Below are positions 1-64,000 of a stretch of DNA of 64,000 nucleotides, one piece after another. Numbering within the stretch: the first letter of the stretch is position 1; each line of letters begins with the position of its first letter. The stretch comes from Raillietiella orientalis. Taxonomy: Eukaryota. The notes below the pieces were generated by a model. It made no database searches and was not told where the DNA came from. It worked only from the letters and a program-made list of their open reading frames with translations. The DNA lies in NCBI GenBank assembly GCA_036172245.1, contig JAYWIR010000084.1:186001-250000 (forward strand), read 5' to 3'. Both the position numbers and the translations under genes were made by a program.

Positions 1-2627
1 CACTTCTAATAGCGTTATCAGTATTTTTGGCTCTCTGACTGCCATCTGCTCTTAGAAACAGTTCCTAAGACCACCAAACTGTCCAAACCAATTTTACGCA
101 TTAGGCCACTTGCACTTCCTCCGAGGTTCCAAGAGCGATCATGGTCCTCGATTATGTTCTGGTCCACTAGCTTTAATGCTTTAATGCTGCTCATATAGTA
201 TTAGACAATCCACTCCTTGGAATAGTCACTATTTTGAGTGACATCCCAGGCCTGTTGACAGACGTATTCCTCCTTGAAACCGAGTTGGTTTTGTGCGCTT
301 CGCCTGGGGTTCCTTTGTGAAAGCTTTGACGCTTTCCTGTGCTTCTCTTACGCTTTATTCTATGCTTCCTCTCCCTCTCCTTTTGGTGACAGATCGTAGT
401 ATCCATCCACTGGTGCCAGGCTTACCTTCTTGTGAAAAAGCCATGACGAATCTTGACTTGCACCATGTACGCAGGGGAAGGCTATTGTTTTTATCAAAAA
501 ATATTGAAATTGACTTGAATTCAGTGAGTCTAAATCTTCATTCTCATAATTCCCAATGTAGATGTCTATTGTGACCATCCACACATCGATTGCTTTTTAT
601 CCTAGCGATTTATTTTATCATTTATAATCATGTGAGATAAGAAGCAAATGTAGTAATCTCATTCAAAACACACAATTCAAGTCATTGTAAGAAGGCACAT
701 ATTACTGCTTGCTCCTAAATGCGTTCCATGTTCCTATGAATGCATTCAGCCGTATATAATTGGTTATGCAATGGTAACCTAATTATTGAGCTAGGTCCAT
801 CATTCTACTAGGGTCATAACGACTACATTGCTGTTACTTTTAAAGCATACCCTGACCCGCGGGCTCCACGCTGGCCACTGCCAGCATAATCGTTGCAAAT
901 CCAGTGGCCAGACCGGCCTCAGTGAATGGTGTGTCCCGTATCAGAACATGATGGCAAAGAAACCGTACTATAACAGTATCTTATGTCACTAGCGTACAAA
1001 CAACGTTTTGAGATTCAGGCAAGTTCACATCACTGCCCGTCGTGATGATGCCCATCTCGAGACCCCCATCGAGAATGGGAAGATCATAGACCTGGAATTT
1101 TCTTTCCCTTCGAACCGGTATAAACAGGAAGCTTCCTCATCTTCGAGAGGCACATCCGTTTACTTTTTGGTTCTTCGTTTGTTGCTTTCTTTCTTTATCA
1201 CATACATATCGACGTACAGGGTTTCCAACTGCAGGTACAGAAGACTCTTCATTGTTTGTGCTATCTGATCTCCTTGGAGCTCTTATCCAGGATCGTTGTG
1301 ATAAAAGCTCTGTCAAAAAACATCTATGATAGGCATGTGGAATTGTTCACATCTGTACTGAAAGTACTTTTCCATTCTGTCTCAAGATGGAATGCTGCAT
1401 TCAAAGTTCCTCTATCCTGATGCTTGTTTAGGATGATATCGTTAAGAACTTCGGGGAATCCAGCTCGTTTGGATTCTTGATCGGACTGAAACCAGGAGCA
1501 ACACAGGAAGTGAACCAATGTTGCCCGAAATCAAGGAATCCGCTCACGATCAATTTGATTCTCAGAACCTATTCTACAGAAAGATGGGATTTTTTGACAT
1601 TCATTTTTTCAACCTAAAATCATTATGATGCACGGACGAAAAGATATGATTGATCTGCTGCCCTTGCTGCACCATTAACATCTCCAGTGAATGAATGAAT
1701 AAAAATTAATGATACTCTTCTTTGGATCTTCTATCGTATTATCGCAATATTCGTAACGGAAAATTGAATCCCAGAAGAAGCATCCAAACTCCATTGCAGC
1801 TTAAGAGCAAAGCAAACGAAATGCTAATAGCTAATTATTTTAATACTCTTAATGTGCTGTCAATGTGCGTGTTTAATCCTTTGCCTCCTTCCACTCTTCC
1901 TGTCGAATACCTCTCAGAGAGGCTTTTCTTCATCCAGTATTTTCTGTAATTGATTGATATCTGGGTTCCGTATTTCTTGCATCGTTCTAGTTCCTCTCCT
2001 CAGACGGCTCCTCTCCATTTGCCCTCCTAAGCTCCCCAAAAAGAAGCAAATCAGTCTGTACTAAGGTGGTAGCACGTTTTAATTCTTCTGTGCCTTCATT
2101 CGACTGATCATTGATTAGAGGGAGTACAATTGAATCCATGTTTCCAAAGAACATTCTTAACATTTTGTCATTTTGCATCCTCCTTCTTGAACTTCCTCTA
2201 GTGGGAGTATCTCCGTCATTATTTCTCACGACGTGTCTTGCTTCTGGACCATAGACTTTTCTGCTGGAGAAGGCCATGCCACACTTCAGCTTGAAAAGAC
2301 GAGTTATACTGAGACATGCATTATAACCACAGTGGCAGAAGAGAAGTGTTCACCGCTTCGTCATGTGCTTGGAACTATTGCCGATCTGGAGATGTAGCCG
2401 ACCCCACAATGCCACAGTCCATTGGGGATATCATTGGAAGTAGTGAGGTGACCACGCGAGCATGAGGGTTCCAGTCTACCCTCTCCACTGTAACATTTCT
2501 TGCATGAGTTGAGGCTCCAATTTCGAAGAGGCTCTTTGTCTAATCATTCTAGTTAGAAGTGCATCAAACATCATCGACACTGGCTGCAGTCTTTTCATAA
2601 TAAAATCTGCGTTCCTAAAAATTTGCT

Positions 2628-2667
2628 GCCAGTGAGTCTGGAGCGCTGCGGCCAGTGAGTCTGGAGC
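2628..2667 (+). repeat. 17-nt direct repeat GCCAGTGAGTCTGGAGC x2, possibly an hAT subterminal repeat
   Basis: Exact copies at 2628-2644 and 2651-2667, just downstream of the hAT relic. Confidence 0.6.
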
Positions 2668-2719
2668 TCAGAAAGGTGACTGTGCTTTCCCTTTAGACAA
2701 CCATCTGCATTGGCAATGT

Positions 2720-3475
2720 AACACTGTTTTCCTCGTTCAGATCTGATAGAAATTGTCTCAAGCTCATGCCTGTTCGGTGCTTTGCTTCTAACATGGTGCC
2801 TTACACATCTCTGAATATCCATGATATCTTCAAAATTTAATGTCTTTTCTGTACAGTGCTTCTTGATGAATGATACAATGTTTTAATATAGTGTGGTCAT
2901 CGTGCCAGACATGCAGATTTTTTATTCTTTGAAGCCGGAGCACCGCCAGTGCATATCAAATTTTACCCATTCGATGTTGTTTTTCTCTACACACAACTTC
3001 ATAATTTCAAACAAATCAATTCCTTTGGTAGTCGCCTGCATCGATTCAAGTCCCAGTTCTTCAATGACTTCAAAATTATCTAGCAAAGGAATCTGATCAA
3101 ATTTTGTCTCACACTTTTACCACCAAGCGTTCAAGCAATTTTAAGCGGAGGCTGTATTACTTTCGCATCGGTGAATGACTTCTCTTTGCGAGCCAACAGA
3201 AGAGAGACTTCGTATGATGCAGATCTCTTTTCGGTCCTTTGGTCTTTGTAAAAAAAATGACTGCTGATTTATGAGGGAACCGTCTTTCTTAGCTACCAAG
3301 TCTTCCCTTGACTCCGAACCGACTGGATATTCAGCATGTATGTCTCAATGGGTGGTCTTGTAGTGTCAGTTCCAGATTATTGTATTTTTTCTTAGACGAA
3401 ACACAAAATTCGCATAATGAGCAGACCGGTTCACCACTACGACTGAGCACAGACATACATTTGGTCGACAAGGCT
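2720..3475 (-). pseudogene. Decayed, internally deleted hAT (Buster/Charlie/GTF2IRD2-like) transposase
   Basis: Minus-strand translation across frameshifts gives collinear hAT motifs: GEPVCSLC..KKYN (BED-finger-like), ASYEVSLLLARKEKSFTD (~3155-3225), FEVIEELGLESMQATTKGIDLFE, ICTGGAPA (cf. ICTDGAPA) and HCIIHQEAL (2854-2880). Confidence 0.8.
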
Positions 3476-3949
3476 GAACTGACTGAACTAACTGAACTGA
3501 GATGTTCACTAACTAAACATTCGATATTTATATCCGACCACAATAACCACACTCAAGAGTGGTTATTATCGAACGCCGACGGGACGCTCTAAGTGCTCTA
3601 TCAAAATGTCAAACTTATTAGAAATAACACAATTAAGAATTTTAGATGCCTAACTCTAGAATACTGTAGATCGCGCATTACTGTAACTTTCGTTAGAATA
3701 GTTATTTATTTGGACGTCAATACATTTTTGTAATTATTAAAATATATTATATTACATATCGAGGCTTTGCGGGCTGTAAGTTGCAGCGGACAGTTGTTTG
3801 GGAACCTCTGATCTACAGTGCTCAGCTGAAGTGTCACGTCTTCGGAGACTCATTAGATTCTCGTGGAGCTGCTTCAGAGCCAAACAAGACGCCAACTACA
3901 CCATCTACTGAAGTCAATTGGTGGAAGATAAGTTGAGAATTTCTTGTTG

Positions 3950-5150
3950 ATTTCCCTTATCCTCAAAAAGTTCCAAAGAAGCCACACTCCATATCAGTTT
4001 CGTAAGTTTTCTTCATGTTCATTTACCAAAGATTTTTCCGGAGCATGATCTTCATAAACGCGTACACTCAAATCTACCGGAGCCCTTCTATTGGTTACGT
4101 AATTTCTCTTCTGGCAATGGGTCGTCCTCTGCTTCAATTTTTTGTACCTGTAATTAGCTTTCCTGACGTTCATGCAATATTTGGTGGTCAAGTACTCTTT
4201 GCGTGGAAAATGCCATATTTCAGTCTTCCTTCTTGCATCTGCACTTCATAGGTACTTCCACAAGAGACCGACTGGATGGCGATTCCTCGCTTATGACTGA
4301 ATGGTCCATGTAGCTCAGCTCAAGTGTGGTCAGAGAATCTTCTGCACACAAAGTAGCTACAGAAGCCAGAAGAAGTCAGTGTTTTGCATAGAAAAGCACC
4401 AATGTTTTGGATGGAGCCGTACAAATTATTATCTATGTTTGGAGGCACGATAAGATAGTTTGGGGTAATCGTGGTTACTGGTTTTCTTTACTACAAGTGT
4501 CTACAGTCGGATGGAAGTGGGGAGCTCTGGCATTTCTTTTGACTGTAGCTCTGAAATCCCAGTTCGAAACTGAGACCAAGAATCATTGTCATGTAATCAA
4601 AGCTCCAAATACTGGAAACGTTAAATGAGATATTTAATTAGAACTGAGTTCCGTATCATCCTTTTGGGATTGCTGAGAATGAAATAAGATAATTTCGTAC
4701 TGTGGGACTCCTTACGGGCTTTGGGACGGAATACCACTGGATTGCATGCCTCTCTCGTCCACCTAAGTGAAAGTGGAAGAGCACATCTTTTCTGCCTTCG
4801 CAGCTCTTTAACACTGTTCCATGACAGCAGAGGATGAGAATAATTCTTGAGGATAGGGAGCCACCCCGGGAGGTGACCACTTTATGAATCGAGGAAGGAC
4901 CCTTCCGTTCCTCGCACGCTTGAGGAGCGATCCCCGGAAATGGGGATCACTTCCACCCTGGTTGTCTTCGAAGGGGAACCGTTCACTCTTTGCCCGAGGA
5001 TGAAGGAATGTTTCGGACCCTATAAACAGTAAGAAAACCAAAATATGTGCAAGGGGAATCTCCATCTCATTCCTTTGCGTCCCTTGCAAAAGCATCCACA
5101 AATGGACTCACCCTGTTATGTCTGTTCCATCACATGCAATTGGCTGCGGA
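3950..5150 (-). mobile_element. Possible highly decayed LTR (Ty3/Gypsy-like) pol remnant
   Basis: Weak collinear hints on the minus strand: LLQ..EMEIPLAH (RNase H-like), FGA..DNDSWSQF..APHFHP (integrase-like) and HGPF..TYEV..FHA (integrase C-terminus). Many stops. Confidence 0.25.
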
Positions 5151-5739
5151 ATACTCTGCTAATGGAGTCTGATACAGCAACATGCACCATGGTTCTTAGA
5201 GTGCAACTTCCAGAAGGATTCTGTACATGAAATCACGCTGACCATTGCACGCAAATAAACGAAGGATTTTCCGATGAAAACCCGAAAACAACGGCAACAG
5301 CAACAAAAAAGATAGCAACATGGGCAGTGATGCCACAGTAGAGTTCACAAACGGCAGCAGATCGTGTGCATTCCCTAAGAGCACATGAGTATCATTTTAG
5401 CAACATGCATAGCGTCCACCTTTGAAGAAACTTGATTCCTATTATTCATAACAACAGATTACAAATGCGTATTAAGGAACGAAATGGGATACGTCTAAAG
5501 AAGAGCTGCAGTTTCTCAGGAAGTTGACCTTGTCTTCCAAGAATATCAAAACGACTATTGGTTACAGAGATCGACACCCCATTGAAGTCAGGAACACTCA
5601 TCGAGAGTCAACCCGCAGGCATGGCGCACCAGTAGGGGATGCTCGTCTGAGCGTGCAGCCGGTAATATCCGAAGGAAACACGGAAGGTCCATGAGAATAT
5701 CAGTATCATGATACATGAAATTTGCAGCATGGGCGATAA

Positions 5740-8700
5740 GGATTCTTGTTCCGGTCATCACTGGGGGCCACTTCAGGTCATCCGTCATGCTGCCGAGCAG
5801 CTCGACCCATTTTTTTAGTCCTTGCGGAAGGACACTCTGGGTTGTGGCGTCCGCAAGCTGTCCAACTGTCCAACCGCTCATTAACTTTTCTCTGCCTGCG
5901 ATACGGCAAAAGGCTTGCACCTCAGCGTCCGGCTGCTGACGAGGACCCACCGTAGGAAGGGCAGCACCGTCGCTAGGCAGGTCGTCTCTGCCTAAGTGCT
6001 CCTGGATCGACACTCCAGGGTCTCGCGAAGAGTGCAGCGGGCGAATCGGCCGCGTCGCAGGCTATTCCACCTCTCGTGGATTCTCTGATTAACTACCGCC
6101 CACGTGACAACTTTCTTCCAGCTATTCGCTGGAGTTGACAGGGCAGCAGATCATCCACGCATTCTCCTTGGCCAGGGCTGGCATTCGTCCGAGGAGAAGA
6201 ACGCATCTTCTTATCTTTCTTCCACGACATAAAAGATGAGATGCAAGTCCTCCCGTTCCGGATACACGTCTGGCGACAAGACGGCCGGAACACACCAACG
6301 GTGCTCCACAACTTCGCTGCAATGGCCAAGCTTCGTCATCGCAGCTAAATTTCCATGAGCTCTTGAGATAGGAGGCCTAGAGCACCATCTCCACGAAGAG
6401 CGCACAAGTCCATCAAAGGTACTCCGGGCCTCCCCTTGCCCCAAAGGGCGATGCGCAGGAGGTCATTTGTCCTCTTTTTTATTTCTTTGGGGACAAGGCA
6501 AACAAAAATTAGAAGGTGAAGGATGGGGGCGGCAAAAGTTTTGCATACCGCGGCCCGTTCCGGCAAGTGGAACTTGCCCTCCAGAAATGGGCCGATCGTC
6601 AACTCCACTTTCTGGACACGGCCTGATCAGGCTACTGCGAGGCAGATGTCCCCCAGCAGAACGCCAAATTACTTCAGATATCCTTTCGTCGGAATCATCA
6701 GGCGGATCCAATCAGGCCTTCCTACCCACGACGCTCCAGCTGCCACCACCGACGATTTTGCCCTGTTAACCCGGAGCCCTGTCCCACGGCTTAGAAGATC
6801 GAAGAAATATTCGGCTGCCGTTGCCGGGGTGGGCATTGGGAGCAGGGGCATAAGATCGTCGGCATATGCCGAAACGGGAGGCGGGACAGGGCATGAGCTT
6901 GAGAAGTCAGCCAAAGTCTTCCTGTAGGCTCTCAGCACCAACTCGAAGTAGGTTCCACAGCAGGGGACCAAGGCAATCGGCCTGCAGAATCTTGCGGCTC
7001 ACCGGCACTCCGTACACGTTTTGTCCTCTGAATGAAATGTTTGTCAGCGCGGCGCGCTAGCAGGAGCGCAGGTACTCCGCTAAGGTGGGTGGGAAGCCCA
7101 TGCGATGCAGAAGCTTCAGGAAAAGCTCCTGGTCTACGCAGTCAAATGCTTTTCGCAAGCCGACTGCCACCGCAAGAACTCCCTCCCCCACTCGACCAAC
7201 CGACCCATGGCTGAAGGACTCACCAACATTCCAGCTGCGCACCAAGCCTTTTTCTTGTTGGAGCTCTAGCCATGTGGAACAGGTTCGCCTCCATGCTTCG
7301 TCCGGGAACAGAATATGTCTGTTCCGGGCTGATAAAGATGTTGGCGACCCGTCCCAGGCGCTCTGCCCACAGCTTGGCTAGCAACTTGGCGTCCGCATTC
7401 ACTATTGTGATGGGACGCCAGTTGTTCATGCTCCTAAGGTCTCCTCCCTTAGGGAGGAGCCGCTGCTTTGCCGAACGAAACGAGGCGGAAACGTCACCGT
7501 CTCGCGTATCAGCAAGGTGAGTTGATGTACCAGGGGGGTAAGCTAAGCCGCGAAGCTTTGGAAAAACTTCGCTGGCAAGCCGTCCTCCCCTAGTACCTTC
7601 CGCCTCTTGAGCCTTTTTATCGCGGTTCCAGCGGTCGTAAAAGGCTCGTTTAGTCTTTCCCTTTCCTCCTTCCCTATTCCCTAGGCTTCGTACGGGAGCA
7701 GCAGTCACGAGGCGTCCCACTCGAAAGGCGCGCCCCGGCGTATAGGGAGGAATAGAATTCTCGCAGGATGTGTCGAACCGCGGAAGGGGCCAAGTGTTCC
7801 CCGTTCTGGTCGTCCAGAAGGGTGGGCGGCCCGGACTGCCAGGCTTGGCGCTCAGCCCATGCTCGATACTCAGCCAGGCGACGGACGTTGGGGGTCCTCG
7901 CGTGACGACGAGTATATAAATACGCCCTTTCGTTGCGATTACCTTCCCCAAGCCCGGAGGGAAGGCGCCCCAGGGGAAACTCCTCACAGAACTCGCGGAC
8001 CGAACGCTTGAAAACGTCCCAATCCTCGAGATTCCGGAGGGTAACGCCTCTCGGGAATTGGCGGAGATGATCCGCCGCACCTGGGAGCCTCGTCCAATCC
8101 CCCGGTAGACGCCACGCCCTGAATGGGGGTCTTTTATTGCGTGGCCAGACATCGAACATCAGACGGAAATGGTCGGACAGCGTCGACAGGAGCCTTCCTC
8201 GTATACCGATTCGAGTACACAGGTCGTGGTCGATGAAAACGTGGTCGATGCTGTCCTCCATTTCCGGGTGTCCCTCCATCAAGTTGCGCGCTTGCATGGC
8301 GGAGCACAACTTGATCGGCACGTTCTTTGGCGTGCAGCACGCAGCTGAGAGCAGGAGGAGGTTAAAATCCCCGGTTATCAGGTGGGCCTTGAGCACTCCT
8401 GCATCTGTCAGCCAGTCGCGCTTCAGGTACTGAAAGAACTGAGCTCCTTCCGCGTACCCTTTGCTACCGCTCGGAGCATACACGTTGGTAACGATGAGAT
8501 GGATCGTGTCGGACCAGCATAGAATCATCTGTCCAACACGACCGTTGTCATCGAAGCGCACGTTCCTCACGGAGGCGTCGACGGCTGGCTTTAAAAAGAT
8601 CGCGACACCGCAGGTGTTGCGGTCGCCGCATCACGAATACAACCGACCCCCTGCGATCCTCTCGATCTCCTCGACGTCTCTTGCAGACGTGGATCTCCTG

Positions 8701-9150
8701 CAGTAGCGCCAGGTCGAATTCTCGCAGGGTGTCGGCGGTATCTCGCCTGTTGCCGTCTTCGCGCAGCCCGTTGACATTTCAGCAGGTCACGCGGAACCTT
8801 CGGCGACAGGCGAGCCCAGAGGTTATTCCTGGGAACGTGGCAGTTCGGTTCCCGCCACCTTATCGGACGGGACGGATGGAGGATGGGGTGCATCGCGCAC
8901 CGGTTCTCCCTCCTCCATGGAGGTCGATTCGGCTGCAGGCCTCATCGTGGGGAGTAGGCGGGAATCTCCTACCCGCACTGCCTGCTCCATCAGGTCCGAT
9001 TCTTCGGCTGGGCCTGTCGGAGGAAGAAAGAAGTTGTCACCGACCTGATTTCCTCCTCCATGGGGGTTTACAGCCACTCGGTCACCGGGAGTGGGAAACT
9101 CCTTCCTCCGTTCCCACGCTACCCAGGCTGCCTGTGCGTCCCCTTCCTTC
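5740..9150 (-). mobile_element. LINE copy E1: ORF1 tail plus disrupted ORF2 (EN, RT, thumb), truncated at both ends
   Basis: ORF1 stop at 8823-8825. Contains TNVYAPSG/GDFN/SDHF (7674-8570 ORF), WRPITIVNADAK, KAFDCV and SAYADD. Homology ends at LKWPPVMTGTRIL near 5740. Confidence 0.9.
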
Positions 9151-9214
9151 TTGGTTGGGATGGAAAAATGGTGACAATTTTTAAATAAACGCCCCAACTT
9201 GACCGGGTGAAAAC
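9150..9214 (+). mobile_element. Isolated ~60-nt LINE 3' terminus
   Basis: AATAAACGCCCCAACTTGACCGGGTGAAAAC matches the family's terminal motif. Confidence 0.7.
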
Positions 9215-9783
9215 GTAAGAGTAAAAATGGCGGAAGCGGTACGTGATTTTCGCTTTGACGACGAGTGGGCTAACTTGTTGTCAAGTGGTCCGATTCCATC
9301 AATCTCGTGCGACGAACATCTACGCGCCGAGTGGCTCTCGCTACCTCGAAGAACGAGTAGCTTTCTTTGGTGAGGTACAGATTCACTGGCTCAACAACTC
9401 CGCCCCCTAAGTGGCGCACCTCGTCGCGGGGGACTTCAACGTCCGCCTGCTCTCCGACGATTGGAGCCGCCCCAGGGAGCGCGCGCTGCCCATCGACATG
9501 TGCGCGTCGATGCACGCCGCCAACCTGATGGTCAGCGAACCTGGAATGGAAAGATCGCTCGATCATGTTTTTCTCGATGAAAACCTGCATTCGCGTGTGG
9601 GTAGGAGAGGAAGATTGTTGACTGGGCTTTCTGACCATCACAGGTTGGAGTTTAAGCTCCTCCCGCCAGGCAAGGTGCCGCCGCTGCAAAACTGGAGGAT
9701 GCAGGTGGACTGGCTTAGCCATTCGGAGGCCGCAGAGCATCTCCGCGAACACCTGCGAGGCTCCGCCATTCGTAAACTCGCAT
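9215..9783 (+). mobile_element. LINE endonuclease fragment E2 (same subfamily as E9)
   Basis: HLVAGDFN, SLDHVFLD and SDHHRLEF. The nucleotide sequence closely follows 23676-24250 and shares the CCCTAAGTGGCG stop. Confidence 0.9.
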
Positions 9784-9784
9784 C

Positions 9785-11930
9785 TCACCAGGTTACGCCG
9801 TAGCGCTTATTCTTCCGTATAAAATGAGACTCTGTGGCTGGTAATCCAGCGTCACACTAATAAAGAAAATTAAGCCTGCCGGGTCACCGGTTTGCAGTCC
9901 GTTACGTTCCACCACGACAGCAGAGGGAAAGAAACAAAACAGATGTGTAACAGAACCAAAAAAATATATATAAAAAAACATCTGATAGGCACGGAAAAAG
10001 ATCACAGTCTGATGTGGGGCCGTGACATCCTTTCTAGGATGTCGGCAAGCTATTCTTTGATTGATAAATCCAGATGGGTCCATCCAGTCGCTGTCCTCAT
10101 AAATTCGACTGAGCATTGCACGGCACCCTTATCGCGTGGTCCTCCCGTTGCCTGGCTCTAGCCAGCGACGATCCCGCGAAAGCAGCACATGGCTGATAAC
10201 GATGCCGCTGGCCGAATGACGTTGCAAACTATGAGGGACCTAAAAGCGTCTTCTGGGGTTGCCACAGGAGATACCGATTGCCACGGCAAAACGGTTTCAA
10301 AGGGGCCGAAGAGCCACACAATCCAACAGGAGGTGAGAGAGGGACTCCCGTTCTCCACACCTCGCACAATTAGGACTCACCGCTCTCCGGGTCCAATGGT
10401 GCCGGCGGGCGTTGCAAGGGAGTCCCCAATGCAGCAACAGTAACGCCGACTCCTGCCAATTCAGGGGGAGAGTGGAGGTGTTCAGCAGCACCGGGGTCGA
10501 CTTAAGTTGTTCCGTCAGAACTTCCAGCAGCTCGCCCCAGCGCAAAAGTCCAATTGGGGTGGTAATCCGGTCCGCAGAATCGCAAAGAATACTTGTTTTC
10601 CATTCCCCGATCTTTTTCTACGTACCAGAGATTTCTGAAACCATTAACATTGCCGCCACAGTGTTGCTGTGTAGATGGTCCTCGTGGGAAAATCGCATTG
10701 CAGCGAGGGGAGTTTTCCTTGTTACACGCTCGTTTTTGGGGATTCTCTAGGAACTCTCTGAGAGCGAGACGGTCCTTGCGAGCAAACAGTTGTCTGCGAT
10801 ATTGCTCGGCGCGTTGCTCGCTGCTCCACGACAACGTGTGAATGTATTCCTAAAGCTGAGCAGTTCCGTTAACTGGGCGACAGAAGAACCATCCCTCGTT
10901 CTTCCTCATCAGATCAGCCACTCTCCGCAGCTGCAAACCGCAGTGACCGAATTGGCAGCAACGACGGAGCGCAAGGAAGGAAGATTGACATTTCCACCTT
11001 GTCGGTGGCCTGTACGACGAGGAGACGTGCAGGCTCGCACCAACTGCTGCTCCAATACTTTGCCACTAGTGCCAGGAACCGAAACTGGAGCTGGAGCTAC
11101 AGCTGCTCCAGCATCAGGAAGCCGAGACCGCCGTCATGATGCGGAGCGCTCAAGTCCACAAGCCGGACTCGGTTCCTCCCATTACCCAACAGGGCAATCC
11201 TTAGGAGGTCCTTCGTCCTCTTTTTAGTCTCTGTGGTGGAAGGACAAACAAAAAGCAGGGGGCCGAGATTACGAGCCGCGAACGCGTTCCACACCGCGGC
11301 CCGTCCGGGCAGGAAAAACCTGCGGCCTTGGAACGGGCCGATTGCCGTCTTTACCTTCTGAATGCAGCTGGACCACGCATTCTAAGGGAGATAATCCCCC
11401 ATCGGTACACCGAGGTACATGAAGTACCGTACCGTGGGGATCTCCAAACCTACCCAGCCCGCCTGCCCTGCCCACGCCGCACCTACTGGCATGACGGACC
11501 ACTTCGCTTTGTTCACCCTAAGCCCGGTTCCTCGGCTAAGCAGGTCGACGAACTCCTCGACTGCCGATACCGGGGTGGACATAGGGAGCAGCAGCAGAAG
11601 GTCGTCCGCGTATGCTGACACCGCAGGCGTACCGGGACATTCGCGCGTCAGGTGCGCAAGAGTTTCCCTGTAAGCTCTCAGTACTAACTCGATGTAGGCA
11701 GTGGAGACCAGGGGATTCAAGCTGTCTCCCTTCCGTATTCCGGGTCGTACCGGTATGCCGTGCACGGTGTGTCCACTGAAAAAGATCTGGATGAGCGCGT
11801 TTACCGCAGCGCCTTCCGGAAGAAGAAGTCTCGAGACATTTCGTTCCAGTGGAGCGCGCCCGTACAGGAAGGAGTAGAACTTTTTTATCAATCCTTTTAT
11901 CTGTGCGGGGACGGAGTGCTCCGCACTCGA
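9785..11930 (-). mobile_element. LINE copy E3: 3' end, C-terminal finger and RT domains 4-7, with an in-frame internal deletion
   Basis: HWGLPCNARR..CARCGERESLSHLLLDC, SAYADD and YLGVP. The linker LLLPEGAAV is fused directly to NALIQIFFSG near 11800. Decayed terminal motif at ~9785-9812. Confidence 0.88.
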
Positions 11931-11932
11931 TC

Positions 11933-12545
11933 CTAGAGTGTATTGCCCTCCGTGAGATGTGGGACTGACTCTCGTCGATCCTGAACATTCCGGTCGGCGA
12001 CCCCAAAAACTTATTTAGACGCCTCCTGATGCGGGACGCCTTACCAGCATCCGGGTGAGTTCCAGTACTCTCTTGCATATGCGGAATCCTAGACAAGTGG
12101 ACCGCGTCAAGGAGAGGAAGTACCAGTCGGAATGCCATTCACTGGGCAGCCATCTCCTTGGAGAAGGCCTGCCGTTGGCGTCGAATCAAAAAACATTTGC
12201 CGGCACTTGTTCGCATCCGAAACCAGATGCAGAGGCCTCCTCACGGGGTACCCTGATCCCCTTCCTTTCTCCCCCCAGCCCTAAGAACATTGCATCCCCC
12301 TTGCGTTCTGTTGTTTTTTTTGTTGTGTTTTTGTTTTTCCCGCACTTGCGCCAGTATGGGGGACTTTATCAACCTGCGGGTCGGTAAGGACAAGTGCCAT
12401 AACAACGACAAACACAAATATGATGGCCAAAAAGACAAAACATTATGAACGAAAAAGTCTTTATTGTGAAATTTTTTTCCTTTTCTTATGATTGTGAAAA
12501 CATTTTAATAATGAAAGCCCCGGATCACCCGGGTGAAAGAAACTA
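11933..12545 (+). mobile_element. LINE 3' fragment E4 with 3' UTR and terminus
   Basis: End of ORF2, then TGATCCCCTTCC, a T-rich tract and GCCCCGGATCACCCGGGTGAAA at ~12517-12538. Similar to 56010-56595. Confidence 0.85.
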
Positions 12546-14442
12546 CGACGGAAGGCGTGAAACCCACGTCTCCCCAACCCATGGAGGTGAGGAGATGCCC
12601 CACCTCGAAAGCAGCTCTCGCCACCCCGTCGAAAGCATGGAATAAAGAGGCCGCGGCGGCTCCGCCGGACGTGGCTGCAGAAGTGCAAGCCTACATTAAG
12701 GAAGCCTACAACCCTGCCCTGCTTTATAAGGTAGGGAATTTATACTCACCGCTAACTACGCGGAAATTTAAGAACGCCATCCGTAGGATAAACATTACAG
12801 AGGAGGAGATTCTGTGCTTCTCGGTACGGAGAGGAGGGCAGTTTGCGGAGCTGATCTGCAGAAATGCAGCGCTCACGCACAAACTGCTCTGCACGCCTGT
12901 TCCCTTCGAAGGGCGGAATCTTTTCCCTCACACGATGGATCACTCGATAGTAATCCCCCTAACCGGAACAACAGTGAGGATGAACGACGAAGCCATCCGC
13001 ACTGAATAACCAAGTTCGCGGAGATTTACGCGATATGGAAGAAGCTCAACGCCTTCATATATAGAGGCTCATTTAGTAAGCGACTTGCCGCTCGCGTAAC
13101 TCTCCGAGAAAACATTGAAATTCCCCACAAGCTGGAGATTAACGACGAGCTCGTTGATCTCTGGTACGTAGGGAAACAAAAATACTGCGGGCTGTGCAAC
13201 ACGTTTGGTCATCTCAAAAAGAGATGCCCGAACGCCACATGCCCAACTTGCGGCGCTAAGGGCCACACTAGCGTTGTGGGTCCCGAAAAACGCCGCTACA
13301 ACGCCGAAAACCCCGTCTACAAAAGAGTAGAAGAAGGCAGAAAACACAAAAAAGAGCGACCAACAGTCGAACTGAGAAGATGCAGAATAGAAGGAGCAGG
13401 AGCCTCAAAAAGAGACTTCTGTACCAACTGTCGGCGAGGAAGGCTGGAAATAAGTCGCCACCAAGAAAACAAAAAATTCAACTTTTAATACAGAAAAACA
13501 AAAAAAAAATCTACAAATCAGAACGCAAGCAAACCGAAAAAATCTGCGAGCGGCGCGAGAAAAATAACTCCGCGCGAGCAAATAAAAGAATGCCGCGTTA
13601 CAATCGAGCGCGTTCCATCGATCGAGCGTCGATCGGCGAACGCAACTCCCCAACCGTCGCGAACGCCGCGGAACCGCCGCAGAAACCTGCGAAAAGGACG
13701 CGAGCAGCAGCGACGACAAAAGCTTCGAGAAGGCGGCAAAGGAACTCGCGGCCACTTTAATGCAGCCGCCTAAGGCTGCAAAGAAAGCTGTGAGACGCCC
13801 GGCGGAAGCCAAAGGACCGGAAACAACCTAGTCCGAGGCGGAAGCCGAAAACCCTCCTACCGTCGCCCTCTTGAAGAGGAAGGCGGGTCAGAAGTCCCGC
13901 AACCCTATGCGCGTCGCTCTCCCTCAGGCTGAGGAGGAGGAAATGCGCTCAGGTAGCGAGAAGGCGATGTCCGCGAGTTCGCGGGATTCCTCCGTGGAAA
14001 CCGCCCGGTCCGATATTCCGATCGACCTCAGTCCGGCTGCCGACGTTCCGGTCGTTGCCGAAACGCCGTCCATGCAGGTGGTCATCAACCAGCTGCCTCC
14101 CGAACAGGAGGCGGCTACACAATCGCCACCACCATCATTAGCATGATGCGTGGAATCGCCTCTTGCCGGCAGCTGTGTATAGCCTGTTGGAATGTCAACG
14201 GGCTGCGTAGCGAAAGCAAGAGGCGTAGCGTGGCCCACATCCTGAGACCTTGCGACCTGGCACATCTTCAAGAGGTTCACGCTCTCAGGGGAGTGGACGT
14301 CGAGGACGCTATGACCCTCTCCATTTCGGAGAGGGTCATAGCGGAAAGGCTACATTGGCGTTACGGTGGAGACCACTGGCGCGGAGTGGCCTTCCTGCTG
14401 GAGCCACATATCGCAAATGCGGTGCGCAGTGTACAGTTCCAC
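12546..14442 (+). mobile_element. LINE copy E5: frameshifted ORF1 plus start of the ORF2 endonuclease
   Basis: AAEVQAYIKEAYNPALLYKVG and the knuckles CGLCNTFGHLKKRC/CPTCGAKGH. TGATG stop-start at 14144-14148, then IACWNVNGL..LQEVH. Confidence 0.9.
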
Positions 14443-14838
14443 GTTATCACCCAGTCAAGCCGGGGCGATTATTGAAAAACTTGCAGAATTTGCGGTACAA
14501 GGCCCCGCTGCGGCCAATAGTTCTATGGAGCTGTCTGGTGGTCAGTGCACAGACCGACATAACACTCCACGTCAACGGATGGGGTCAGGGAAAAAACAAG
14601 AATAAAAAAATCAAAAGTAGAAACACTGGTCATTGGGAGGGCCGAGAAGGGATCACTGTCCGTTTCGTGGAGCTTCCATCCTTTGCAGGATGCCTACGAG
14701 GTCCTGGTACAGATTTCCATGTTGGGGCCATCGGGTAGGTTGCTATTCGCAGAAAGCGAGCTGCATACTCCATGGCACCCTTCCGTTAACATCCTCTGCT
14801 TTGACGGATCCACTCCAAGCTGCCACGATACCGCATTT
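14443..14838 (-). mobile_element. LINE 3'-end fragment E6
   Basis: The reverse complement reads GIVAAWS..RWP..GILQRM, TGATCCCTTC, a T-rich UTR and the terminus AATAATCGCCCCGGCTTGACTGGGTGA. Confidence 0.85.
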
Positions 14839-14854
14839 GTGACTGGGTGAAAAC

Positions 14855-17560
14855 TTCCCCGTGTCGTTCTATGGAGCGGACGTGGTTTGGCATCGCTCCA
14901 CGGACTGGTTAGTGGGAAGCTTTTCGTTGGTTGTCTGGTGTGTGGGAGCACCGGTGTCCCATGGCAGAAATGCCTGAGGACACCGCGATGGAAGTTAGAG
15001 GAGGAGAAGCGACATGCTCTCCTCTACCAATAAAAGTGGGGGCCTCCGCCCTTACGGAATCCGGAGCACTTGCCCCATCGGAATCGGGGGCAACCTTTCC
15101 TTCGCGACGCTCTTCGCCATTGGCGAGGAGCTGGAGTGACGTCGTTGCTGCACCATCCCCGGATGCAGTAGCGGAGCAGACTGCCTACAAGGACAGCGGC
15201 TACAAGCCGTCTCTGATCTATAAGGTAGGCAGTGTGTTTGATGAAAAAATTGCACGCTTTTTCGAAATGGAGCTGCAAAGGTTGAACGTGAGGGAGGAAG
15301 ACCTTTTAGGCCTATCCGTCCTTAGTGGGGGCCAGAGAGTTGAGCTGACATGCAAACAGGCAAGTCTGGCGCAGCGACTGCTGAACACCCCTATTACGGT
15401 GGACGGACGCAGGATCTTCCCTGTGACGGAGGATCGCTCCGTCGTGCTCCACCTCACTGGCGTATCACTCCGAATGGACAAAACCAGCGTCCATGAGGAG
15501 TTGTCGAAGCATAGTAGTGTGCACGCGTATTGGGCCAAAGCCAATGTCTTCCGAACGTACGGAAGGCTATTCAGAGGGATGGCCGCAGCCCGCGTCACCC
15601 TACCAGAGAATAATGAACTTCCCCACAAACTGAATATCGGCGAAGAAAAAGTCGATGTTTGGTACGTGGGTAAGCCCAAGTATTGTGGCCATTGCGATGC
15701 TATAGGGCATCTAAAAAAGCGGTGCCCTAACATCCAATGCCACTTATGTGGAAATAAGGGCCACATCCGTAAGATGTGCCCAAGAAGAGAAATCCCGTTC
15801 CCATCCGCTGCCAAAAAGGCAAAAGGGAAACGCACGGGAGAGATGCATACACAGAAACAGGCTGTAAACACCCAGATGCCAGTCCCTAAGCCCTCACAGC
15901 AAACGACGGTTGAGAACACTCCCGACGACGCTGGTGACGGCGAAGGCTGGCAGACGGTACAGCCACGAAGAAAACCCGGAAGTCCCGAACGAAACACGGT
16001 GAAAACAAAAACGCAGCGCGAAAAACCGTGCCGCGAAAAGCTCCGCGCGTGTTCGGTAAAATTAGAACGTGTGGAGGCACCCGATGCCGCCGCCGAGGAG
16101 CAATCCCCCCCCTCGCGTCCGCCGAAGCCGCGACGGTCGATGGTGAACCATCTGGCGAAACAGAGGGGGAACCGTGCGCCGCGCTCGACGCGATCGAGGA
16201 GGCCGCCTTCCAGCAGGCGGTGGAAGAACTCACGGCCGAACTGCAAGGCCGTGAGAAGAACTACCGGAAAGGCTTACGAAAGCCTGCCGCCAGGAAGGCT
16301 CTGGATGCCGGTGAGGCCGAACCGGATGCCGGAACTGCGTCCTCCTCAACGGAGGCGCCAGCAAAGAAGACGGGACGCAAGTCCCAGAATCCCAGGAGGC
16401 GCATCCGGATCAATAAGGAGGCGGATGAATCTGTCCCCGAGGGGGAAGCCGGCAGCGTAGGAGGCGGAGGTGGGAATATCTCATTCCCCGACACCGTGCA
16501 GCTAGCGACTGCCATGGAGGAGGATGTGCAAGTGGGTGAACCCCTACTTCCTCTGCAAGGCCCCGACGACGAATCGTCCACCATGGACGAGGGAGAAGCG
16601 GTGCGCGACGCACTCCCTCCTTCTAGCGTCCCGCCCGACAAGGTGGCGGGAGCTCCATTGCCAATTTCCCAGGATTAACACCTGGACTCGCCTGTCGCCG
16701 TAGGATACGCGTAGCCTGCTGGAACGTCAACGGGCTGCGCGATGACGGCAACAGGCGGGACACGGCCGACACCCTGCGTGACTTCAACCTGGCACTCCTG
16801 CAGGAGATCCACGTGATCACCGCAAAGAACGCCCAGGGGATCGAAAGGATCGCAGGGGGTCGGTCGTCTGTTTTGGCAATGCGGCGCTCGCAACACCTGT
16901 GGCGTCGCGTTTTTTATGAAGGAAGCAGTCGCTTGCTTCGTCAAGGAAGTACGATTCGACAAGGACAGTCTGGTTGGCCAGCTTATCCTTAGGTGGTCAG
17001 ACTCGATCGACTTTGTCGTGACTAATGTGTACGCTCCGAGCGGAGGACGCGGGTACGGGGAACGTTCCCGGTTCCTCGAAACCCTGAAGCGCGACTGGCT
17101 GGCGGATACAAACGTACGCAAGGCACATCTGATTGGTGGGGATTTTAACATCCGCCTGCTCTCAGGTGTGCCTTGCAGGCAAAAAGACGCAACCAACGAG
17201 TTGTGCGCCGCTATGCGTACGCGCAACTTGCTGGGGGACCTACCGGAAATGGCCCAAAGCGTAGACCACGTCTTCCTTGACGCCGACCTGTGCCCACGGG
17301 TCGGCAGACGAGGGAAACTTCCGTCGACGCTATCGGACTACTTCCGGTTGATAATCGAGATTATGCCACGCGACAAAGGGCCACCATCCAGGGCGTGGCG
17401 TATGCCAGGGGACTGGACGCGCATCTCCGGTGCGGCGGAACATCTCCGTCCGTTCCTGAGATGCGTCATCCTCCGCAACCTCGAAGATTGCAACCGCATG
17501 AAGGTCTCGGTCCGCGAGTCCTACGAGGATTTCCCTTTGCACCGCCTGCCCCGGGGATTT
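14855..17560 (+). mobile_element. LINE copy E7: 5' UTR, ORF1 and endonuclease domain, cut at PRGF
   Basis: 5' motif at 14878. ORF1 runs 14961-16678, followed by VACWNVNGL, TNVYAPSG, GGDFN, VDHVF and SDYF. Confidence 0.92.
14961..16678 (+). pseudogene. ORF1 gag-like nucleic-acid-binding protein with two CCHC knuckles and one frameshift near 16030-16110
   Basis: YCGHCDAIGHLKKRCPNIQCHLCGNKGHIRKMCP. The C-terminal part continues in the 16028-16678 frame, matching the tails of E16 and E19. Confidence 0.88.
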
Positions 17561-20500
17561 AAAGTTGTCACCTGGGTACGCCCGGGGTGTTTATTACTGA
17601 AAACTATACAATTGTAATACCAGGCCCCTCTCACGGCCTCATGCACGGGACCTTCTGGGACGCCGGGACGCAGCCCGGCGTGGCACTCCCCGGCACGAAA
17701 GGGGATGGGGAAAATACAAAAGGAAAAAACTAAAACCACAAAGAAACAAAAGAGGCTGGAGGGCAAGGAAGGGATCACGGTTCGCTGAGAGGAGGACCCA
17801 TCCGTTGAAGGAAGCTCTCGAAGTCCATCCGTATATTCTTTAGTTGGGGCCATCCAGCAGCTCTCCGCAAGAAGCGTTGGGCATATGGGATGACATCCCT
17901 CGCGTGTTGACCCACTCCTTCCTTGTTGGTGTCGCTCCATGCCGCCACGATGCCTCGGACGCAGCACAAGGCTGCGAGGGCTGCGGCTGGCTGCAGGGCG
18001 TCCTTCACGAAGAGGGGCCGAAGAACGTCTCTGGGAGAACTGCCCGTAGGGAGACCGAGGGTCGTCCCAAATTGCAACCAAAGGGGACGGAGGGCAGCAC
18101 AGTCCACAATAAGGTGGGAGAGCGATTCCCGCTCACCGCACCAGAGACACGCAGGATCCACAACTCCTCTTGTCCGGTGAGAGCGGCGTGCATTGCAGGG
18201 TAAACCCCAATGCAACAACAGCAACACCGACTCTTTCCACTTCAGGGACAGGATCCTGGATTCCTGAAGAAGCAAGGGCCATTTTAGCACATACGTAGGG
18301 ATGGCAAGCAGCTCGCCCCATCTTCTTAGTCCTCGCGGCTGGACGCTCGGGGTCGTGGCGTCCGCCAGTTGACCCATGGTCCAGCCGCTCATTCTCTTCT
18401 CCCGTCCCTCGATGCAGCAGGAGACTTGCCACCTTGGAGTCCGACTGCTGTGAAGCGTTCTTCTCAGAAAGAGCAGCGCCGTAGCCAGGCAGATTGTCTC
18501 TGCCCACGTGCTTCTAGCTGGATTCTCAAGGAGATTCCTCAGAGTGCAGCGGGCATATGGGCCGCATAGGAGACGATTCCACGTTACGTGGCTTCTCTGG
18601 TTCACCACAGCCCAAGTTCCGATGTTCTCCTTCAGCCAGGCGGAGGAGTTCGCGGGGCAGCAAACCAACCAGCTGTTCTGCATGGCCAACGATGCAGTGC
18701 GCCCGAGCTGTAGGCCGCATCTTCTGAACTTCCGGCCAGGGCACAGAAGAAAAGACGCGAGTCCCTCGCACCGGGACACACGACTGGCGAGAAGGCGTGC
18801 CGGAATGCATCACGAAGTGCTCCACATCTTCGCTGCGATGGCGAGGGTACGCCATCGCAGCTGTTTCTCCACGCACTCCAGCGTCAGGAGGCTAAGTCCG
18901 CCATCCCGACGGGGAGCGGAAAGGTCCTTCAAAGGGACGCGGGGACTCCCCTTACCCCAAAGAGCGATGCGAAGGAGGTCCTTCGTCCTCTTTTTAACTA
19001 CTCCTGGGGCGGGGCAAACAAAAAGCAAGGGGCGGAGGATGGGTGCCGCAAAGGCGCTCCAAACCGCGGCCCGTTCCGGCAAGTGAAACTTGCCTTCCAG
19101 GTACGGGCCGATCGCCTTCTCGACTTCTTGGAGGCAGCTGGACCACGCTTCCGCAGGGGAGAAGTCCCCCAACGGCACACCAAGGTACTTAAAGCACCTC
19201 GCCGTGGGGATCCCCAGACGGACTTAGTCCTGCTGCCCTGCCCACGCCTCACTAACTGGCACCACCGACGACTTCGCCCTGTTCACCTGCAGTCCGGTCC
19301 CGCGGCTGAGCAGGTCGAAGAAATCTCCGACCGCCTTCTCCGGGGTGGACATAGGTAAGAGGACAGAAGATCGTCGGCATACGCCGCTACGGCTGGCGTG
19401 CCGGGGCACGAGCTCGGGAAGGGGGCCAAAGTCACCCTGTACGCTCTCAGCACCAACTCAAAGTAGGTACTAAAGAGCAGGGGACTGAGACTATCTATCT
19501 GCCGTATGCCCGCCGCACCGGCACGCCATACACCTTTTGACTACTGAAAAGGATCGAAATGATAGCGTTCCGCCAGCAAGATCGCAGGTAGGAAATCAAG
19601 GGGGGTGGGAAACCCATGCGACCCAGGAGCTCCAAGAGGAGTTCCTGGTCTACACAGTTGAACGCCGTATGGAGATTGACTGCGATCGCTAGGGCTCCCT
19701 TCCCCGCCTTGGGTTCCCTTTTCAGCCCCGCTGGCGGCCCCAATGTGGGGTTGCCGATTTTCCCTTTCGCTTTCTTCTCTCTCCTCTGCAGGTGCATCCA
19801 CGTGCTTGCGAAGAAGAGGTTGGCGACCATACTTCGCCTAAAACAGCATAGGTCTGCTCCGTGCTAATTATGGACTCTACCACCTGCCCCAAACGCGAAG
19901 CTCATAGCCCAGCTAGCAACTTGGCGTCCGTGTTCACGATGGTGATCGGACGCCAGTTGTTCAATTCGCTGAGGTCTCCCCCTTTCGGGAGGAGCCTCTC
20001 TCTGGCTGACCGAAACGAGGCGCGAACATCGCCTTCGTCTCGGATCAGCCTTGTCAACACGAGCACCAGGGGGGCCAGCTCTTCCGCGAAGCACTGAAAG
20101 AACTCCGCGGGCAAGCCGTCCTCCCCTGGCGCCTTCCTCCTCTTAAGCCCTTTCATCGCGGTGACGATTTCACCGGTTGTAAAAGGCTCGTCAAGGCTTC
20201 CTTTCTCTTCCTTTTTTATGACCGGAGCTCCGTCCGGGAGCAATGGTAATGGCTCCTGCTAAAACGGGAAGTGCTAGAATTAGTAAGATGGTGGTAATAA
20301 GGATTGATCATGGAAGGAGGAGTGTTTGTGAGAGAGATATGTATGAAGGTCGTATATTGATGATTGTGGTGGTGAAGCCGGTTGCTCTTAGGATGGATGA
20401 GATTTCGCTAAATGGAGGAGAAGATGGTTAAATCAATTCTTATGGACGGTCTAATGGGGTTATAGTAAGGGGAGGATATAGATTTAACCTGCTCTTGGTC

Positions 20501-21232
20501 CTCTTGCACGTAGGATTCTGAGGAGTGGTATGGAGAAGGCTGGGTGTAGCAGTCGCTAAACGTCCTGCTCGGGAGGCGCCCTTGGCATACAGGGAGGAAT
20601 AAAATTTTCTCAGCATGTGTCGAATCGCTGACGGGGCCGAGAGTTCGCGGTCCTGGTCGTCCAGCAAGGTGGGCGGCTTGGACTGCCAAGCTTGGCGCTC
20701 AGCCCCGGCTGAATAGTCGGCCAGGAGGCGGACGTTGAAGGTTCTCGCGTAACGACGTGCGTATAGATAAGCCCTTTCGTTGCGAGTTCCTTCAACAAAC
20801 CTGGAGGGTAGGCGCCTTAGGGGGAACTCCTCACAGAACTCGCGCACCAAACGCTTGAAGACTCCGAAGTCCTCGCGATTCCGGAGAGTGACGCTTCTCA
20901 GAATTTGGCGGAAATGATCCGCCGCACCTGGAAGCCTCGTCCAATCCCCCGGTAGACGCAACGCCCTGGATGGGAATCCTTTATTGAGTGGCCAGACATC
21001 GAACATCAGACGGAAATGGTAGGACAGCGTCGACAGGAGTCTTCCTCTTATACCGACTCGACTGGACATGTCGTAATCGAGAAAAACGTGGTCGATGCTG
21101 TTCTACATTTCCGGGTGTCCCCCATTAAGTTGCGTGAGCGCATGGCGGAGCACAACTCGATCGGCGCGTTCTTTTACGTGCAGCACACACCTGAGAGCAG
21201 GCGGAGGTTAAGGTCCCCGGCTATCAGGTGGG
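17561..21232 (-). mobile_element. LINE copy E8: 5'-truncated ORF2 through to the 3' terminus, carrying a NUMT
   Basis: AHLIAGDLN at the 5' break, then KAPGEDGLPAEF, WRPITIVNTD, AAYADD and CLWCGERESLSHLIVDC. Terminus AATAAACACCCCGGGCGTACCCAGGTGAC (reverse complement of ~17567-17595). Confidence 0.92.
20243..20547 (-). pseudogene. cox1: NUMT: mitochondrial cytochrome c oxidase subunit I fragment (copy 1)
   Basis: In the invertebrate mitochondrial code the reverse complement gives LYPPL..SIDLTIFS..ISSIL..FTTTIINMRP..PWSILITTILLILALPVLAGAITM, with small indels. It interrupts the LINE linker RLL|LPDGAP. Confidence 0.93.
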
Positions 21233-21402
21233 CAAACCTGCGCAGCCGTCGCACGCGTTTTTGGTGAGCTCCCGCGAGCGTATACGTGCCCTGCAGCAGC
21301 CACAGGCGCGGAGAACGCACTGCGTTCTTCGGAGCCCTGCGGCGAGACTGGTTGGCCGAAGCAGGCGTGTGGCGGGCGCACCTAATAGCGGGAGACTTCA
21401 AT
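21233..21402 (+). mobile_element. Micro-mosaic: LINE 5' UTR piece fused to a mid-endonuclease piece
   Basis: 21233-21280 resembles the 5' UTR at 27183-27232. 21281-21402 encodes YVPCSS..RRDWLAEAGVWRAHLIAGDFN. Confidence 0.75.
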
Positions 21403-24400
21403 CGAGTACGGACGTGTTTTTCTTCGCTCTCGTCTCCTGGCTTTCAACCGCTTCATCCTGGTGTCGTGCATTTTGACGACGATGTCGACCCGACCCGAAG
21501 CTACTGAAGTTGGAGGAACAGAATCCGGATCTGCAAACGCGGAACCGACGGCCGCCTCCACTTCGTCTTGATCGTCAATGGCTACAAGTTTTGCTGACAG
21601 TTGCTGCAGCAACAGCCGTCAAGGGGGTACCACCCAAAGAGGCGGAGGTGCAGGCCTACGTAGCCCGGGGTTACAATCCCGCACTCCGCTACCAGGTCAG
21701 TGAATTTCTCTCTGTTCGCGACGGTAATCAGTTCAACGATGAACTGACCCGTGTTGGCGTGCGGGAGGAAGACCTTCTGGCCATTATGCCCATCAAAAGC
21801 TTGGGATATTCCAAAGTGCGCTGCAAAGACGCGGCTGTTGTGCAACGCGTGCTACACACTCCTTTGTCCATCTGTGGTAAGAAGGTCTTCCCGTCTACCC
21901 TTGATGAGTCGTTCGTGACGGAGCTTTACGGCATCGAACCGGAAACTTCCTACCGTCAATTGCGGAATATGTTAGAGAAATTCGCCACGGTCCATGCTCT
22001 GTGGAATGTTGGAAGCACCCTTAAGGACTTCCCATCCATCGTCAGCGGTAGTGCCGCGGTTCGACTAACCATGCCGAACCGCCGGCTTCTACCCTCTAAG
22101 CTGCAGGTAAACGACAAGGTCAGTCACCTGTGGCATGCAGCCAAGCCTCGAGTATGCGAGGGATGCGGCGAAGAGAAGCATTATCCACAAAAGTGCCCTT
22201 CTGGTAAATGCCGCTATTGCAAGCAATCCGGAAACAACCTGAAGAATTGCCAGGACATTGCTAGAAAAAAGGCAGCCGCAAAGCATCAACGCGCGAAATA
22301 CGTCGCGAAAAACAGAAACGCGGCAGAGGAAAAACAGTGCGCACGGGCTAATTCTCGTTCCGATGCGAAGCGAAATGCCGAACAACAGCAGAGGTCACCA
22401 ACGTTGAAGCCCCTTGCGTCCCACTTAGCGGCAGGTAAGCTGCAAAAAAAATAACGCAGGAGCTCAAAGGACGACTCCAGAGCTCGTGTCAACGATCGAG
22501 GAACCGCGGTTTCAACCCAGGGCCAAACGAAGGCCAAGGGAAACGAACCTCTAAACGGCGATCGCGGTCAAGTGGAAAATAAACATTCCACGATCTTGCC
22601 CCCTTCAAAGCCGAAAAAGCTTAATGGCCAAAAAAGGAAGGAGGCCTTCGTTACGGATTGGGAAACCAGAAGAAATAATCGCTTGCCTAGCGGCAGCACC
22701 TTGTCAGCGGAGAAACGCTTTCCGTGCGCACGATCGGAGAGCAAGCTCCCGACTGACAGGGATGCGACCCCGACGGAGACGACAACGCCGGTCGCGCACG
22801 CAGTGCCGCTGACGGGCGAGGAGTTAACCTCAGGGGTTCTCCCAGCGCAACAGATCGCGTCCCAATACGGCGAGAACGAGTGGACGGTGGTGGAGAAAAG
22901 CGGTAAGAAAAAAGCTCCAAAAAACGATCCACAGCATCCGTCGAAAGCTCTCCTGAAGGCGAGGAACTATCGAGTGATGAAAAAGACTCGCGCAAAAGTT
23001 CCTCGTGCAATATCGCGCTCTGATGCTGACATCGCGGGAGCTGTAAAAACAGCCTCCGAAAAAAGCGATGCCACATTACCAAAGAGCGCAAAAACGATCG
23101 CTGTCGAACGAAAAGACAGCCGTTGCTTTTCGCGTGCCGCGAAGAGTGAGTCACGCGAACGCCATACGGACTCCGCATCGGAGAACGACCCGATTTCCGA
23201 ACGTCGAGTAACTCGTTCGGAAACGGAAACGCGTTGCGTAAAAGCCGGCAGGCGGGAGATCCCCGCCGCGAAGCAGCTTGAGACCCCCCCAAAATCCGAG
23301 AAGCAGAAACATGGGGAGGGAACCTCAACTGCATGCAGCACGACGGAGGACGGTGGCGATCGTCCCCTCCAGCCGGTCGTGCTGCTCGCCGTTCGCTCGC
23401 CGGATAAAGCGAGCAAAAAGCCGCAGCCTTCCCAGCAGTAATGCGTGGAATCGCATCTTCTCGTCGTCTGTCCGTCGCGTGTTGGAACGTGAACGGACTG
23501 CAGAACGACGAGAAGAGGCGGTTAGTAGCCAACGCCCTGCGCCCCTTCGACCTCGCGCACCTGCAGGAGATTCACGTAATCTCCGACGAGCAGGCAGCCG
23601 AAATCGAGGAGCGCGCAGGCGGAACGCTACATTGGCGGTGCGGCGGCACACACACGTGCGGCGTCGCGTTCCTCGTAAGAGGAAAAATGGCGGAAGCTAT
23701 GCGTGGTGTTCGTTCCGACGACGAAAAAAGGGTAGGCCAACTTGTCATCAAGTGGTCCGAGTCCATCGATCTCGTCGTTACGAACGTCTACGCGCCGAGT
23801 GGCTCTCGCTACTTCGAAGAAAGAGTAGCTTTCTTTGGTGAGGTGCGGATTCACTGGCTCAACAACTCCGGCCCCTAAGTGGCGCACCTCGTCGCGGGGG
23901 ACTTAAACGTCCGCCTGCTCTCCGACGATTAAAGCCGCCCCAGGGAGCGCGCGCTGCCCATCGAGATGTGCGCGTCGGGGCACCCCGCCAACTTCATGGT
24001 CAGAGAACCTGGAATAGAAAGATCGCTCGATCACGTTTTCCTCGCTGAAAATCTGCATTCGCCTGTGGGTAGGAGAAGAAGATTGTTCAATGGGCTTTCT
24101 GACTATCACAGGTTGGAGTTTGAGCTCCTTCCGCCAGGCAAGGGGCATCCGTTGCAAAACCGGAGGATGCCGGCGAATTGGCTTAGCATTCCGGAGGCTG
24201 CGGAGCACCGCCGTAAATATCTCCGAGGCTTCGCCATTCAAGAACTCGCGGACTGGGACGATCTCAAAAGATGTGTGCGCGAGTTCTGCTGCCAATTCCC
24301 CCTGCACCGGCTTCCACGCGGTTTCGGAGAAGGCGTGGCCAACAGAAGAGACTTTGTGCAGGCTCGCACGTTTTCCAAACGCGCGGATGTCAGGCGTCTC

Positions 24401-27150
24401 GCGGAGTACAAGGCGAGGGCCGAGCGCCAGGTCTGGCAGTCCGGAGCAGCATGGCTGTTGGACGAAAAGGGCCAGGAATGTTCGGCCCCAGCCGAAGTAC
24501 GCCGCATTGTAAGACGCTACTACTCCTCGCTGTACGCGGAAACCCCGACGGAGGATATTCTCTCTGAGATACTTCTGTCGCAGGATGCTCCTGTCGTCGG
24601 CGTGCAGGAACGCGGAAGTCAGAACGAGCTCTTCACGGCGGATGAATTCTCGTCCGTTATTGCTGGGCTGAAGAGACGAAAGGCGCCAGGCGAGGATGGG
24701 CTCCCTGCAGAGTTTTATCAGTGCTTTGCAGTGGAGCTCATTCCCTTGATGCTGAAACTCGCGACGCTGATGAGTGAATCCGGGAATGTCCCTGATTCCT
24801 TCCGATCAGCGAAGGTGCGTCTCCTGCCGAAAGGCGGAGACTTGCGCCAACTTAACAACTGGCGTCCGATCACCTTGGTGAACTCGGACGTCAAGTTGTT
24901 TTCCTAGCTGTGGGTCGCGCGGTTAGGAAGAATCGCGGAATCTGTGGTGAGCCCGGAACAAACCTACGCGGTTCCGGGACGATCCATGGAGGCGAACATC
25001 CTTTTCGCGCGTACATGGATGTAGCTGCAGGAAGTTGTGGCGCAGCAAAGCCAGGCTGCTGCGAAAGTCACTGCCGCAGGCAAAAAGAACAGGCGCCGAC
25101 GGCAGGAGGGAACGCCAGGTGCCTTGGCGGTCGCGGTCGATCTCCACAAGGCGTTCTACTGCGTAAACCAGAAGCTGCTTTTGGAGCTTATGGAACGCCT
25201 TGGGTTCCCGGCGCAACTCCTGCTGTATTTGCGCGCGTGCTGGCGCCACGCGCTAACCTGCATCACTTTTAGCGGCTGCCGCGTGTATGGTATTCCCGTT
25301 CGTAGGGGCATCCGACAGGGCGACAGCTTAAGCCCGTTGCTCTTCAGCATCTTCTTTGAGTTGGTGCTAAGAGCATACAGGCTGACGCTGTCGCACTTGC
25401 CAAGCTCCTGCCCGGGAACGCCTGCCGTGGCCGCCTACGCTGATGACCTGCTTCTTCTGCTCCCCATGTCCACCCCGGCGTCCAGTGTCGAGGATTTCTT
25501 CGACCTGATTCCTCGGGGAGCAGGCATGAGCGTGAACAGAGAGAAGAGCGTTGTCGTTCCTGTGGGAACGTCGTGGGAGGGGCAGTCCGACTGGATCCGC
25601 CTGGGGATCCCCACGGGCGGGTACTTTAAGTACCTTGGCGTTCCGTTGGGCGCTTTCGGCGCAGCCGAAGCGTGGTCGGACTGTCTTCAGAAAGCAGAGT
25701 TGGCCATCAGCCCGTTCTTTAACGGCAAGTTTACCTTGCAGGAACGGGCGACTATTTGGAACACCTTTGTGGCCCCCCTCCTCCGTCCCATGTTTTTTGT
25801 TTTGGACCCCCCCTATGCGGCAAAACAGCGGGCTAAGCGCCTGCTCAGGAACGCTCTCTGGGGTCCGGCGAGATCCAGGATCCGCCTTAAAAATTTGTTA
25901 GCTCCGCGTTGGGATGCTGGTTTGGGTATCTTGACAATGGAGCGAATCGGACTGTAGGTGCAGTTCCGACTGATGGCACTGTGTGCCCAGCTATGGACGT
26001 CCCCCATGTGTGTGCCAGCCCGCATTCTCCTGCGGAGATGCGCCGGCAGCGGAGGATTTCTCTCGCTTTTGCCGGGCACTCAATACAGAAAGCGGGGTTT
26101 CGGGTTTCCATTGCGGCAGTTGACCGCACTTCTGGAAGCACACTCGTGGATCTCCTGCCGCCCAATGAACTTTGAAGCTTGGCAGCAGGAGTCTGTTGAA
26201 TCCTGGGCGGCGTTCCAAGGAATACGCCCTGGAGATCTTCGCCCCATGCGCCAATTTTTCCCATGATCCTTGGAAGAAGTACTGCAGGACGAGGTGAAGT
26301 TTTCTACCCTGGCTGCCACGCCTCTTGCCGCAGCGCTGTCTGCCCTCAGGGCAAGAAACGACAGTTACCAACCGGCGAGGTGTGAGGTTTCCTGCACGAT
26401 AGCGGGAAGAACCAAACTCCTTGGCACCTGGAAGACAAGTGAGTTGGCGGACGCCGCCACTCCTCGTGCTACTGCAAAGGGACTTCTCCGGTGGGCAGAA
26501 GAACTTGCTGTCACCCCCGAAGAACTTGTAGTCCCTCCACAGTGTATGGACAGTTCGCTGCTCCCCCTTGCTTGGAAACAAGCCGTGCTGCTTTTCGTTC
26601 ACTGGGGTTTTCAGTGCAACGAGCGTTGGCATCGAGACTCCGGGGGACTTGCAACTGCCAGCTGCGTTCGGTGCTGGTCGACGGAGTCGATGCCGCACCT
26701 ACTTCTGGACTGCGGTGTCCTACAAGGGCTGTGGCGTGGGCTGGCAACAGCACTAATGCATCCCATGGACACCGCAAGAGACTTGCTGCGACGATTCTTC
26801 TCGCCGAGGGGGCTGTCCCTAAGCGCAAGGATTGCAAGCATCGGTTGCATACGCGCGATAGTTTCCATCTGCCAGGCGTTGGTAATCAACGGAGAGCACC
26901 AAGAGGTAATCAGCAAAGCATCCTTCTACATGGGAGCAGTCGCTAGATAGCCTCATTTGACAGAGGAGTCAAAAAGGAATCTCGCCGAAATACACCGCCG
27001 GTTTACACACGCTCAGTAACAGCCAACACGGTGATCATTGCCCTACCCTCCATAAACTAATTTTGTATTTTCTTTTTACACCCGCGTCCCTATAGGCTCC
27101 TGAACATTTCAGGTGCTCATCGTTTAAATCCCCGTAAGTACGGAGCCTAA
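21403..27150 (+). mobile_element. Near full-length but disabled LINE copy E9 (~5.75 kb)
   Basis: 5' motif at 21410. ORF1 ~21482-23441 has knuckle remnants (CEGCGEEKHYPQKC, CRYCKQSGNNLKNC). TAATG at 23439-23443. ORF2 23441-27019 has EN, RT (AAYADD) and CVRCWSTESMPHLLLDC, broken by several stops. Confidence 0.93.
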
Positions 27151-27180
27151 CCAAAGACCCAACGGATGAATGAGGAGAAT

Positions 27181-28312
27181 GCGGCAAACCTTCGCCGGTG
27201 CCGCACGCGTTTTTGGTCAGCTCCCGTGAGCGAAACCAAGCCTAGTTGTTGTGTAGTTTGGAAGTGCGGCCGTTGGTAGGCAGAAATGCCTGAAGACGCC
27301 GCAGTACCTGCGACGGGAGACGTGAGACCCACGTCTCCCCAACCTATGGAGGTGGGGTCATGCCCCACCAGAAAATCAGCCCCCGCCACCCCGGCGAGGG
27401 CGTGGAACAAGGTGGCCGCGGTGGCTCCGCCGGACGTGGCCGCCGAAGTGCAGGCCTACATAAAGGAGGGCTACAACCCAGCGCTCCTTTACAAGGTAGG
27501 AAATCTTTATTCACCGCTTACAACGCGGAAATTTGGAAACGCCATCCGTAGGATGGGAATCTCTGACGAGGAGATTCTTTGCTTCTCGATTCGGAGCGGC
27601 GGGCAGTTCGCGGAGCTGATCTGCAAAGATGGAGCGCTCACACAAACTGCTCTGCACGCCCGTTCCGTTCGAAGGGCGGAAGCTCCTCCCACACACGGTG
27701 GATCACTCTATGGTGATCCAACTCACGGGTACAACGGTACGGATGACCGATGAAGCCATCCGCACTGAAATCAACAAATTTGCGGAGATATACGCGATGT
27801 GGTCAAAGCCCAACGTCTTCACTTATCGAGGCGCATTCAGTGAGCAAGTGGCCGCACGCGTAACTCTCCGCGAAAATAAAGAACTTCCCCACAAGCTTGA
27901 AGTCAACGACGAGCTCGTCGACCTTTGGTACGTGGGGAAGGAAAAATACTGTGGGCTGTGCAACAGATTCGGGCATCTTAAAAAGAGATGCCCGGTTGCC
28001 ACATGCCCAACCCGCGGCGCGAAGGGCCACACTAGTGCTGTGTGCCCGATAAACGCCGCGACAACGCCTTCAGCCCCTTCGACAAATGAGGGAAAGAAGG
28101 CATGAAACCAAAAAAAGAGCGACCAACAACCGACCTCAGAAGAAGTCGTGCACAAGGAGCAGCAGCCTCAAAAGGAGACTTCTAAGCCAACTGCCGACGA
28201 GGAAAACTGGAAAGTCGTGTCGAAAAAAAAAACAAAGGAAACACAAAAAAAAACAAAAACTCCAAAAAAAAATAATAATAATACAAATCAGAACGCGAGC
28301 GTTCCCAAAAAA
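27181..28312 (+). mobile_element. LINE copy E10: 5' UTR plus N-terminal ORF1
   Basis: GCACGCGTTTT at 27203, ATG at 27286, and CGLCNRFGHLKKRC. Same subfamily as E5. Confidence 0.9.
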
Positions 28313-31300
28313 CCCGCGGGGATGGGGGCAGAAAAAAAATAAAATAAAAGAGAAAAACAAACCACAAAAAAAGTTCGCAGGGCCGGGAAGGGATCACAGA
28401 AAACTGCTAGGTGGACCCCTTTTTTGCAGGATGCCTTCTAGTTTTATTTTCAGTTTTCCTAGATGGGGCCATCGGGTAGCTCTCTGCAGCAAGCGAGAAG
28501 CATACTCGATGACGTCCCTTACCATGCAGTCTTCATCTTTGACATCACTCCAGGCCGCCACGATACCACGAATGCACCAAAGTGTTGCCAGGGCTGCGGC
28601 TGGACTGAGGGCGTCCCGCACGAAGACAAGACTGTAGACACATCCAACATTGCCACCATCAGGTATTGCAAGGGCCCTTTTAAGACGATACCCAAGAATC
28701 CGGACGGCAGGGCATTCAACTAAGAGGTGGGGGAGCGACTCCCGCTCCCCACACCTGGCACACGCAGGATTTGCTATTCCCCGCGTCCAATGGAAGCGAC
28801 GCGCGTTGCAGGGTAGACCCCAATGCAGCCACAGAAGCGCCGATTCTTGCCACTTCAGTAAAGAAGAATCCTGGATCCAAGTAGAACCGGGGGCCACTTC
28901 AGATCATCCAATCGAATGCCGAGCACTTCGCTCCATCTTCTTAATCCACGCGGCTGAAGACTAGGGGTCGTTGCATCTGTCAACTCTCCCATGGTCCAGA
29001 AGCTCATCATCTTCTCTCTGCCTGCGATACGGCAGCAGACTTGCCACCTTAGCTTCCGGCTTTCGTGAAGCGCCCTTTGGAGGAAGGGCATCGCCGTAAC
29101 AAGAGGTGTGCTTTCCGTCCGCGAGTAACTCGGTGGAAATTCAAGAATTTCACGGAGAGTTCGGCAGGCGTAAAAGCCGACTCGCAGGCAGCTCATCCGG
29201 TCTTCGCACCTCTGGTTCTGCTTGGCCAAGGTGCTAGCAGTCTCTTCCAGCCTGATAAAGGAGTTAGCAGGTCCACAAACCATCCAGTCGTTCCCCTTTG
29301 CCAGGGTTGCAATGCGGCCGAGCAGTAGACCGCATCTTCGAATCTTCCGGCCAGGGCACAGAAGAAACGATGCGAGTCCTTCGCAGCGGGACACACGCCT
29401 GGCCAGGAGGCGGGCCGGAATGCACCGAGCGGTGCTCCACATCTTCGCTGCGATGGCGAGGGTCCGCCATCGCAGCTGGATTTCCACGCGCTCCAGCGTC
29501 AGGATGCTGAGACCGCCGTCCCGACGCGGAGCGCACAAGTCCTTCAAAGGGACTCGGGGCCTCCCCTTGCCCCAAAGAGCTATGCGGAGGAGGTCCTTAG
29601 TCCGCTTTTTTGATTCCACGGGGGCGGGGCAAACAAAAAGCAAGGGGCGGAGGATGGGGGCCGCGAAGGCGTTCCAAACCGCGGCCCGTTCCGGCAAGTG
29701 AAACTTGCCTTCCAGGAACGGGCCGATCGCCGTCTCGACTTTTTGGAGGCAGCTGGACCACGCTTCCGCAGGGGAGAAGTCCCCCAACGGCACACCGAGG
29801 TACTTGATGCACCTCACCGTGGGGATCCCCAGACGGACCCAGTCCTGCTGCCCTGCGCACGTCGCTCCAACTGGCAACACTGACGACTTCGCCCTGTTAA
29901 CCTGTAATCCGGCCCCACGGCTAAGCAGGTCGAAGAAATCTCCGACCGCCTTCGCCGGGGTGGACATAGGTAAGAGGACAGAAGATCGTCGGCATACGCC
30001 GCTACGGCTGGCGTGCCGGGGCACGAGCTCGGGAAGGGGGCCAAAGTCACCCTGTACGCTCTCAGCACCAACTTAAAGTAGGTGCTAGAGAGCAGGGGAC
30101 TGAGACTATCTATCTGCCGTATGCCCGCCGCACCGGCACGCCATACACCTTTTGACTACTGAAAAGGATCGAAATGATAGCGTTCCGCCAGCAAGATCGC
30201 AGGTAGGAAATCAAGGGGGGTGGGAAACCCATGCGACCCAGGAGCTCCAAGAGGAGTTCCTACACAGTTGAACGCCGTATGGAGATTGACTGCGATCGCT
30301 AGGGCTCTCTTCCCCGCCTTGGGTTCCCTTTCCAGCCCCGCTGGCGGCCCCAATGTGGGGTTGCCGATTTTCCCTTTCGCTTTCTTCTCTCTCCTCTGCA
30401 GGTGCATCCACGTGCTTGCGAAGAAGAGGTTGGCGACCATACTTCGCCTAAAACAGCTTAGGTCTGCTCCGTGCTAATTATGGACTCTGCCACCTGCCCC
30501 AAACGCGAAGCTCATAGCCCAGCTAGCAACTTGGCGTCCGTGTTCACGATGGTGATCGGACGCCAGTTGTTCAATTCGCTGAGGTCTCCCCCTTTCGGGA
30601 GGAGCCTCTCTCTGGCTGACCGAAACGAGGCGCGAACATCGCCTTCGTCTCGGATCAGCCTTGTCAACACGAGCACCAGGGGGGCCAGCTCTTCCGCGAA
30701 GCACTGAAAGAACTCCGCGGGCAAGCCGTCCTCCCCTGGCGCCTTCCTCCTCTTAAGCCCTTTCATCGCGGTGACGATTTCACCGGTTGTAAAAGGCTCG
30801 TCAAGGCTTCCTTTCTCTTCCTTTTTTATGACCGGAGCTCCTTCCGGGAGCAATGGTAATGGCTCCTGCTAAAACGGGAAGTGCTAGAATTAGTAAGATG
30901 GTGGTAATAAGGATTGATCATGGAAGGAGGAGTGTTTGTGAGAGAGATATGTATGAAGGTCGTATATTGATGATTGTGGTGGTGAAGTTTATTGCTCTTA
31001 GGATGGATGAGATTTCGGCTAAATGGAGGGAGAAGATGGTTAAATCAATTCTTATGGACGGTCTAAATGGGGTTATAGTAAGGGGAGGATATAGATTTCA
31101 ACCTGCTCTTGGTCCTTTTAATGTAGGATTCTGAGGAGTGGTATGGAGAAGGCTGGGTGTAGCAGTCGCTAAACGTCCTGCTCGGGAGGCGCCCTGGCAT
31201 ACAGGGAGGAATAAAATTTTCTCAGCATGTGTCGAATCGCTGACGGGGCCGAGATTTCGCGGTCCTGGTCGTCCAGCAAGGTGGGCGGCTTGGACTGCCA

Positions 31301-31844
31301 AGCTTGGCGCTCAGCCCCGGCTGAATAGTCGGCCAGGAGGCGGACGTTGAAGGTTCTCGCGTAACGACGTGCGTATAGATAAGCCCTTTCGTTGCGAGTT
31401 CCTTCAACAAACCTGGAGGGTAGGCGCCTTAGGGGGAACTCCTCACAGAACTCGCGCACCAAACGCTTGAAGACTCCGAAGTCCTCGCGATTCCGGAGAG
31501 TGACGCTTCTCAGAATTTGGCGGAAATGATCCGCCGCACCTGGAAGCCTCGTCCAATCCCCCGGTAGACGCAACGCCCTGGATGGGAATCCTTTATTGAG
31601 TGGCCAGACATCGAACATCAGACGGAAATGGTAGGACAGCGTCGACAGGAGTCTTCCTCTTATACCGACTCGACTGGACATGTCGTAATCGAGAAAAACG
31701 TGGTCGATGCTGTTCTACATTTCCGGGTGTCCCCCATTAAGTTGCGTGAGCGCATGGCGGAGCACAACTCGATCGGCGCGTTCTTTTACGTGCAGCACAC
31801 ACCTGAGAGCAGGCGGAGGTTAAGGTCCCCGGCTATCAGGTGGG
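28313..31844 (-). mobile_element. LINE copy E11, apparently chimeric: 3' part matches 38924-39382, 5' part matches E8
   Basis: ORF2 C-terminus, RT and EN as in E8. The 3' UTR lacks its terminal ~140 nt relative to 53541-53690. Confidence 0.9.
30853..31160 (-). pseudogene. cox1: NUMT: mitochondrial cox1 fragment (copy 2, frame better preserved)
   Basis: AGW(TGA)[60 protein letters not shown](TGA)SILITTILLILALPVLAGAITM. Confidence 0.95.
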
Positions 31845-32014
31845 CAAACCTGCGCAGCCGTCGCACGCGTTTTTGGTGAGCTCCCGCGAGCGTATACGTG
31901 CCCTGCAGCAGCCACAGGCGCGGAGAACGCACTGCGTTCTTCGGAGCCCTGCGGCGAGACTGGTTGGCCGAAGCAGGCGTGTGGCGGGCGCACCTAATAG
32001 CGGGAGACTTCAAT

Positions 32015-35000
32015 CGAGTACGGACGTGTTTTTCTTCGCTCTCGTCTCCTGGCTTTCAACCGCTTCATCCTGGTGTCGTGCATTTTGACGACGATGTCGA
32101 CCCGACCCGAAGCTACTGAAGTTGGAGGAACAGAATCCGGATCTGCAAACGCGGAACCGACGGCCGCCTCCACTTCGTCTTGATCGTCAATGGCTACAAG
32201 TTTTGCTGACAGTTGCTGCAGCAACAGCCGTCAAGGGGGTACCACCCAAAGAGGCGGAGGTGCAGGCCTACGTAGCCCGGGGTTACAATCCCGCACTCCG
32301 CTACCAGGTCAGTGAATTTCTCTCTGTTCGCGACGGTAATCAGTTCAACGATGAACTGACCCGTGTTGGCGTGCGGGAGGAAGACCTTCTGGCCATTATG
32401 CCCATCAAAAGCTTGGGATATTCCAAAGTGCGCTGCAAAGACGCGGCTGTTGTGCAACGCGTGCTACACACTCCTTTGTCCATCTGTGGTAAGAAGGTCT
32501 TCCCGTCTACCCTTGATGAGTCGTTCGTGACGGAGCTTTACGGCATCGAACCGGAAACTTCCTACCGTCAATTGCGGAATATGTTAGAGAAATTCGCCAC
32601 GGTCCATGCTCTGTGGAATGTTGGAAGCACCCTTAAGGACTTCCCATCCATCGTCAGCGGTAGTGCCGCGGTTCGACTAACCATGCCGAACCGCCGGCTT
32701 CTACCCTCTAAGCTGCAGGTAAACGACAAGGTCAGTCACCTGTGGCATGCAGCCAAGCCTCGAGTATGCGAGGGATGCGGCGAAGAGAAGCATTATCCAC
32801 AAAAGTGCCCTTCTGGTAAATGCCGCTATTGCAAGCAATCCGGAAACAACCTGAAGAATTGCCAGGACATTGCTAGAAAAAAGGCAGCCGCAAAGCATCA
32901 ACGCGCGAAATACGTCGCGAAAAACAGAAACGCGGCAGAGGAAAAACAGTGCGCACGGGCTAATTCTCGTTCCGATGCGAAGCGAAATGCCGAACAACAG
33001 CAGAGGTCACCAACGTTGAAGCCCCTTGCGTCCCACTTAGCGGCAGGTAAGCTGCAAAAAAAATAACGCAGGAGCTCAAAGGACGACTCCAGAGCTCGTG
33101 TCAACGATCGAGGAACCGCGGTTTCAACCCAGGGCCAAACGAAGGCCAAGGGAAACGAACCTCTAAACGGCGATCGCGGTCAAGTGGAAAATAAACATTC
33201 CACGATCTTGCCCCCTTCAAAGCCGAAAAAGCTTAATGGCCAAAAAAGGAAGGAGGCCTTCGTTACGGATTGGGAAACCAGAAGAAATAATCGCTTGCCT
33301 AGCGGCAGCACCTTGTCAGCGGAGAAACGCTTTCCGTGCGCACGATCGGAGAGCAAGCTCCCGACTGACAGGGATGCGACCCCGACGGAGACGACAACGC
33401 CGGTCGCGCACGCAGTGCCGCTGACGGGCGAGGAGTTAACCTCAGGGGTTCTCCCAGCGCAACAGATCGCGTCCCAATACGGCGAGAACGAGTGGACGGT
33501 GGTGGAGAAAAGCGGTAAGAAAAAAGCTCCAAAAAACGATCCACAGCATCCGTCGAAAGCTCTCCTGAAGGCGAGGAACTATCGAGTGATGAAAAAGACT
33601 CGCGCAAAAGTTCCTCGTGCAATATCGCGCTCTGATGCTGACATCGCGGGAGCTGTAAAAACAGCCTCCGAAAAAAGCGATGCCACATTACCAAAGAGCG
33701 CAAAAACGATCGCTGTCGAACGAAAAGACAGCTGTTGCTTTTCGCGTGCCGCGAAGAGTGAGTCACGCGAACGCCATACGGACTCCGCATCGGAGAACGA
33801 CCCGATTTCCGAACGTCGAGTAACTCGTTCGGAAACGGAAACGCGTTGCGTAAAAGCCGGCAGGCGGGAGATCCCCGCCGCGAAGCAGCTTGAGACCCCC
33901 CCAAAATCCGAGAAGCAGAAACATGGGGAGGGAACCTCAACTGCATGCAGCACGACGGAGGACGGTGGCGATCGTCCCCTCCAGCCGGTCGTGCTGCTCG
34001 CCGTTCGCTCGCCGGATAAAGCGAGCAAAAAGCCGCAGCCTTCCCAGCAGTAATGCGTGGAATCGCATCTTCTCGTCGTCTGTCCGTCGCGTGTTGGAAC
34101 GTGAACGGACTGCAGAACGACGAGAAGAGGCGGTTAGTAGCCAACGCCCTGCGCCCCTTCGACCTCGCGCACCTGCAGGAGATTCACGTAATCTCCGACG
34201 AGCAGGCAGCCGAAATCGAGGAGCGCGCAGGCGGAACGCTACATTGGCGGTGCGGCGGCACACACACGTGCGGCGTCGCGTTCCTCGTAAGAGGAAAAAT
34301 GGCGGAAGCTATGCGTGGTGTTCGTTCCGACGACGAAAAAAGGGTAGGCCAACTTGTCATCAAGTGGTCCGAGTCCATCGATCTCGTCGTTACGAACGTC
34401 TACGCGCCGAGTGGCTCTCGCTACTTCGAAGAAAGAGTAGCTTTCTTTGGTGAGGTGCGGATTCACTGGCTCAACAACTCCGGCCCCTAAGTGGCGCACC
34501 TCGTCGCGGGGGACTTAAACGTCCGCCTGCTCTCCGACGATTAAAGCCGCCCCAGGGAGCGCGCGCTGCCCATCGAGATGTGCGCGTCGGGGCACCCCGC
34601 CAACTTCATGGTCAGAGAACCTGGAATAGAAAGATCGCTCGATCACGTTTTCCTCGCTGAAAATCTGCATTCGCCTGTGGGTAGGAGAAGAAGATTGTTC
34701 AATGGGCTTTCTGACTATCACAGGTTGGAGTTTGAGCTCCTTCCGCCAGGCAAGGGGCATCCGTTGCAAAACCGGAGGATGCCGGCGAATTGGCTTAGCA
34801 TTCCGGAGGCTGCGGAGCACCGCCGTAAATATCTCCGAGGCTTCGCCATTCAAGAACTCGCGGACTGGGACGATCTCAAAAGATGTGTGCGCGAGTTCTG
34901 CTGCCAATTCCCCCTGCACCGGCTTCCACGCGGTTTCGGAGAAGGCGTGGCCAACAGAAGAGACTTTGTGCAGGCTCGCACGTTTTCCAAACGCGCGGAT

Positions 35001-37761
35001 GTCAGGCGTCTCGCGGAGTACAAGGCGAGGGCCGAGCGCCAGGTCTGGCAGTCCGGAGCAGCATGGCTGTTGGACGAAAAGGGCCAGGAATGTTCGGCCC
35101 CAGCCGAAGTACGCCGCATTGTAAGACGCTACTACTCCTCGCTGTACGCGGAAACCCCGACGGAGGATATTCTCTCTGAGATACTTCTGTCGCAGGATGC
35201 TCCTGTCGTCGGCGTGCAGGAACGCGGAAGTCAGAACGAGCTCTTCACGGCGGATGAATTCTCGTCCGTTATTGCTGGGCTGAAGAGACGAAAGGCGCCA
35301 GGCGAGGATGGGCTCCCTGCAGAGTTTTATCAGTGCTTTGCAGTGGAGCTCATTCCCTTGATGCTGAAACTCGCGACGCTGATGAGTGAATCCGGGAATG
35401 TCCCGGATTCCTTCCGCTCAGCGAAGGTGCGTCTCCTGCCGAAAGGCGGAGACTTGCGTCAACTTAACAACTGGCGTCCGATCACCTTGGTGAACTCGGA
35501 CGTCAAGTTGTTTTCCAAGCTGTGGGTGGAGCGATTATGAAGTATCGCGGAATCTTTGGTGAGCCCGGAACCAACCTACGCGGTTCCCGGACGATCCATG
35601 GAGGCAAACATCCTTTTCGCGCGTAGCTATATGGAGCTGCAGGAAGTCGTTGCGCAGCAAAGCCTGGCTGAGGCGAAAGTCGCATGCGCAGGCAAGGAAA
35701 ACAGGCGTCGAAGGCAGGAGAGAACGCCAGGTGCCTTGGCGGTCGTAGTCGTCCTCCACAAGGCCTTCGACTGCGTAAACCAATGGCTCTTCTTGGTGCT
35801 TCTGGAACGTCTTGGATTTCCGGCGCATATCCTGCTTTACTTGCGCGCTTGCTGGCGCCACGCGCTAACCTGTATTTCATTCAGCGGCTGCAGCGTGTAC
35901 GGTATTCCCGTGCTCAGAGGCATTCGGCAAGGTAATAGCTTGAGCCCGTTACTCTTTAGCATCTTCTTTGAGTTGGTGCTGAGAGCGTACAGGCTGATGC
36001 TGTCTCACTTGCCAAGCTCCTGCCCGGGAACGCCTGCCATATCAGCCTACGCTGATGACCAGCTTCTTCTGCTCCCCATGTCTACCCGGGCGTCGAGTGT
36101 CGAAAATTTCTTCGACCTGGTTCGTCGTGGAGCGGGCGTGAGCGTGAACAGTTAGAAGAGAGTGGTCGCACCGGTGGGTGCGTCGTGGGAGGGGCAGTCA
36201 GACTGGATCCGCTGGGGATCCCCATTGACGGGTACTTTAAGTACCTTGTCGTTCCGTTGGGCGCTCTCGGCGCAGCCGAAGCGTGGTCGGACTGTCTTCA
36301 GAAAGCAGAGTTGGCCGTCAGCCCGTTCATCAACGGCAAGTTTACCTTGCAGGAACGGAAGACTATTTGGAACACCTTTGTGGCCCCCCTCCTCCGTCCC
36401 CTCTTTTTTGTTTTGGATCCCCCCTATGCGGCAAAACAGCCAGCTAAACGCATGCTTAGGAACGCTCTCTGGAGTCCGGCGAGATCCAGGATACGCCTTA
36501 AAGACTTGGCTGCTCCACGTCGGGATGTTGGTTTGGGTATCTCGACAATGGAGCGAATCGAACTGCAGGTGCAGTTCCTACTGCTGGCACTGTTTGCCCA
36601 GCTGTGGACATCCCCCCTTTGTGTGCCTGCACGCATTCTCCTGCGAAGATGCGCCGGCAGCGCAGGACTGCTCTCGCTTTTGCCGGGTACCCAATACAGG
36701 AAGCGAGGGTTTTGGCTTTCATTGCGGCAGTTGAGCGCACTTCTGGAAGCCCATTCGTGGATCTCCTGCTGCCCAATGAACTTCGAATCTTTCCGGCAGG
36801 AGACTGTTGAATCCTGGACAGCGTTCCAAGGAATGCGCCTTGAAGAACTTCGCCCGGTGCGCCATCTTCTTCCGCGATATTTGGAAGAAGTACTGCAGGA
36901 CGAGGTGAAGTTTTCTACCCTGGCTGCTACGCGTCTCCCCGCAGCGCTGTCTGCCTTCAAAAGAAGAAACGAGAAGTGCGAACCGGCAAGGTGTGAGGTT
37001 TCCTGCACGATAGCTGGGAAAACAAAACTCCTTGGCGCCTGGATGACGAGTGATTTGACGGACGCCGCAAATCCTCGTTGTACTTCAAAGGGAGTCCTCC
37101 GGTGGGCAGAAGAACTTGCTGTCACCCCCGACGAACTTGTAGTCCCTCCACAGTGTATTAACAATTCGCTGCTCCCCCTTGCTTGGAAACAAGCCGTGCT
37201 GCTTTTCGTTCACTGGGGTTTTCAGTGCAACGAGCGTTGGCATCGAGACTCCGGGGGACTTGCAACTGCCAGCTGCGTTCGGTGCTGGTCGACGGAGTCG
37301 ATGCCGCACCTACTTCTGGACTGCGGTGTCCTACAAGGGCTGTGGCGTGGGCTGGCAACAGCACTAATGCATCCCATGGACACCGCAAGAGACTTGCTGC
37401 GACGATTCTTCTCGCCGAGGGGGCTGTCCCTAAGCGCAAGGATTGCAAGCATCGGTTGCATACGCGCGATAGTTTCCATCTGCCAGGCGTTGGTAATCAA
37501 CGGAGAGCACCAAGAGGTAATCAGCAAAGCATCCTTCTACATGGGAGCAGTCGCTAGATAGCCTCATTTGACAGAGGAGTCAAAAAGGAATCTCGCCGAA
37601 ATACACCGCCGGTTTACACACGCTCAGTAACAGCCAACACGGTGATCATTGCCCTACCCTCCATAAACTAATTTTGTATTTTCTTTTTACACCCGCGTCC
37701 CTATAGGCTCCTGAACATTTCAGGTGCTCATCGTTTAAATCCCCGTAAGTACGGAGCCTAA
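32015..37761 (+). mobile_element. Duplicate of E9 (E9')
   Basis: Near-identical to 21403-27150 except for a diverged patch at ~35402-37165. Confidence 0.92.
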
Positions 37762-37791
37762 CCAAAGACCCAACGGATGAATGAGGAGAAT

Positions 37792-39531
37792 GCGGCAAAC
37801 CTTCGCCGGTGCCGCACGCGTTTTTGGTCAGCTCCCGTGAGCGAAACCAAGCCTAGTTGTTGTGTAGTTTGGAAGTGCGGCCGTTGGTAGGCAGAAATGC
37901 CTGAAGACGCCGCAGTACCTGCGACGGGAGACGTGAGACCCACGTCTCCCCAACCTATGGAGGTGGGGTCATGCCCCACCAGAAAATCAGCCCCCGCCAC
38001 CCCGGCGAGGGCGTGGAACAAGGTGGCCGCGGCGGCTCCGCCGGACGTGGCCGCCGAAGTGCAGGCCTACATAAAGGAGGGCTACAACCCAGCGCTCCTT
38101 TACAAGGTAGGAAATCTTTATTCACCGCTTACAACGCGGAAATTTGGAAACGCCATCCGTAGGATGGGAATCTCTGACGAGGAGATTCTTTGCTTCTCGA
38201 TTCGGAGCGGCGGGCAGTTCGCGGAGCTGATCTGCAAAGATGGAGCGCTCACACAAACTGCTCTGCACGCCCGTTCCGTTCGAAGGGCGGAAGCTCCTCC
38301 CACACACGGTGGATCACTCTATGGTGATCCAACTCACGGGTACAACGGTACGGATGACCGATGAAGCCATCCGCACTGAAATCAACAAATTTGCGGAGAT
38401 ATACGCGATGTGGTCAAAGCCCAACGTCTTCACTTATCGAGGCGCATTCAGTGAGCAAGTGGCCGCACGCGTAACTCTCCGCGAAAATAAAGAACTTCCC
38501 CACAAGCTTGAAGTCAACGACGAGCTCGTCGACCTTTGGTACGTGGGGAAGGAAAAATACTGTGGGCTGTGCAACAGATTCGGGCATCTTAAAAAGAGAT
38601 GCCCGGTTGCCACATGCCCAACCCGCGGCGCGAAGGGCCACACTAGTGCTGTGTGCCCGATAAACGCCGCGACAACGCCTTCAGCCCCTTCGACAAATGA
38701 GGGAAAGAAGGCATGAAACCAAAAAAAGAGCGACCAACAACCGACCTCAGAAGAAGTCGTGCACAAGGAGCAGCAGCCTCAAAAGGAGACTTCTAAGCCA
38801 ACTGCCGACGAGGAAAACTGGAAAGTCGTGTCGAAAAAAAAAACAAAGGAAACACAAAAAAAAACAAAAACTCCAAAAAAAAATAATAATAATACAAATC
38901 AGAACGCGAGCGTTCCCAAAAAACCCGCGGGGATGGGGGCAGAAAAAAAATAAAATAAAAGAGAAAAACAAACCACAAAAAAAGTTCGCAGGGCCGGGAA
39001 GGGATCACAGAAAACTGCTAGGTGGACCCCTTTTTTGCAGGATGCCTTCTAGTTTTATTTTCAGTTTTCCTAGATGGGGCCATCGGGTAGCTCTCTGCAG
39101 CAAGCGAGAAGCATACTCGATGACGTCCCTTACCATGCAGTCTTCATCTTTGACATCACTCCAGGCCGCCACGATACCACGAATGCACCAAAGTGTTGCC
39201 AGGGCTGCGGCTGGACTGAGGGCGTCCCGCACGAAGACAAGACTGTAGACACATCCAACATTGCCACCATCAGGTATTGCAAGGGCCCTTTTAAGACGAT
39301 ACCCAAGAATCCGGACGGCAGGGCATTCAACTAAGAGGTGGGGGAGCGACTCCCGCTCCCCACACCTGGCACACGCAGGATTTACTCTTCCCCGCGTCCA
39401 GTGGTAGCGGCGCGCGTTGCAGGGTAGACCCCAATGCAGCCACAGAAGCGCCGATTCTTGCCACTTCAGGGGAAGAATCCTGGATCCAAGTAGAACCGGG
39501 GGCCACTTCAGGTCATCCAATCGAATGCCGA
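37792..39531. mobile_element. Duplicate of E10 (+, 37792-38923) and a minus-strand LINE 3' part (38924-39531) running into the gap
   Basis: Matches 27181-28770. Confidence 0.9.
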
Positions 39532-39629
39532 NNNNNNNNNNNNNNNNNNNNNNNNNNNNNNNNNNNNNNNNNNNNNNNNNNNNNNNNNNNNNNNNNNNNN
39601 NNNNNNNNNNNNNNNNNNNNNNNNNNNNN
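39532..39629. other. Assembly gap (98 N)
   Basis: Run of N. Confidence 0.99.
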
Positions 39630-42600
39630 GTCAACACAGTCTAACGCCTTGTGCGCTCTAGGGTGGACGTGTTTTCTCAGTGCTCCTCGTGCCAGGAAAT
39701 CTCCCCCAGTGCAAGCGTCGTGTGGTTCGGTGGTCGATCAGGCAGCGATGCCTGACGCGACCACCAGGGATGGCCAGGGGGTAGCGGTAACGCCGCCCCC
39801 AGAGGCGATGGAGAGCCAGGGGGCGGCGGCAACGTCGCCCCCAGAGGCGATGGAGGTGGGGGCATCCGCCCCCACAGAATCGGTCCCCGCTGCAGCGCGG
39901 GCGTGGAGCGCCGTTGTGTCGGCGCCATCGCCTGCAGTCGCGGCGGAATTGTCGGCCTATGTAGAGGAGGGGTACAACCTTTCATTGTTCTACAAGGTAG
40001 GCAATTTATATTCTTTAGAGAGCGCGCGCGCCTTCTCGAAGGGCATGCGCGCTCTCGATGTGAAAGAGGAGGAGCTCAGCGCTATGACCATCCGCAGCGG
40101 GGGTCAGTACGTTGAGAACATCTGCAAACATGCAGAGCTGGCCCAACGACTGCTTAAAACCCCCGTTGTGATGGGGACGCGCAGGCTTCTCTTCACTACG
40201 GCGGACCGCAGCATGGTGGTCCACCTGTTAGGCGTGACCGCGCGAATGCGCAAAGAACAGGTTCGCGCCGCTTTGCAACAGTTTGGAACGGTCCACGCGC
40301 AGTGGACGGAAGTTAGTCCTTTCGAGGACTACACGGAGCTGCAACACGGCCTCACTGCTGCGGGCGTGACCGTTCGGGAGGGCTGCACTCTTCCCCACAA
40401 ACTGGTGGTCGAAGGCGAAACCGTCGACCACTGGTATGTGGGGAAGCCGAAATACTGTGGCTTCTGCAATACGTCGGGCCACCTCAAAAAGAGGTGTCCC
40501 AATGTGCAGTGCCAAGTATGCGGCACAATGGGCCACACGAGGGAGGTGTGCCCAAAAGCAGCAGTGCGGGTGGTTTCCAAGAGAAACCTTAAAAAACGTG
40601 TCCGGCTTCTGCAGAAAAGACTGGCGGCGAAAGCTGCCGCGAAGGCTGTGCCACCCGCGCCCAAGACCCAGGCCGCACCCGTGACCCCGGCGACAAATGC
40701 CGAAAAAGTTGAGGGAGCCGGCCACTAGACTGAGTGGCAAGTGGCAACAGCCAAAAAATCAAAGAAGGAGAGGAGGATGGAAAAGAAAATCGCCTACCAA
40801 CAGAAGAAGAAAGAGCAGGGTAGCGCGATAATTAAAGAGTGCAGCGTCGTTGTCGAACGCGTTCTCGATGTTGCCGAACGCTGCCGGAAAGAACTCGCCG
40901 CTACCGACGACCTCCCCTCTGTTGACACAGTCAACAGCGAGGGGAGCGAGCCGGCGGCGTCGTCCGTCATCGACACCACCATCGATGACGTAGCCTTCGC
41001 GCGAGCCGCGGAGGAGCTGGCAGCCTCGTTGCAGCCAGAACCCTCCAAGGCCGGGAAGAAGGCCGTAAGGCGTCCGGCCTCCCCTCAGGAGTCCCCCAAT
41101 TCCGACCCCGAGGTGGAGGCCGGAAGCGCAGCCTCCGTTTTTACGGCACCGCGCAAGAAGGCTGGACGTAAGTCCACAAAGCCAAGGAAGCTCGTCTCCC
41201 CCGTCGAAGGGGAAGAGATGGCTTCCTCAAGCGAGGGTGCCATGAGCGTGGGAAACTCTCCGGACCCGTCGCACGAGAGACTCCTACGCACGGACACCGA
41301 GGGGATGGAGGGGGTGGAGGCCGAACAGGTGCCTCAGGTGTCTGAGAAGGCCGAAACCCCCATGGACATCCCGCCCGCCACGCAAGAGGAGGGCTCCATC
41401 ACACCTTAATCTTCCCAGCAGTAATGCCGGGAATCTCCTCCCGCCGTCGTCTGCGCATCGCCGTTTGGAACGTGAACGGCATGACAGACGCCGTCAGGAG
41501 ACGAGACATGGCCGCCCTTCTGGAGTCCTACGACCTTGCGCTGCTGCAGGAGATCCACGTGATCTCTGCAGAACAAGCGCAAGAGATCGAACGGATCTCC
41601 GGAGGGCGGCTATGGTACAGGTGTGGGAGAGCGAAAAGTTGCGGTGTCGCCTACCTGCTTCGGCCAGCCATCCAAGCCGCGGCTCGGGGCGTGCGGTTCG
41701 ACGATCACGGTCGTGTCGGCCAGCTGACTCTCAGGTGGTCCGACTCGATCGATCTGATCGTCACGAACGTGTACGCACCGAGCGGCAAGGACGTGATGAA
41801 CAGGAGGGCGAGGAAAGAGTTTTTCCTTGCCCTCCGGCGAGACTAGATGACCGAAGCAGGCGTGCGGAATGCCCATCTGGTTGCAGGCGATTTCAACGTT
41901 CGCCTGAAACCAGATGAGCAGAATCCCGAGCGTGACCTGGTCAACGAGGTGTGCATGGCGGTGCACACCTGTAATCTGTTGGCCAGTGCACCGGAGATGG
42001 AAGACAGCATTGACCACGTGTTTCTTGACGAGCACCTGTGCTCTCGCGTGGGCAGGCGCGGCAAGTTACCGTGCGAGCTGTCCGACCATCGCCCGCTAGT
42101 CCTCGAGATCCATCCTCGCGACAGGGGCCCCCCCTCGTCAGCGTGGCGTCTCCCAGGGGACTGGCTGAAGCTCCCGGACGCGGCGGAACATCTCCGCACG
42201 TTCATACGGAGCTTCAGTCTGCGGACACTCCAGGATTGGGACCGCTCTAAGCGGTCGGTCCAGGAGGTCTGCGACCAGTTTCCTCTGCACCGCCTACCTA
42301 CGGGTTTTGGGACCGGGGTCCGTAACGAACGAGCCTACCTGCAGGCCCGTCGTTACGCCAGGACCCCCGACATCCGCAGGCTGGCGGAATACAAAGCGGG
42401 AACCGAGAGGCAAGCCTGGCAGTCCGGATCGGTCAGCTTACTGGACGATCAGGGCGAGGAGCACTGGGCACCTGCCCAAATCCGCGGCCTGCTGCGGAGT
42501 TACTACTCCTCCCTGTATGCCAGGGCACCTCCGGAGTGGAACGCCTCACGACTCCTGCTTCCGGAAGGCGCTCCAGCGATCGGGGAGGAGCAGAGAAAGA

Positions 42601-45135
42601 CCCTCGACGAGCCTTTCACGATGGACGAGATCCTCTCGGCCATCGGAAAGCTCAAGAGGCGAAAGGCTCCAGGGGAGAACGGCCTGCCCGCGGAGTTTTA
42701 TCGAACTTTCGCGGCTGAGCTTACCCCCCTGGTACAGCAACTCACCTTGCTGATACGCGAAATATGTGACGTTCCCGCCTCGTTTCGTTCGGCAAAGGTG
42801 CGGCTCATCCCTAAGGGAGGAGATCTGAGGAGCATGAACAACTGGCGTCCCATCACAATAGGGAATGCGGACTACAAGTTGATAGCCAAGATGTGGGCAG
42901 AGCGTCTGGGACGGGTTGCCAACATCTTCATGAGCCCGGAACAGACATATGCTGTTCCCGGGCGAAGCACGGAGCCGAACCTGTTCCACGCTTCCACCTG
43001 GCAAGAGCTCCAACATGAAAGGAGCTTGGTGCGCAGCCGTAATTCCGTTGCGTGCGCCGGCAAGGGGTTGGATGGTCGGGTGGGGGAGGGAGCCCTTGCG
43101 GTCGTAATCGACTTGCGAAAAGCATTCGATTGAGTCGACCAGAATCTCCTTCTGGAGATTCTGGAACGCTTGGGCTTCCCTGCCTCATTAGTGGCCTATC
43201 TGCGCTCCTGCTGACGCGACGCACTCCTCAATGTTACTTTCAGCGGACAGACCGTGCACGGCGTGCCGGTGCGGCGTGGGAACCGGCAGGGAGACAGCCT
43301 GAGCCCCTTGCTCTTCAGTACCTACTTGGAGTTGGTACTGAGAGCGTACAGGGGAACTCTGGCGCTCCTGCCGCACGACTGTGCCGGTACGCCAGCCGTT
43401 TAAGCATACGCGGACTACCTTTTGCTGCTGCTCCCTATGTCCAGCCCGGCTGCGGCGGTCGAGGAGTTTTTCGACCTGCTGCATCGGGGAACCTGAATTA
43501 CTGTGAACAGGGCGAAGTCGTCCGTGATGCCAGTTGGTGAGGCGTGGGCAGGGCAGCAGGACTGGGTCCGTTTGGGGATCCCCACGGTGAGGTACTTCAA
43601 GTACCTTGGTGTGCCGTTGGGGGACTACTCCCCTGCGGAAGCTTGGTCCGGCTGCCTCCAAAACGTAGAGACGGCGATCGGCCCGTTCCGAGGCGGCAGG
43701 TTTTTCCTGCCTGATCGGGCCGCGGTTCTGAACAGGTTCGCGGCTCCTCTCCTCCGCTCCCTGCTTTTTGTTTGCCCCCCCACAGAGAGAATTAAAAAGA
43801 GGACAAAAAACCTCCTCCGTATCGCCCTTTGGGGCAACGGGAGGGCCCGAGTCCGCACAAAGGATTTGTGCGCTCCTCGTCGGGACGGTGGTCTGGGCCT
43901 CCTGACGCTGGAGCGGCTGGAGCTTCAGCTCCAGTTCCGCTTGTCGGCACTCGTTCCAGAGTTGTGTTGCACCTGTTGGTGCGTCCCTGCACGTCTCCTA
44001 CTTCTGCAAGCCACCGGCAAGACGGGACTGACGTGGTTTCTTGCACTCCGTCGGCGCGTCAACCGATGCGGACTTCAGCTACGGAGGGTGGCTGCGCTGC
44101 ATCGGAAAAACCCAGAATTGCTCACCTGTCGCCCTTTGAACGGTAGTGCCTGGTTGCAGGAAACCGTTCGAACGTGGGGACAGTTCGGCATGCAACGCTC
44201 CCAACAGGAACGAAGGTTCCTGTTTGGGGATTACAGAAGTTGCACGCTCCGCGAGATTCTGGAGGATCCATAGAAGAGAGCATGGGCAGGAAGAACCCCA
44301 CTCGCTGCTGCGCTGCTCTACTTGATGGAAGATCTGGACAGCGATGTTGCGGCGAAGTGGGAGGTTGCAGTTACAATCTCCGGGAAGGAGTAGAAAATAG
44401 GAGTGGAAGACGGGTCAGCTGACTGACGCTGCGACCCCGAGTACGCCTCCCAATGGACTTCTGCGCAGGGGCGCGCTGCTCGATGTTCCCATTGAACATC
44501 TGAAGTGGCCCCCGGTGCTCATGAACACTTTCCCCCTCCCCTTAAAATACCAGGAGTCGGCTGTCATGTTGCAGCCCTGGGGACTCCCCTGCAACGCCCG
44601 CCGACACCACTGGACCTGGGGAGCGGTGGACCCCAATTGCGTCAGGTGTGGGGATCGGGAGTCCCTCCCCCACCTGCTAGTGGATTGTGTTGCTCTTCGG
44701 CCTTTTTGGTTTCGCTTTGCCGCGGCCATCGGTATCTCTTGCGGCAACCCCAGGGACGCACTGAAAGCCCTCTTCGTTGCTGACGCCCTTCGTCCAGCGG
44801 CCTCGTTAGCAGCTTTGTGCTGCCTCCGCGGGATGGTCACTGCTTGGAGCAAGGCAACGGGAGGTCAACGCGACCAGGGTGCCATCCAGCCAGCCTCCCA
44901 GTTCCTGAGGAGGGCGTCCCGATCGCCCCACCTGGATTCATCAATACAGAAGGAGCTTGCCGGCATCCTGCAAAGGATGCAACGGCCCCACCAGCAACTG
45001 TGATCCCTTCCCTTACCCTCCCAACTTTTCTTTTCTTTTTTGTTTTGTTTTTTTGTTTTTCCCCCTTCCACCTGCTGCCGTGGTGGACCGTACCGGTCTG
45101 CGAACCGGTGACCCGGCATGCTCTGTGTTTCTTCC
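39630..45135 (+). mobile_element. Near full-length disabled LINE copy E16
   Basis: 5' motif at 39665. ORF1 starts at 39748 (CGFCNTSGHLKKRC, CQVCGTMGHTREVC). TAATG at 41422-41426. ORF2 41424-45003 has multiple stops and YADY in place of YADD. The 3' UTR lacks the terminus. Confidence 0.93.
39772..39855 (+). repeat. 42-nt tandem duplication in the ORF1 N-terminus
   Basis: Encodes GQGVAVTPPPEAME / SQGAAATSPPEAME. Confidence 0.8.
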
Positions 45136-46330
45136 TGCGTGGCTGGAGCAATGGTCCAGCCACGCACGCCCTGCAGTTGCAACAAAGCGAAGACCAGGGA
45201 GGTCAAGAGAATCCTGGATTCTCCTCTGACCAGGGAGGGGACGCCCTTCATGGAAGAGCCGCGCCCGGTGCCCTTGCGGTCGCAGTCGATCTGCGTAAAG
45301 CGTTCGATTGCGTCGACGAGGAACTCCTTCTGGAGCTCTTGGAACGCTTGGGATTCCCAGCTGTGTTCCGGGCTTACCTGCGCTCCTGCTGGCGCTTCGC
45401 TCTAATAAACATCTCTTTTAGCGGCCGGCACGTGTACGGCGTGCCGGTTCGGCGTGGAATGAGGCAGGGTGACAGTCTGAGCCCCATGCTCTTCAGCATC
45501 TATATCTCGGCAGCTAGCTGACGCTGCGACGCCGAGTGTTCCGCCCAACGGAATTCGACGCTGGGGCGAGCTACTCGGACTATCTCCGGAGGAGATGAAG
45601 TGGCCCTTAGCGTCCTGGAACAGTGGATCCCTCCCCTTGAAATGGCAGGATGTGGCGTTGCTTTTGGTACTCTGGGGATTACCATTCAAAGCACGTCTGC
45701 ACCACACCACCCGGGGGGCTGTGGATCCCAATTGTGACCGGTGTGGGGAAAAAGAAACATTCCTCCACCTTCTCCTTGAGTGTAGCGCCCTCCGTCCTTT
45801 GTGGGATCGTCTCGCGGCGATCCTGGACCTGCGCGGATGCGGTCCAAAGGACGTTTTCAGGCGCCTCTTCTGTAGTGACGCCTTGTCCCCGCTCGCTAGT
45901 GTAGCAGTCCTCTGCTGCATCAGAGGAATAGTGGCGGCTTGGAACGCCACCAGAAGAAGGCGTCAGCCAACCGGCAACGCCTTACACTGGAGTCGCCTTT
46001 TCGCGCGCAGTGTCTGCAAGTGGCGCCACTTGGGCGCTGAAAGGACTCAGCTTGTGCGGATCCTGAATAGGATCTACAGGACCTTTCCACGCGCACCGTG
46101 ATCCCTTCCCCGTCCTCTCACCCCTACAACATTTGTTCTCCCCCACATTTGAGCTTTTTGTTTCCTTTTTTTTTTCTTTATTTCCCATCCCCGCTTATCT
46201 GAAGCACCTCTCCGGCATGGAGCCGGTAACCAGCAAGCTGTTTTGCAGTGGTGAACCTTCGAGTTCGCCACGCGACATTTCATGTATTTTTATTTCAAAG
46301 AAATAAATGCCCCGGCACATTTGGGTGTGA
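45136..46330 (+). mobile_element. Internally deleted LINE 3' derivative E17
   Basis: VDLRKAFDCV..RQGDSLSPMLFSIY is joined near 45505 to QLADAATP..KWP..CDRCGEKETFLHLLLEC. Stop at 46099-46101. Terminus AATAAATGCCCCGGCACATTTGGGTG. Confidence 0.88.
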
Positions 46331-46332
46331 AT

Positions 46333-49300
46333 TGCGACGGCGCGCGTCACCATGGACGACCGGAGGCTCATGCCTTCGCAGATCCTCCTCGGTGACGTCG
46401 TCGTCTATCTCCGGTTTGCCGGGCAAACAGCCGCTTGCGGCAACTGCGGGAAGGAGAGCCACCGTCCGCGGAAGTGCCCAACACGCAGTTGCCGATACTG
46501 TAAGCTGCTCGGCCACTCGATTAACGAGTGCGTTGAGCTAAAACGAAAGAGGAGGGCGAGAAACCTCCCTGCAACATCGCCGCCCGCGCCGACTCCATCC
46601 GCCCCGTCGTCGGGGAAGAAATCCGGCGCGAACAAGGATTCGCAGCGGAGAAGTGAAAAGTCCGCTTCCGCGGGCAATTCTCGGAGCAATGCTAAAAAAA
46701 AACCCGCGCGAAAGGACAAGAAGCTTCTACAAGCTGCTTCAGTGGAGCCCCGAGAGATCCAGCCCGCCGATAACATCGGGCAGGCTGCAAAACCACCGCC
46801 GCTTCCGTCCGCTCTCGCTCCGGAGCGAAATAGCGGTGGCACGCTCGGGAAGTCCACCGGAGCTACAAAAAAGGGGTCGCGCGCCCCTTTGCCCGCGACA
46901 GGCAAGCCGGCCACGGCGGGCCGAACGCCAGCAAAGGCAGAAAAGCCTCGCGCGACCCCCGAGAATCCCGCCACTGTTCCCGCACCTCCCGGTAAGGAGG
47001 TCCAGAAGGCAGACGTGGCGATGGAGACACTGGCCTCCATCGCCGTATCCGAGGCCTTGGAAAGGATGCGAAGGACCCTAGAAGCCCTCGCGCCCAACCG
47101 GGGCAAACAGGAAGGCGGCGAGGATGGCTGGACCTTCGTCCGGGGAAAGAAGGAGCGCAAACCACGCGATCCTTCCCACTTTTCGATCAAAAAGGTAGGC
47201 GGGGTGAAGAGGGAACCCCGCGCGCCCAGAAAGGCGCAAGGAAAAGCCTCTGCTGCCGCCGCGCGCGCTGCCGCAAACACCCGCGGCGAGAGGGGAGCTG
47301 CCGAAGCCGTGACCCCGAAAGGGGGATCGGCGACGAAGGCACCCTCTAAGAGTGCTGGACCAGCTCCGGGCTGCCAGCAAACAAACAGGCAGGCGAAACG
47401 CCCGCCGCGCGCGCGCAATTCGGACTCCGAGGTGGAGTCCGAGGGCAGCGCAAAGGCTCGCCAAGCCCCGGTCAAGGCCAGGGCTGCGCGCAAGCCAAAA
47501 CTTGTCAGGCAAGAGCCTGATGCCGGGAACGGTTCCCGATGCTCCTCGGAGCCCGAGGCAATGGTCCTCGACTCCACCGAGCCGGCCGCGAGCGGCGCGG
47601 CGGGGACAGGAAGCGCTTGCGCTACCTCATCCGCCGTGCTCCCGGCTGATGCTTCGCCGGACGGTGCGAGGAACGCACCTCCATGTCCGTAGCAGCAATG
47701 CGCGTTCTCGCTTCTTCCCGTCGCGTCCGAGTGGCCTGTTGGAACGTCAACGGGCTGCAGGACAACGAGAAGAAGCGATTCGTTGCCAACGTCTTGCGCG
47801 ACTTCGATCTGGCCCTGCTGCAGGAGATTCACGCACTCTCCGAGCAGCAAGGGGCCGATCTGCAAGTTCGCGCAGGCGGGACGCTCCATTGGAGGTCAGG
47901 CTCCCAGAATACCTGCGGAGTCGCATTCCTTGTCCGGGGCAGGGTGGCGGGAGCGGTGCGGAGCGTTTGTTTCGACGAGGAAGGTCGTGTGGGCCAACTT
48001 GTTCTCAAGTGGTCCGAATCGATCAACCTTGACGTCACGAACGTGTACGCGCCGTGCGGCTCTGCGCGTCACACCGAGAAACTAGAGTTTTTCGAGAGAC
48101 TGCGCGACCGCTGGCTCAGCAACTCCGGCCCCGACGTGGCTCACCTCGTAGCCGGGGACTTCAACGTCCACGCGCTATCGGAGGAGTCTCACCGTCGCCG
48201 GGAGAAGCGGCTGTTGAACGAGGTGTGCGCGTGCGTGGACGTCTCGAATTTGCTGGCCGACGATCCCGGAATGCGTGCTTTGCCGGACCATGTGTTCCTC
48301 GACGATCACCTGCATTGTCGGGTGGGTCGAAGAGGTCCCGTGCCGTCCGAGCTTTCCGACCACTACAGGCTGGAGTTTGAGCTACTCCCGCCTGGCAAGG
48401 GCCCTCCGACGCACGTCTGGAGGTTGCCGGCCGACTGGTTGAGAAATCCGGTGACTGCGGAGCACCTCCGCCAGCATCTCCGGACCTTTGCCGTTCGAGA
48501 GCTCGTGGACTGGGACGATCTGGAAAGATCGGTACGCGAGTTCTGCAGCCGGTTCCCCTTGCGCCTGCTTCCCCGTGGCTTCCGGGAAGGCGTGGCCAAC
48601 AGCAGAGAGTTTCTGCAGGCCCGCCAATTCTTCCGATGCCCGGACGTCCGGTACCTTGCGGAGTACAAGGCCAAGGCCGAGCGCCAGGTCTGGAAGTCAG
48701 GAGCAGCTTGTCTGCCCGACGACCAGGGCCTGGAGTGCTCGGGCGCGGCCGAAGTTCGCCGCCTCCTAAAGCGCTATTACTCCTCGTTGTACGCTAGGGA
48801 GCCGACGGAACGCAGTCTCTCGGAGCTGCTTCTGCCGGCGGATACCCCGGCGGTCGACGAGGAGGAACGCGCCACTCTTGACTTGCCCTTCACGGCGGAA
48901 GAAGTGTCCTCCGCCATAGCGGGCCTCAAGAAGCGCAAGGCGCCAAATGAGGATGGTCTGCCTGCGGAGTTCTTCCAGTGCTTCGCGGCGGAACTCATCC
49001 CCCTGATGCTGAGGCTTTCTGCGCTGATGCGAGAGACGGGCAATGTCCCGGCCTCGTTTCGCTCAGCAAGGGTGCGTCTGTTGCCGAAAGGCGGAGACAT
49101 GCGCCATTTAAGCAACTGGCGTCCCATCACCTTGGTGAATGCGGACGTCAATTTGTTCTCCAGGCTGTGGATCGCGCGCTTGGGCAGGATCGCTGGATCC
49201 GTGGTAAGTCCGGAGCAGTCTTACGCTGTTCCCGGGCGGTTCATGGAGGCGAACCTGTTCTTTGCGCGCACGTGGCTCGAGCTGCAACGTCGCGTGGCGC

Positions 49301-51490
49301 ACGACAGCCAGGCAACCGCATCTGCGGCTGACAGGGCTAGGCGTCGCTGCATTCGGCCTGGGGAAGCGCCGGGTGCCTTGGCGGTCGCGGTCGATCTCCG
49401 CAAGGCGTTCGATTGCGTAAATCAGGATCTCCTGCTGGAGCTCCTGGAACGCCTCGGTCTCCCGGTGCACCTCGTGGCCTATTTGCGTGCTTGCTGGCGC
49501 CACGCGCTCATTTCCATCTCTTTTAGCGGCTGCCACGTGTACGGCGTGCCGGTGCGGCGGGGCATCAGGCAGGGCGACAGCTTAAGCCTGTTGCTCTTCA
49601 GCATCTTCTTTGAGTTGGTGCTGAGGGCGTAGAGGCTGACGCTGGCCAACCTGCCGAGCTCTTGTCCAGGAACGCCGTCCGTGGCGACCTATGCTGACGA
49701 CCTGCTCCTCCTCTTACCCATGACCACCCCGGCGTCCAGTCTCGAGGATTTCTTCGAGCTGATTCGCCGGAGAGCGGGCATGAGCGTAAACCGGATCAAG
49801 AGCGTGGTCGTACCTATTGGTGCGGCGTGGGAGGGGCATGCCGACTGGATCCGCCTGGCGATCCCGACCGCTTCCTCCATGCAATATCTGGGCGTTCCGC
49901 TGGGGAACATCAGCCCAGTGTAACTGTGGTCGGACTGCCTTCGGAAGGCTTCGAATGCCCTGAGCCCGTTCCACCATAGCAAGTTCGTCCTGCCGGAGCG
50001 GGCCACGATATGGAAAACCTTCGTTGCCCCCCTCTTGCGCCCCTTGCTTTTTGTTTTCCCGCTCCCCTGCTCTGCCAAGCTCCAGGCGCACAGCCTTTTG
50101 AGGAACGCTCTGTGGGGACCTGCGAGGTCCAGGATGCTCCTCAAAGACTTGGCGGCTCCGCGTCGGGATGCTGGTTTAGGCATCCTGACGCTGGAGAGAA
50201 TGGAGCTGCAGGTGCAGCTTCGGATGTTGGCCCTGTGCGCCAACCTTTGGTCCACTCCGTGGTGCGCTCCCGCGCGCCTGCTTCTGCGGCGCTGCACAGG
50301 CAGCAATGGACTTCTGTCGCTGCGGCCGCACACGGAGCGCGCCACGAGAAGCTTCGGTTTTCCCTTGAAACCGCTGTATCGGCTCCTGGAAGCCCAGGTA
50401 TGGATCTCCTGCCGCCCAACGAACTTTGAAGCCTGTCGGCAGGAACCGTTGCATGGCTGGGCAAAGCACCAGGATGTTTCCCTCCTGGAACTCCGTTGCG
50501 ATCACCTCTCCCCGTACTGCACGGTGGATGAGGTGTGCAACAGCCAGGAGAAGTGGACCCGCCTGGCCGTCACCCCCCTTGAAGACGCACTATCAGCCCT
50601 CAGGGCAAGAGATGACAGTTGCGAACCGGCGAGATGGGAGGTCGCCTGCATTATCGCAGGAACAACGCGACCTATTGGCGGCTGGAAGACTTGCGAGCTG
50701 GCGGACGCCGCCACACCTCGCCACGTTCCGAAGGGACTCCTTCGGTGGAGCGAACACTTGAGTGTGCCCCTTGAAGAACTTGTGGTTCCTCCCTCGTGTC
50801 TGAACACTTCTGTGTTCCCCCTTTCGTGGAAGCAGCACGTGATTATGCTGGTGCATTGGGGTTTTCACTCCAACCAGCGCACGAACCTTGTTTCCGGGGG
50901 AGTCGTCTCCCCAAACTGTAAGCGGTGCGGGGAAGTGGAAACGCTCCCGCACCTGCTCCTGGACTGCGGTGCCCTTCTAGGACTCTGGCGTAGGCTGGTC
51001 TCAACTCTTCTGCACCAGGGGGACACCGCGAGGGACTTGATGCGCCGCTTCTTCACGCCAGGCGGCCTGTCATTGGGTGCTGTCGTTGCAACCGTGTGTT
51101 GCACCCGCGCCATCGACAAGGCCCACCGAGAGTTGGAGAAGCTGGCCATCCTTCGTCAGCTCACCGGATTAGCCAGCGCAAACATGTCGTCCGCTGCCCA
51201 GTGGGCCCATCTGCCACAGGGCGTAAGGAGAGAGATTGCCGGCATCCATCGCCGGTTTTGAAAGGAAGGAACGGACTTACCAAAGACCCCTGTCCCCTGC
51301 CCTCCATATTTTTCTTTTATTTTTTTATATAGTAGTGTGTTTGTGGTTCCTTCCCTCCCGTTCCGGACTTTCGGCATACCGACCTGAATGTCGGGGATCC
51401 CACCATCTTCGTCTCTTGTTTTCCCCTTTGTCCGGGAACCCTGTTCCCGGATAGTTTATAATAAACGCCCCGGCGCACCCGGGTGACAAA
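46333..51490 (+). mobile_element. LINE copy E18, 5'-truncated within ORF1 and otherwise the best-preserved copy
   Basis: ORF1 is open to 47692 (CGNCGKESHRPRKC, CRYCKLLGHSINEC). ORF2 is full length, and the 3' UTR and terminus are complete. Confidence 0.95.
47698..51261 (+). pseudogene. ORF2: APE endonuclease, reverse transcriptase and C-terminal CCHC finger (~1187 codons, two nonsense codons)
   Basis: The ORFs at 47683, 49681 and 50035 share one frame and are interrupted only by TAG (49630-49632) and TAA (49921-49923). Contains TYADD and CKRCGEVETLPHLLLDC. Confidence 0.93.
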
Positions 51491-53540
51491 CAACCGCCCT
51501 CCCGCGATCGTTTCGATCTCCTGAGCGTCTTTTGCTGTGATCACGTGGATCTCCTGCAAAAGCACCAGGTCGAAATCTCGCAAGGTGGCGGCTGTATCTC
51601 GTCTGTCTTCGTTGTCGCGCAGCCCGTTGACATTCCAACTGGCCGCGCGGATCTGACGGCGACAGGCGACTCCAGGTGTTATTCCTGGGAACCTGGCGGT
51701 GGTGCTCCCGCCACCTTTTGGGGCGGGTCGCTGGACGGGGTTGGCGTCTTGCCCACCAACTCCCCATCCTTCTTACGTGCCGACGTCTCCGGCTGCCCGT
51801 GCGAAGGGGGTGTTGCTCGTACCTGTTGGCCCACATCCATTGGTGCGGGTGGTTCAGGTTCGGCGGTTTCAGGGGGCATTGCTGACCCCTGGTTACCCTC
51901 CTCCATTGGAGTCGCCTCCTCGTCGGCTTTCGCACGTGGGTGATGCCCGACTTGGGCTCCCAGGCTGCCATCCACTGGTTCCTCCTCCATTGGATCCCCC
52001 TCGCGCGGAGGCGGAATGCACCTTCGGGGTTTCTGGGATTTTCGCCCCGCTTTCCTTGGTGGTGCTTCCGCAGAGGATGCACTTCCCGCCTTTCGGTCCT
52101 ACTCACCTGCGGGGGTTATTTTAGCTGCTGCCGGCCTACGCAATCCCTTTCGCGAAGGGTTCTCGCGTTCGGCAAGCGTTGCCGCAAGCTTCTCGGCGGC
52201 CTTCACGAATGCTGCGTCCTTGGTTTCGGCGATTTTGTCGTCCGGCTGACCCTCTTTGCAAGCAAGGGGTGGGTTTTCGCGCGCATTCGTCGCGGCGGGG
52301 AAATCGATCGAAGCCGTATCGCCTGCGGTGGTGTCGGCGGGAACGTCAATGCGCTCCAGCGTAACCGTGCATTCTCGGAGAGTTTTTACGCGCGACACGG
52401 ATTGAGCTTTCGTTCCGGCCGCCACCTTCTCTCCTTTCTTCGGGACATGCTTGTCCTTTTTCTCTTTTTCGGCTTTGACTAGCTGCCAGCCCTGTTCTCC
52501 CTCTGCGGTTTCGGGAAGATTTTTCTCCGATGCCGCGGTTGGAGCTTGGGTTATTGGCAGCTTTTCTCGGCCAGTTTCACGGTTTTCCAATTTTTCTTTC
52601 CCCGCGCGTTTCCCTTGCGCCTTTTTGGCGGCCGAGGAAATTGGGGTGGGGCGTTTAGGGCACACGCGACGGACGTGTCCCTTCTCCCCGCACAAGTAGC
52701 ATACGATGTTTGGGCACATCTTTCGGATGTGTCCGACCGCATCGCAGTAGCCGCAATACCGTGGCTTGCCCGCATACCAGAGGTCTACCGGTTCTCCCGC
52801 GACCTCAAGTTTGTCGGGAGCTTCGCTTCGTTTTTTGGGGTTACGCGTGCCTCGGCGAGGCCCCCGAAGTGGCTTCCGTAGCCCTTAAAGATTGTGGGTT
52901 CCGGCCACAGCGCGTGTACGTCTCCGTACTTACTTAATTGTTCTTTGAAGGCAGTGTGCGTCATGCGCTTAGATATTCCTGTCAAGTGTACCACTACCGA
53001 GTGGTCCATTGACACCGGGAAGATCTTACGGCCGTCCATGATCAGCGGGGTATTTATAAGGCGATCGGCTAGGCTGATGCTCTTGCACACCACTCAACCC
53101 GCTGCTCCCCGCTGAGCACGCACAGACCTTCCAGATCTTCCTCACGGACATTAGCATTTTGAAACGCTCTGCTGAAAGAGCGCGCCGTGTTTCCCTCAAA
53201 CAAAGGTCCTACCTTGTATACAAGCGATAGCTTGTATTGAGAGGCCCTATAGGCGGCTTCCTCGGCCATGGCCTTTGCATCGGGGGCGGCGACCATTTCA
53301 CTCCAAGTCTTCGCCGGCTGCAAAGATGTTCCAGGGACTATTGCCCCCATAGCTGTAGGTCTTGTGGGAGGACTTGCCTCCCCCACAACTACATCCATCG
53401 CGGTTTCCTCTGGCACGGCTGCCATCGGACACCGACAACCCACACTTTTCACCTGACTACACTAAAAACTCCGGTTGCTTCCCAGACAAGCGCTATCGGA
53501 GCGACCACAAAACACGTCCACCCACACCGGCTTTCGGCGA
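51491..53540 (-). mobile_element. LINE copy E19: 5' UTR, frameshifted ORF1 and start of EN (E7 subfamily)
   Basis: 5' motif at 53509-53519, ATG at 53425, CYLCGEKGHVRRVC, ORF1 stop at 51679-51681, then SWNVNGL..LLQEIH. Confidence 0.9.
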
Positions 53541-54540
53541 TGCCACCCGGATACGCCGGGACGTTTATTAAAAACATTTCAACAGTCAATACAGAACGTG
53601 TTACAAGGCCCCACTGACGGCCACGCAATACCGGAACTGCCGGGACACCGGGATGCAGCCCGGTGTGGCTGTCCTCGGCAGTGGAGGGGGATGGGGCAGA
53701 AAACAAAAATAAAATATAAGAGAAAAACAAACCACAAAAAAAGTTTGGAGGGCCGGGAAGGGATCACAGAAAACTGCTGGGAGGGCCCATCCTTTGCAGG
53801 ATGCCTTCTAGTTCCATTTTCAGAATTCCTAGATGGGGCCATCGGTAGCTCTCTGCAGGAAGCGAGAAGCATACTCGATGAGGTCCCTCACGATGCAGTC
53901 TTCATCTTCGGCATCACTCCAGGCCGCCACGATACCACGAATGCAGCAAAGTGCTGCCAGGGCTGCGGCTGGACTGAGGACGTCCCGCACGAAGACAAGA
54001 CTGTACACGTCTCTGGGGTTGCTACCATCGGGTATCCCAAGGGCCGTTCTGAGAAGATCCCAAAGAATCCGCACAGCAGGGCAATCAACTAAGAGGTGGG
54101 GGAGCGACTCTTGCTCTTCACAACTGGCACAGGCAGGATTTACTCTTCTTCGCGTTTAGTGGAAGCGGTGCGCGTTGCAGGGTAGACCCCTATGCAGCCA
54201 CAGAAGCGCCAATTCTTGCCACTTCAGGGGAAGAATCCTGGATCCAAGTAAAACCGGTGCCATTTCAGGTTATTCAATCGAATGCCGAGCAGCTCGCCCC
54301 ATCTTCTTAATCCACGCGGCTGGAGACTAGGGGTCATAGCGTCTGTCAACTCTCCCATGGCACAGACGCTCGTCATCTTCTCTCTGCCTGTGATACGGCA
54401 GCAGACTTGCCACATCGGCTTTCGTCTTTCGTGGAGAGCCCTTTGGAAGAAGGGCATCGCCTTAGCAAGGGGTGTCCCTTCTGCCCACGTGCAACTCGGT
54501 GGAAATTCAAGAATTTCACGCAGAGTTCGGCGGGCGTAAG
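53541..54540 (-). mobile_element. LINE 3' fragment E20 with complete 3' UTR (E11 subfamily)
   Basis: Closely parallels 28320-29170. Terminus AATAAACGTCCCGGCGTATCCGGGTGG. Confidence 0.9.
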
Positions 54541-54569
54541 AGCTGTTCATAGGCATTCTTTGGTTCCAG

Positions 54570-57020
54570 ACAGAGCAAGCCATCCTTAAGTTTTTGTGTG
54601 TGTGGAATTGCAGCCGTTGGAAGGCAGAATTGCCTGAAGTCGCCGCAACACTTTCGACGGGAAGCGTGTGACCCACGTCTCTCCAACCCATAATGGTGGG
54701 GTCATGCCCCAACAAAAAATCGGGCCCCACCGCCTCGTGAGGGCTTGGAACAAGGTGGCTGTTTCGGGTCCACCCGACGTGGTCGCAGAAGTTGAAGCCT
54801 AAATGAAGGAGGGCTACAAAGCTGCCCTCCTTTATAAGGTAGGAAATCTCCAATCTCCGCTAACTACGCGGAAATTTGGAAACGACATCCGTAGGATGGG
54901 AATAACAGACAAGAATAACAGATGGGAATAACATTCTGCGCTTCCCGGTACACAGCATCAGGCAGTTCGCGGAGCTCATCTGCAGAAATGGGGCGCTCAC
55001 GCACAAACTCCTCTGCACTCCCGTAACTTCTGAAGGACGGAATTTAATTCCACACACGGTGGATCACTCGATAGAAGTCCACCTAACAGGTACCACTGCA
55101 CGAATGAGGCAGGAAGCCATCCGCACAGAAATCGACAAATTCGCGGAGATATACGCGATGTGGAAGGAGCCCAACTTTTGTTCTTATCGAGATAGGGTGC
55201 GGGAGTCCCCTTCACCTTATAGTTGACTGCCTTGCTCTCCGGATTCTGTGGGATCGTCTCGAAACGGCTTTCGCAGCACTCACTCTCGGGCCCCTGCTTT
55301 TAGTGTGCCCAACTTCTTCCCACACGAATCCTCTCCGACAGGGCAACCGCCTGCTATGGATTGACCTCAATCCTAATAGCCAACGACCGTAATCTGAACC
55401 ATTGTGGAATTCAGCTACGGGACTTTATTGCTCTGTTGAGGGACAGACCGTGGATCTCCTGCAACCCGTGTACTGGACTACCTGGTTTTAGGATTCCGTT
55501 TCTGCATGGGCAAAAATCAACGGCTCCAGCGATGTAGACTTCTCCTTCCTCCGTCGAGGCAGGTTTGCTGGCCACTCACTGCAGATCATTTCCAACCTAC
55601 GGAACCTGCTGTGGGCTAACTTTACCCCCTTGTCTCCGTGATGCCCTTCCTCAGAGAAACAAGGGATAGACAAGAGAAGCCATCGTGGGAAAAGTCCTGC
55701 CTCCTCGGAGGATGGAAAAAACCTATAAAGGCGTGGAGGTACCGGGAACTAGCGCACGCTGCAACACGGAGTGTCCCGCTTAATGGAATTGTGCACTCAA
55801 TCGAGCTGCTCGACATGCCTTCGGAGGAAGTGAAGTGGCCCCCAGCATCTTGGGACAACGGCACCCTCCTTCTGCAGCGGCAGGAGACGGCGTAGCTTCT
55901 GCTCCATTGGGGACTTGTTTGCAGAGCACGCCTCGTACACTCTACCTTAATAAGTTCGAATGCCCACTGTGCTCTGTAGGGAAAGGGATACCTTCCCCTG
56001 CCTAATTATAGTATGTGTGGTCCTCCGCTAGATGTGGGACCGACTTTCGTCGATTCCAAACATTCCCGTGGGCAATCGGAAAAACATTTTTCGGTGCCTA
56101 CTGATGCGGGACGCCATGCCGTCCGCAGCGTGTGTCCCAGTACTCTGTTGCATGTGCGAAATTTCGGATAAGTGGACTGCAACCAGGGGAATACGCTGAA
56201 GTCGGAATGCCATTCACTGGCAACCATCTCTTCGGAGAAGGCTTCCCGTTGGCGCCGACTAAGAAAACTTCTGCCGACACTTGTTCGCATCCAAAATCGA
56301 ATACAGAGTTCTCTCCAGGGCGTACCGCGTTCCCTCCCCTTCTCTTCTCCCCCAGAAAACATTGTACCACCAAGCTATTTTTCTCGTTTTGATTTGTTTT
56401 CTGTTTTTACGGCCCCTGGTCCCGTGAAAAGTACTTTACCGGTCTGCGGCTCAATAAGGACAAGTGCCCCGAGACAGAGAACATATGTTCTGACTGAAAA
56501 ATAAAAGTGATCATGACACAAGAAGACTTTATTATAAAAAATTTCTCCTTGTAAATATTTTAATAATAAAAGTCCCGGCTTACCCGGGAAAAAAACCTGG
56601 TTGCAGTTGAATCCATGGACAAGGCTGCAGGGTGGTCTCGCCTTCGTTACGTACTCAAAGCTGACATCGCCGTCATCCTGCGCCCATTTATAGTCTCTGA
56701 AAAAGGGCGTACTTCGGTGCCATCTGTGAGGTCTCATCCACTCCCTATCGCAATCCCGTTCTTTCTTTTGAGTTCACAATGCTGTTACCTATATTCTTGT
56801 GCCTTGCTGAGCAATCTCAAGGACCGTTTTTCAAGCTTCCCCGATTCATTGTTTTCCTTTTGCTTTTGTTTGTTTGTTTTCTCCGACCCACACGTATCTG
56901 AAAAATTCTCTTGATTCCTCCGGAGTCGTCGGTAGGCGCTAGATTCCCAACTGGTTTACTTGATATAATTTTTTCCTTCTCATTACATAAAGTAAACGCC
57001 CCGCCGTGAGCGGGTGAGAA
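54570..57020 (+). mobile_element. Mosaic of decayed plus-strand LINE pieces (ORF1 start 54570-55190; C-terminal pieces; 3' termini near 56595 and 57020)
   Basis: Resembles 27228-27830, then HLIVDCLAL and EEVKWPPASW, with two terminal motifs. Confidence 0.8.
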
Positions 57021-58230
57021 ATCTCATGGACTTCGGTTGCGGTGATCACGTGGATCTTCTGCACGAATGCAAGTTCTAATTTTTGCAGGCTTTGGGCAGT
57101 ATCTCGTCTGTTGGCATCGTTGTGCAGCCTGTTAACGTTCCAGGAGGCCACACGGATCCCATAGCGATAGGTGTGTTCACTTGTTATGCCTGGGAACATG
57201 GCGGAGCGGCTATCGCCACCTGTTGGAGAGGGACGCTAGACTGGGTGGCGTTTGGCGTTCCTGCTTTCCCTCCTCCATACGCGGGACGCAGTTGGCACCT
57301 TCTTTGCGGCAGCTTTCTCCGCACGCTGTTTTTCAGGTTGTGTGGCGCGCTTTTTCTCGTGCTTTGCGGACGCGATGCGAAGTATTGCGTTTGCGGATTC
57401 CCTACGGTTGTGGTCATTGCGCTGCATGGTTTGCACTGAACGCTCAGGTGCACCTTCTTGAGGTGGCGCGATGGATTGCAGAATTTACTGTATTTAGGCT
57501 TTTTGACATGCGAAAGTTCGACATTTCCACCAGCGACCGCTATTTTGTGGAAAACTTGCTGCTTTCCCGGGCAGAGATTCGCGCGCATGCAAGGTCCCGT
57601 TGTAGTTTCGCATGCTTCACAAACGAAGAAGGCTAGAAGTACTGCGCATGAACCGCGCCGCGCTGTTTGAATACGGCGCGAAGTTCTGCCCTCTCTATAC
57701 GCGCTGTGACACCTAATAGCGGACCACAATGCTGTGGTGCACCGTAATAGGAAGAAGACTGCGCTTTCCCATGGTAACGGGGGTTTTCAGCATCCGCTGA
57801 GCTAAATCTGTCTCTTTGCAGTATACTTCCACCAATTTTCACCCTTCGCATGCTCATCGCGCCCAGTTGTTCCTCCGGCACGTTGATAGCAAGCAAAGGC
57901 TTCGAAAAGGTGTAAGCACGCTGCGGAAAAAACAAGTTGCCCATCTTGTAGAGCAACATGTGGTTGAGCTGCCATTCACTTACGCAATGAATTTTGACGC
58001 GACTGCAGGTATAGTCGCCGCACCACGTCTCTCGAAGCTCGGGATGCCGCGGGGACCGATTCGGTAGGCGGCTGTTGCCACCTCCATCGCCTCTGACGAC
58101 CACGTCGCAGCCTGGCACTCACTGATGGTCCCGTCAGGAGTTCCTGCCTCATCCACAGTCCAACTGAACTCAACGCACTGAAGAAAAGGATCACTGCACC
58201 GCGACGGACCAAGAAAACACGTCTATTCTG
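57021..58230 (-). mobile_element. Decayed LINE 5' part (deleted ORF1, start of EN; E16-like)
   Basis: 5' motif at 58214-58224, LLYKMGNLF, KPKYSKFCNPSRHLKK and IRVASWNVN. Confidence 0.8.
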
Positions 58231-58231
58231 C

Positions 58232-59435
58232 GAAACCAAAGCGTTCGACTGCATCAAAGAGGAGTACCTCCTGAAGCATTCTGGACTCTCGAGATTCGAG
58301 ACGGTCTTCCTGTCTTCTCTGCGCTCTAGTTGGCAATTCGCGATAGTAAACATTTTTTTTAGCGGCACGCGCGTGTACGGTGTGCGGGTTCCTCGTGGCA
58401 AAGTGATACACCGAGTGAGCAGGAGGAATAAGTAGGATGCCCTTCACGTCACCCGCTTCCTGCAGATATCGTCGAGGTAGCTCTGCCTAGAAAGGGACGT
58501 GACGGAGCTCTCCGACATCCTGCAACTAAAGCAAAAGCCTCACCCACTACGAGATGTGATCCCTTTCCGTCCCACAAGCTAATCTCGTTTTGGTCAACTT
58601 TTATTTTTATTATTTCCTTTTTTATCTGATTTTGTTTTATCCATCTTCTTCTTCTTAGGCTCGATAAGCCTCGCTGGCTCTCACTTATTTCCACTGTGAT
58701 AATCAGGATCATCTAGCCATCTGGCTTCACTGATAACTCTAAGAGATATAATTGCCTAGGTGCACCCAAGTGCGAAACCATACTCAGGATAAAGAGACCT
58801 TAAATAATTTTATTGCTTTACATCTATCTTCTGCATGAACAGCAGAACTTTCTACAACAGAATTTCGGGGAGTTGCGTCCCCGAACTGTGTTAAATGCGG
58901 AGCGGTGGAATCGCTTCCGCATTTGCTGTTTGAGTGCGGTGCCCTCCACGAGCTGTGGCAGCGGCTGTCTTCAGCGCTCCTGCACCCTGGACACACCGCA
59001 CTGGATTGGATGCGCCGTTTCTACACGCGTGCCGGACTTTCTCTTGGAGCGGTCGTCGCAATCATCTGCTGCGTCCGCGCCATTGTCAGGGCCCGCCACG
59101 TATTGCAGATGCGAGCAGTCCCAACATCGGTCCCCGACACCGCAGCCTGCAACCTGCAAATGGCTGCCGGGTGGCCACATCTTGGAGCAGAAGTGAGGAC
59201 GGAGATCGGCGGCATTCACCGCCGGTTCTGAGAATAGGAACGGTTAGACTGTATACCCCTGTCCCCGCCCTCCCAACCGATTTATTTATTTATTGTCCCA
59301 CCCCCTCCCGTTCCGAACTCTCAGTGTGCCCGGACTGCGTTCCGGGAAATCTACTCCCCATCTTCTGTTCCCCTTGCCTGGGAACACAGTTCCCAGTTGA
59401 TATTGTAATAAACGTGCCGGCGCAACCGGGTAATA
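58232..59435 (+). mobile_element. Decayed RT piece and two LINE 3' ends (near 58775 and 59435)
   Basis: KAFDCI..FSGTRVYGV, TGATCCCTTTCC and NCVKCGAVESLPHLLFEC..GIHRRF*. Terminus AATAAACGTGCCGGCGCAACCGGGT. Confidence 0.82.
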
Positions 59436-61449
59436 AACAACAGAATTTCCGCACACCTTAAAAATAAAGCTGCGTTTGTAGCACTGTGCCTAATAAGAGT
59501 TATGTTTCGCCCAAGCTGCCGCAGATGGAGTGACCATCTGCGCGATCCAGATCTTCGCTTTGAGCGCGCAGGAGTGTGTGGGTTCGGCTACCTCCATAGT
59601 CGTGGGCTAAGGGTAAGAGAAGGAAAAAGCCTCTTATTTTCAAACATCCATCGTTGTGTGCATAGGGGGCCTTGCTACTGCACACTGACTAAGAACGCAA
59701 ACACGCAGTAGAAAGTTGTCAAAGGTTGCCATGAGATTGTTTCCATCCCCTTGGGTACACAGAACGATCATCTGATGTTTTTCTGATACATTTGGGCATT
59801 TGGCATGGCTTCACCATTCGAGCAATCTGAAAATACAAACGGAGCTCGGAATTTGAATGTTCTCACAGAGCACATGGTCAGAGTCACAACGCGGCGGTGT
59901 TTCAGGGATAGGCAGAACAAAAACAGTATTGCTTTCGGTTCAACGTTAGCTGGAAGTCCGAACTGGATCCGCTAAAGAAACTTTTCGAAGGGATCATTGA
60001 AGTATCTAGATGTTCCCTTAATGCAGTTCTGCATTAACGAAGCCTAGTGCATAAGACACCGCAAAGCAGTTAATGATCAGGTGTTTCTAGAGCACTGGTA
60101 TGCCTCTCCGAACGAGCTACAGAGAGATAGGATACTGACACACGCCTGATGTCGGAAATGCAATCCGTTATAAAAATGAAGACAACATTGATCTCTGTTT
60201 TTGCGTACGGTTGTGAAGGAGACAGAAACCTTTGTAGGTCTTCCGTTTACCCTGTTCTAAAGAAAACTGTAGGTGCAACTTTGGCAGTGTGAAGTCCTTG
60301 CAAACGTCTTTAAGGAGCAAAAGCGCTACTAACTGTGCTGCTCTAGGATGCACATTTGAAGGTAGTGATGATCAGAAGCACGAGAAACGAGGAGACACAT
60401 GGAGAAATTATCCGTTTTCACCAGAAAACAACTGAAGAAAGAAACGCTGAGAGACTAATGAATTCTCATCTAATATAAACTTTTATTCCTAAAACGCGAG
60501 CATAGCGAGCGCATCTTCCAATAAATATGGTTTCGTAGAGAAATAACGCTGCAGCGGAGAATGAAACAAAATCTGTACCACATGATCCAATCTTCTTGCT
60601 ATTTACTGCCAAAGTTGAAGATCTCAAAGTACTTGCAGCCAATAATTTTCTTAATGTTTTGTCAGCGAGGAATGACCTCTTGAGGGACTGCTTTTAGGAT
60701 CCTCACGTGAAAATTTAGGACTCCAAAGTGGTAACAACTTTTGTAGAATGCAGCCGCTTGTGCAGGGCATTCGTTACTTGTGGATCCACTGCAGCTATGC
60801 ACTTTACTTAGTAATAGATATCTTTGCAACTTCAATCCACTTCATCGTTTGAAGTCACTCCCCGTTGTGGCTTAAAAGCTCCCATTCCTTACTCTTTCAT
60901 CATCTGTTGTGTTCCCCAAGGTGCGTGATGAAAATTGGAGCGTCAAAATGGACTAAGAGCGTAGGTAATATTTCGGAGCGCACTATTATGTGTTTACCAA
61001 ATCCATGTAATGACAAAATGGCTCAACTTTGTTTGCACACAACATGTGAAATTTTGCTTTCTCCGCTACTGCATGCTCATCCTCACGTATCCTTCAATTC
61101 CTTTCGTATCCTAAGCAGTTTCGGTAAGAGGAGACTTTAGAGTCTCCGTACTTCATGTGTTTTCCTTGTTGATTCACTTTCAGAATGATTGGTATAACGT
61201 GTCATCCACGTCTCCTCAAGCTCTACCCTGTAATTGTCTACAGAAAGTATAATCAACTTACATACTGAAGCACACTCGTATGCCACTTATTCCCATGGTT
61301 TTGACTAACGCAACGAGTGACCCAGAAGACTACTTTGAAAGCACGTATTAATCACAGCTTAGAAAGTCAGTGTAATGATTCAACTTTAATGGAATGATGA
61401 ATGGGACAAAAACATTTTTGTCCTCAAGGAAATACACTTGTGATAGAAA

Positions 61450-62180
61450 GTGCTGTTTGAACCCAATAAGATGGGAATGACGCTATACTCGTGCTCTAAA
61501 CACAAGGCTGATAGAAAAGGACAGTGTTCAATGGGATCAGAGAGATGTTAAGGTCATCTGAAAGAAACTTTAAGGTGACTTATTGATCGATGGGAAGGCG
61601 ATTTAGATGTTCTGAGGAGGTACGAAAGAGACCTCTTAGTCAGAAATTACTAAAAAGCAGGAGAGCCATCGAGAACATGTCTACAGGTTAACCTGGTTAG
61701 AGACGCAATACCATATATCGGAAATGCTGAAGGATAATGGGACCAAGAGGTATCGATTTGTTTATTTCTACGGTAGCATTTATGCTATTTTGACACCAGA
61801 TGTCAGTGTATGAAAGGAAATACAACCTGCGCAGCATTCATTTCGGATGCATATCAAGTCGCTCGGGCGAATATCTTGAAAATAGCACTACTCCAGCTAC
61901 TGCGAAGACATGAATGCACTTGACTGATTTTGATTCCAATGGAATGGATTCCAAGGATGCATGGTATGTACGCTGCACAGATCGCGAACTTATCAACAGC
62001 AAATGCAAAGCACGCGCTGATCAAGATGAATTTCATACACCGATTCGACGAGCAGAGAACTTAAAGTGGTGCTGCAGAATATTTAAAACGATGATTCCTA
62101 AGACACAGAGAAAGAGCCTAACCGACAGAGAGCGAACTAGACTGGAATCTCAATGAACAGATGAACGTTTGTCATGAGAA
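61450..62180 (+). mobile_element. Possible very old RTE-like LINE 3' remnant, unrelated to the cluster family
   Basis: Weak hints only: LLIDGKAI..EHVYRLTWL and IRRAENLKW..MIPK..RERTRL, which resemble the RTE post-RT region. Confidence 0.25.
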
Positions 62181-64000
62181 GGGAAACTCGAACATGCGGT
62201 TTCCGTCTGCAAACAGAATGGTCCTGAACGAACTCGTGGATCCGCTTGTGTGATATATATATTTCTTTGGTGCCTATGTCATGGAACACGAAACTTCTAG
62301 ATCCGTTTTCATTTTATAGTAAACTAGCGGCATTTGTTTGCAATTTCAACAGAACACAGCATTTTCTATCCCTCAATGTAAGGAATATTCATACATATCT
62401 ATATACATCCTCACTCCTCTTTGGATATTCCAAACGCCATTTCAACTGACACTGCTCTTATGGACGTACCGCAGTCAGGATATTCTCCCAGAGCGTAAAA
62501 ACAGATTCCGAAATGTAAAAGCGAAAGCAAGGAGAAACATATCTGATAGAAAAGGACACCAGACAAATGTGAAAGGTTAATCAAGGCATCCCAGGATATG
62601 TCAAGCATGTACTAGGATTGACAGGAATTGAAGTGCCATCAGCGAAAACGACCTTTGCGGAATTTCATATGGCAGTACCATTCTCAAAAGGGAGCATATC
62701 AAAAATGATTTTCGTATTAATGTATCCTGAAACCAAGGGCAGTGATCTAAATGGTGAATAAAGGAAAAAATAGATCGTGTTCTTCTATCATCATAGAATA
62801 AACGATTCGAAGTGCACATTTAAATATACATTCAGATTTAAAAGGATGTACGCAGTGAAGTAAAGAGTTTATTGAAATGAAGACATCATGAGATTCTTCT
62901 TTAGAGTGTGGCGAAGTAGAATTCTGTAGCAAACCCTCTTTTACTTACTAGACTTCCAAGTAAGGTTGAGTGGTTTTTCATGCGAACGACAAGTTTGCAG
63001 TGAAGCAAGTGGAATTAAGAGACGAGAAGACTCTTCCCAACAGGTGTATTGGGAGGGTCTAAAGAGATCTGCTATGTGCATCTGCTTTGTTCTTAATGTA
63101 CCCATTTTTAAATTGCAAAGCATAAAGTTAAGTTATTATCAATTAAGCGTGTTGGGATGGGAAACGAATACATCCTTCAGTTTGAAAACTTATGGAATGT
63201 TAGGAGAGGTGAGTCTCCCCACCATGCGTCTTATACTTACCTATAACGCAGATTCACGCAGAAAATCTCGAGGTGAAATGAAGAAACTCTTTTATCATTC
63301 GCAGATACAAAAAAGCACAAGGAATCTATGAGCTCCTCAATCCTTGACGATGACATTCAGTAAGGTGCCTGCTTGCCAGTAACAAGAAAACGTGGTTGGT
63401 ATTCTTCCAGCATTTGGACCGACGACGAGTCTGAGAAGAAAAAGTATCAGTTTTATCCCTAAACCTTTGAATATCAAGTATCTGGTACTTTTGAAAAGTT
63501 CTTCTATCATGGACCCGTTCTCCGGTTGAAAAAAGTTAAAGAAAAGCCTCAGTTATGAAGCATGCTGTAAATGACACATGCATCAGAAACGAAAAAAAGG
63601 GAAAGTTTAAATACCACGGAACATCCTAACAGAGTTTTTAAAACCTCTCTCATATTCAAAACGAAAATAAAGTCACAAGGTTGCACGATTTAAAAGGCGT
63701 CTAAAATCTGTCAACTTTCACATATCTGCACATTACATATTTCAAAGAACTCCTCAAATTGATTCCATAAAATTACAACGGTTGTGCATCAGCTGAAGGG
63801 ACACATTAAAAAAGATGCTTTCAATAATATTCTTTAAAGCCACAACAAAATTAATAGTTAAGCAAATACTTGAAACGTCATACCTCTGTCTCCTATCAGG
63901 GTAAACGAGGTCACAAGTACCATTGAATGCTGTCAAAACAAAATTAGCCATCATAGGTTCACGACTTTCTTTGACCTAGAATTATCAATAGTTTTCGAAC

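Follow-up and report, generated by a model that had tools for sequence, protein, structure and literature searches.

Between positions 5740 and 59440 of the window analysed here, a stretch of 64 kb in all, lies a nest built from a single clade of retrotransposons of the L1/Tx1 kind. The evidence supports an accumulation that is neither chance nor mere local copying: it holds at least 13 separate 3' termini and at least about ten lineages, and no other transposon type. With so many termini and lineages in one 54-kb block, insertion must have been preferential or retention strongly biased. We hold with moderate confidence that the nest grew as independent insertions came in again and again, with a preference for the region or for existing copies, and that deletion and recombination later reshaped it.

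The assembly does contain the island. An nhmmer profile of the element (5909 positions, made from eight copies, cut-off E≤1e-3) gives 34 matches in the window, 33 of which cover 51,178 of the 53,701 island bases (95.3%), with 33.8 kb on the plus strand and 17.4 kb on the minus strand. Self-similar DNA spans 5760 to 59441 (63 HSP pairs, E<1e-20). The GC content is 0.51-0.63 inside versus 0.38-0.41 outside, and the CpG observed/expected ratio is about 1 versus 0.7-0.8. The pieces amount to 35 segments, or 29 units once colinear segments are merged, which is close to the 25-30 pieces in both orientations proposed in an earlier note on this DNA. That note also saw almost no spacer. The profile coverage bears this out, but some non-family DNA does lie inside, namely a mitochondrial COX1 fragment (NUMT) with its duplicate and about 85-245 nt of AT-rich DNA before the last copy. 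The edges are sharp, as claimed, in that neither the GC step nor the profile limits are graded, but they differ in kind: the right-most copy has an intact 3' terminus and a target-site duplication, while the left edge is an internal cut through a minus-strand copy at profile position 5213 of 5909. The flanks, about 10 kb within the window, were said to hold no copy, and they have no significant match to the profile apart from a weak possible 5'-region remnant at 59449-59678 (minus strand, profile 108-334, E 3e-7 to 7e-7).

The absence of other transposons inside the island, also claimed earlier, is confirmed by the profile coverage and by Pfam searches of 129 ORFs of at least 120 aa (127 from the island and two from the flank, the duplicated block being excluded). 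Ten of these ORFs have matches, all to Exo_endo_phos, RVT_1, zf-RVT or zf-CCHC; a single sub-threshold match to zf-C2H2_10 falls on a CCHC knuckle. No other transposon type appears in these ORFs or in the unassigned 4.7% of the island. A trap of the piRNA-cluster type, mixing many transposon families, was considered as well; profile and Pfam find one clade only. The flanks have no detectable genes, as 116 flank ORFs of at least 45 aa yield only two sub-threshold chance Pfam matches. Satellites, telomere repeats, Rfam families and tRNAs were not found in the 64-kb window.

The element is about 5.9 kb long and consists of a short 5' UTR, ORF1, ORF2 and a 3' UTR. ORF1 pairs two RRM-like domains with two CCHC knuckles, an organization which we take to be the one called "type I ORF1". 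The knuckles appear as two CX2CX4HX4C motifs in the ORF1 alignment and as zf-CCHC matches in Pfam, and the AlphaFold model of ORF1 (pLDDT 71.5) has tandem-RRM proteins as its best PDB matches (43 chains at E≤1e-3). ORF2 comprises an APE endonuclease, a reverse transcriptase (RT) and a zinc-binding tail. In a 660-aa ORF at 47650-49632, Pfam detects Exo_endo_phos (E 4.8e-16, residues 31-238) and RVT_1 (6.5e-10), and both domains recur in other copies. A zf-RVT follows the RT, scoring 28.5 bits at 45481-46098 (cut-off 27.5) and falling under the cut-off in two other copies. The nearest solved relative is human L1 ORF2p (E 2e-37, versus 1e-12 for R2). Judged by these domains, the element is an APE-type non-LTR retrotransposon of the L1/Tx1 kind, the references in our RT tree including no curated L1 or Tx1. 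At the end of its 3' UTR stand AATAAA, a 5-bp hairpin that is conserved, and a short A-rich tail finishing in AAC, without poly(A). This terminus occurs 11 times, always inside the island, and the B-type and 14-type ends bring the count of separate 3' termini to at least 13; full 5' starts number seven. The conserved hairpin suggests a dependence on the element's own 3' end, as in stringent-type L1 elements, to which L1-1_CR (that is, ZeppL) is assigned in the excerpted text of PMC3472496.

The RT tree has 71 rows, its references being database proteins that are unnamed or carry automatic names, none of them a curated L1, Tx1 or Zepp sequence. In this tree a single metagenome protein joins the six island copies in a clade that has an SH-aLRT of 100 and a stem of 0.97. 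Among the best 150 of 25,955 library matches, only three are closer than 37% identity. On these protein comparisons, the clade is a previously unsampled, private group of the L1/Tx1 type. What the earlier note called one family therefore stands as one well-supported clade, but it comprises at least about ten lineages. There are about 24 distinct pieces, most sharing only 62-75% of their DNA; ORF2 amino-acid identity between lineages is 25-65%, and dS mostly exceeds 1. In all 93 of the 93 ORF2 piece pairs pN is lower than pS, and dN/dS is 0.12-0.64 for ORF2 (79 pairs with finite dS) and 0.16-0.58 for ORF1. These values indicate that the lineages diverged as active elements under purifying selection, not through decay on site. 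The arrivals were also spread over time, given the contrast in decay between copy R, with two stops in 1203 ORF2 codons, and piece 1, with 19 breaks (13 stops and six frame switches) in 1028.

At the left edge the island opens with this most decayed copy, piece 1 (5740-9119, minus strand, profile 1784-5213), which is 3'-truncated exactly at the island boundary. It is followed by a 95-nt 3'-terminal plus-strand fragment with the canonical 3' hairpin (piece 1b, 9120-9214) and by an APE fragment 86% identical to copy B (piece 2, 9215-9780, plus, profile 2313-2892). Pieces 3 and 4 (9786-11926, minus) form a 5'-truncated unit that covers profile 3115-3241 and 3893-5900, the part between being deleted, and keeps its 3' end intact at 9786. 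Pieces 1-3 at this edge are, together with 58237-58780, the most decayed of all. Piece 5 (11903-12543, plus, profile 5323 to the end) is a 3' part with its canonical terminus at 12487-12543. Piece 6 (12544-14442, plus, profile about 140-2357) is a 5' part that takes in ORF1 and the beginning of ORF2 and breaks off within the APE region, where the 3' end of a 3'-terminal fragment (piece 7, 14443-14834, minus) meets it. Copy A (piece 8, 14874-17564, plus) has a full 5' start, an ORF1 with both RRM-like domains and both CCHC knuckles, and the first ~312 codons of ORF2; it is adjoined by the canonical 3' end of piece 9 (17565-20246, minus, profile 3215-5904). The NUMT (20247-20544, minus), a frameshifted fragment of 298 nt, separates piece 9 from piece 10 (20545-21235, minus, profile 2524-3222), which shares 84% identity with a part of piece 1.

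The centre of the island begins with piece 11 (21236-21401, plus), made of a B-like 3'-terminus tag, a 30-nt 5' start and profile 2421-2551, ahead of the full-length copy B (21406-27213, plus), whose ORF2 has eight in-frame stops and no frameshift. Piece 13 (27214-28210, plus) has a full 5' start placed head-to-tail with B and runs through part of ORF1 to profile position 1074. Piece 14 (28211-30856, minus, profile 3215 to the end) is a 3' part, a mosaic relative of piece 9 that is 87-88% identical to piece 25. The second copy of the duplicated block (30857-39531) then comprises the second NUMT (30857-31157), 31158-31847 (minus), 31889-32013 (plus), the full-length B' (32018-37824, plus), 37860-38821 (plus) and 38929-39531 (minus); a scaffold gap of 98 N (39532-39629) closes it. 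An RT fragment at 39630-39660, antisense to copy C, lies just upstream of that copy (39661-45137, plus), which has a full 5' start, ORF1 and an ORF2 with seven stops and one frameshift, and lacks its last ~80 nt.

Pieces 21 and 22 (45172-46328, plus, profile 3666-3999 and 5091 to the end) are a 5'-truncated unit with an internal deletion and bear the zf-RVT that passes the Pfam cut-off. Copy R (46329-51493, plus) is 5'-truncated in ORF1 (profile 679 to the end), and, with only two stops and no frameshift in ORF2, is the youngest large copy. Its 3' end meets the cut of piece 24 (51494-53523, minus, profile 2-2270), a 5' part ending at ORF2 codon ~79; through an 18-nt tag, piece 24 stands head-to-tail with the 3' part of piece 25 (53542-54548, minus, profile 4897-5902). 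Next come a 5' part up to profile position 650 (piece 26, 54549-55178, plus), 3' parts with a canonical terminus at 56542-56598 (pieces 27 and 28, 55195-56598, plus, profile 5328-5409 and 4659 to the end), and a diverged 3'-UTR fragment (piece x, 56599-57024, plus) with its canonical terminus at 56968-57024. The latter adjoins pieces 29 and 30 (56989-58226, minus), a 5' part (profile 4-979 and 1966-2271) with eight stops in ORF1, cut within ~22 nt of the cut of piece 24. As a side observation, spotted post hoc, five of nine cut points cluster in the APE region (p of about 0.002). Pieces 31 and 32 (58237-58780, plus), an old AT-enriched remnant with an RT fragment from the KAFDC motif and then 3' UTR, lie beside the 5' start of piece 30, in antisense to it. 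Last is piece 33 (58866-59440, plus, profile 5294 to the end), a 5'-truncated canonical insertion.

The joints between these pieces bear directly on how the nest grew. Intact 3' termini, in whichever orientation, adjoin older copies at arbitrary points in their interior, and many 5' parts have been kept whose 3' counterparts are missing. No motif is shared among the 13 3' junctions examined, target-site duplications beyond chance are absent from all 14 internal units, and the profile matches show no interrupted copy whose second half lies across the insert. Simple nesting was therefore set aside, and since split halves are absent, insertion into a copy is something that we infer. Piece 33 alone is a clean insertion: it sits in ordinary AT-rich DNA between the two copies of a 13-nt direct repeat (one in 2000 random pairs is as long). 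Lying in non-element DNA, it speaks against self-targeting in a strict sense and is in keeping with plain accumulation in the region.

These features would also suit a passive graveyard, in which near-random insertions survived only in a gene-poor, low-recombination stretch without any targeting, and the pile-up was later shuffled through deletion, unequal exchange and gene conversion. Such a history would account for the junctions without a common motif, the insertion of piece 33 in ordinary DNA, the rearranged joints without target-site duplications, the mosaic identity between copies and the gene-free flanks. We nevertheless consider it somewhat unlikely. Other transposon classes would be expected to survive in the same place and none is seen, the island edges are sharp where graded ones would be expected, and retention hardly explains ten or more lineages of one clade alone, unless that clade is by far the host's main active transposon.

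Another possibility is that copies were added mainly where DNA was broken or had free ends, with no cut by the endonuclease, the nest being a chronically breaking site patched by cDNA of this clade. Precedents are telomeres healed by Zepp or HeT-A, and L1 insertion that does not depend on the endonuclease. Intact 3' termini meeting arbitrary internal sites, with the older remainder lost and no target-site duplication, would fit such growth, as would the left edge, which is an internal break, and the short 3'-terminus tags that precede full 5' starts. The NUMT at one joint points the same way, NUMTs being a usual by-product of end joining. On the other hand, orientation is mixed and there are no telomere repeats, piece 33 shows that endonuclease-type insertion is functional in the clade, and later deletions could yield the same joints. 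As the main source of the nest it is unlikely, but it can coexist with the insertion preference that we favour.

Part of the island is present twice. Positions 17711-28922 and 28341-39531 form a tandem duplication with a period of about 10,611 bases, about a fifth of the island, so that four to five of the 29 units are block copies and not separate insertions. The second copy mostly matches 20247-28922 at 99-100% identity; at 35346-37211 the identity falls to 80-90%, with 218 substitutions and one indel in 1.87 kb. The NUMT reads best under the ascidian mitochondrial code, which upholds the earlier suggestion of an invertebrate host and, on this evidence, makes an ascidian probable. Between its two copies there are four 1-nt indels, which fall in short runs, and clustered changes; one of the copies reads as an intact COX1 frame. 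The 10.6-kb duplication is either very recent or artefactual, and the assembly is not fully trustworthy here, given the N gap, the kilobases of 100% identity beside 80-90% patches and the NUMT differences. The whole block might even have been stitched, in part or entirely, from dispersed or haplotypic copies, the duplication being a repeat loop traversed twice. The precise end of the duplicated block at the 98-N gap, the passage from 100% to 80-90% and back almost without indels, and a NUMT frame that looks as if polished with mitochondrial reads would all be explained. Nevertheless, two contigs of ~34 kb and ~24 kb each link unique AT-rich flank to the nest without a gap, and each joint is distinct. 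Moreover, with most pieces only 62-75% identical, unique assembly should be easy. An artefact could swell the duplicated fifth but not make a nest of many lineages, and we regard this explanation as improbable.

The island is best read as a variant of the Zepp-like clusters, a likeness drawn from the descriptions of those clusters. Excerpted accounts give Coccomyxa Zepp clusters as 1.5-42.3 kb long, with a GC content of 61% versus 53% (PMC3446292, PMC8226300). As far as those accounts go, Zepp in Chlorella and Coccomyxa and ZeppL-1_cRei in Chlamydomonas likewise form clusters of tens of kb from a single L1-clade group, with copies on copies and a local GC peak above the genome level. The comparison drawn in the earlier note thus holds for cluster make-up, for the GC peak and for copies that adjoin copies almost without spacer, but not for arrays made mostly of 3' ends. 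Here both orientations occur, with seven full 5' starts, numerous 5' parts and no split halves, and the lineages are many and deeply diverged where Zepp has one or two families. The element lacks a poly(A) tail, and the host is an invertebrate and not a green alga.

Other systems resemble the island in part. As excerpted (PMC6516634), the centromere core of Drosophila, an invertebrate, is made up of islands of complex DNA that are enriched in one non-LTR element, G2/Jockey-3. As described there, these islands mix several retroelement families and have large flanking satellite arrays, whereas a single clade and no satellite are found here in 64 kb; their element is of the Jockey clade, ours L1/Tx1-like. 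The Tx1 group shares the APE, RT and zinc-binding tail and an RRM/CCHC ORF1. Kojima and Fujiwara reportedly described elements of this group that choose repetitive targets. A choice of repetitive targets is also given in the excerpted text of PMC4640811. Sequence-specific targeting of this type was not found: the 13 3' junctions differ, and the sole target-site duplication lies in anonymous AT-rich DNA. The head-to-tail joints, and the bits of a neighbour's 3' end ahead of full 5' starts, recall the telomeric arrays of HeT-A and TART. HeT-A transcription is said, by Danilevskaya et al. in 1997, to begin in the upstream neighbour. Unlike those arrays, the island is mixed in orientation, internal, bounded by unique DNA on both sides and of another clade.

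The Zepp likeness (one L1-clade group, tens of kb, a local GC peak) raises the possibility of a centromere-associated cluster, with one nest per chromosome bearing centromeric chromatin. The Drosophila islands, as excerpted, would be an invertebrate precedent, and the older copies lie at the edges with the youngest large copy inside. However, the window has no flanking satellites, nothing in its 64 kb bears on centromere function, and the seven 5' starts and many 5' parts are unlike the published Zepp arrays. We consider this quite unlikely.

Our preferred reading remains preferential insertion followed by reshaping. A private, GC-rich clade of APE-type elements would have inserted here over and over, new copies landing by preference in or beside older ones. 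The preference would be for the region or for the chromatin or RNA of the copies, not for one nucleotide site. The earlier proposal that the family homes to itself or to the chromatin of this locus is thus retained as regards non-chance accumulation, but not as regards a defined self-target, as neither motif, split copies nor internal duplications are found. Interrupted copies would then have lost their 3' parts, break-repair joints would have formed, one of them capturing mitochondrial DNA, exchange between copies would have produced the mosaic identity, and a tandem duplication, very recent or artefactual, would have been added. Seen with 10 kb of flank, the block may be one dense patch among many if the clade is equally common elsewhere. 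The B-to-13 head-to-tail joint occurs twice (84% identity over 45 nt), and copies C and 30, at an ORF1 dS of ~2, both begin next to the same antisense RT fragment, so the progenitors probably lived among copies too. Landing in the nest would be harmless, and copies would therefore persist there.

The GC content of the window steps from 0.41 to 0.55-0.63 across about 5.7-59.4 kb and then goes back down to 0.38-0.41, and the CpG observed/expected ratio is about 1 within this island and 0.7-0.8 in its flanks. Self-comparison of the window gives 63 similar pairs at E<1e-20, whose outermost bases are 5760 and 59441. A DNA profile of the element (5909 positions, from eight copies) yields 34 matches at E<=1e-3. 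Of these, 33 lie within 5740-59440 and cover 51,178 of the 53,701 island bases (95.3%), with more profile-matched sequence in plus orientation (33.8 kb) than in minus (17.4 kb). The GC step, self-comparison and profile coverage thus bear out the existence of the island proposed in the earlier note. That leaves 2,523 bases unassigned. The two copies of a mitochondrial insert account for 599 of them and N for 98, and the remainder are mostly element termini. The note's observation that no other transposon could be recognised inside also holds: a Pfam search of 129 ORFs of at least 120 aa (nearly all of them from the island, with the duplicate block excluded) detected no other transposon class, and the 10 ORFs with matches carry only Exo_endo_phos, RVT_1, zf-RVT or zf-CCHC. 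No satellite or telomere repeats were present among 13 TRF rows for the window, and neither Rfam families nor tRNAs were found in it. The flanks had been described as free of copies, and this stands only in part. A looser profile run on both flanks adds no further significant match, and Pfam on 116 flank ORFs of at least 45 aa gives just two sub-threshold chance matches, but the 34th profile match, a weak one, is found at 59449-59678 (minus strand, element 5' region, E about 3e-7). This stretch is just beyond the island, in DNA at 49% GC, and may represent a decayed copy of greater age, in which case the flanks may contain unrecognisable remnants.

ORF2 of the element encodes, in this order, an APE endonuclease, a reverse transcriptase (RT) and a zinc-binding tail (Pfam). 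Among solved proteins it comes closest to human L1 ORF2p (E 2e-37), with R2 far behind (1e-12). The AlphaFold model of the conserved ORF1 region (pLDDT 71.5) has two RRM-like domains and matches 43 PDB chains at E<=1e-3, led by hnRNP A1/A2 and other tandem-RRM proteins; two CCHC knuckles lie downstream of these domains. Near the start of ORF1 in copy C (39661-45137), a 42-nt unit is repeated twice with a 90% match (39773-39855). Full-length copies share a common 5' start motif, GGACGTGTTTT or a near variant, and seven full 5' starts are present in the island. At the opposite end, 11 copies from across the lineages have a conserved 3' terminus made of AATAAA, a 5-bp hairpin with one compensatory and three wobble changes, and a short A-rich tail usually ending in AAC, while poly(A) is absent from all 11. 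Because simple motif scans with two mismatches matched the level of shuffles (18 hits against 17.9 expected for the 5' start, 28 against 24.6 for the 3' hairpin), 3' termini were located with a covariance model, which recovers exactly these 11 sites, all within the island (for example 51437-51493, 59384-59440 and 17561-17618). The 3' ends of B-type and 14-type copies (copy B, 21406-27213; piece 14, 28211-30856) are variants. Conserved 3' stem-loops of this kind characterise “stringent” LINEs, which are also reported within the L1 clade, where L1-1_CR, a Zepp-like element of Chlamydomonas, is among the stringent-type elements (in passages of PMC3472496).

The earlier note saw one family here, a view that the divergence of the copies contradicts: most pieces show 62-75% DNA identity, and ORF2 proteins are 25-65% identical between lineages. 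By the usual 80% rule, the island holds at least about 10 families. When ORF2 piece pairs with at least 60 shared codons are compared, pN is below pS in 93 of 93, dS has reached saturation in 14 pairs and exceeds 1 in most of the others, and dN/dS is 0.12-0.64 (79 pairs with finite dS), with similar values for ORF1 (0.16-0.58). The lineages therefore diverged as functional elements, and not through decay after local copying. In an RT tree of 71 rows (quick search, LG+G4, no curated L1, Tx1 or Zepp references), six island copies and the metagenome protein P0256 form one clade with an SH-aLRT of 100 and a stem of 0.97 changes per site; the named neighbours are from ticks, fishes and Xenopus. A full HMMER scan of 1.84 billion representatives returned 25,955 matches, and among the best 150, three short metagenome proteins are 64-77% identical and all the others at most 37%. 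Seven metagenome loci match the RT, all of them just 25-41% identical and thus uninformative about the surroundings of any close relative. The olive ridley turtle protein P0257 (E 1e-112) was rejected as a close relative, being a gene model across four RT repeats that are 32-38% identical. The clade is of L1/Tx1 type and could fall on either the L1 or the Tx1 side.

Copy R (46329-51493) is 5'-truncated within ORF1, though its ORF2 (47650-51261, 1203 codons) is nearly intact, with two stops (TAG at 49630 and TAA at 49921) and no frameshift. ORF2 breaks amount to 6.7 per 1000 codons in B and C and to 14-18 in pieces 1-3 at the left edge, and the remnant at 58237-58780 is AT-enriched. This wide range and the AT-enriched remnant indicate that copies arrived at different times and that the oldest pieces lie close to the edges. 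Nonsense far exceeds frameshift island-wide (eight stops and no frameshift in B), and close pairs have 1-4 indels per 70-220 substitutions. A variant nuclear code behind the in-frame stops was rejected, since the 56 stops are divided into 27 TAG, 15 TAA and 14 TGA and lie opposite many residue types. RIP-like or deaminase hypermutation was also rejected, as ts/tv is 0.87-1.69 in seven close pairs and the CpG ratio of even the most broken copy stays near 1. With all three stop codons represented, many residues opposite them, an ordinary ts/tv and rare indels, the stops are genuine. In Ciona, transposons are unmethylated and gene bodies are methylated; unmethylated transposons would fit the CpG ratio near 1 that the oldest copies also show.

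Sixteen 5' truncation points are scattered along the element, a spread that incomplete reverse transcription would produce. Cuts on the 3' side are seen in nine larger pieces, and five of these cuts lie in or just after the APE-coding region, at ORF2 codons about 79, about 86, 108, 285 and 312, and thus not at a single nucleotide. All five cuts adjoin the intact 3' terminus of an opposite-orientation copy, and the binomial p for their clustering is about 0.002, for an interval (12% of element length) picked after seeing the data. It had been suggested that the family homes to itself or to the chromatin at this locus. Homing to itself through a strict sequence target is not supported, since no common downstream motif was found among the 13 3' junctions examined, and the profile map of the window reveals the other half beyond the insert for no interrupted copy. 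Fourteen internal units were checked for flanking direct repeats, and in none did the repeat exceed the length expected by chance. At the left island edge a minus-strand copy is broken internally, and one joint contains a nuclear mitochondrial insert (NUMT). The right-most copy (58866-59440) lies in 38% GC DNA continuous with the flank and has an intact 3' terminus and 13-nt direct repeats (58854-58866 and 59436-59448), a length equalled by 1 of 2000 random window pairs. This clean insertion means that the clade is capable of ordinary endonuclease-type insertion. Its target starts with ACAAC, the same five letters as the element tail, and this one case suggests that the nicked target may pair with the RNA tail in priming. 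The internal nest joints were remade later or made another way. Twin priming at pieces 10 and 11 (20545-21235 and 21236-21401) was rejected, as piece 11 starts with a 5' start and its neighbour's 3' tag.

Part of the island is duplicated. The block at 17711-28922 is 94.1% identical to 28341-39531 over 11,227 columns, with a period of about 10,611 bases, and the second block copy and the start of a third end at 39532-39629, the sole N run. Identity is 100% over 20.5-24.7 kb and 26.6-28.9 kb, and between 17.7 and 19.7 kb it climbs gradually, from 62-72% to 87-90% and on to 97-100%. Copies B and B' (32018-37824) are identical except for a 1.9-kb RT patch (24734-26600 versus 35346-37211) at 80-90% identity, with 218 substitutions, one indel and a ts/tv of 1.1. 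The patch looks as if derived from another subfamily. This mosaic fits genuine exchange between copies following a recent duplication, and equally imperfect assembly with polishing. Whether the duplication is real or assembly-made, 4-5 of the 29 units do not count as insertions of their own, and the nest is partly inflated by a duplication of doubtful standing.

The NUMT, a COX1 fragment on the minus strand, occurs at 20247-20544 and 30857-31157. Translated with the ascidian mitochondrial code, its second copy stays open for 113 codons. In a comparison with 104 COX1 proteins, TGA is opposite Trp in 104 of 104 at two sites, ATA is opposite Met in 98 and 80 of 104, and one AGA falls where Gly is all but invariant (100 of 103), the other AGA codons facing Gly or Ser. 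Pfam COX1 bits are 33.5 with code 13, 32.2 with code 5, 27.7 with code 9 and 26.4 with code 4. Read in this way, the codons make a tunicate host somewhat more likely than not. The best named COX1 matches come from mites and other arthropods but, at 60-70% identity, do not diagnose the host, and 14 long mitochondrial-code ORFs from the flanks gave no COX or NAD match. Four insertions of a single nucleotide, a deletion and two clustered changes of several bases distinguish the two copies (20230-20560 versus 30840-31173), and the sequence around both is 99-100% identical over kilobases. These differences could be due to polishing with mitochondrial reads, to uncorrected read errors or to local conversion.

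Several joints are shared by copies. The one between the B 3' end and the 5' start of piece 13 (27188-27232) recurs at 21236-21280, 84% identical over 45 nt, where it precedes a heavily deleted copy. Short same-strand tags resembling the 3' terminus also stand before the 5' starts of piece 24 (tag at 53524-53541) and piece 8 (14838-14855). Copies C and 30 (the latter within 56989-58226) have an ORF1 dS of about 2, and directly upstream of both 5' starts is a piece of RT in antisense that starts from the KAFDC motif (39630-39675 and 58214-58260); the upstream bases are identical at 23 of 33 positions, with the N gap cutting C's flank after 31 nt. Transcription or template jumps starting in a neighbour, same-site insertion and carried-along flanks are all possible readings of these joints, and all three place the life of the progenitors among copies. 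The 3' tags before full 5' starts recall HeT-A-style transcription from an upstream neighbour, or RT template jumping.

The Zepp facts cited in the earlier note agree with passages of PMC8226300 and PMC3446292: Zepp inserts into pre-existing copies, and a relative marks Chlamydomonas centromeres. The same passages give clusters in Coccomyxa of 1.5-42.3 kb, with one per chromosome, and a Zepp GC above that of the genome. The nest resembles these clusters in make-up, size and GC peak, but differs in its host, many lineages, mixed orientation, many 5' parts and lack of poly(A). An invertebrate precedent for centromere cores rich in non-LTR elements is provided by the centromere islands of Drosophila (PMC6516634). 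Non-LTR elements are often far from host base composition, and GC-rich Tx1 lineages are noted in sections of PMC7140322.

The nest in the window is real, and its many lineages belong to one private clade of L1/Tx1 type. The best reading, to which we give an even chance, is that accumulation is regional or copy-directed; that the nest is a centromere seems unlikely. A fuller proposal, which we consider quite improbable, is a Zepp-like system in an invertebrate: the private clade would exist only in its own nests, diversify there and depend on its neighbours, and the nests would be centromere cores, one per chromosome. Neighbour dependence would mean that transcription or template jumps start in the 3' end of the upstream copy, and such starts would account for the recurrence of one head-to-tail joint and for the tags of 3'-terminal sequence that stand before full 5' starts. 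Good descriptions of self-clustering L1-clade elements are, to our knowledge, confined to green algae, in which these elements mark centromeres. If the clade proves dispersed, the block is an ordinary transposon-rich patch. If it is nest-confined genome-wide, it would provide a sequence marker for invertebrate centromere or heterochromatin cores, a second, independent L1-type clade specialised for living on itself, and a natural system for studying the regional preference of non-LTR elements without a fixed target sequence.

Follow-up and report, generated by a model that had tools for sequence, protein, structure and literature searches.

A covarying CUG-loop hairpin in the 3' untranslated regions of nested L1-like LINEs, a candidate RNA recognition element

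Stem-loops in the 3' region are how most LINEs choose their own RNA as a template, and they explain which SINEs get mobilised; elements of the L1 group are usually seen as an exception, with relaxed recognition that relies on poly(A). The LINE copy c51 raises the question of whether the tail of an L1-like element carries a selected structure of this kind. For c51 and its diverged relatives, the initial annotation had described a hairpin with a constant CTGNNN loop and a changing stem, located after the ORF2 stop and a U-rich tract, and had suggested that it was a selected RNA motif outside the families known to it, perhaps serving reverse transcriptase recognition or RNP assembly. The open reading frame of c51 (49924 to 51261) has a C-terminal Cys-His motif and ends with IHRRF*, and the 3' untranslated region (UTR) extends from the ORF2 stop (51259 to 51261) to the tail (51262 to 51494, plus strand). 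Behind 51486 and 51492, contigs from related copies diverge, and the end of the element was placed there accordingly. Both c51 and another copy, c57, have a 3' flank that matches the endonuclease-coding region of other copies in the antisense orientation.

The window, that is, the whole 64-kb stretch of DNA analyzed here, is a pile of decayed LINEs encoding an endonuclease and a reverse transcriptase (RT), nested in one another. Pfam domains Exo_endo_phos and RVT_1, and also zf-CCHC, were identified in these elements, and zf-RVT matches scored 17.5 and 19 bits, under the Pfam cut-off of 27.5, with zf-RVT precomputed in several homologues. Among the solved structures compared, human L1 ORF2p was the best relative of the RT (E value, 2e-37; R2, 9e-13), and the best-named protein relatives were from a tick and a sea cucumber. 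The elements are probably a group of related L1-type LINEs with an AP-endonuclease, an RT, and a CCHC-bearing ORF1. ORF2 C-termini and stop codons lie directly upstream of each hairpin-bearing 3' UTR. The sequence TGATCCCTTCC, with at most one mismatch, occurs 10 times (expected, 1.55±1.32), and 8 of these 10 occurrences are at ORF2 ends. The lineages that share the loop are otherwise divergent, with ~33 to 34% identity in the ORF2 C-termini (34% between c51 and c17 over the last ~150 residues).

The tails are built in a fixed order. The ORF2 stop, usually UGAUCCCUUCC, is followed by a pyrimidine/U-rich tract and then by hairpin 1, which consists of a variable stem of 5 to 8 bp and a hexaloop starting with CUG. 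Hairpin 2, lineage specific in sequence, and AAUAAA come next, and a terminal hairpin (CCCGG-N5-CCGGG), UGA, and a short A/C-rich tail close the element. Hairpin 1 is upstream, at 98 to 115 nt from the element's end (147 to 162 nt in one lineage), and AAUAAA is ~75 nt downstream of it.

All eight hairpin strings quoted in the initial annotation were recovered with position and strand correct, and each of the six quoted CTGNNN hairpins does follow an ORF2 stop and a stretch rich in T. In c51, hairpin 1 (CCGAC-CUGAAU-GUCGG, 5 bp; 51379 to 51394, plus strand; -5.7 kcal/mol) is the weakest of the quoted hairpins and does not form in the minimum-energy structure predicted for the 50 nt around it. 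The contigs of its relatives have C and G at 51387/51388, so that the loop of this family is CUGCGU. From 51460 to 51494 (plus strand), c51 has AATAAA, its terminal hairpin (CCCGG-CGCAC-CCGGG), UGA, and an A/C-rich tail. Copy c59 carries CCCGGA-CUGCGU-UCCGGG (59329 to 59346, plus strand), which is present in the centroid fold, and a 4-bp terminal hairpin followed by UAA (59416 to 59433, plus strand). Three quoted copies are on the minus strand: c53 with the 8-bp hairpin ACACCGGG-CUGCAU-CCCGGUGU (53645 to 53666) and a terminal hairpin at 53543 to 53560; c17 with the 8-bp hairpin ACGCCGGG-CUGCGU-CCCGGCGU (17660 to 17681) and a terminal hairpin with one mismatch (17568 to 17585); and c14 with the 6-bp hairpin GUCGGU-CUGUGC-ACUGAC, including one G-U pair (14541 to 14558), and a terminal hairpin that also contains one G-U pair (14447 to 14464). 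The sixth, c45, has ACCGGU-CUGCGA-ACCGGU (45092 to 45109, plus strand) and lacks both AATAAA and the terminal hairpin.

Thirteen independent 3' UTRs in the window reach the hairpin 1 site, and 6 of them have an intact CUGNNN-loop hairpin. Another three have kept the loop while the stem has decayed: c10, a sister of c45, with loop CUGCAA and two one-sided stem changes (9886 to 9903, minus strand), and the remnants t12507, with loop CUGCGG and 5 of 6 pairs (12368 to 12385, plus strand), and t56553, with loop CUGCGG and a broken stem (56438 to 56455, plus strand). A hairpin with a 5-nt loop is found in the same place in three UTRs, all on the plus strand: CCGGC-AUGGA-GCCGG in c46 (46212 to 46226; -8.2 kcal/mol), a weak 4-bp hairpin in c57, which belongs to a c46-like lineage (56920 to 56932; -1.8 kcal/mol), and AGGCU-CGAUA-AGCCU in c58, ~100 nt past the ORF2 stop (58657 to 58671). 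The remaining UTR, that of c37, has a different hairpin, CCUGAA-cau-UUCAGG, without the CUG loop (37710 to 37724, plus strand; duplicate at 27099 to 27113). Two cases are outside this census: the 5'-truncated tail t9184 (9181 to 9222), which is without the hairpin 1 region, and c28/c39, in which the UTR is interrupted ~20 nt before the hairpin site.

The stem of hairpin 1 changes by paired substitutions while the CUG at the start of the loop stays fixed, as had been claimed. Without guidance, RNAalifold predicted the stem from seven copies, with compensatory changes at 4 of 7 pairs. In the six quoted copies, which had been chosen because the hairpin forms, 87.5% of the cells are paired, compared to at most 45.8% when the partners are slid, and 5 of 8 pairs show two-sided changes. 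A less selected set of 10 copies gave similar values: 86.7% of cells paired versus at most 50% with slid partners, a control that preserves relatedness, and two-sided changes at 4 of 6 pairs. When this 10-copy set was compared with 500 shuffles, the observed value was reached by none on three measures and by 65 and 49 on two others; the sets are small (6 to 10 copies) and related by descent, and the shuffle control ignores that relatedness. Copy c57 was left out of alignment A7 because MAFFT misaligned it, and c37 and c58 were left unaligned, as homologous columns were not identifiable in them.

Four types of closing pair (C-G, G-C, U-A, and A-U) occur among the 10 copies. In two sister pairs, all stem differences are compensatory: c53 and c17 differ by one double change (chance, 0.055) in the stem and at 24 of 72 flanking sites; c59 and c51 differ at two of the inner 5 bp, each time by a double change (chance, 0.017), and at 25 of 68 flanking sites. 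Loop positions U2 and G3 are invariant in all 10 copies and C1 is present in 9, even though the UTR around the loop is barely alignable across lineages. The variants seen at loop positions 4 and 5 (CA and UG) are the products expected from CpG decay of CG in dead copies. The hairpin also has sense-strand polarity: the stems contain G-U pairs, and the antisense strand scores 13 to 17 bits with the covariance model, compared to 28 to 38 bits for the sense strand. G-U pairs are valid only in the sense RNA. The position, conservation, compensatory changes, and polarity of the hairpin are observed directly, and the paired stem changes, the fixed CUG, and the sense-only G-U pairs support the proposal of a selected RNA structure.

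Other measures are less favorable. A count on both strands of the window gave 22 CTGNNN hairpins with 5 or more bp, and 200 Markov simulations gave 19.2±4.3 (maximum, 37), so the motif is not enriched. The folding energy is ordinary in five of the six quoted copies (z score, -3.03 in c53 and +0.27 to -1.87 in the other seven segments), and the minimum-energy folds of 50 nt pair differently in c51 and c59. Moreover, the CCGG/CCGG core of most stems is palindromic, and pairing therefore follows in part from sequence conservation alone. Support for hairpin 1 is purely comparative: position and covariation exceed chance, and the motif count does not.

The statement that the motif does not belong to a described family holds for Rfam: its covariance models gave no match in the whole window at the gathering score and none in two UTRs at an E value of ≤1. 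Covariance model R1, trained on the six copies and run on the window with filters off, found beyond its training copies only the decayed hairpin of c10 (E value, 0.4); it missed the family C remnants and the 5-nt-loop hairpins. Its match at 36035 to 36062 (E value, 0.16) is in the RT YADD coding region and was regarded as a chance hit. Model matches were otherwise confined to LINE UTRs, and the 64-kb window yielded no SINE-like element carrying this tail. P0016 had no match in the metagenome contigs searched. The terminal-motif pattern occurred at eight metagenome loci, but these had GC-rich flanks unlike LINE tails and model scores of at most 10.3 bits, and they were ascribed to chance. An iron-responsive-element-like hexaloop was also considered and rejected, as its loop sequence differs and Rfam gave no match.

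The terminal hairpin is conserved as a sequence, and its structure is therefore not demonstrated by covariation. In total, 89.1% of its cells are paired, but 62 of 500 shuffles attain that value, and the only compensatory change is that of c57 (CCCGC/GCGGG; 57000 to 57017, plus strand). Two further interactions were considered, and neither was established. Kissing of loop 1 (UGCG) with the terminal loop (CGCA/CGUA) would involve four complementary bases in three lineages, but the mean complementarity is 3.0 within copies versus 3.04 between copies, and random loops reach 4 in ~10% of cases. An outer helix around hairpin 1 (UGCCG...CGGCA; c53 and c45) is 71.8% paired, and 3 of its 6 pairs depart only by unpaired cells.

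What, then, reads hairpin 1? By analogy with other LINEs and in line with the function proposed in the initial annotation, we infer that its most likely role is that of an RNA cis-element, probably recognized by the LINE's own proteins and maintained by selection for as long as the elements were active. Its stem would need only to pair, and the loop would be the part that is read; the readers would be the element's own proteins, which would thereby single out the transcript encoding them for assembly into an RNP and for target-primed reverse transcription (TPRT), i.e., "stringent" template recognition. If so, ORF2p may tentatively be named as the reader, the CCHC-knuckle ORF1p being a somewhat less probable candidate. 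Alternatively, a cellular RNA-binding protein could read the CUG-loop hairpin and use it for mRNA export, stability, localisation, or 3'-end cleavage at AAUAAA. In some insect LINE RNAs, host machinery recognizes stem-loops that act as localisation signals, and hairpin 1 lies upstream of a canonical AATAAA and not at the RNA end. As the same loop occurs in lineages with very different ORF2, a common host factor would fit too, and one conserved reader explains this loop more easily given ORF2 C-termini that are only ~33 to 34% identical. However, the loop is replaced by unrelated 5-nt loops in three lineages, and a fourth carries a different hairpin, so that the factor would have been lost there unless it was switched. 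The 5-nt-loop hairpins at the same place in c46, c57, and c58 are more readily explained by a lineage-specific label than by one host factor. In addition, Rfam contains no matching family of host-recognized hairpins, and the LINE 3' stem-loops studied experimentally, as described by Hayashi et al., are bound by ORF2p (PMC4176376). We consider a host factor unlikely.

It is less probable still that hairpin 1 has no function of its own. In that case it would be a GC-rich palindromic stretch with a CCGG core, inherited within a UTR that decays fast, and its covariation would be a by-product of a few related, hand-picked copies. The chance-level motif count, the ordinary energies in most copies, and the 49 to 65 of 500 shuffles that reach two of the five measures agree with this explanation, and the six quoted copies were selected for the hairpin, while relatedness alone can let a set of sequences outperform all shuffles even if it has no structure. 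Against it, sliding the partners preserves relatedness and still lowers pairing from 86.7% to at most 50%, the closing pair takes four Watson-Crick types, and RNAalifold recovered the stem unprompted. Sister stems differ only by compensation while their flanks differ at ~33 to 37% of sites, and loop positions 1 to 3 are constant amid a UTR that is barely alignable across lineages. A DNA-level signal, such as a palindromic landing site for other LINEs or a protein-binding inverted repeat, is very improbable. The nesting of the LINEs, the antisense endonuclease-coding matches behind c51 and c57, and the break in the c28/c39 UTR ~20 nt before the hairpin site would suit such a signal, but a sequence-specific DNA site would not allow the stem sequence to change with pairing kept, G-U pairs work only in sense RNA, and an insertion junction falls inside the hairpin in none of the 13 UTRs.

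Recognition by the LINE's own proteins has close precedents, and hairpin 1 is of a kind already known from other LINEs. In ZfL2-1 and ZfL2-2, as reported by Hayashi et al. (2014), the 3' stem-loop is essential and is bound by ORF2p, and an element with a swapped stem still works at about half the rate, while a swapped loop is not tolerated (PMC4176376). Like hairpin 1, the UnaL2/ZfL2 structure is a short 3' UTR hairpin of an endonuclease- and RT-encoding LINE with a compensatory stem and a conserved loop; specificity is in the loop of UnaL2/ZfL2 and would be so in hairpin 1, the stem needing only to pair, and in both groups loops vary among related lineages and the tails are short and not poly(A) (PMC4176376). 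However, UnaL2/ZfL2 belong to the L2 clade and not to an L1-like group, their loop sequence is unrelated, and their function was established by retrotransposition and binding assays, whereas the hairpin described here is known from sequence (PMC4176376). The UnaL2/ZfL2 stem-loop, as depicted in that study, is also located at the extreme 3' end before the tail repeats (PMC4176376). Hairpin 1 is ~100 nt upstream, with two hairpins and AAUAAA in between, and it is the separate terminal hairpin that has the extreme 3' placement.

Within the L1 group, one monocot lineage carries at its 3' end a hairpin in which the loop is conserved and the stems show compensatory changes (PMC3747384). This monocot 1a L1 (LINE1-1_ZM with ZmSINE2/3) and L1-1_CR of Chlamydomonas, described by Ohshima (2012 and 2013), are L1-group LINEs that resemble the present, probably L1-type, elements in having such a hairpin, taken there as stringent recognition in a clade known for relaxed poly(A) recognition (PMC3472496; PMC3747384). 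The monocot 1a hairpin has a UCU loop and a 3' flanking CGAG in the last ~45 to 50 nt, whereas CUGCGN is here ~100 nt from the end (PMC3747384). Furthermore, the monocot and algal elements, as characterized in these papers, have poly(A) ends, a tail shared with SINEs, and a plant or alga as the host, in contrast to the absence of a SINE partner in the window and the tick and sea cucumber relatives of its LINEs (PMC3472496; PMC3747384).

In the account of Thawani et al. (2023), human L1 ORF2p holds a template stem-loop beside a single-stranded 3' tract through its C-terminal segment, RBD, and thumb, which helps to define the TPRT start (PMC10830416). The placement of the terminal hairpin next to UGA and the A-rich tail is similar; however, human L1 recognition is described there as largely not sequence specific and as needing a long poly(A) tract, whereas the tails in the window are short, and the stem-loop is that of Alu, the L1 3' UTR being without one, whereas the hairpins in the window are part of the LINE itself (PMC10830416). 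R2 likewise has a multi-helix 3' UTR bound by the R2 protein, with separate RNA parts for binding and TPRT initiation, according to the work cited (PMC11194090). R2 nevertheless differs in its restriction-like endonuclease and distant RT (E value of 9e-13, versus 2e-37 for L1), and it shows no sequence or Rfam similarity to the elements studied here.

The terminal hairpin abuts the single-stranded tail and is a better candidate than hairpin 1 for positioning the RT at the start site. One speculative extension of own-protein recognition, which we rate as rather unlikely, is a two-tier address in which the shared terminal hairpin (CCCGG-N5-CCGGG-UGA) would position the RT and hairpin 1 would serve as a lineage label. 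Before CpG decay, most lineages would apparently have had the label CUGCGN, with lineage-specific differences in its sixth base and in the closing pair, and at least three lineages would have swapped it for 5-nt loops. If the element's own proteins, ORF2p or the CCHC ORF1p, read the label, the co-resident nested LINEs would be split into separate template-recognition groups. Such an address, if true, would represent stringent recognition in an animal L1 group and would bear on Ohshima's proposal of a stringent ancestral L1. A structured tail in an animal L1-like group is in itself a data point on whether stringent recognition is ancestral in the group. Hairpin 1 also offers a compact RNA element, with loop and stem separable, for binding studies, and together with the terminal motif it is useful in practice for annotating where LINEs end on the 3' side and how they are oriented in the dense nests of this genome.

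The covariation reported for the second hairpin is also real. Hairpin 2 of c51, UCCGGGAAC-ccu-GUUCCCGGA (51431 to 51451, plus strand; -14.3 kcal/mol), is present in the whole-UTR fold, and C-G in this copy is replaced by U-A in hairpin 2 of c59, CUGGGAAC-aca-GUUCCCAG (59378 to 59396, plus strand). In c45, the counterpart has an 11-bp stem (45137 to 45165, plus strand; -22.7 kcal/mol). A third lineage extends the covariation: hairpin 2 of c46, GUGGUGAAC-cuucga-GUUCGCCAC (46248 to 46271, plus strand), has the same GAAC/GUUC top as c51 and c59 and a covarying lower stem.

Hairpin 1, the CUGNNN-loop hairpin found in the 3' UTRs of LINE copies (51379 to 51394, plus strand, loop CUGAAU, in the focal copy c51), departs from chance when the copies are compared, not by motif count or thermodynamics. 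All eight strings quoted in the initial annotation were recovered at their coordinates and strands, and the CTGNNN hairpins do follow the ORF2 stop and a T-rich tract, each being preceded by an ORF2 C terminus with a Cys-His motif. When up to one mismatch is allowed, the stop context TGATCCCTTCC is found 10 times (1.55±1.32 expected), 8 of these at ORF2 ends; the match at 59986 is away from any LINE end, and that at 24793 is outside the eight.

LINE 3' ends were sought by similarity, by an AATAA-plus-hairpin motif, and by the stop context, and 13 independent UTRs reached the hairpin-1 position. Six copies (c51, c59, c53, c17, c14, and c45) have an intact CUGNNN hairpin with stems of 5 to 8 bp. 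The loop is kept on a decayed stem in c10 (CUGCAA) and in the family C tail remnants t12507 (CUGCGG, 5 of 6 pairs) and t56553 (CUGCGG, stem broken). A 5-nt-loop hairpin occupies the same place in c46 (CCGGC-AUGGA-GCCGG), c58 (AGGCU-CGAUA-AGCCU), and, weakly (4 bp), c57, and c37 (duplicate c26) has a different hairpin (CCUGAA-cau-UUCAGG) without the CUG loop. Outside this census are the 5'-truncated stub t9184 and c28/c39, which is interrupted before the site: its UTR is 90% identical to that of c53 over 216 nt, ends at 28318/38929 (minus strand), ~20 nt before the hairpin site, and then runs into T-rich unrelated sequence.

CTGNNN-loop hairpins (stems of 5 bp or longer, counting G-U pairs) were not enriched in the window, with 22 on both strands versus 19.2±4.3 (maximum, 37) in 200 block-wise first-order Markov simulations. 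Nor was hairpin 1 thermodynamically more than chance in eight segments of 49 to 50 nt, for which the energy z-scores were -3.03 (c53), -1.87 (c14), -1.59 (c45), -0.64 (c17), -0.57 (c59), 0.00 (c46), +0.16 (c51), and +0.27 (c58). The minimum-energy fold of the c51 and c59 segments prefers another pairing, and c51 has the weakest hairpin 1 (5 bp, -5.7 kcal/mol).

Comparison of the copies gave a different result. RNAalifold, applied to seven 96-nt segments aligned with MAFFT, predicted exactly the hairpin-1 stem and no other structure, with compensatory changes in 4 of 7 pairs. In the six quoted copies, which had been selected for forming the hairpin, 87.5% of the cells are paired (at most 45.8% after sliding of the partners), and both members have changed in 5 of 8 pairs. 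When c10, t12507, t56553, and c46 were added (c57 being kept out as misaligned and c37 and c58 as unalignable), 86.7% of the cells of a 6-bp stem are paired (at most 50% when slid), both members have changed in 4 of 6 pairs, and four Watson-Crick types occur at the closing pair. None of 500 shuffles of this ten-copy set matched the observed value for paired cells, for cells with changes on both sides, or for covariation score, and two count measures were matched by 65 and 49 of 500. Sister pairs provided a control on which relatedness has less influence: the 2 stem differences between c53 and c17 amount to one A-U to G-C exchange, and the 4 differences between c59 and c51 in the inner 5 bp amount to two exchanges. 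The same number of random substitutions leaves all pairs intact in 5.5% and 1.7% of trials, respectively; in the flanks, 24 of 72 sites and 25 of 68 sites are different. Between c45 and c10, there are two one-sided, pair-breaking changes, as expected of a dead copy. The proposal that hairpin 1 is a selected RNA element is thus supported by paired stem changes around a fixed loop.

Across the ten aligned copies, loop positions U2 and G3 never vary, and all copies but one have C1. Five copies have CG at positions 4 and 5, and the others have CA, UG, CA, or AA (variant loops at 53653 to 53658, 14547 to 14552, and 9892 to 9897, minus strand, and at 51384 to 51389, plus strand), and the sixth base varies among lineages, with all four bases (U, A, C, and G) represented. 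The changes from CUGCGN to CUGCAU, CUGUGC, and CUGCAA are precisely the transitions of CpG decay (CG to CA or TG), which suggests methylation-driven decay of dead copies, not functional loop diversity. Among relatives of c51 in a DNA run, C is read at 51387 in five of six contigs and G at 51388 in all six. From these variants and contigs, we infer CUGCGN as the working loop. The CUG loop is common to c51 and to c17, c53, and c45, even with only 33 to 34% identity over the last ~150 ORF2 residues, while the closer c37 (47 to 48% to c51) and c46 (45% to c17) lack it; it therefore looks ancestral and replaced later in some lineages.

The tail has two further hairpins. Hairpin 2, the next one downstream, was found in each lineage with a different sequence: GGCC...GGCC, invariant, in three group-A copies and GCUGG/CCAGC in c45 and c10. 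By inspection, it covaries as had been claimed, since under a common GAAC/GUUC top the lower stem of c51, c59, and c46 has C-G, U-A, and G-C, respectively, and at the next pair C-G, C-G, and U-A. In every lineage, the end of the element runs from AATAAA through 2 to 5 bases and a terminal hairpin (CCCGG-N5-CCGGG) to TGA and a tail that is short and A/C-rich, with AAC at the end in 7 of 11 copies. The terminal motif has 9 matches with at most 2 mismatches (2.32±1.56 expected; 9 reached in 0 of 100 shuffles), or 11 with two more decayed copies: 51460 to 51494, 59407 to 59441, 12507 to 12545, 56562 to 56600, 56988 to 57025, 46299 to 46335, and 9181 to 9216 on the plus strand and 53535 to 53569, 17560 to 17595, 14438 to 14473, and 9775 to 9814 on the minus strand. 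It marks LINE 3' ends and their orientation. In seven copies, hairpin 1 starts 98 to 115 nt before the TGA; in the two family C copies, this distance is 147 to 162 nt. The terminal hairpin region is the most conserved part of the tails and reverses the pattern of hairpin 1, the stem sequence being conserved and the loop variable; covariation was not found there, except for one C-G exchange (c57) and three G-U pairs. Contigs of c51 relatives part from the window right after 51486 and 51492 with unlike continuations, and the element therefore ends 0 to 8 nt past the terminal hairpin, ~27 to 35 nt past AATAAA. A loop-loop kissing contact between hairpin 1 and the terminal hairpin was tested and gained no support. 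Separately, GGAACGG just past the stop has its complement, CCGTTCC, shortly before hairpin 1 in c51 (51268 to 51274 with 51358 to 51364) and c59 (59237 to 59243 with 59308 to 59314); this pairing, conserved in these two copies without covariation between them, would loop out the U-rich tract (~85 and ~65 nt, respectively).

Consistent with the initial annotation, which recognized no described family, Rfam gave no match at the gathering score in the whole window or at an E value of ≤1 in two UTRs, and a keyword-level search of the open-access literature found no description of a CUGCGN hairpin. The kind of element is already known, the stringent-type LINE stem-loop. The pattern of hairpin 1 appears similar, yet hairpin 1 lacks one defining feature of that type, a place at the extreme 3' end; this position is taken here by the separate terminal hairpin. 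The same combination, in which the stem sequence is free, pairing is obligatory, and the loop is fixed, was dissected experimentally in ZfL2-1 and ZfL2-2, whose stem-loop is reported to be essential, tolerating a foreign stem at about half the rate but not a foreign loop, and to be bound by ORF2p via a basic region between EN and RT (PMC4176376). A monocot L1-group lineage is likewise reported to have a 3'-end hairpin in which stem changes are compensatory and the loop is conserved; as described there, it is unlike hairpin 1 in loop and position (PMC3747384; PMC3472496). Human ORF2p is described as holding a template stem-loop beside a single-stranded 3' tract, helping to define the TPRT start (PMC10830416).

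From its anatomy and by analogy with these precedents, the LINE tail as a whole is most plausibly read as a recognition module. The terminal hairpin and tail would position the RT, and the loop of hairpin 1 would be recognized for its sequence by a protein that the element itself encodes. The first choice for this reader would be ORF2p. Retroviral zinc knuckles bind exposed G-containing loops, which makes a CCHC-knuckle ORF1p a serious second candidate.

A host factor acting in export, stability, localization, or 3'-end processing would explain why very different ORF2s have a single loop in common, but it is harder to square with the lineages that have exchanged the loop. That a CCGG palindrome was inherited neutrally is possible in so small and related a sample; the slid-partner and sister-pair controls speak against it, and we disfavor it. 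A site read at the DNA level is also disfavored, as the stem varies in sequence and includes G-U pairs. These G-U pairs in the hairpin-1 stems, together with model scores of only 13 to 17 bits for the antisense strand versus 28 to 38 bits for the sense strand at the same loci, point to action as sense RNA.

The elements lie in the GC-rich middle of the window (~6 to 60 kb), a nest of decayed non-LTR retrotransposons. The frame at 47650 to 49632 contains Exo_endo_phos and RVT_1 (Pfam), and ORF1-like frames contain zf-CCHC (Pfam). Among solved proteins, the RT is closest to human L1 ORF2p (E value, 2.3e-37; only 9e-13 for R2 proteins); zf-RVT appeared in two C-terminal frames only below the Pfam cut-off, and several homologues have a precomputed zf-RVT domain. 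On the basis of these RT relatives and zf-RVT traces, we call the elements L1-like. A tandem duplication of ~10.6 kb (about 21477 to 31900 and 32089 to 42500) offsets paired ORFs by 10612 nt and includes identical UTR copies (26989 to 27389 and 37600 to 38000, 100%), and two pairs of UTR copies were therefore each counted once; the RT regions of the two units differ at some sites (25188 to 25688 versus 35800 to 36300).

The DNA 3' of c51 (51490 to 51730, plus strand) and c57 (57048 to 57221, plus strand) matches in antisense the endonuclease-coding ORF2 start of other LINE copies (8640 to 8875, plus strand; 47726 to 48059 and 41531 to 41785, minus strand), and both copies thus inserted backwards into another LINE's coding sequence, at points ~24 nt apart as measured from the common GTGATCACGTGGATCT landmark. 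The 3' flank of c17 (TTTAAATCCCCG; 17548 to 17560, minus strand) shares 12 identical nt with a stretch in the c37 3' UTR (37733 to 37745, plus strand), and c17 may have inserted into a c37-like element's tail.
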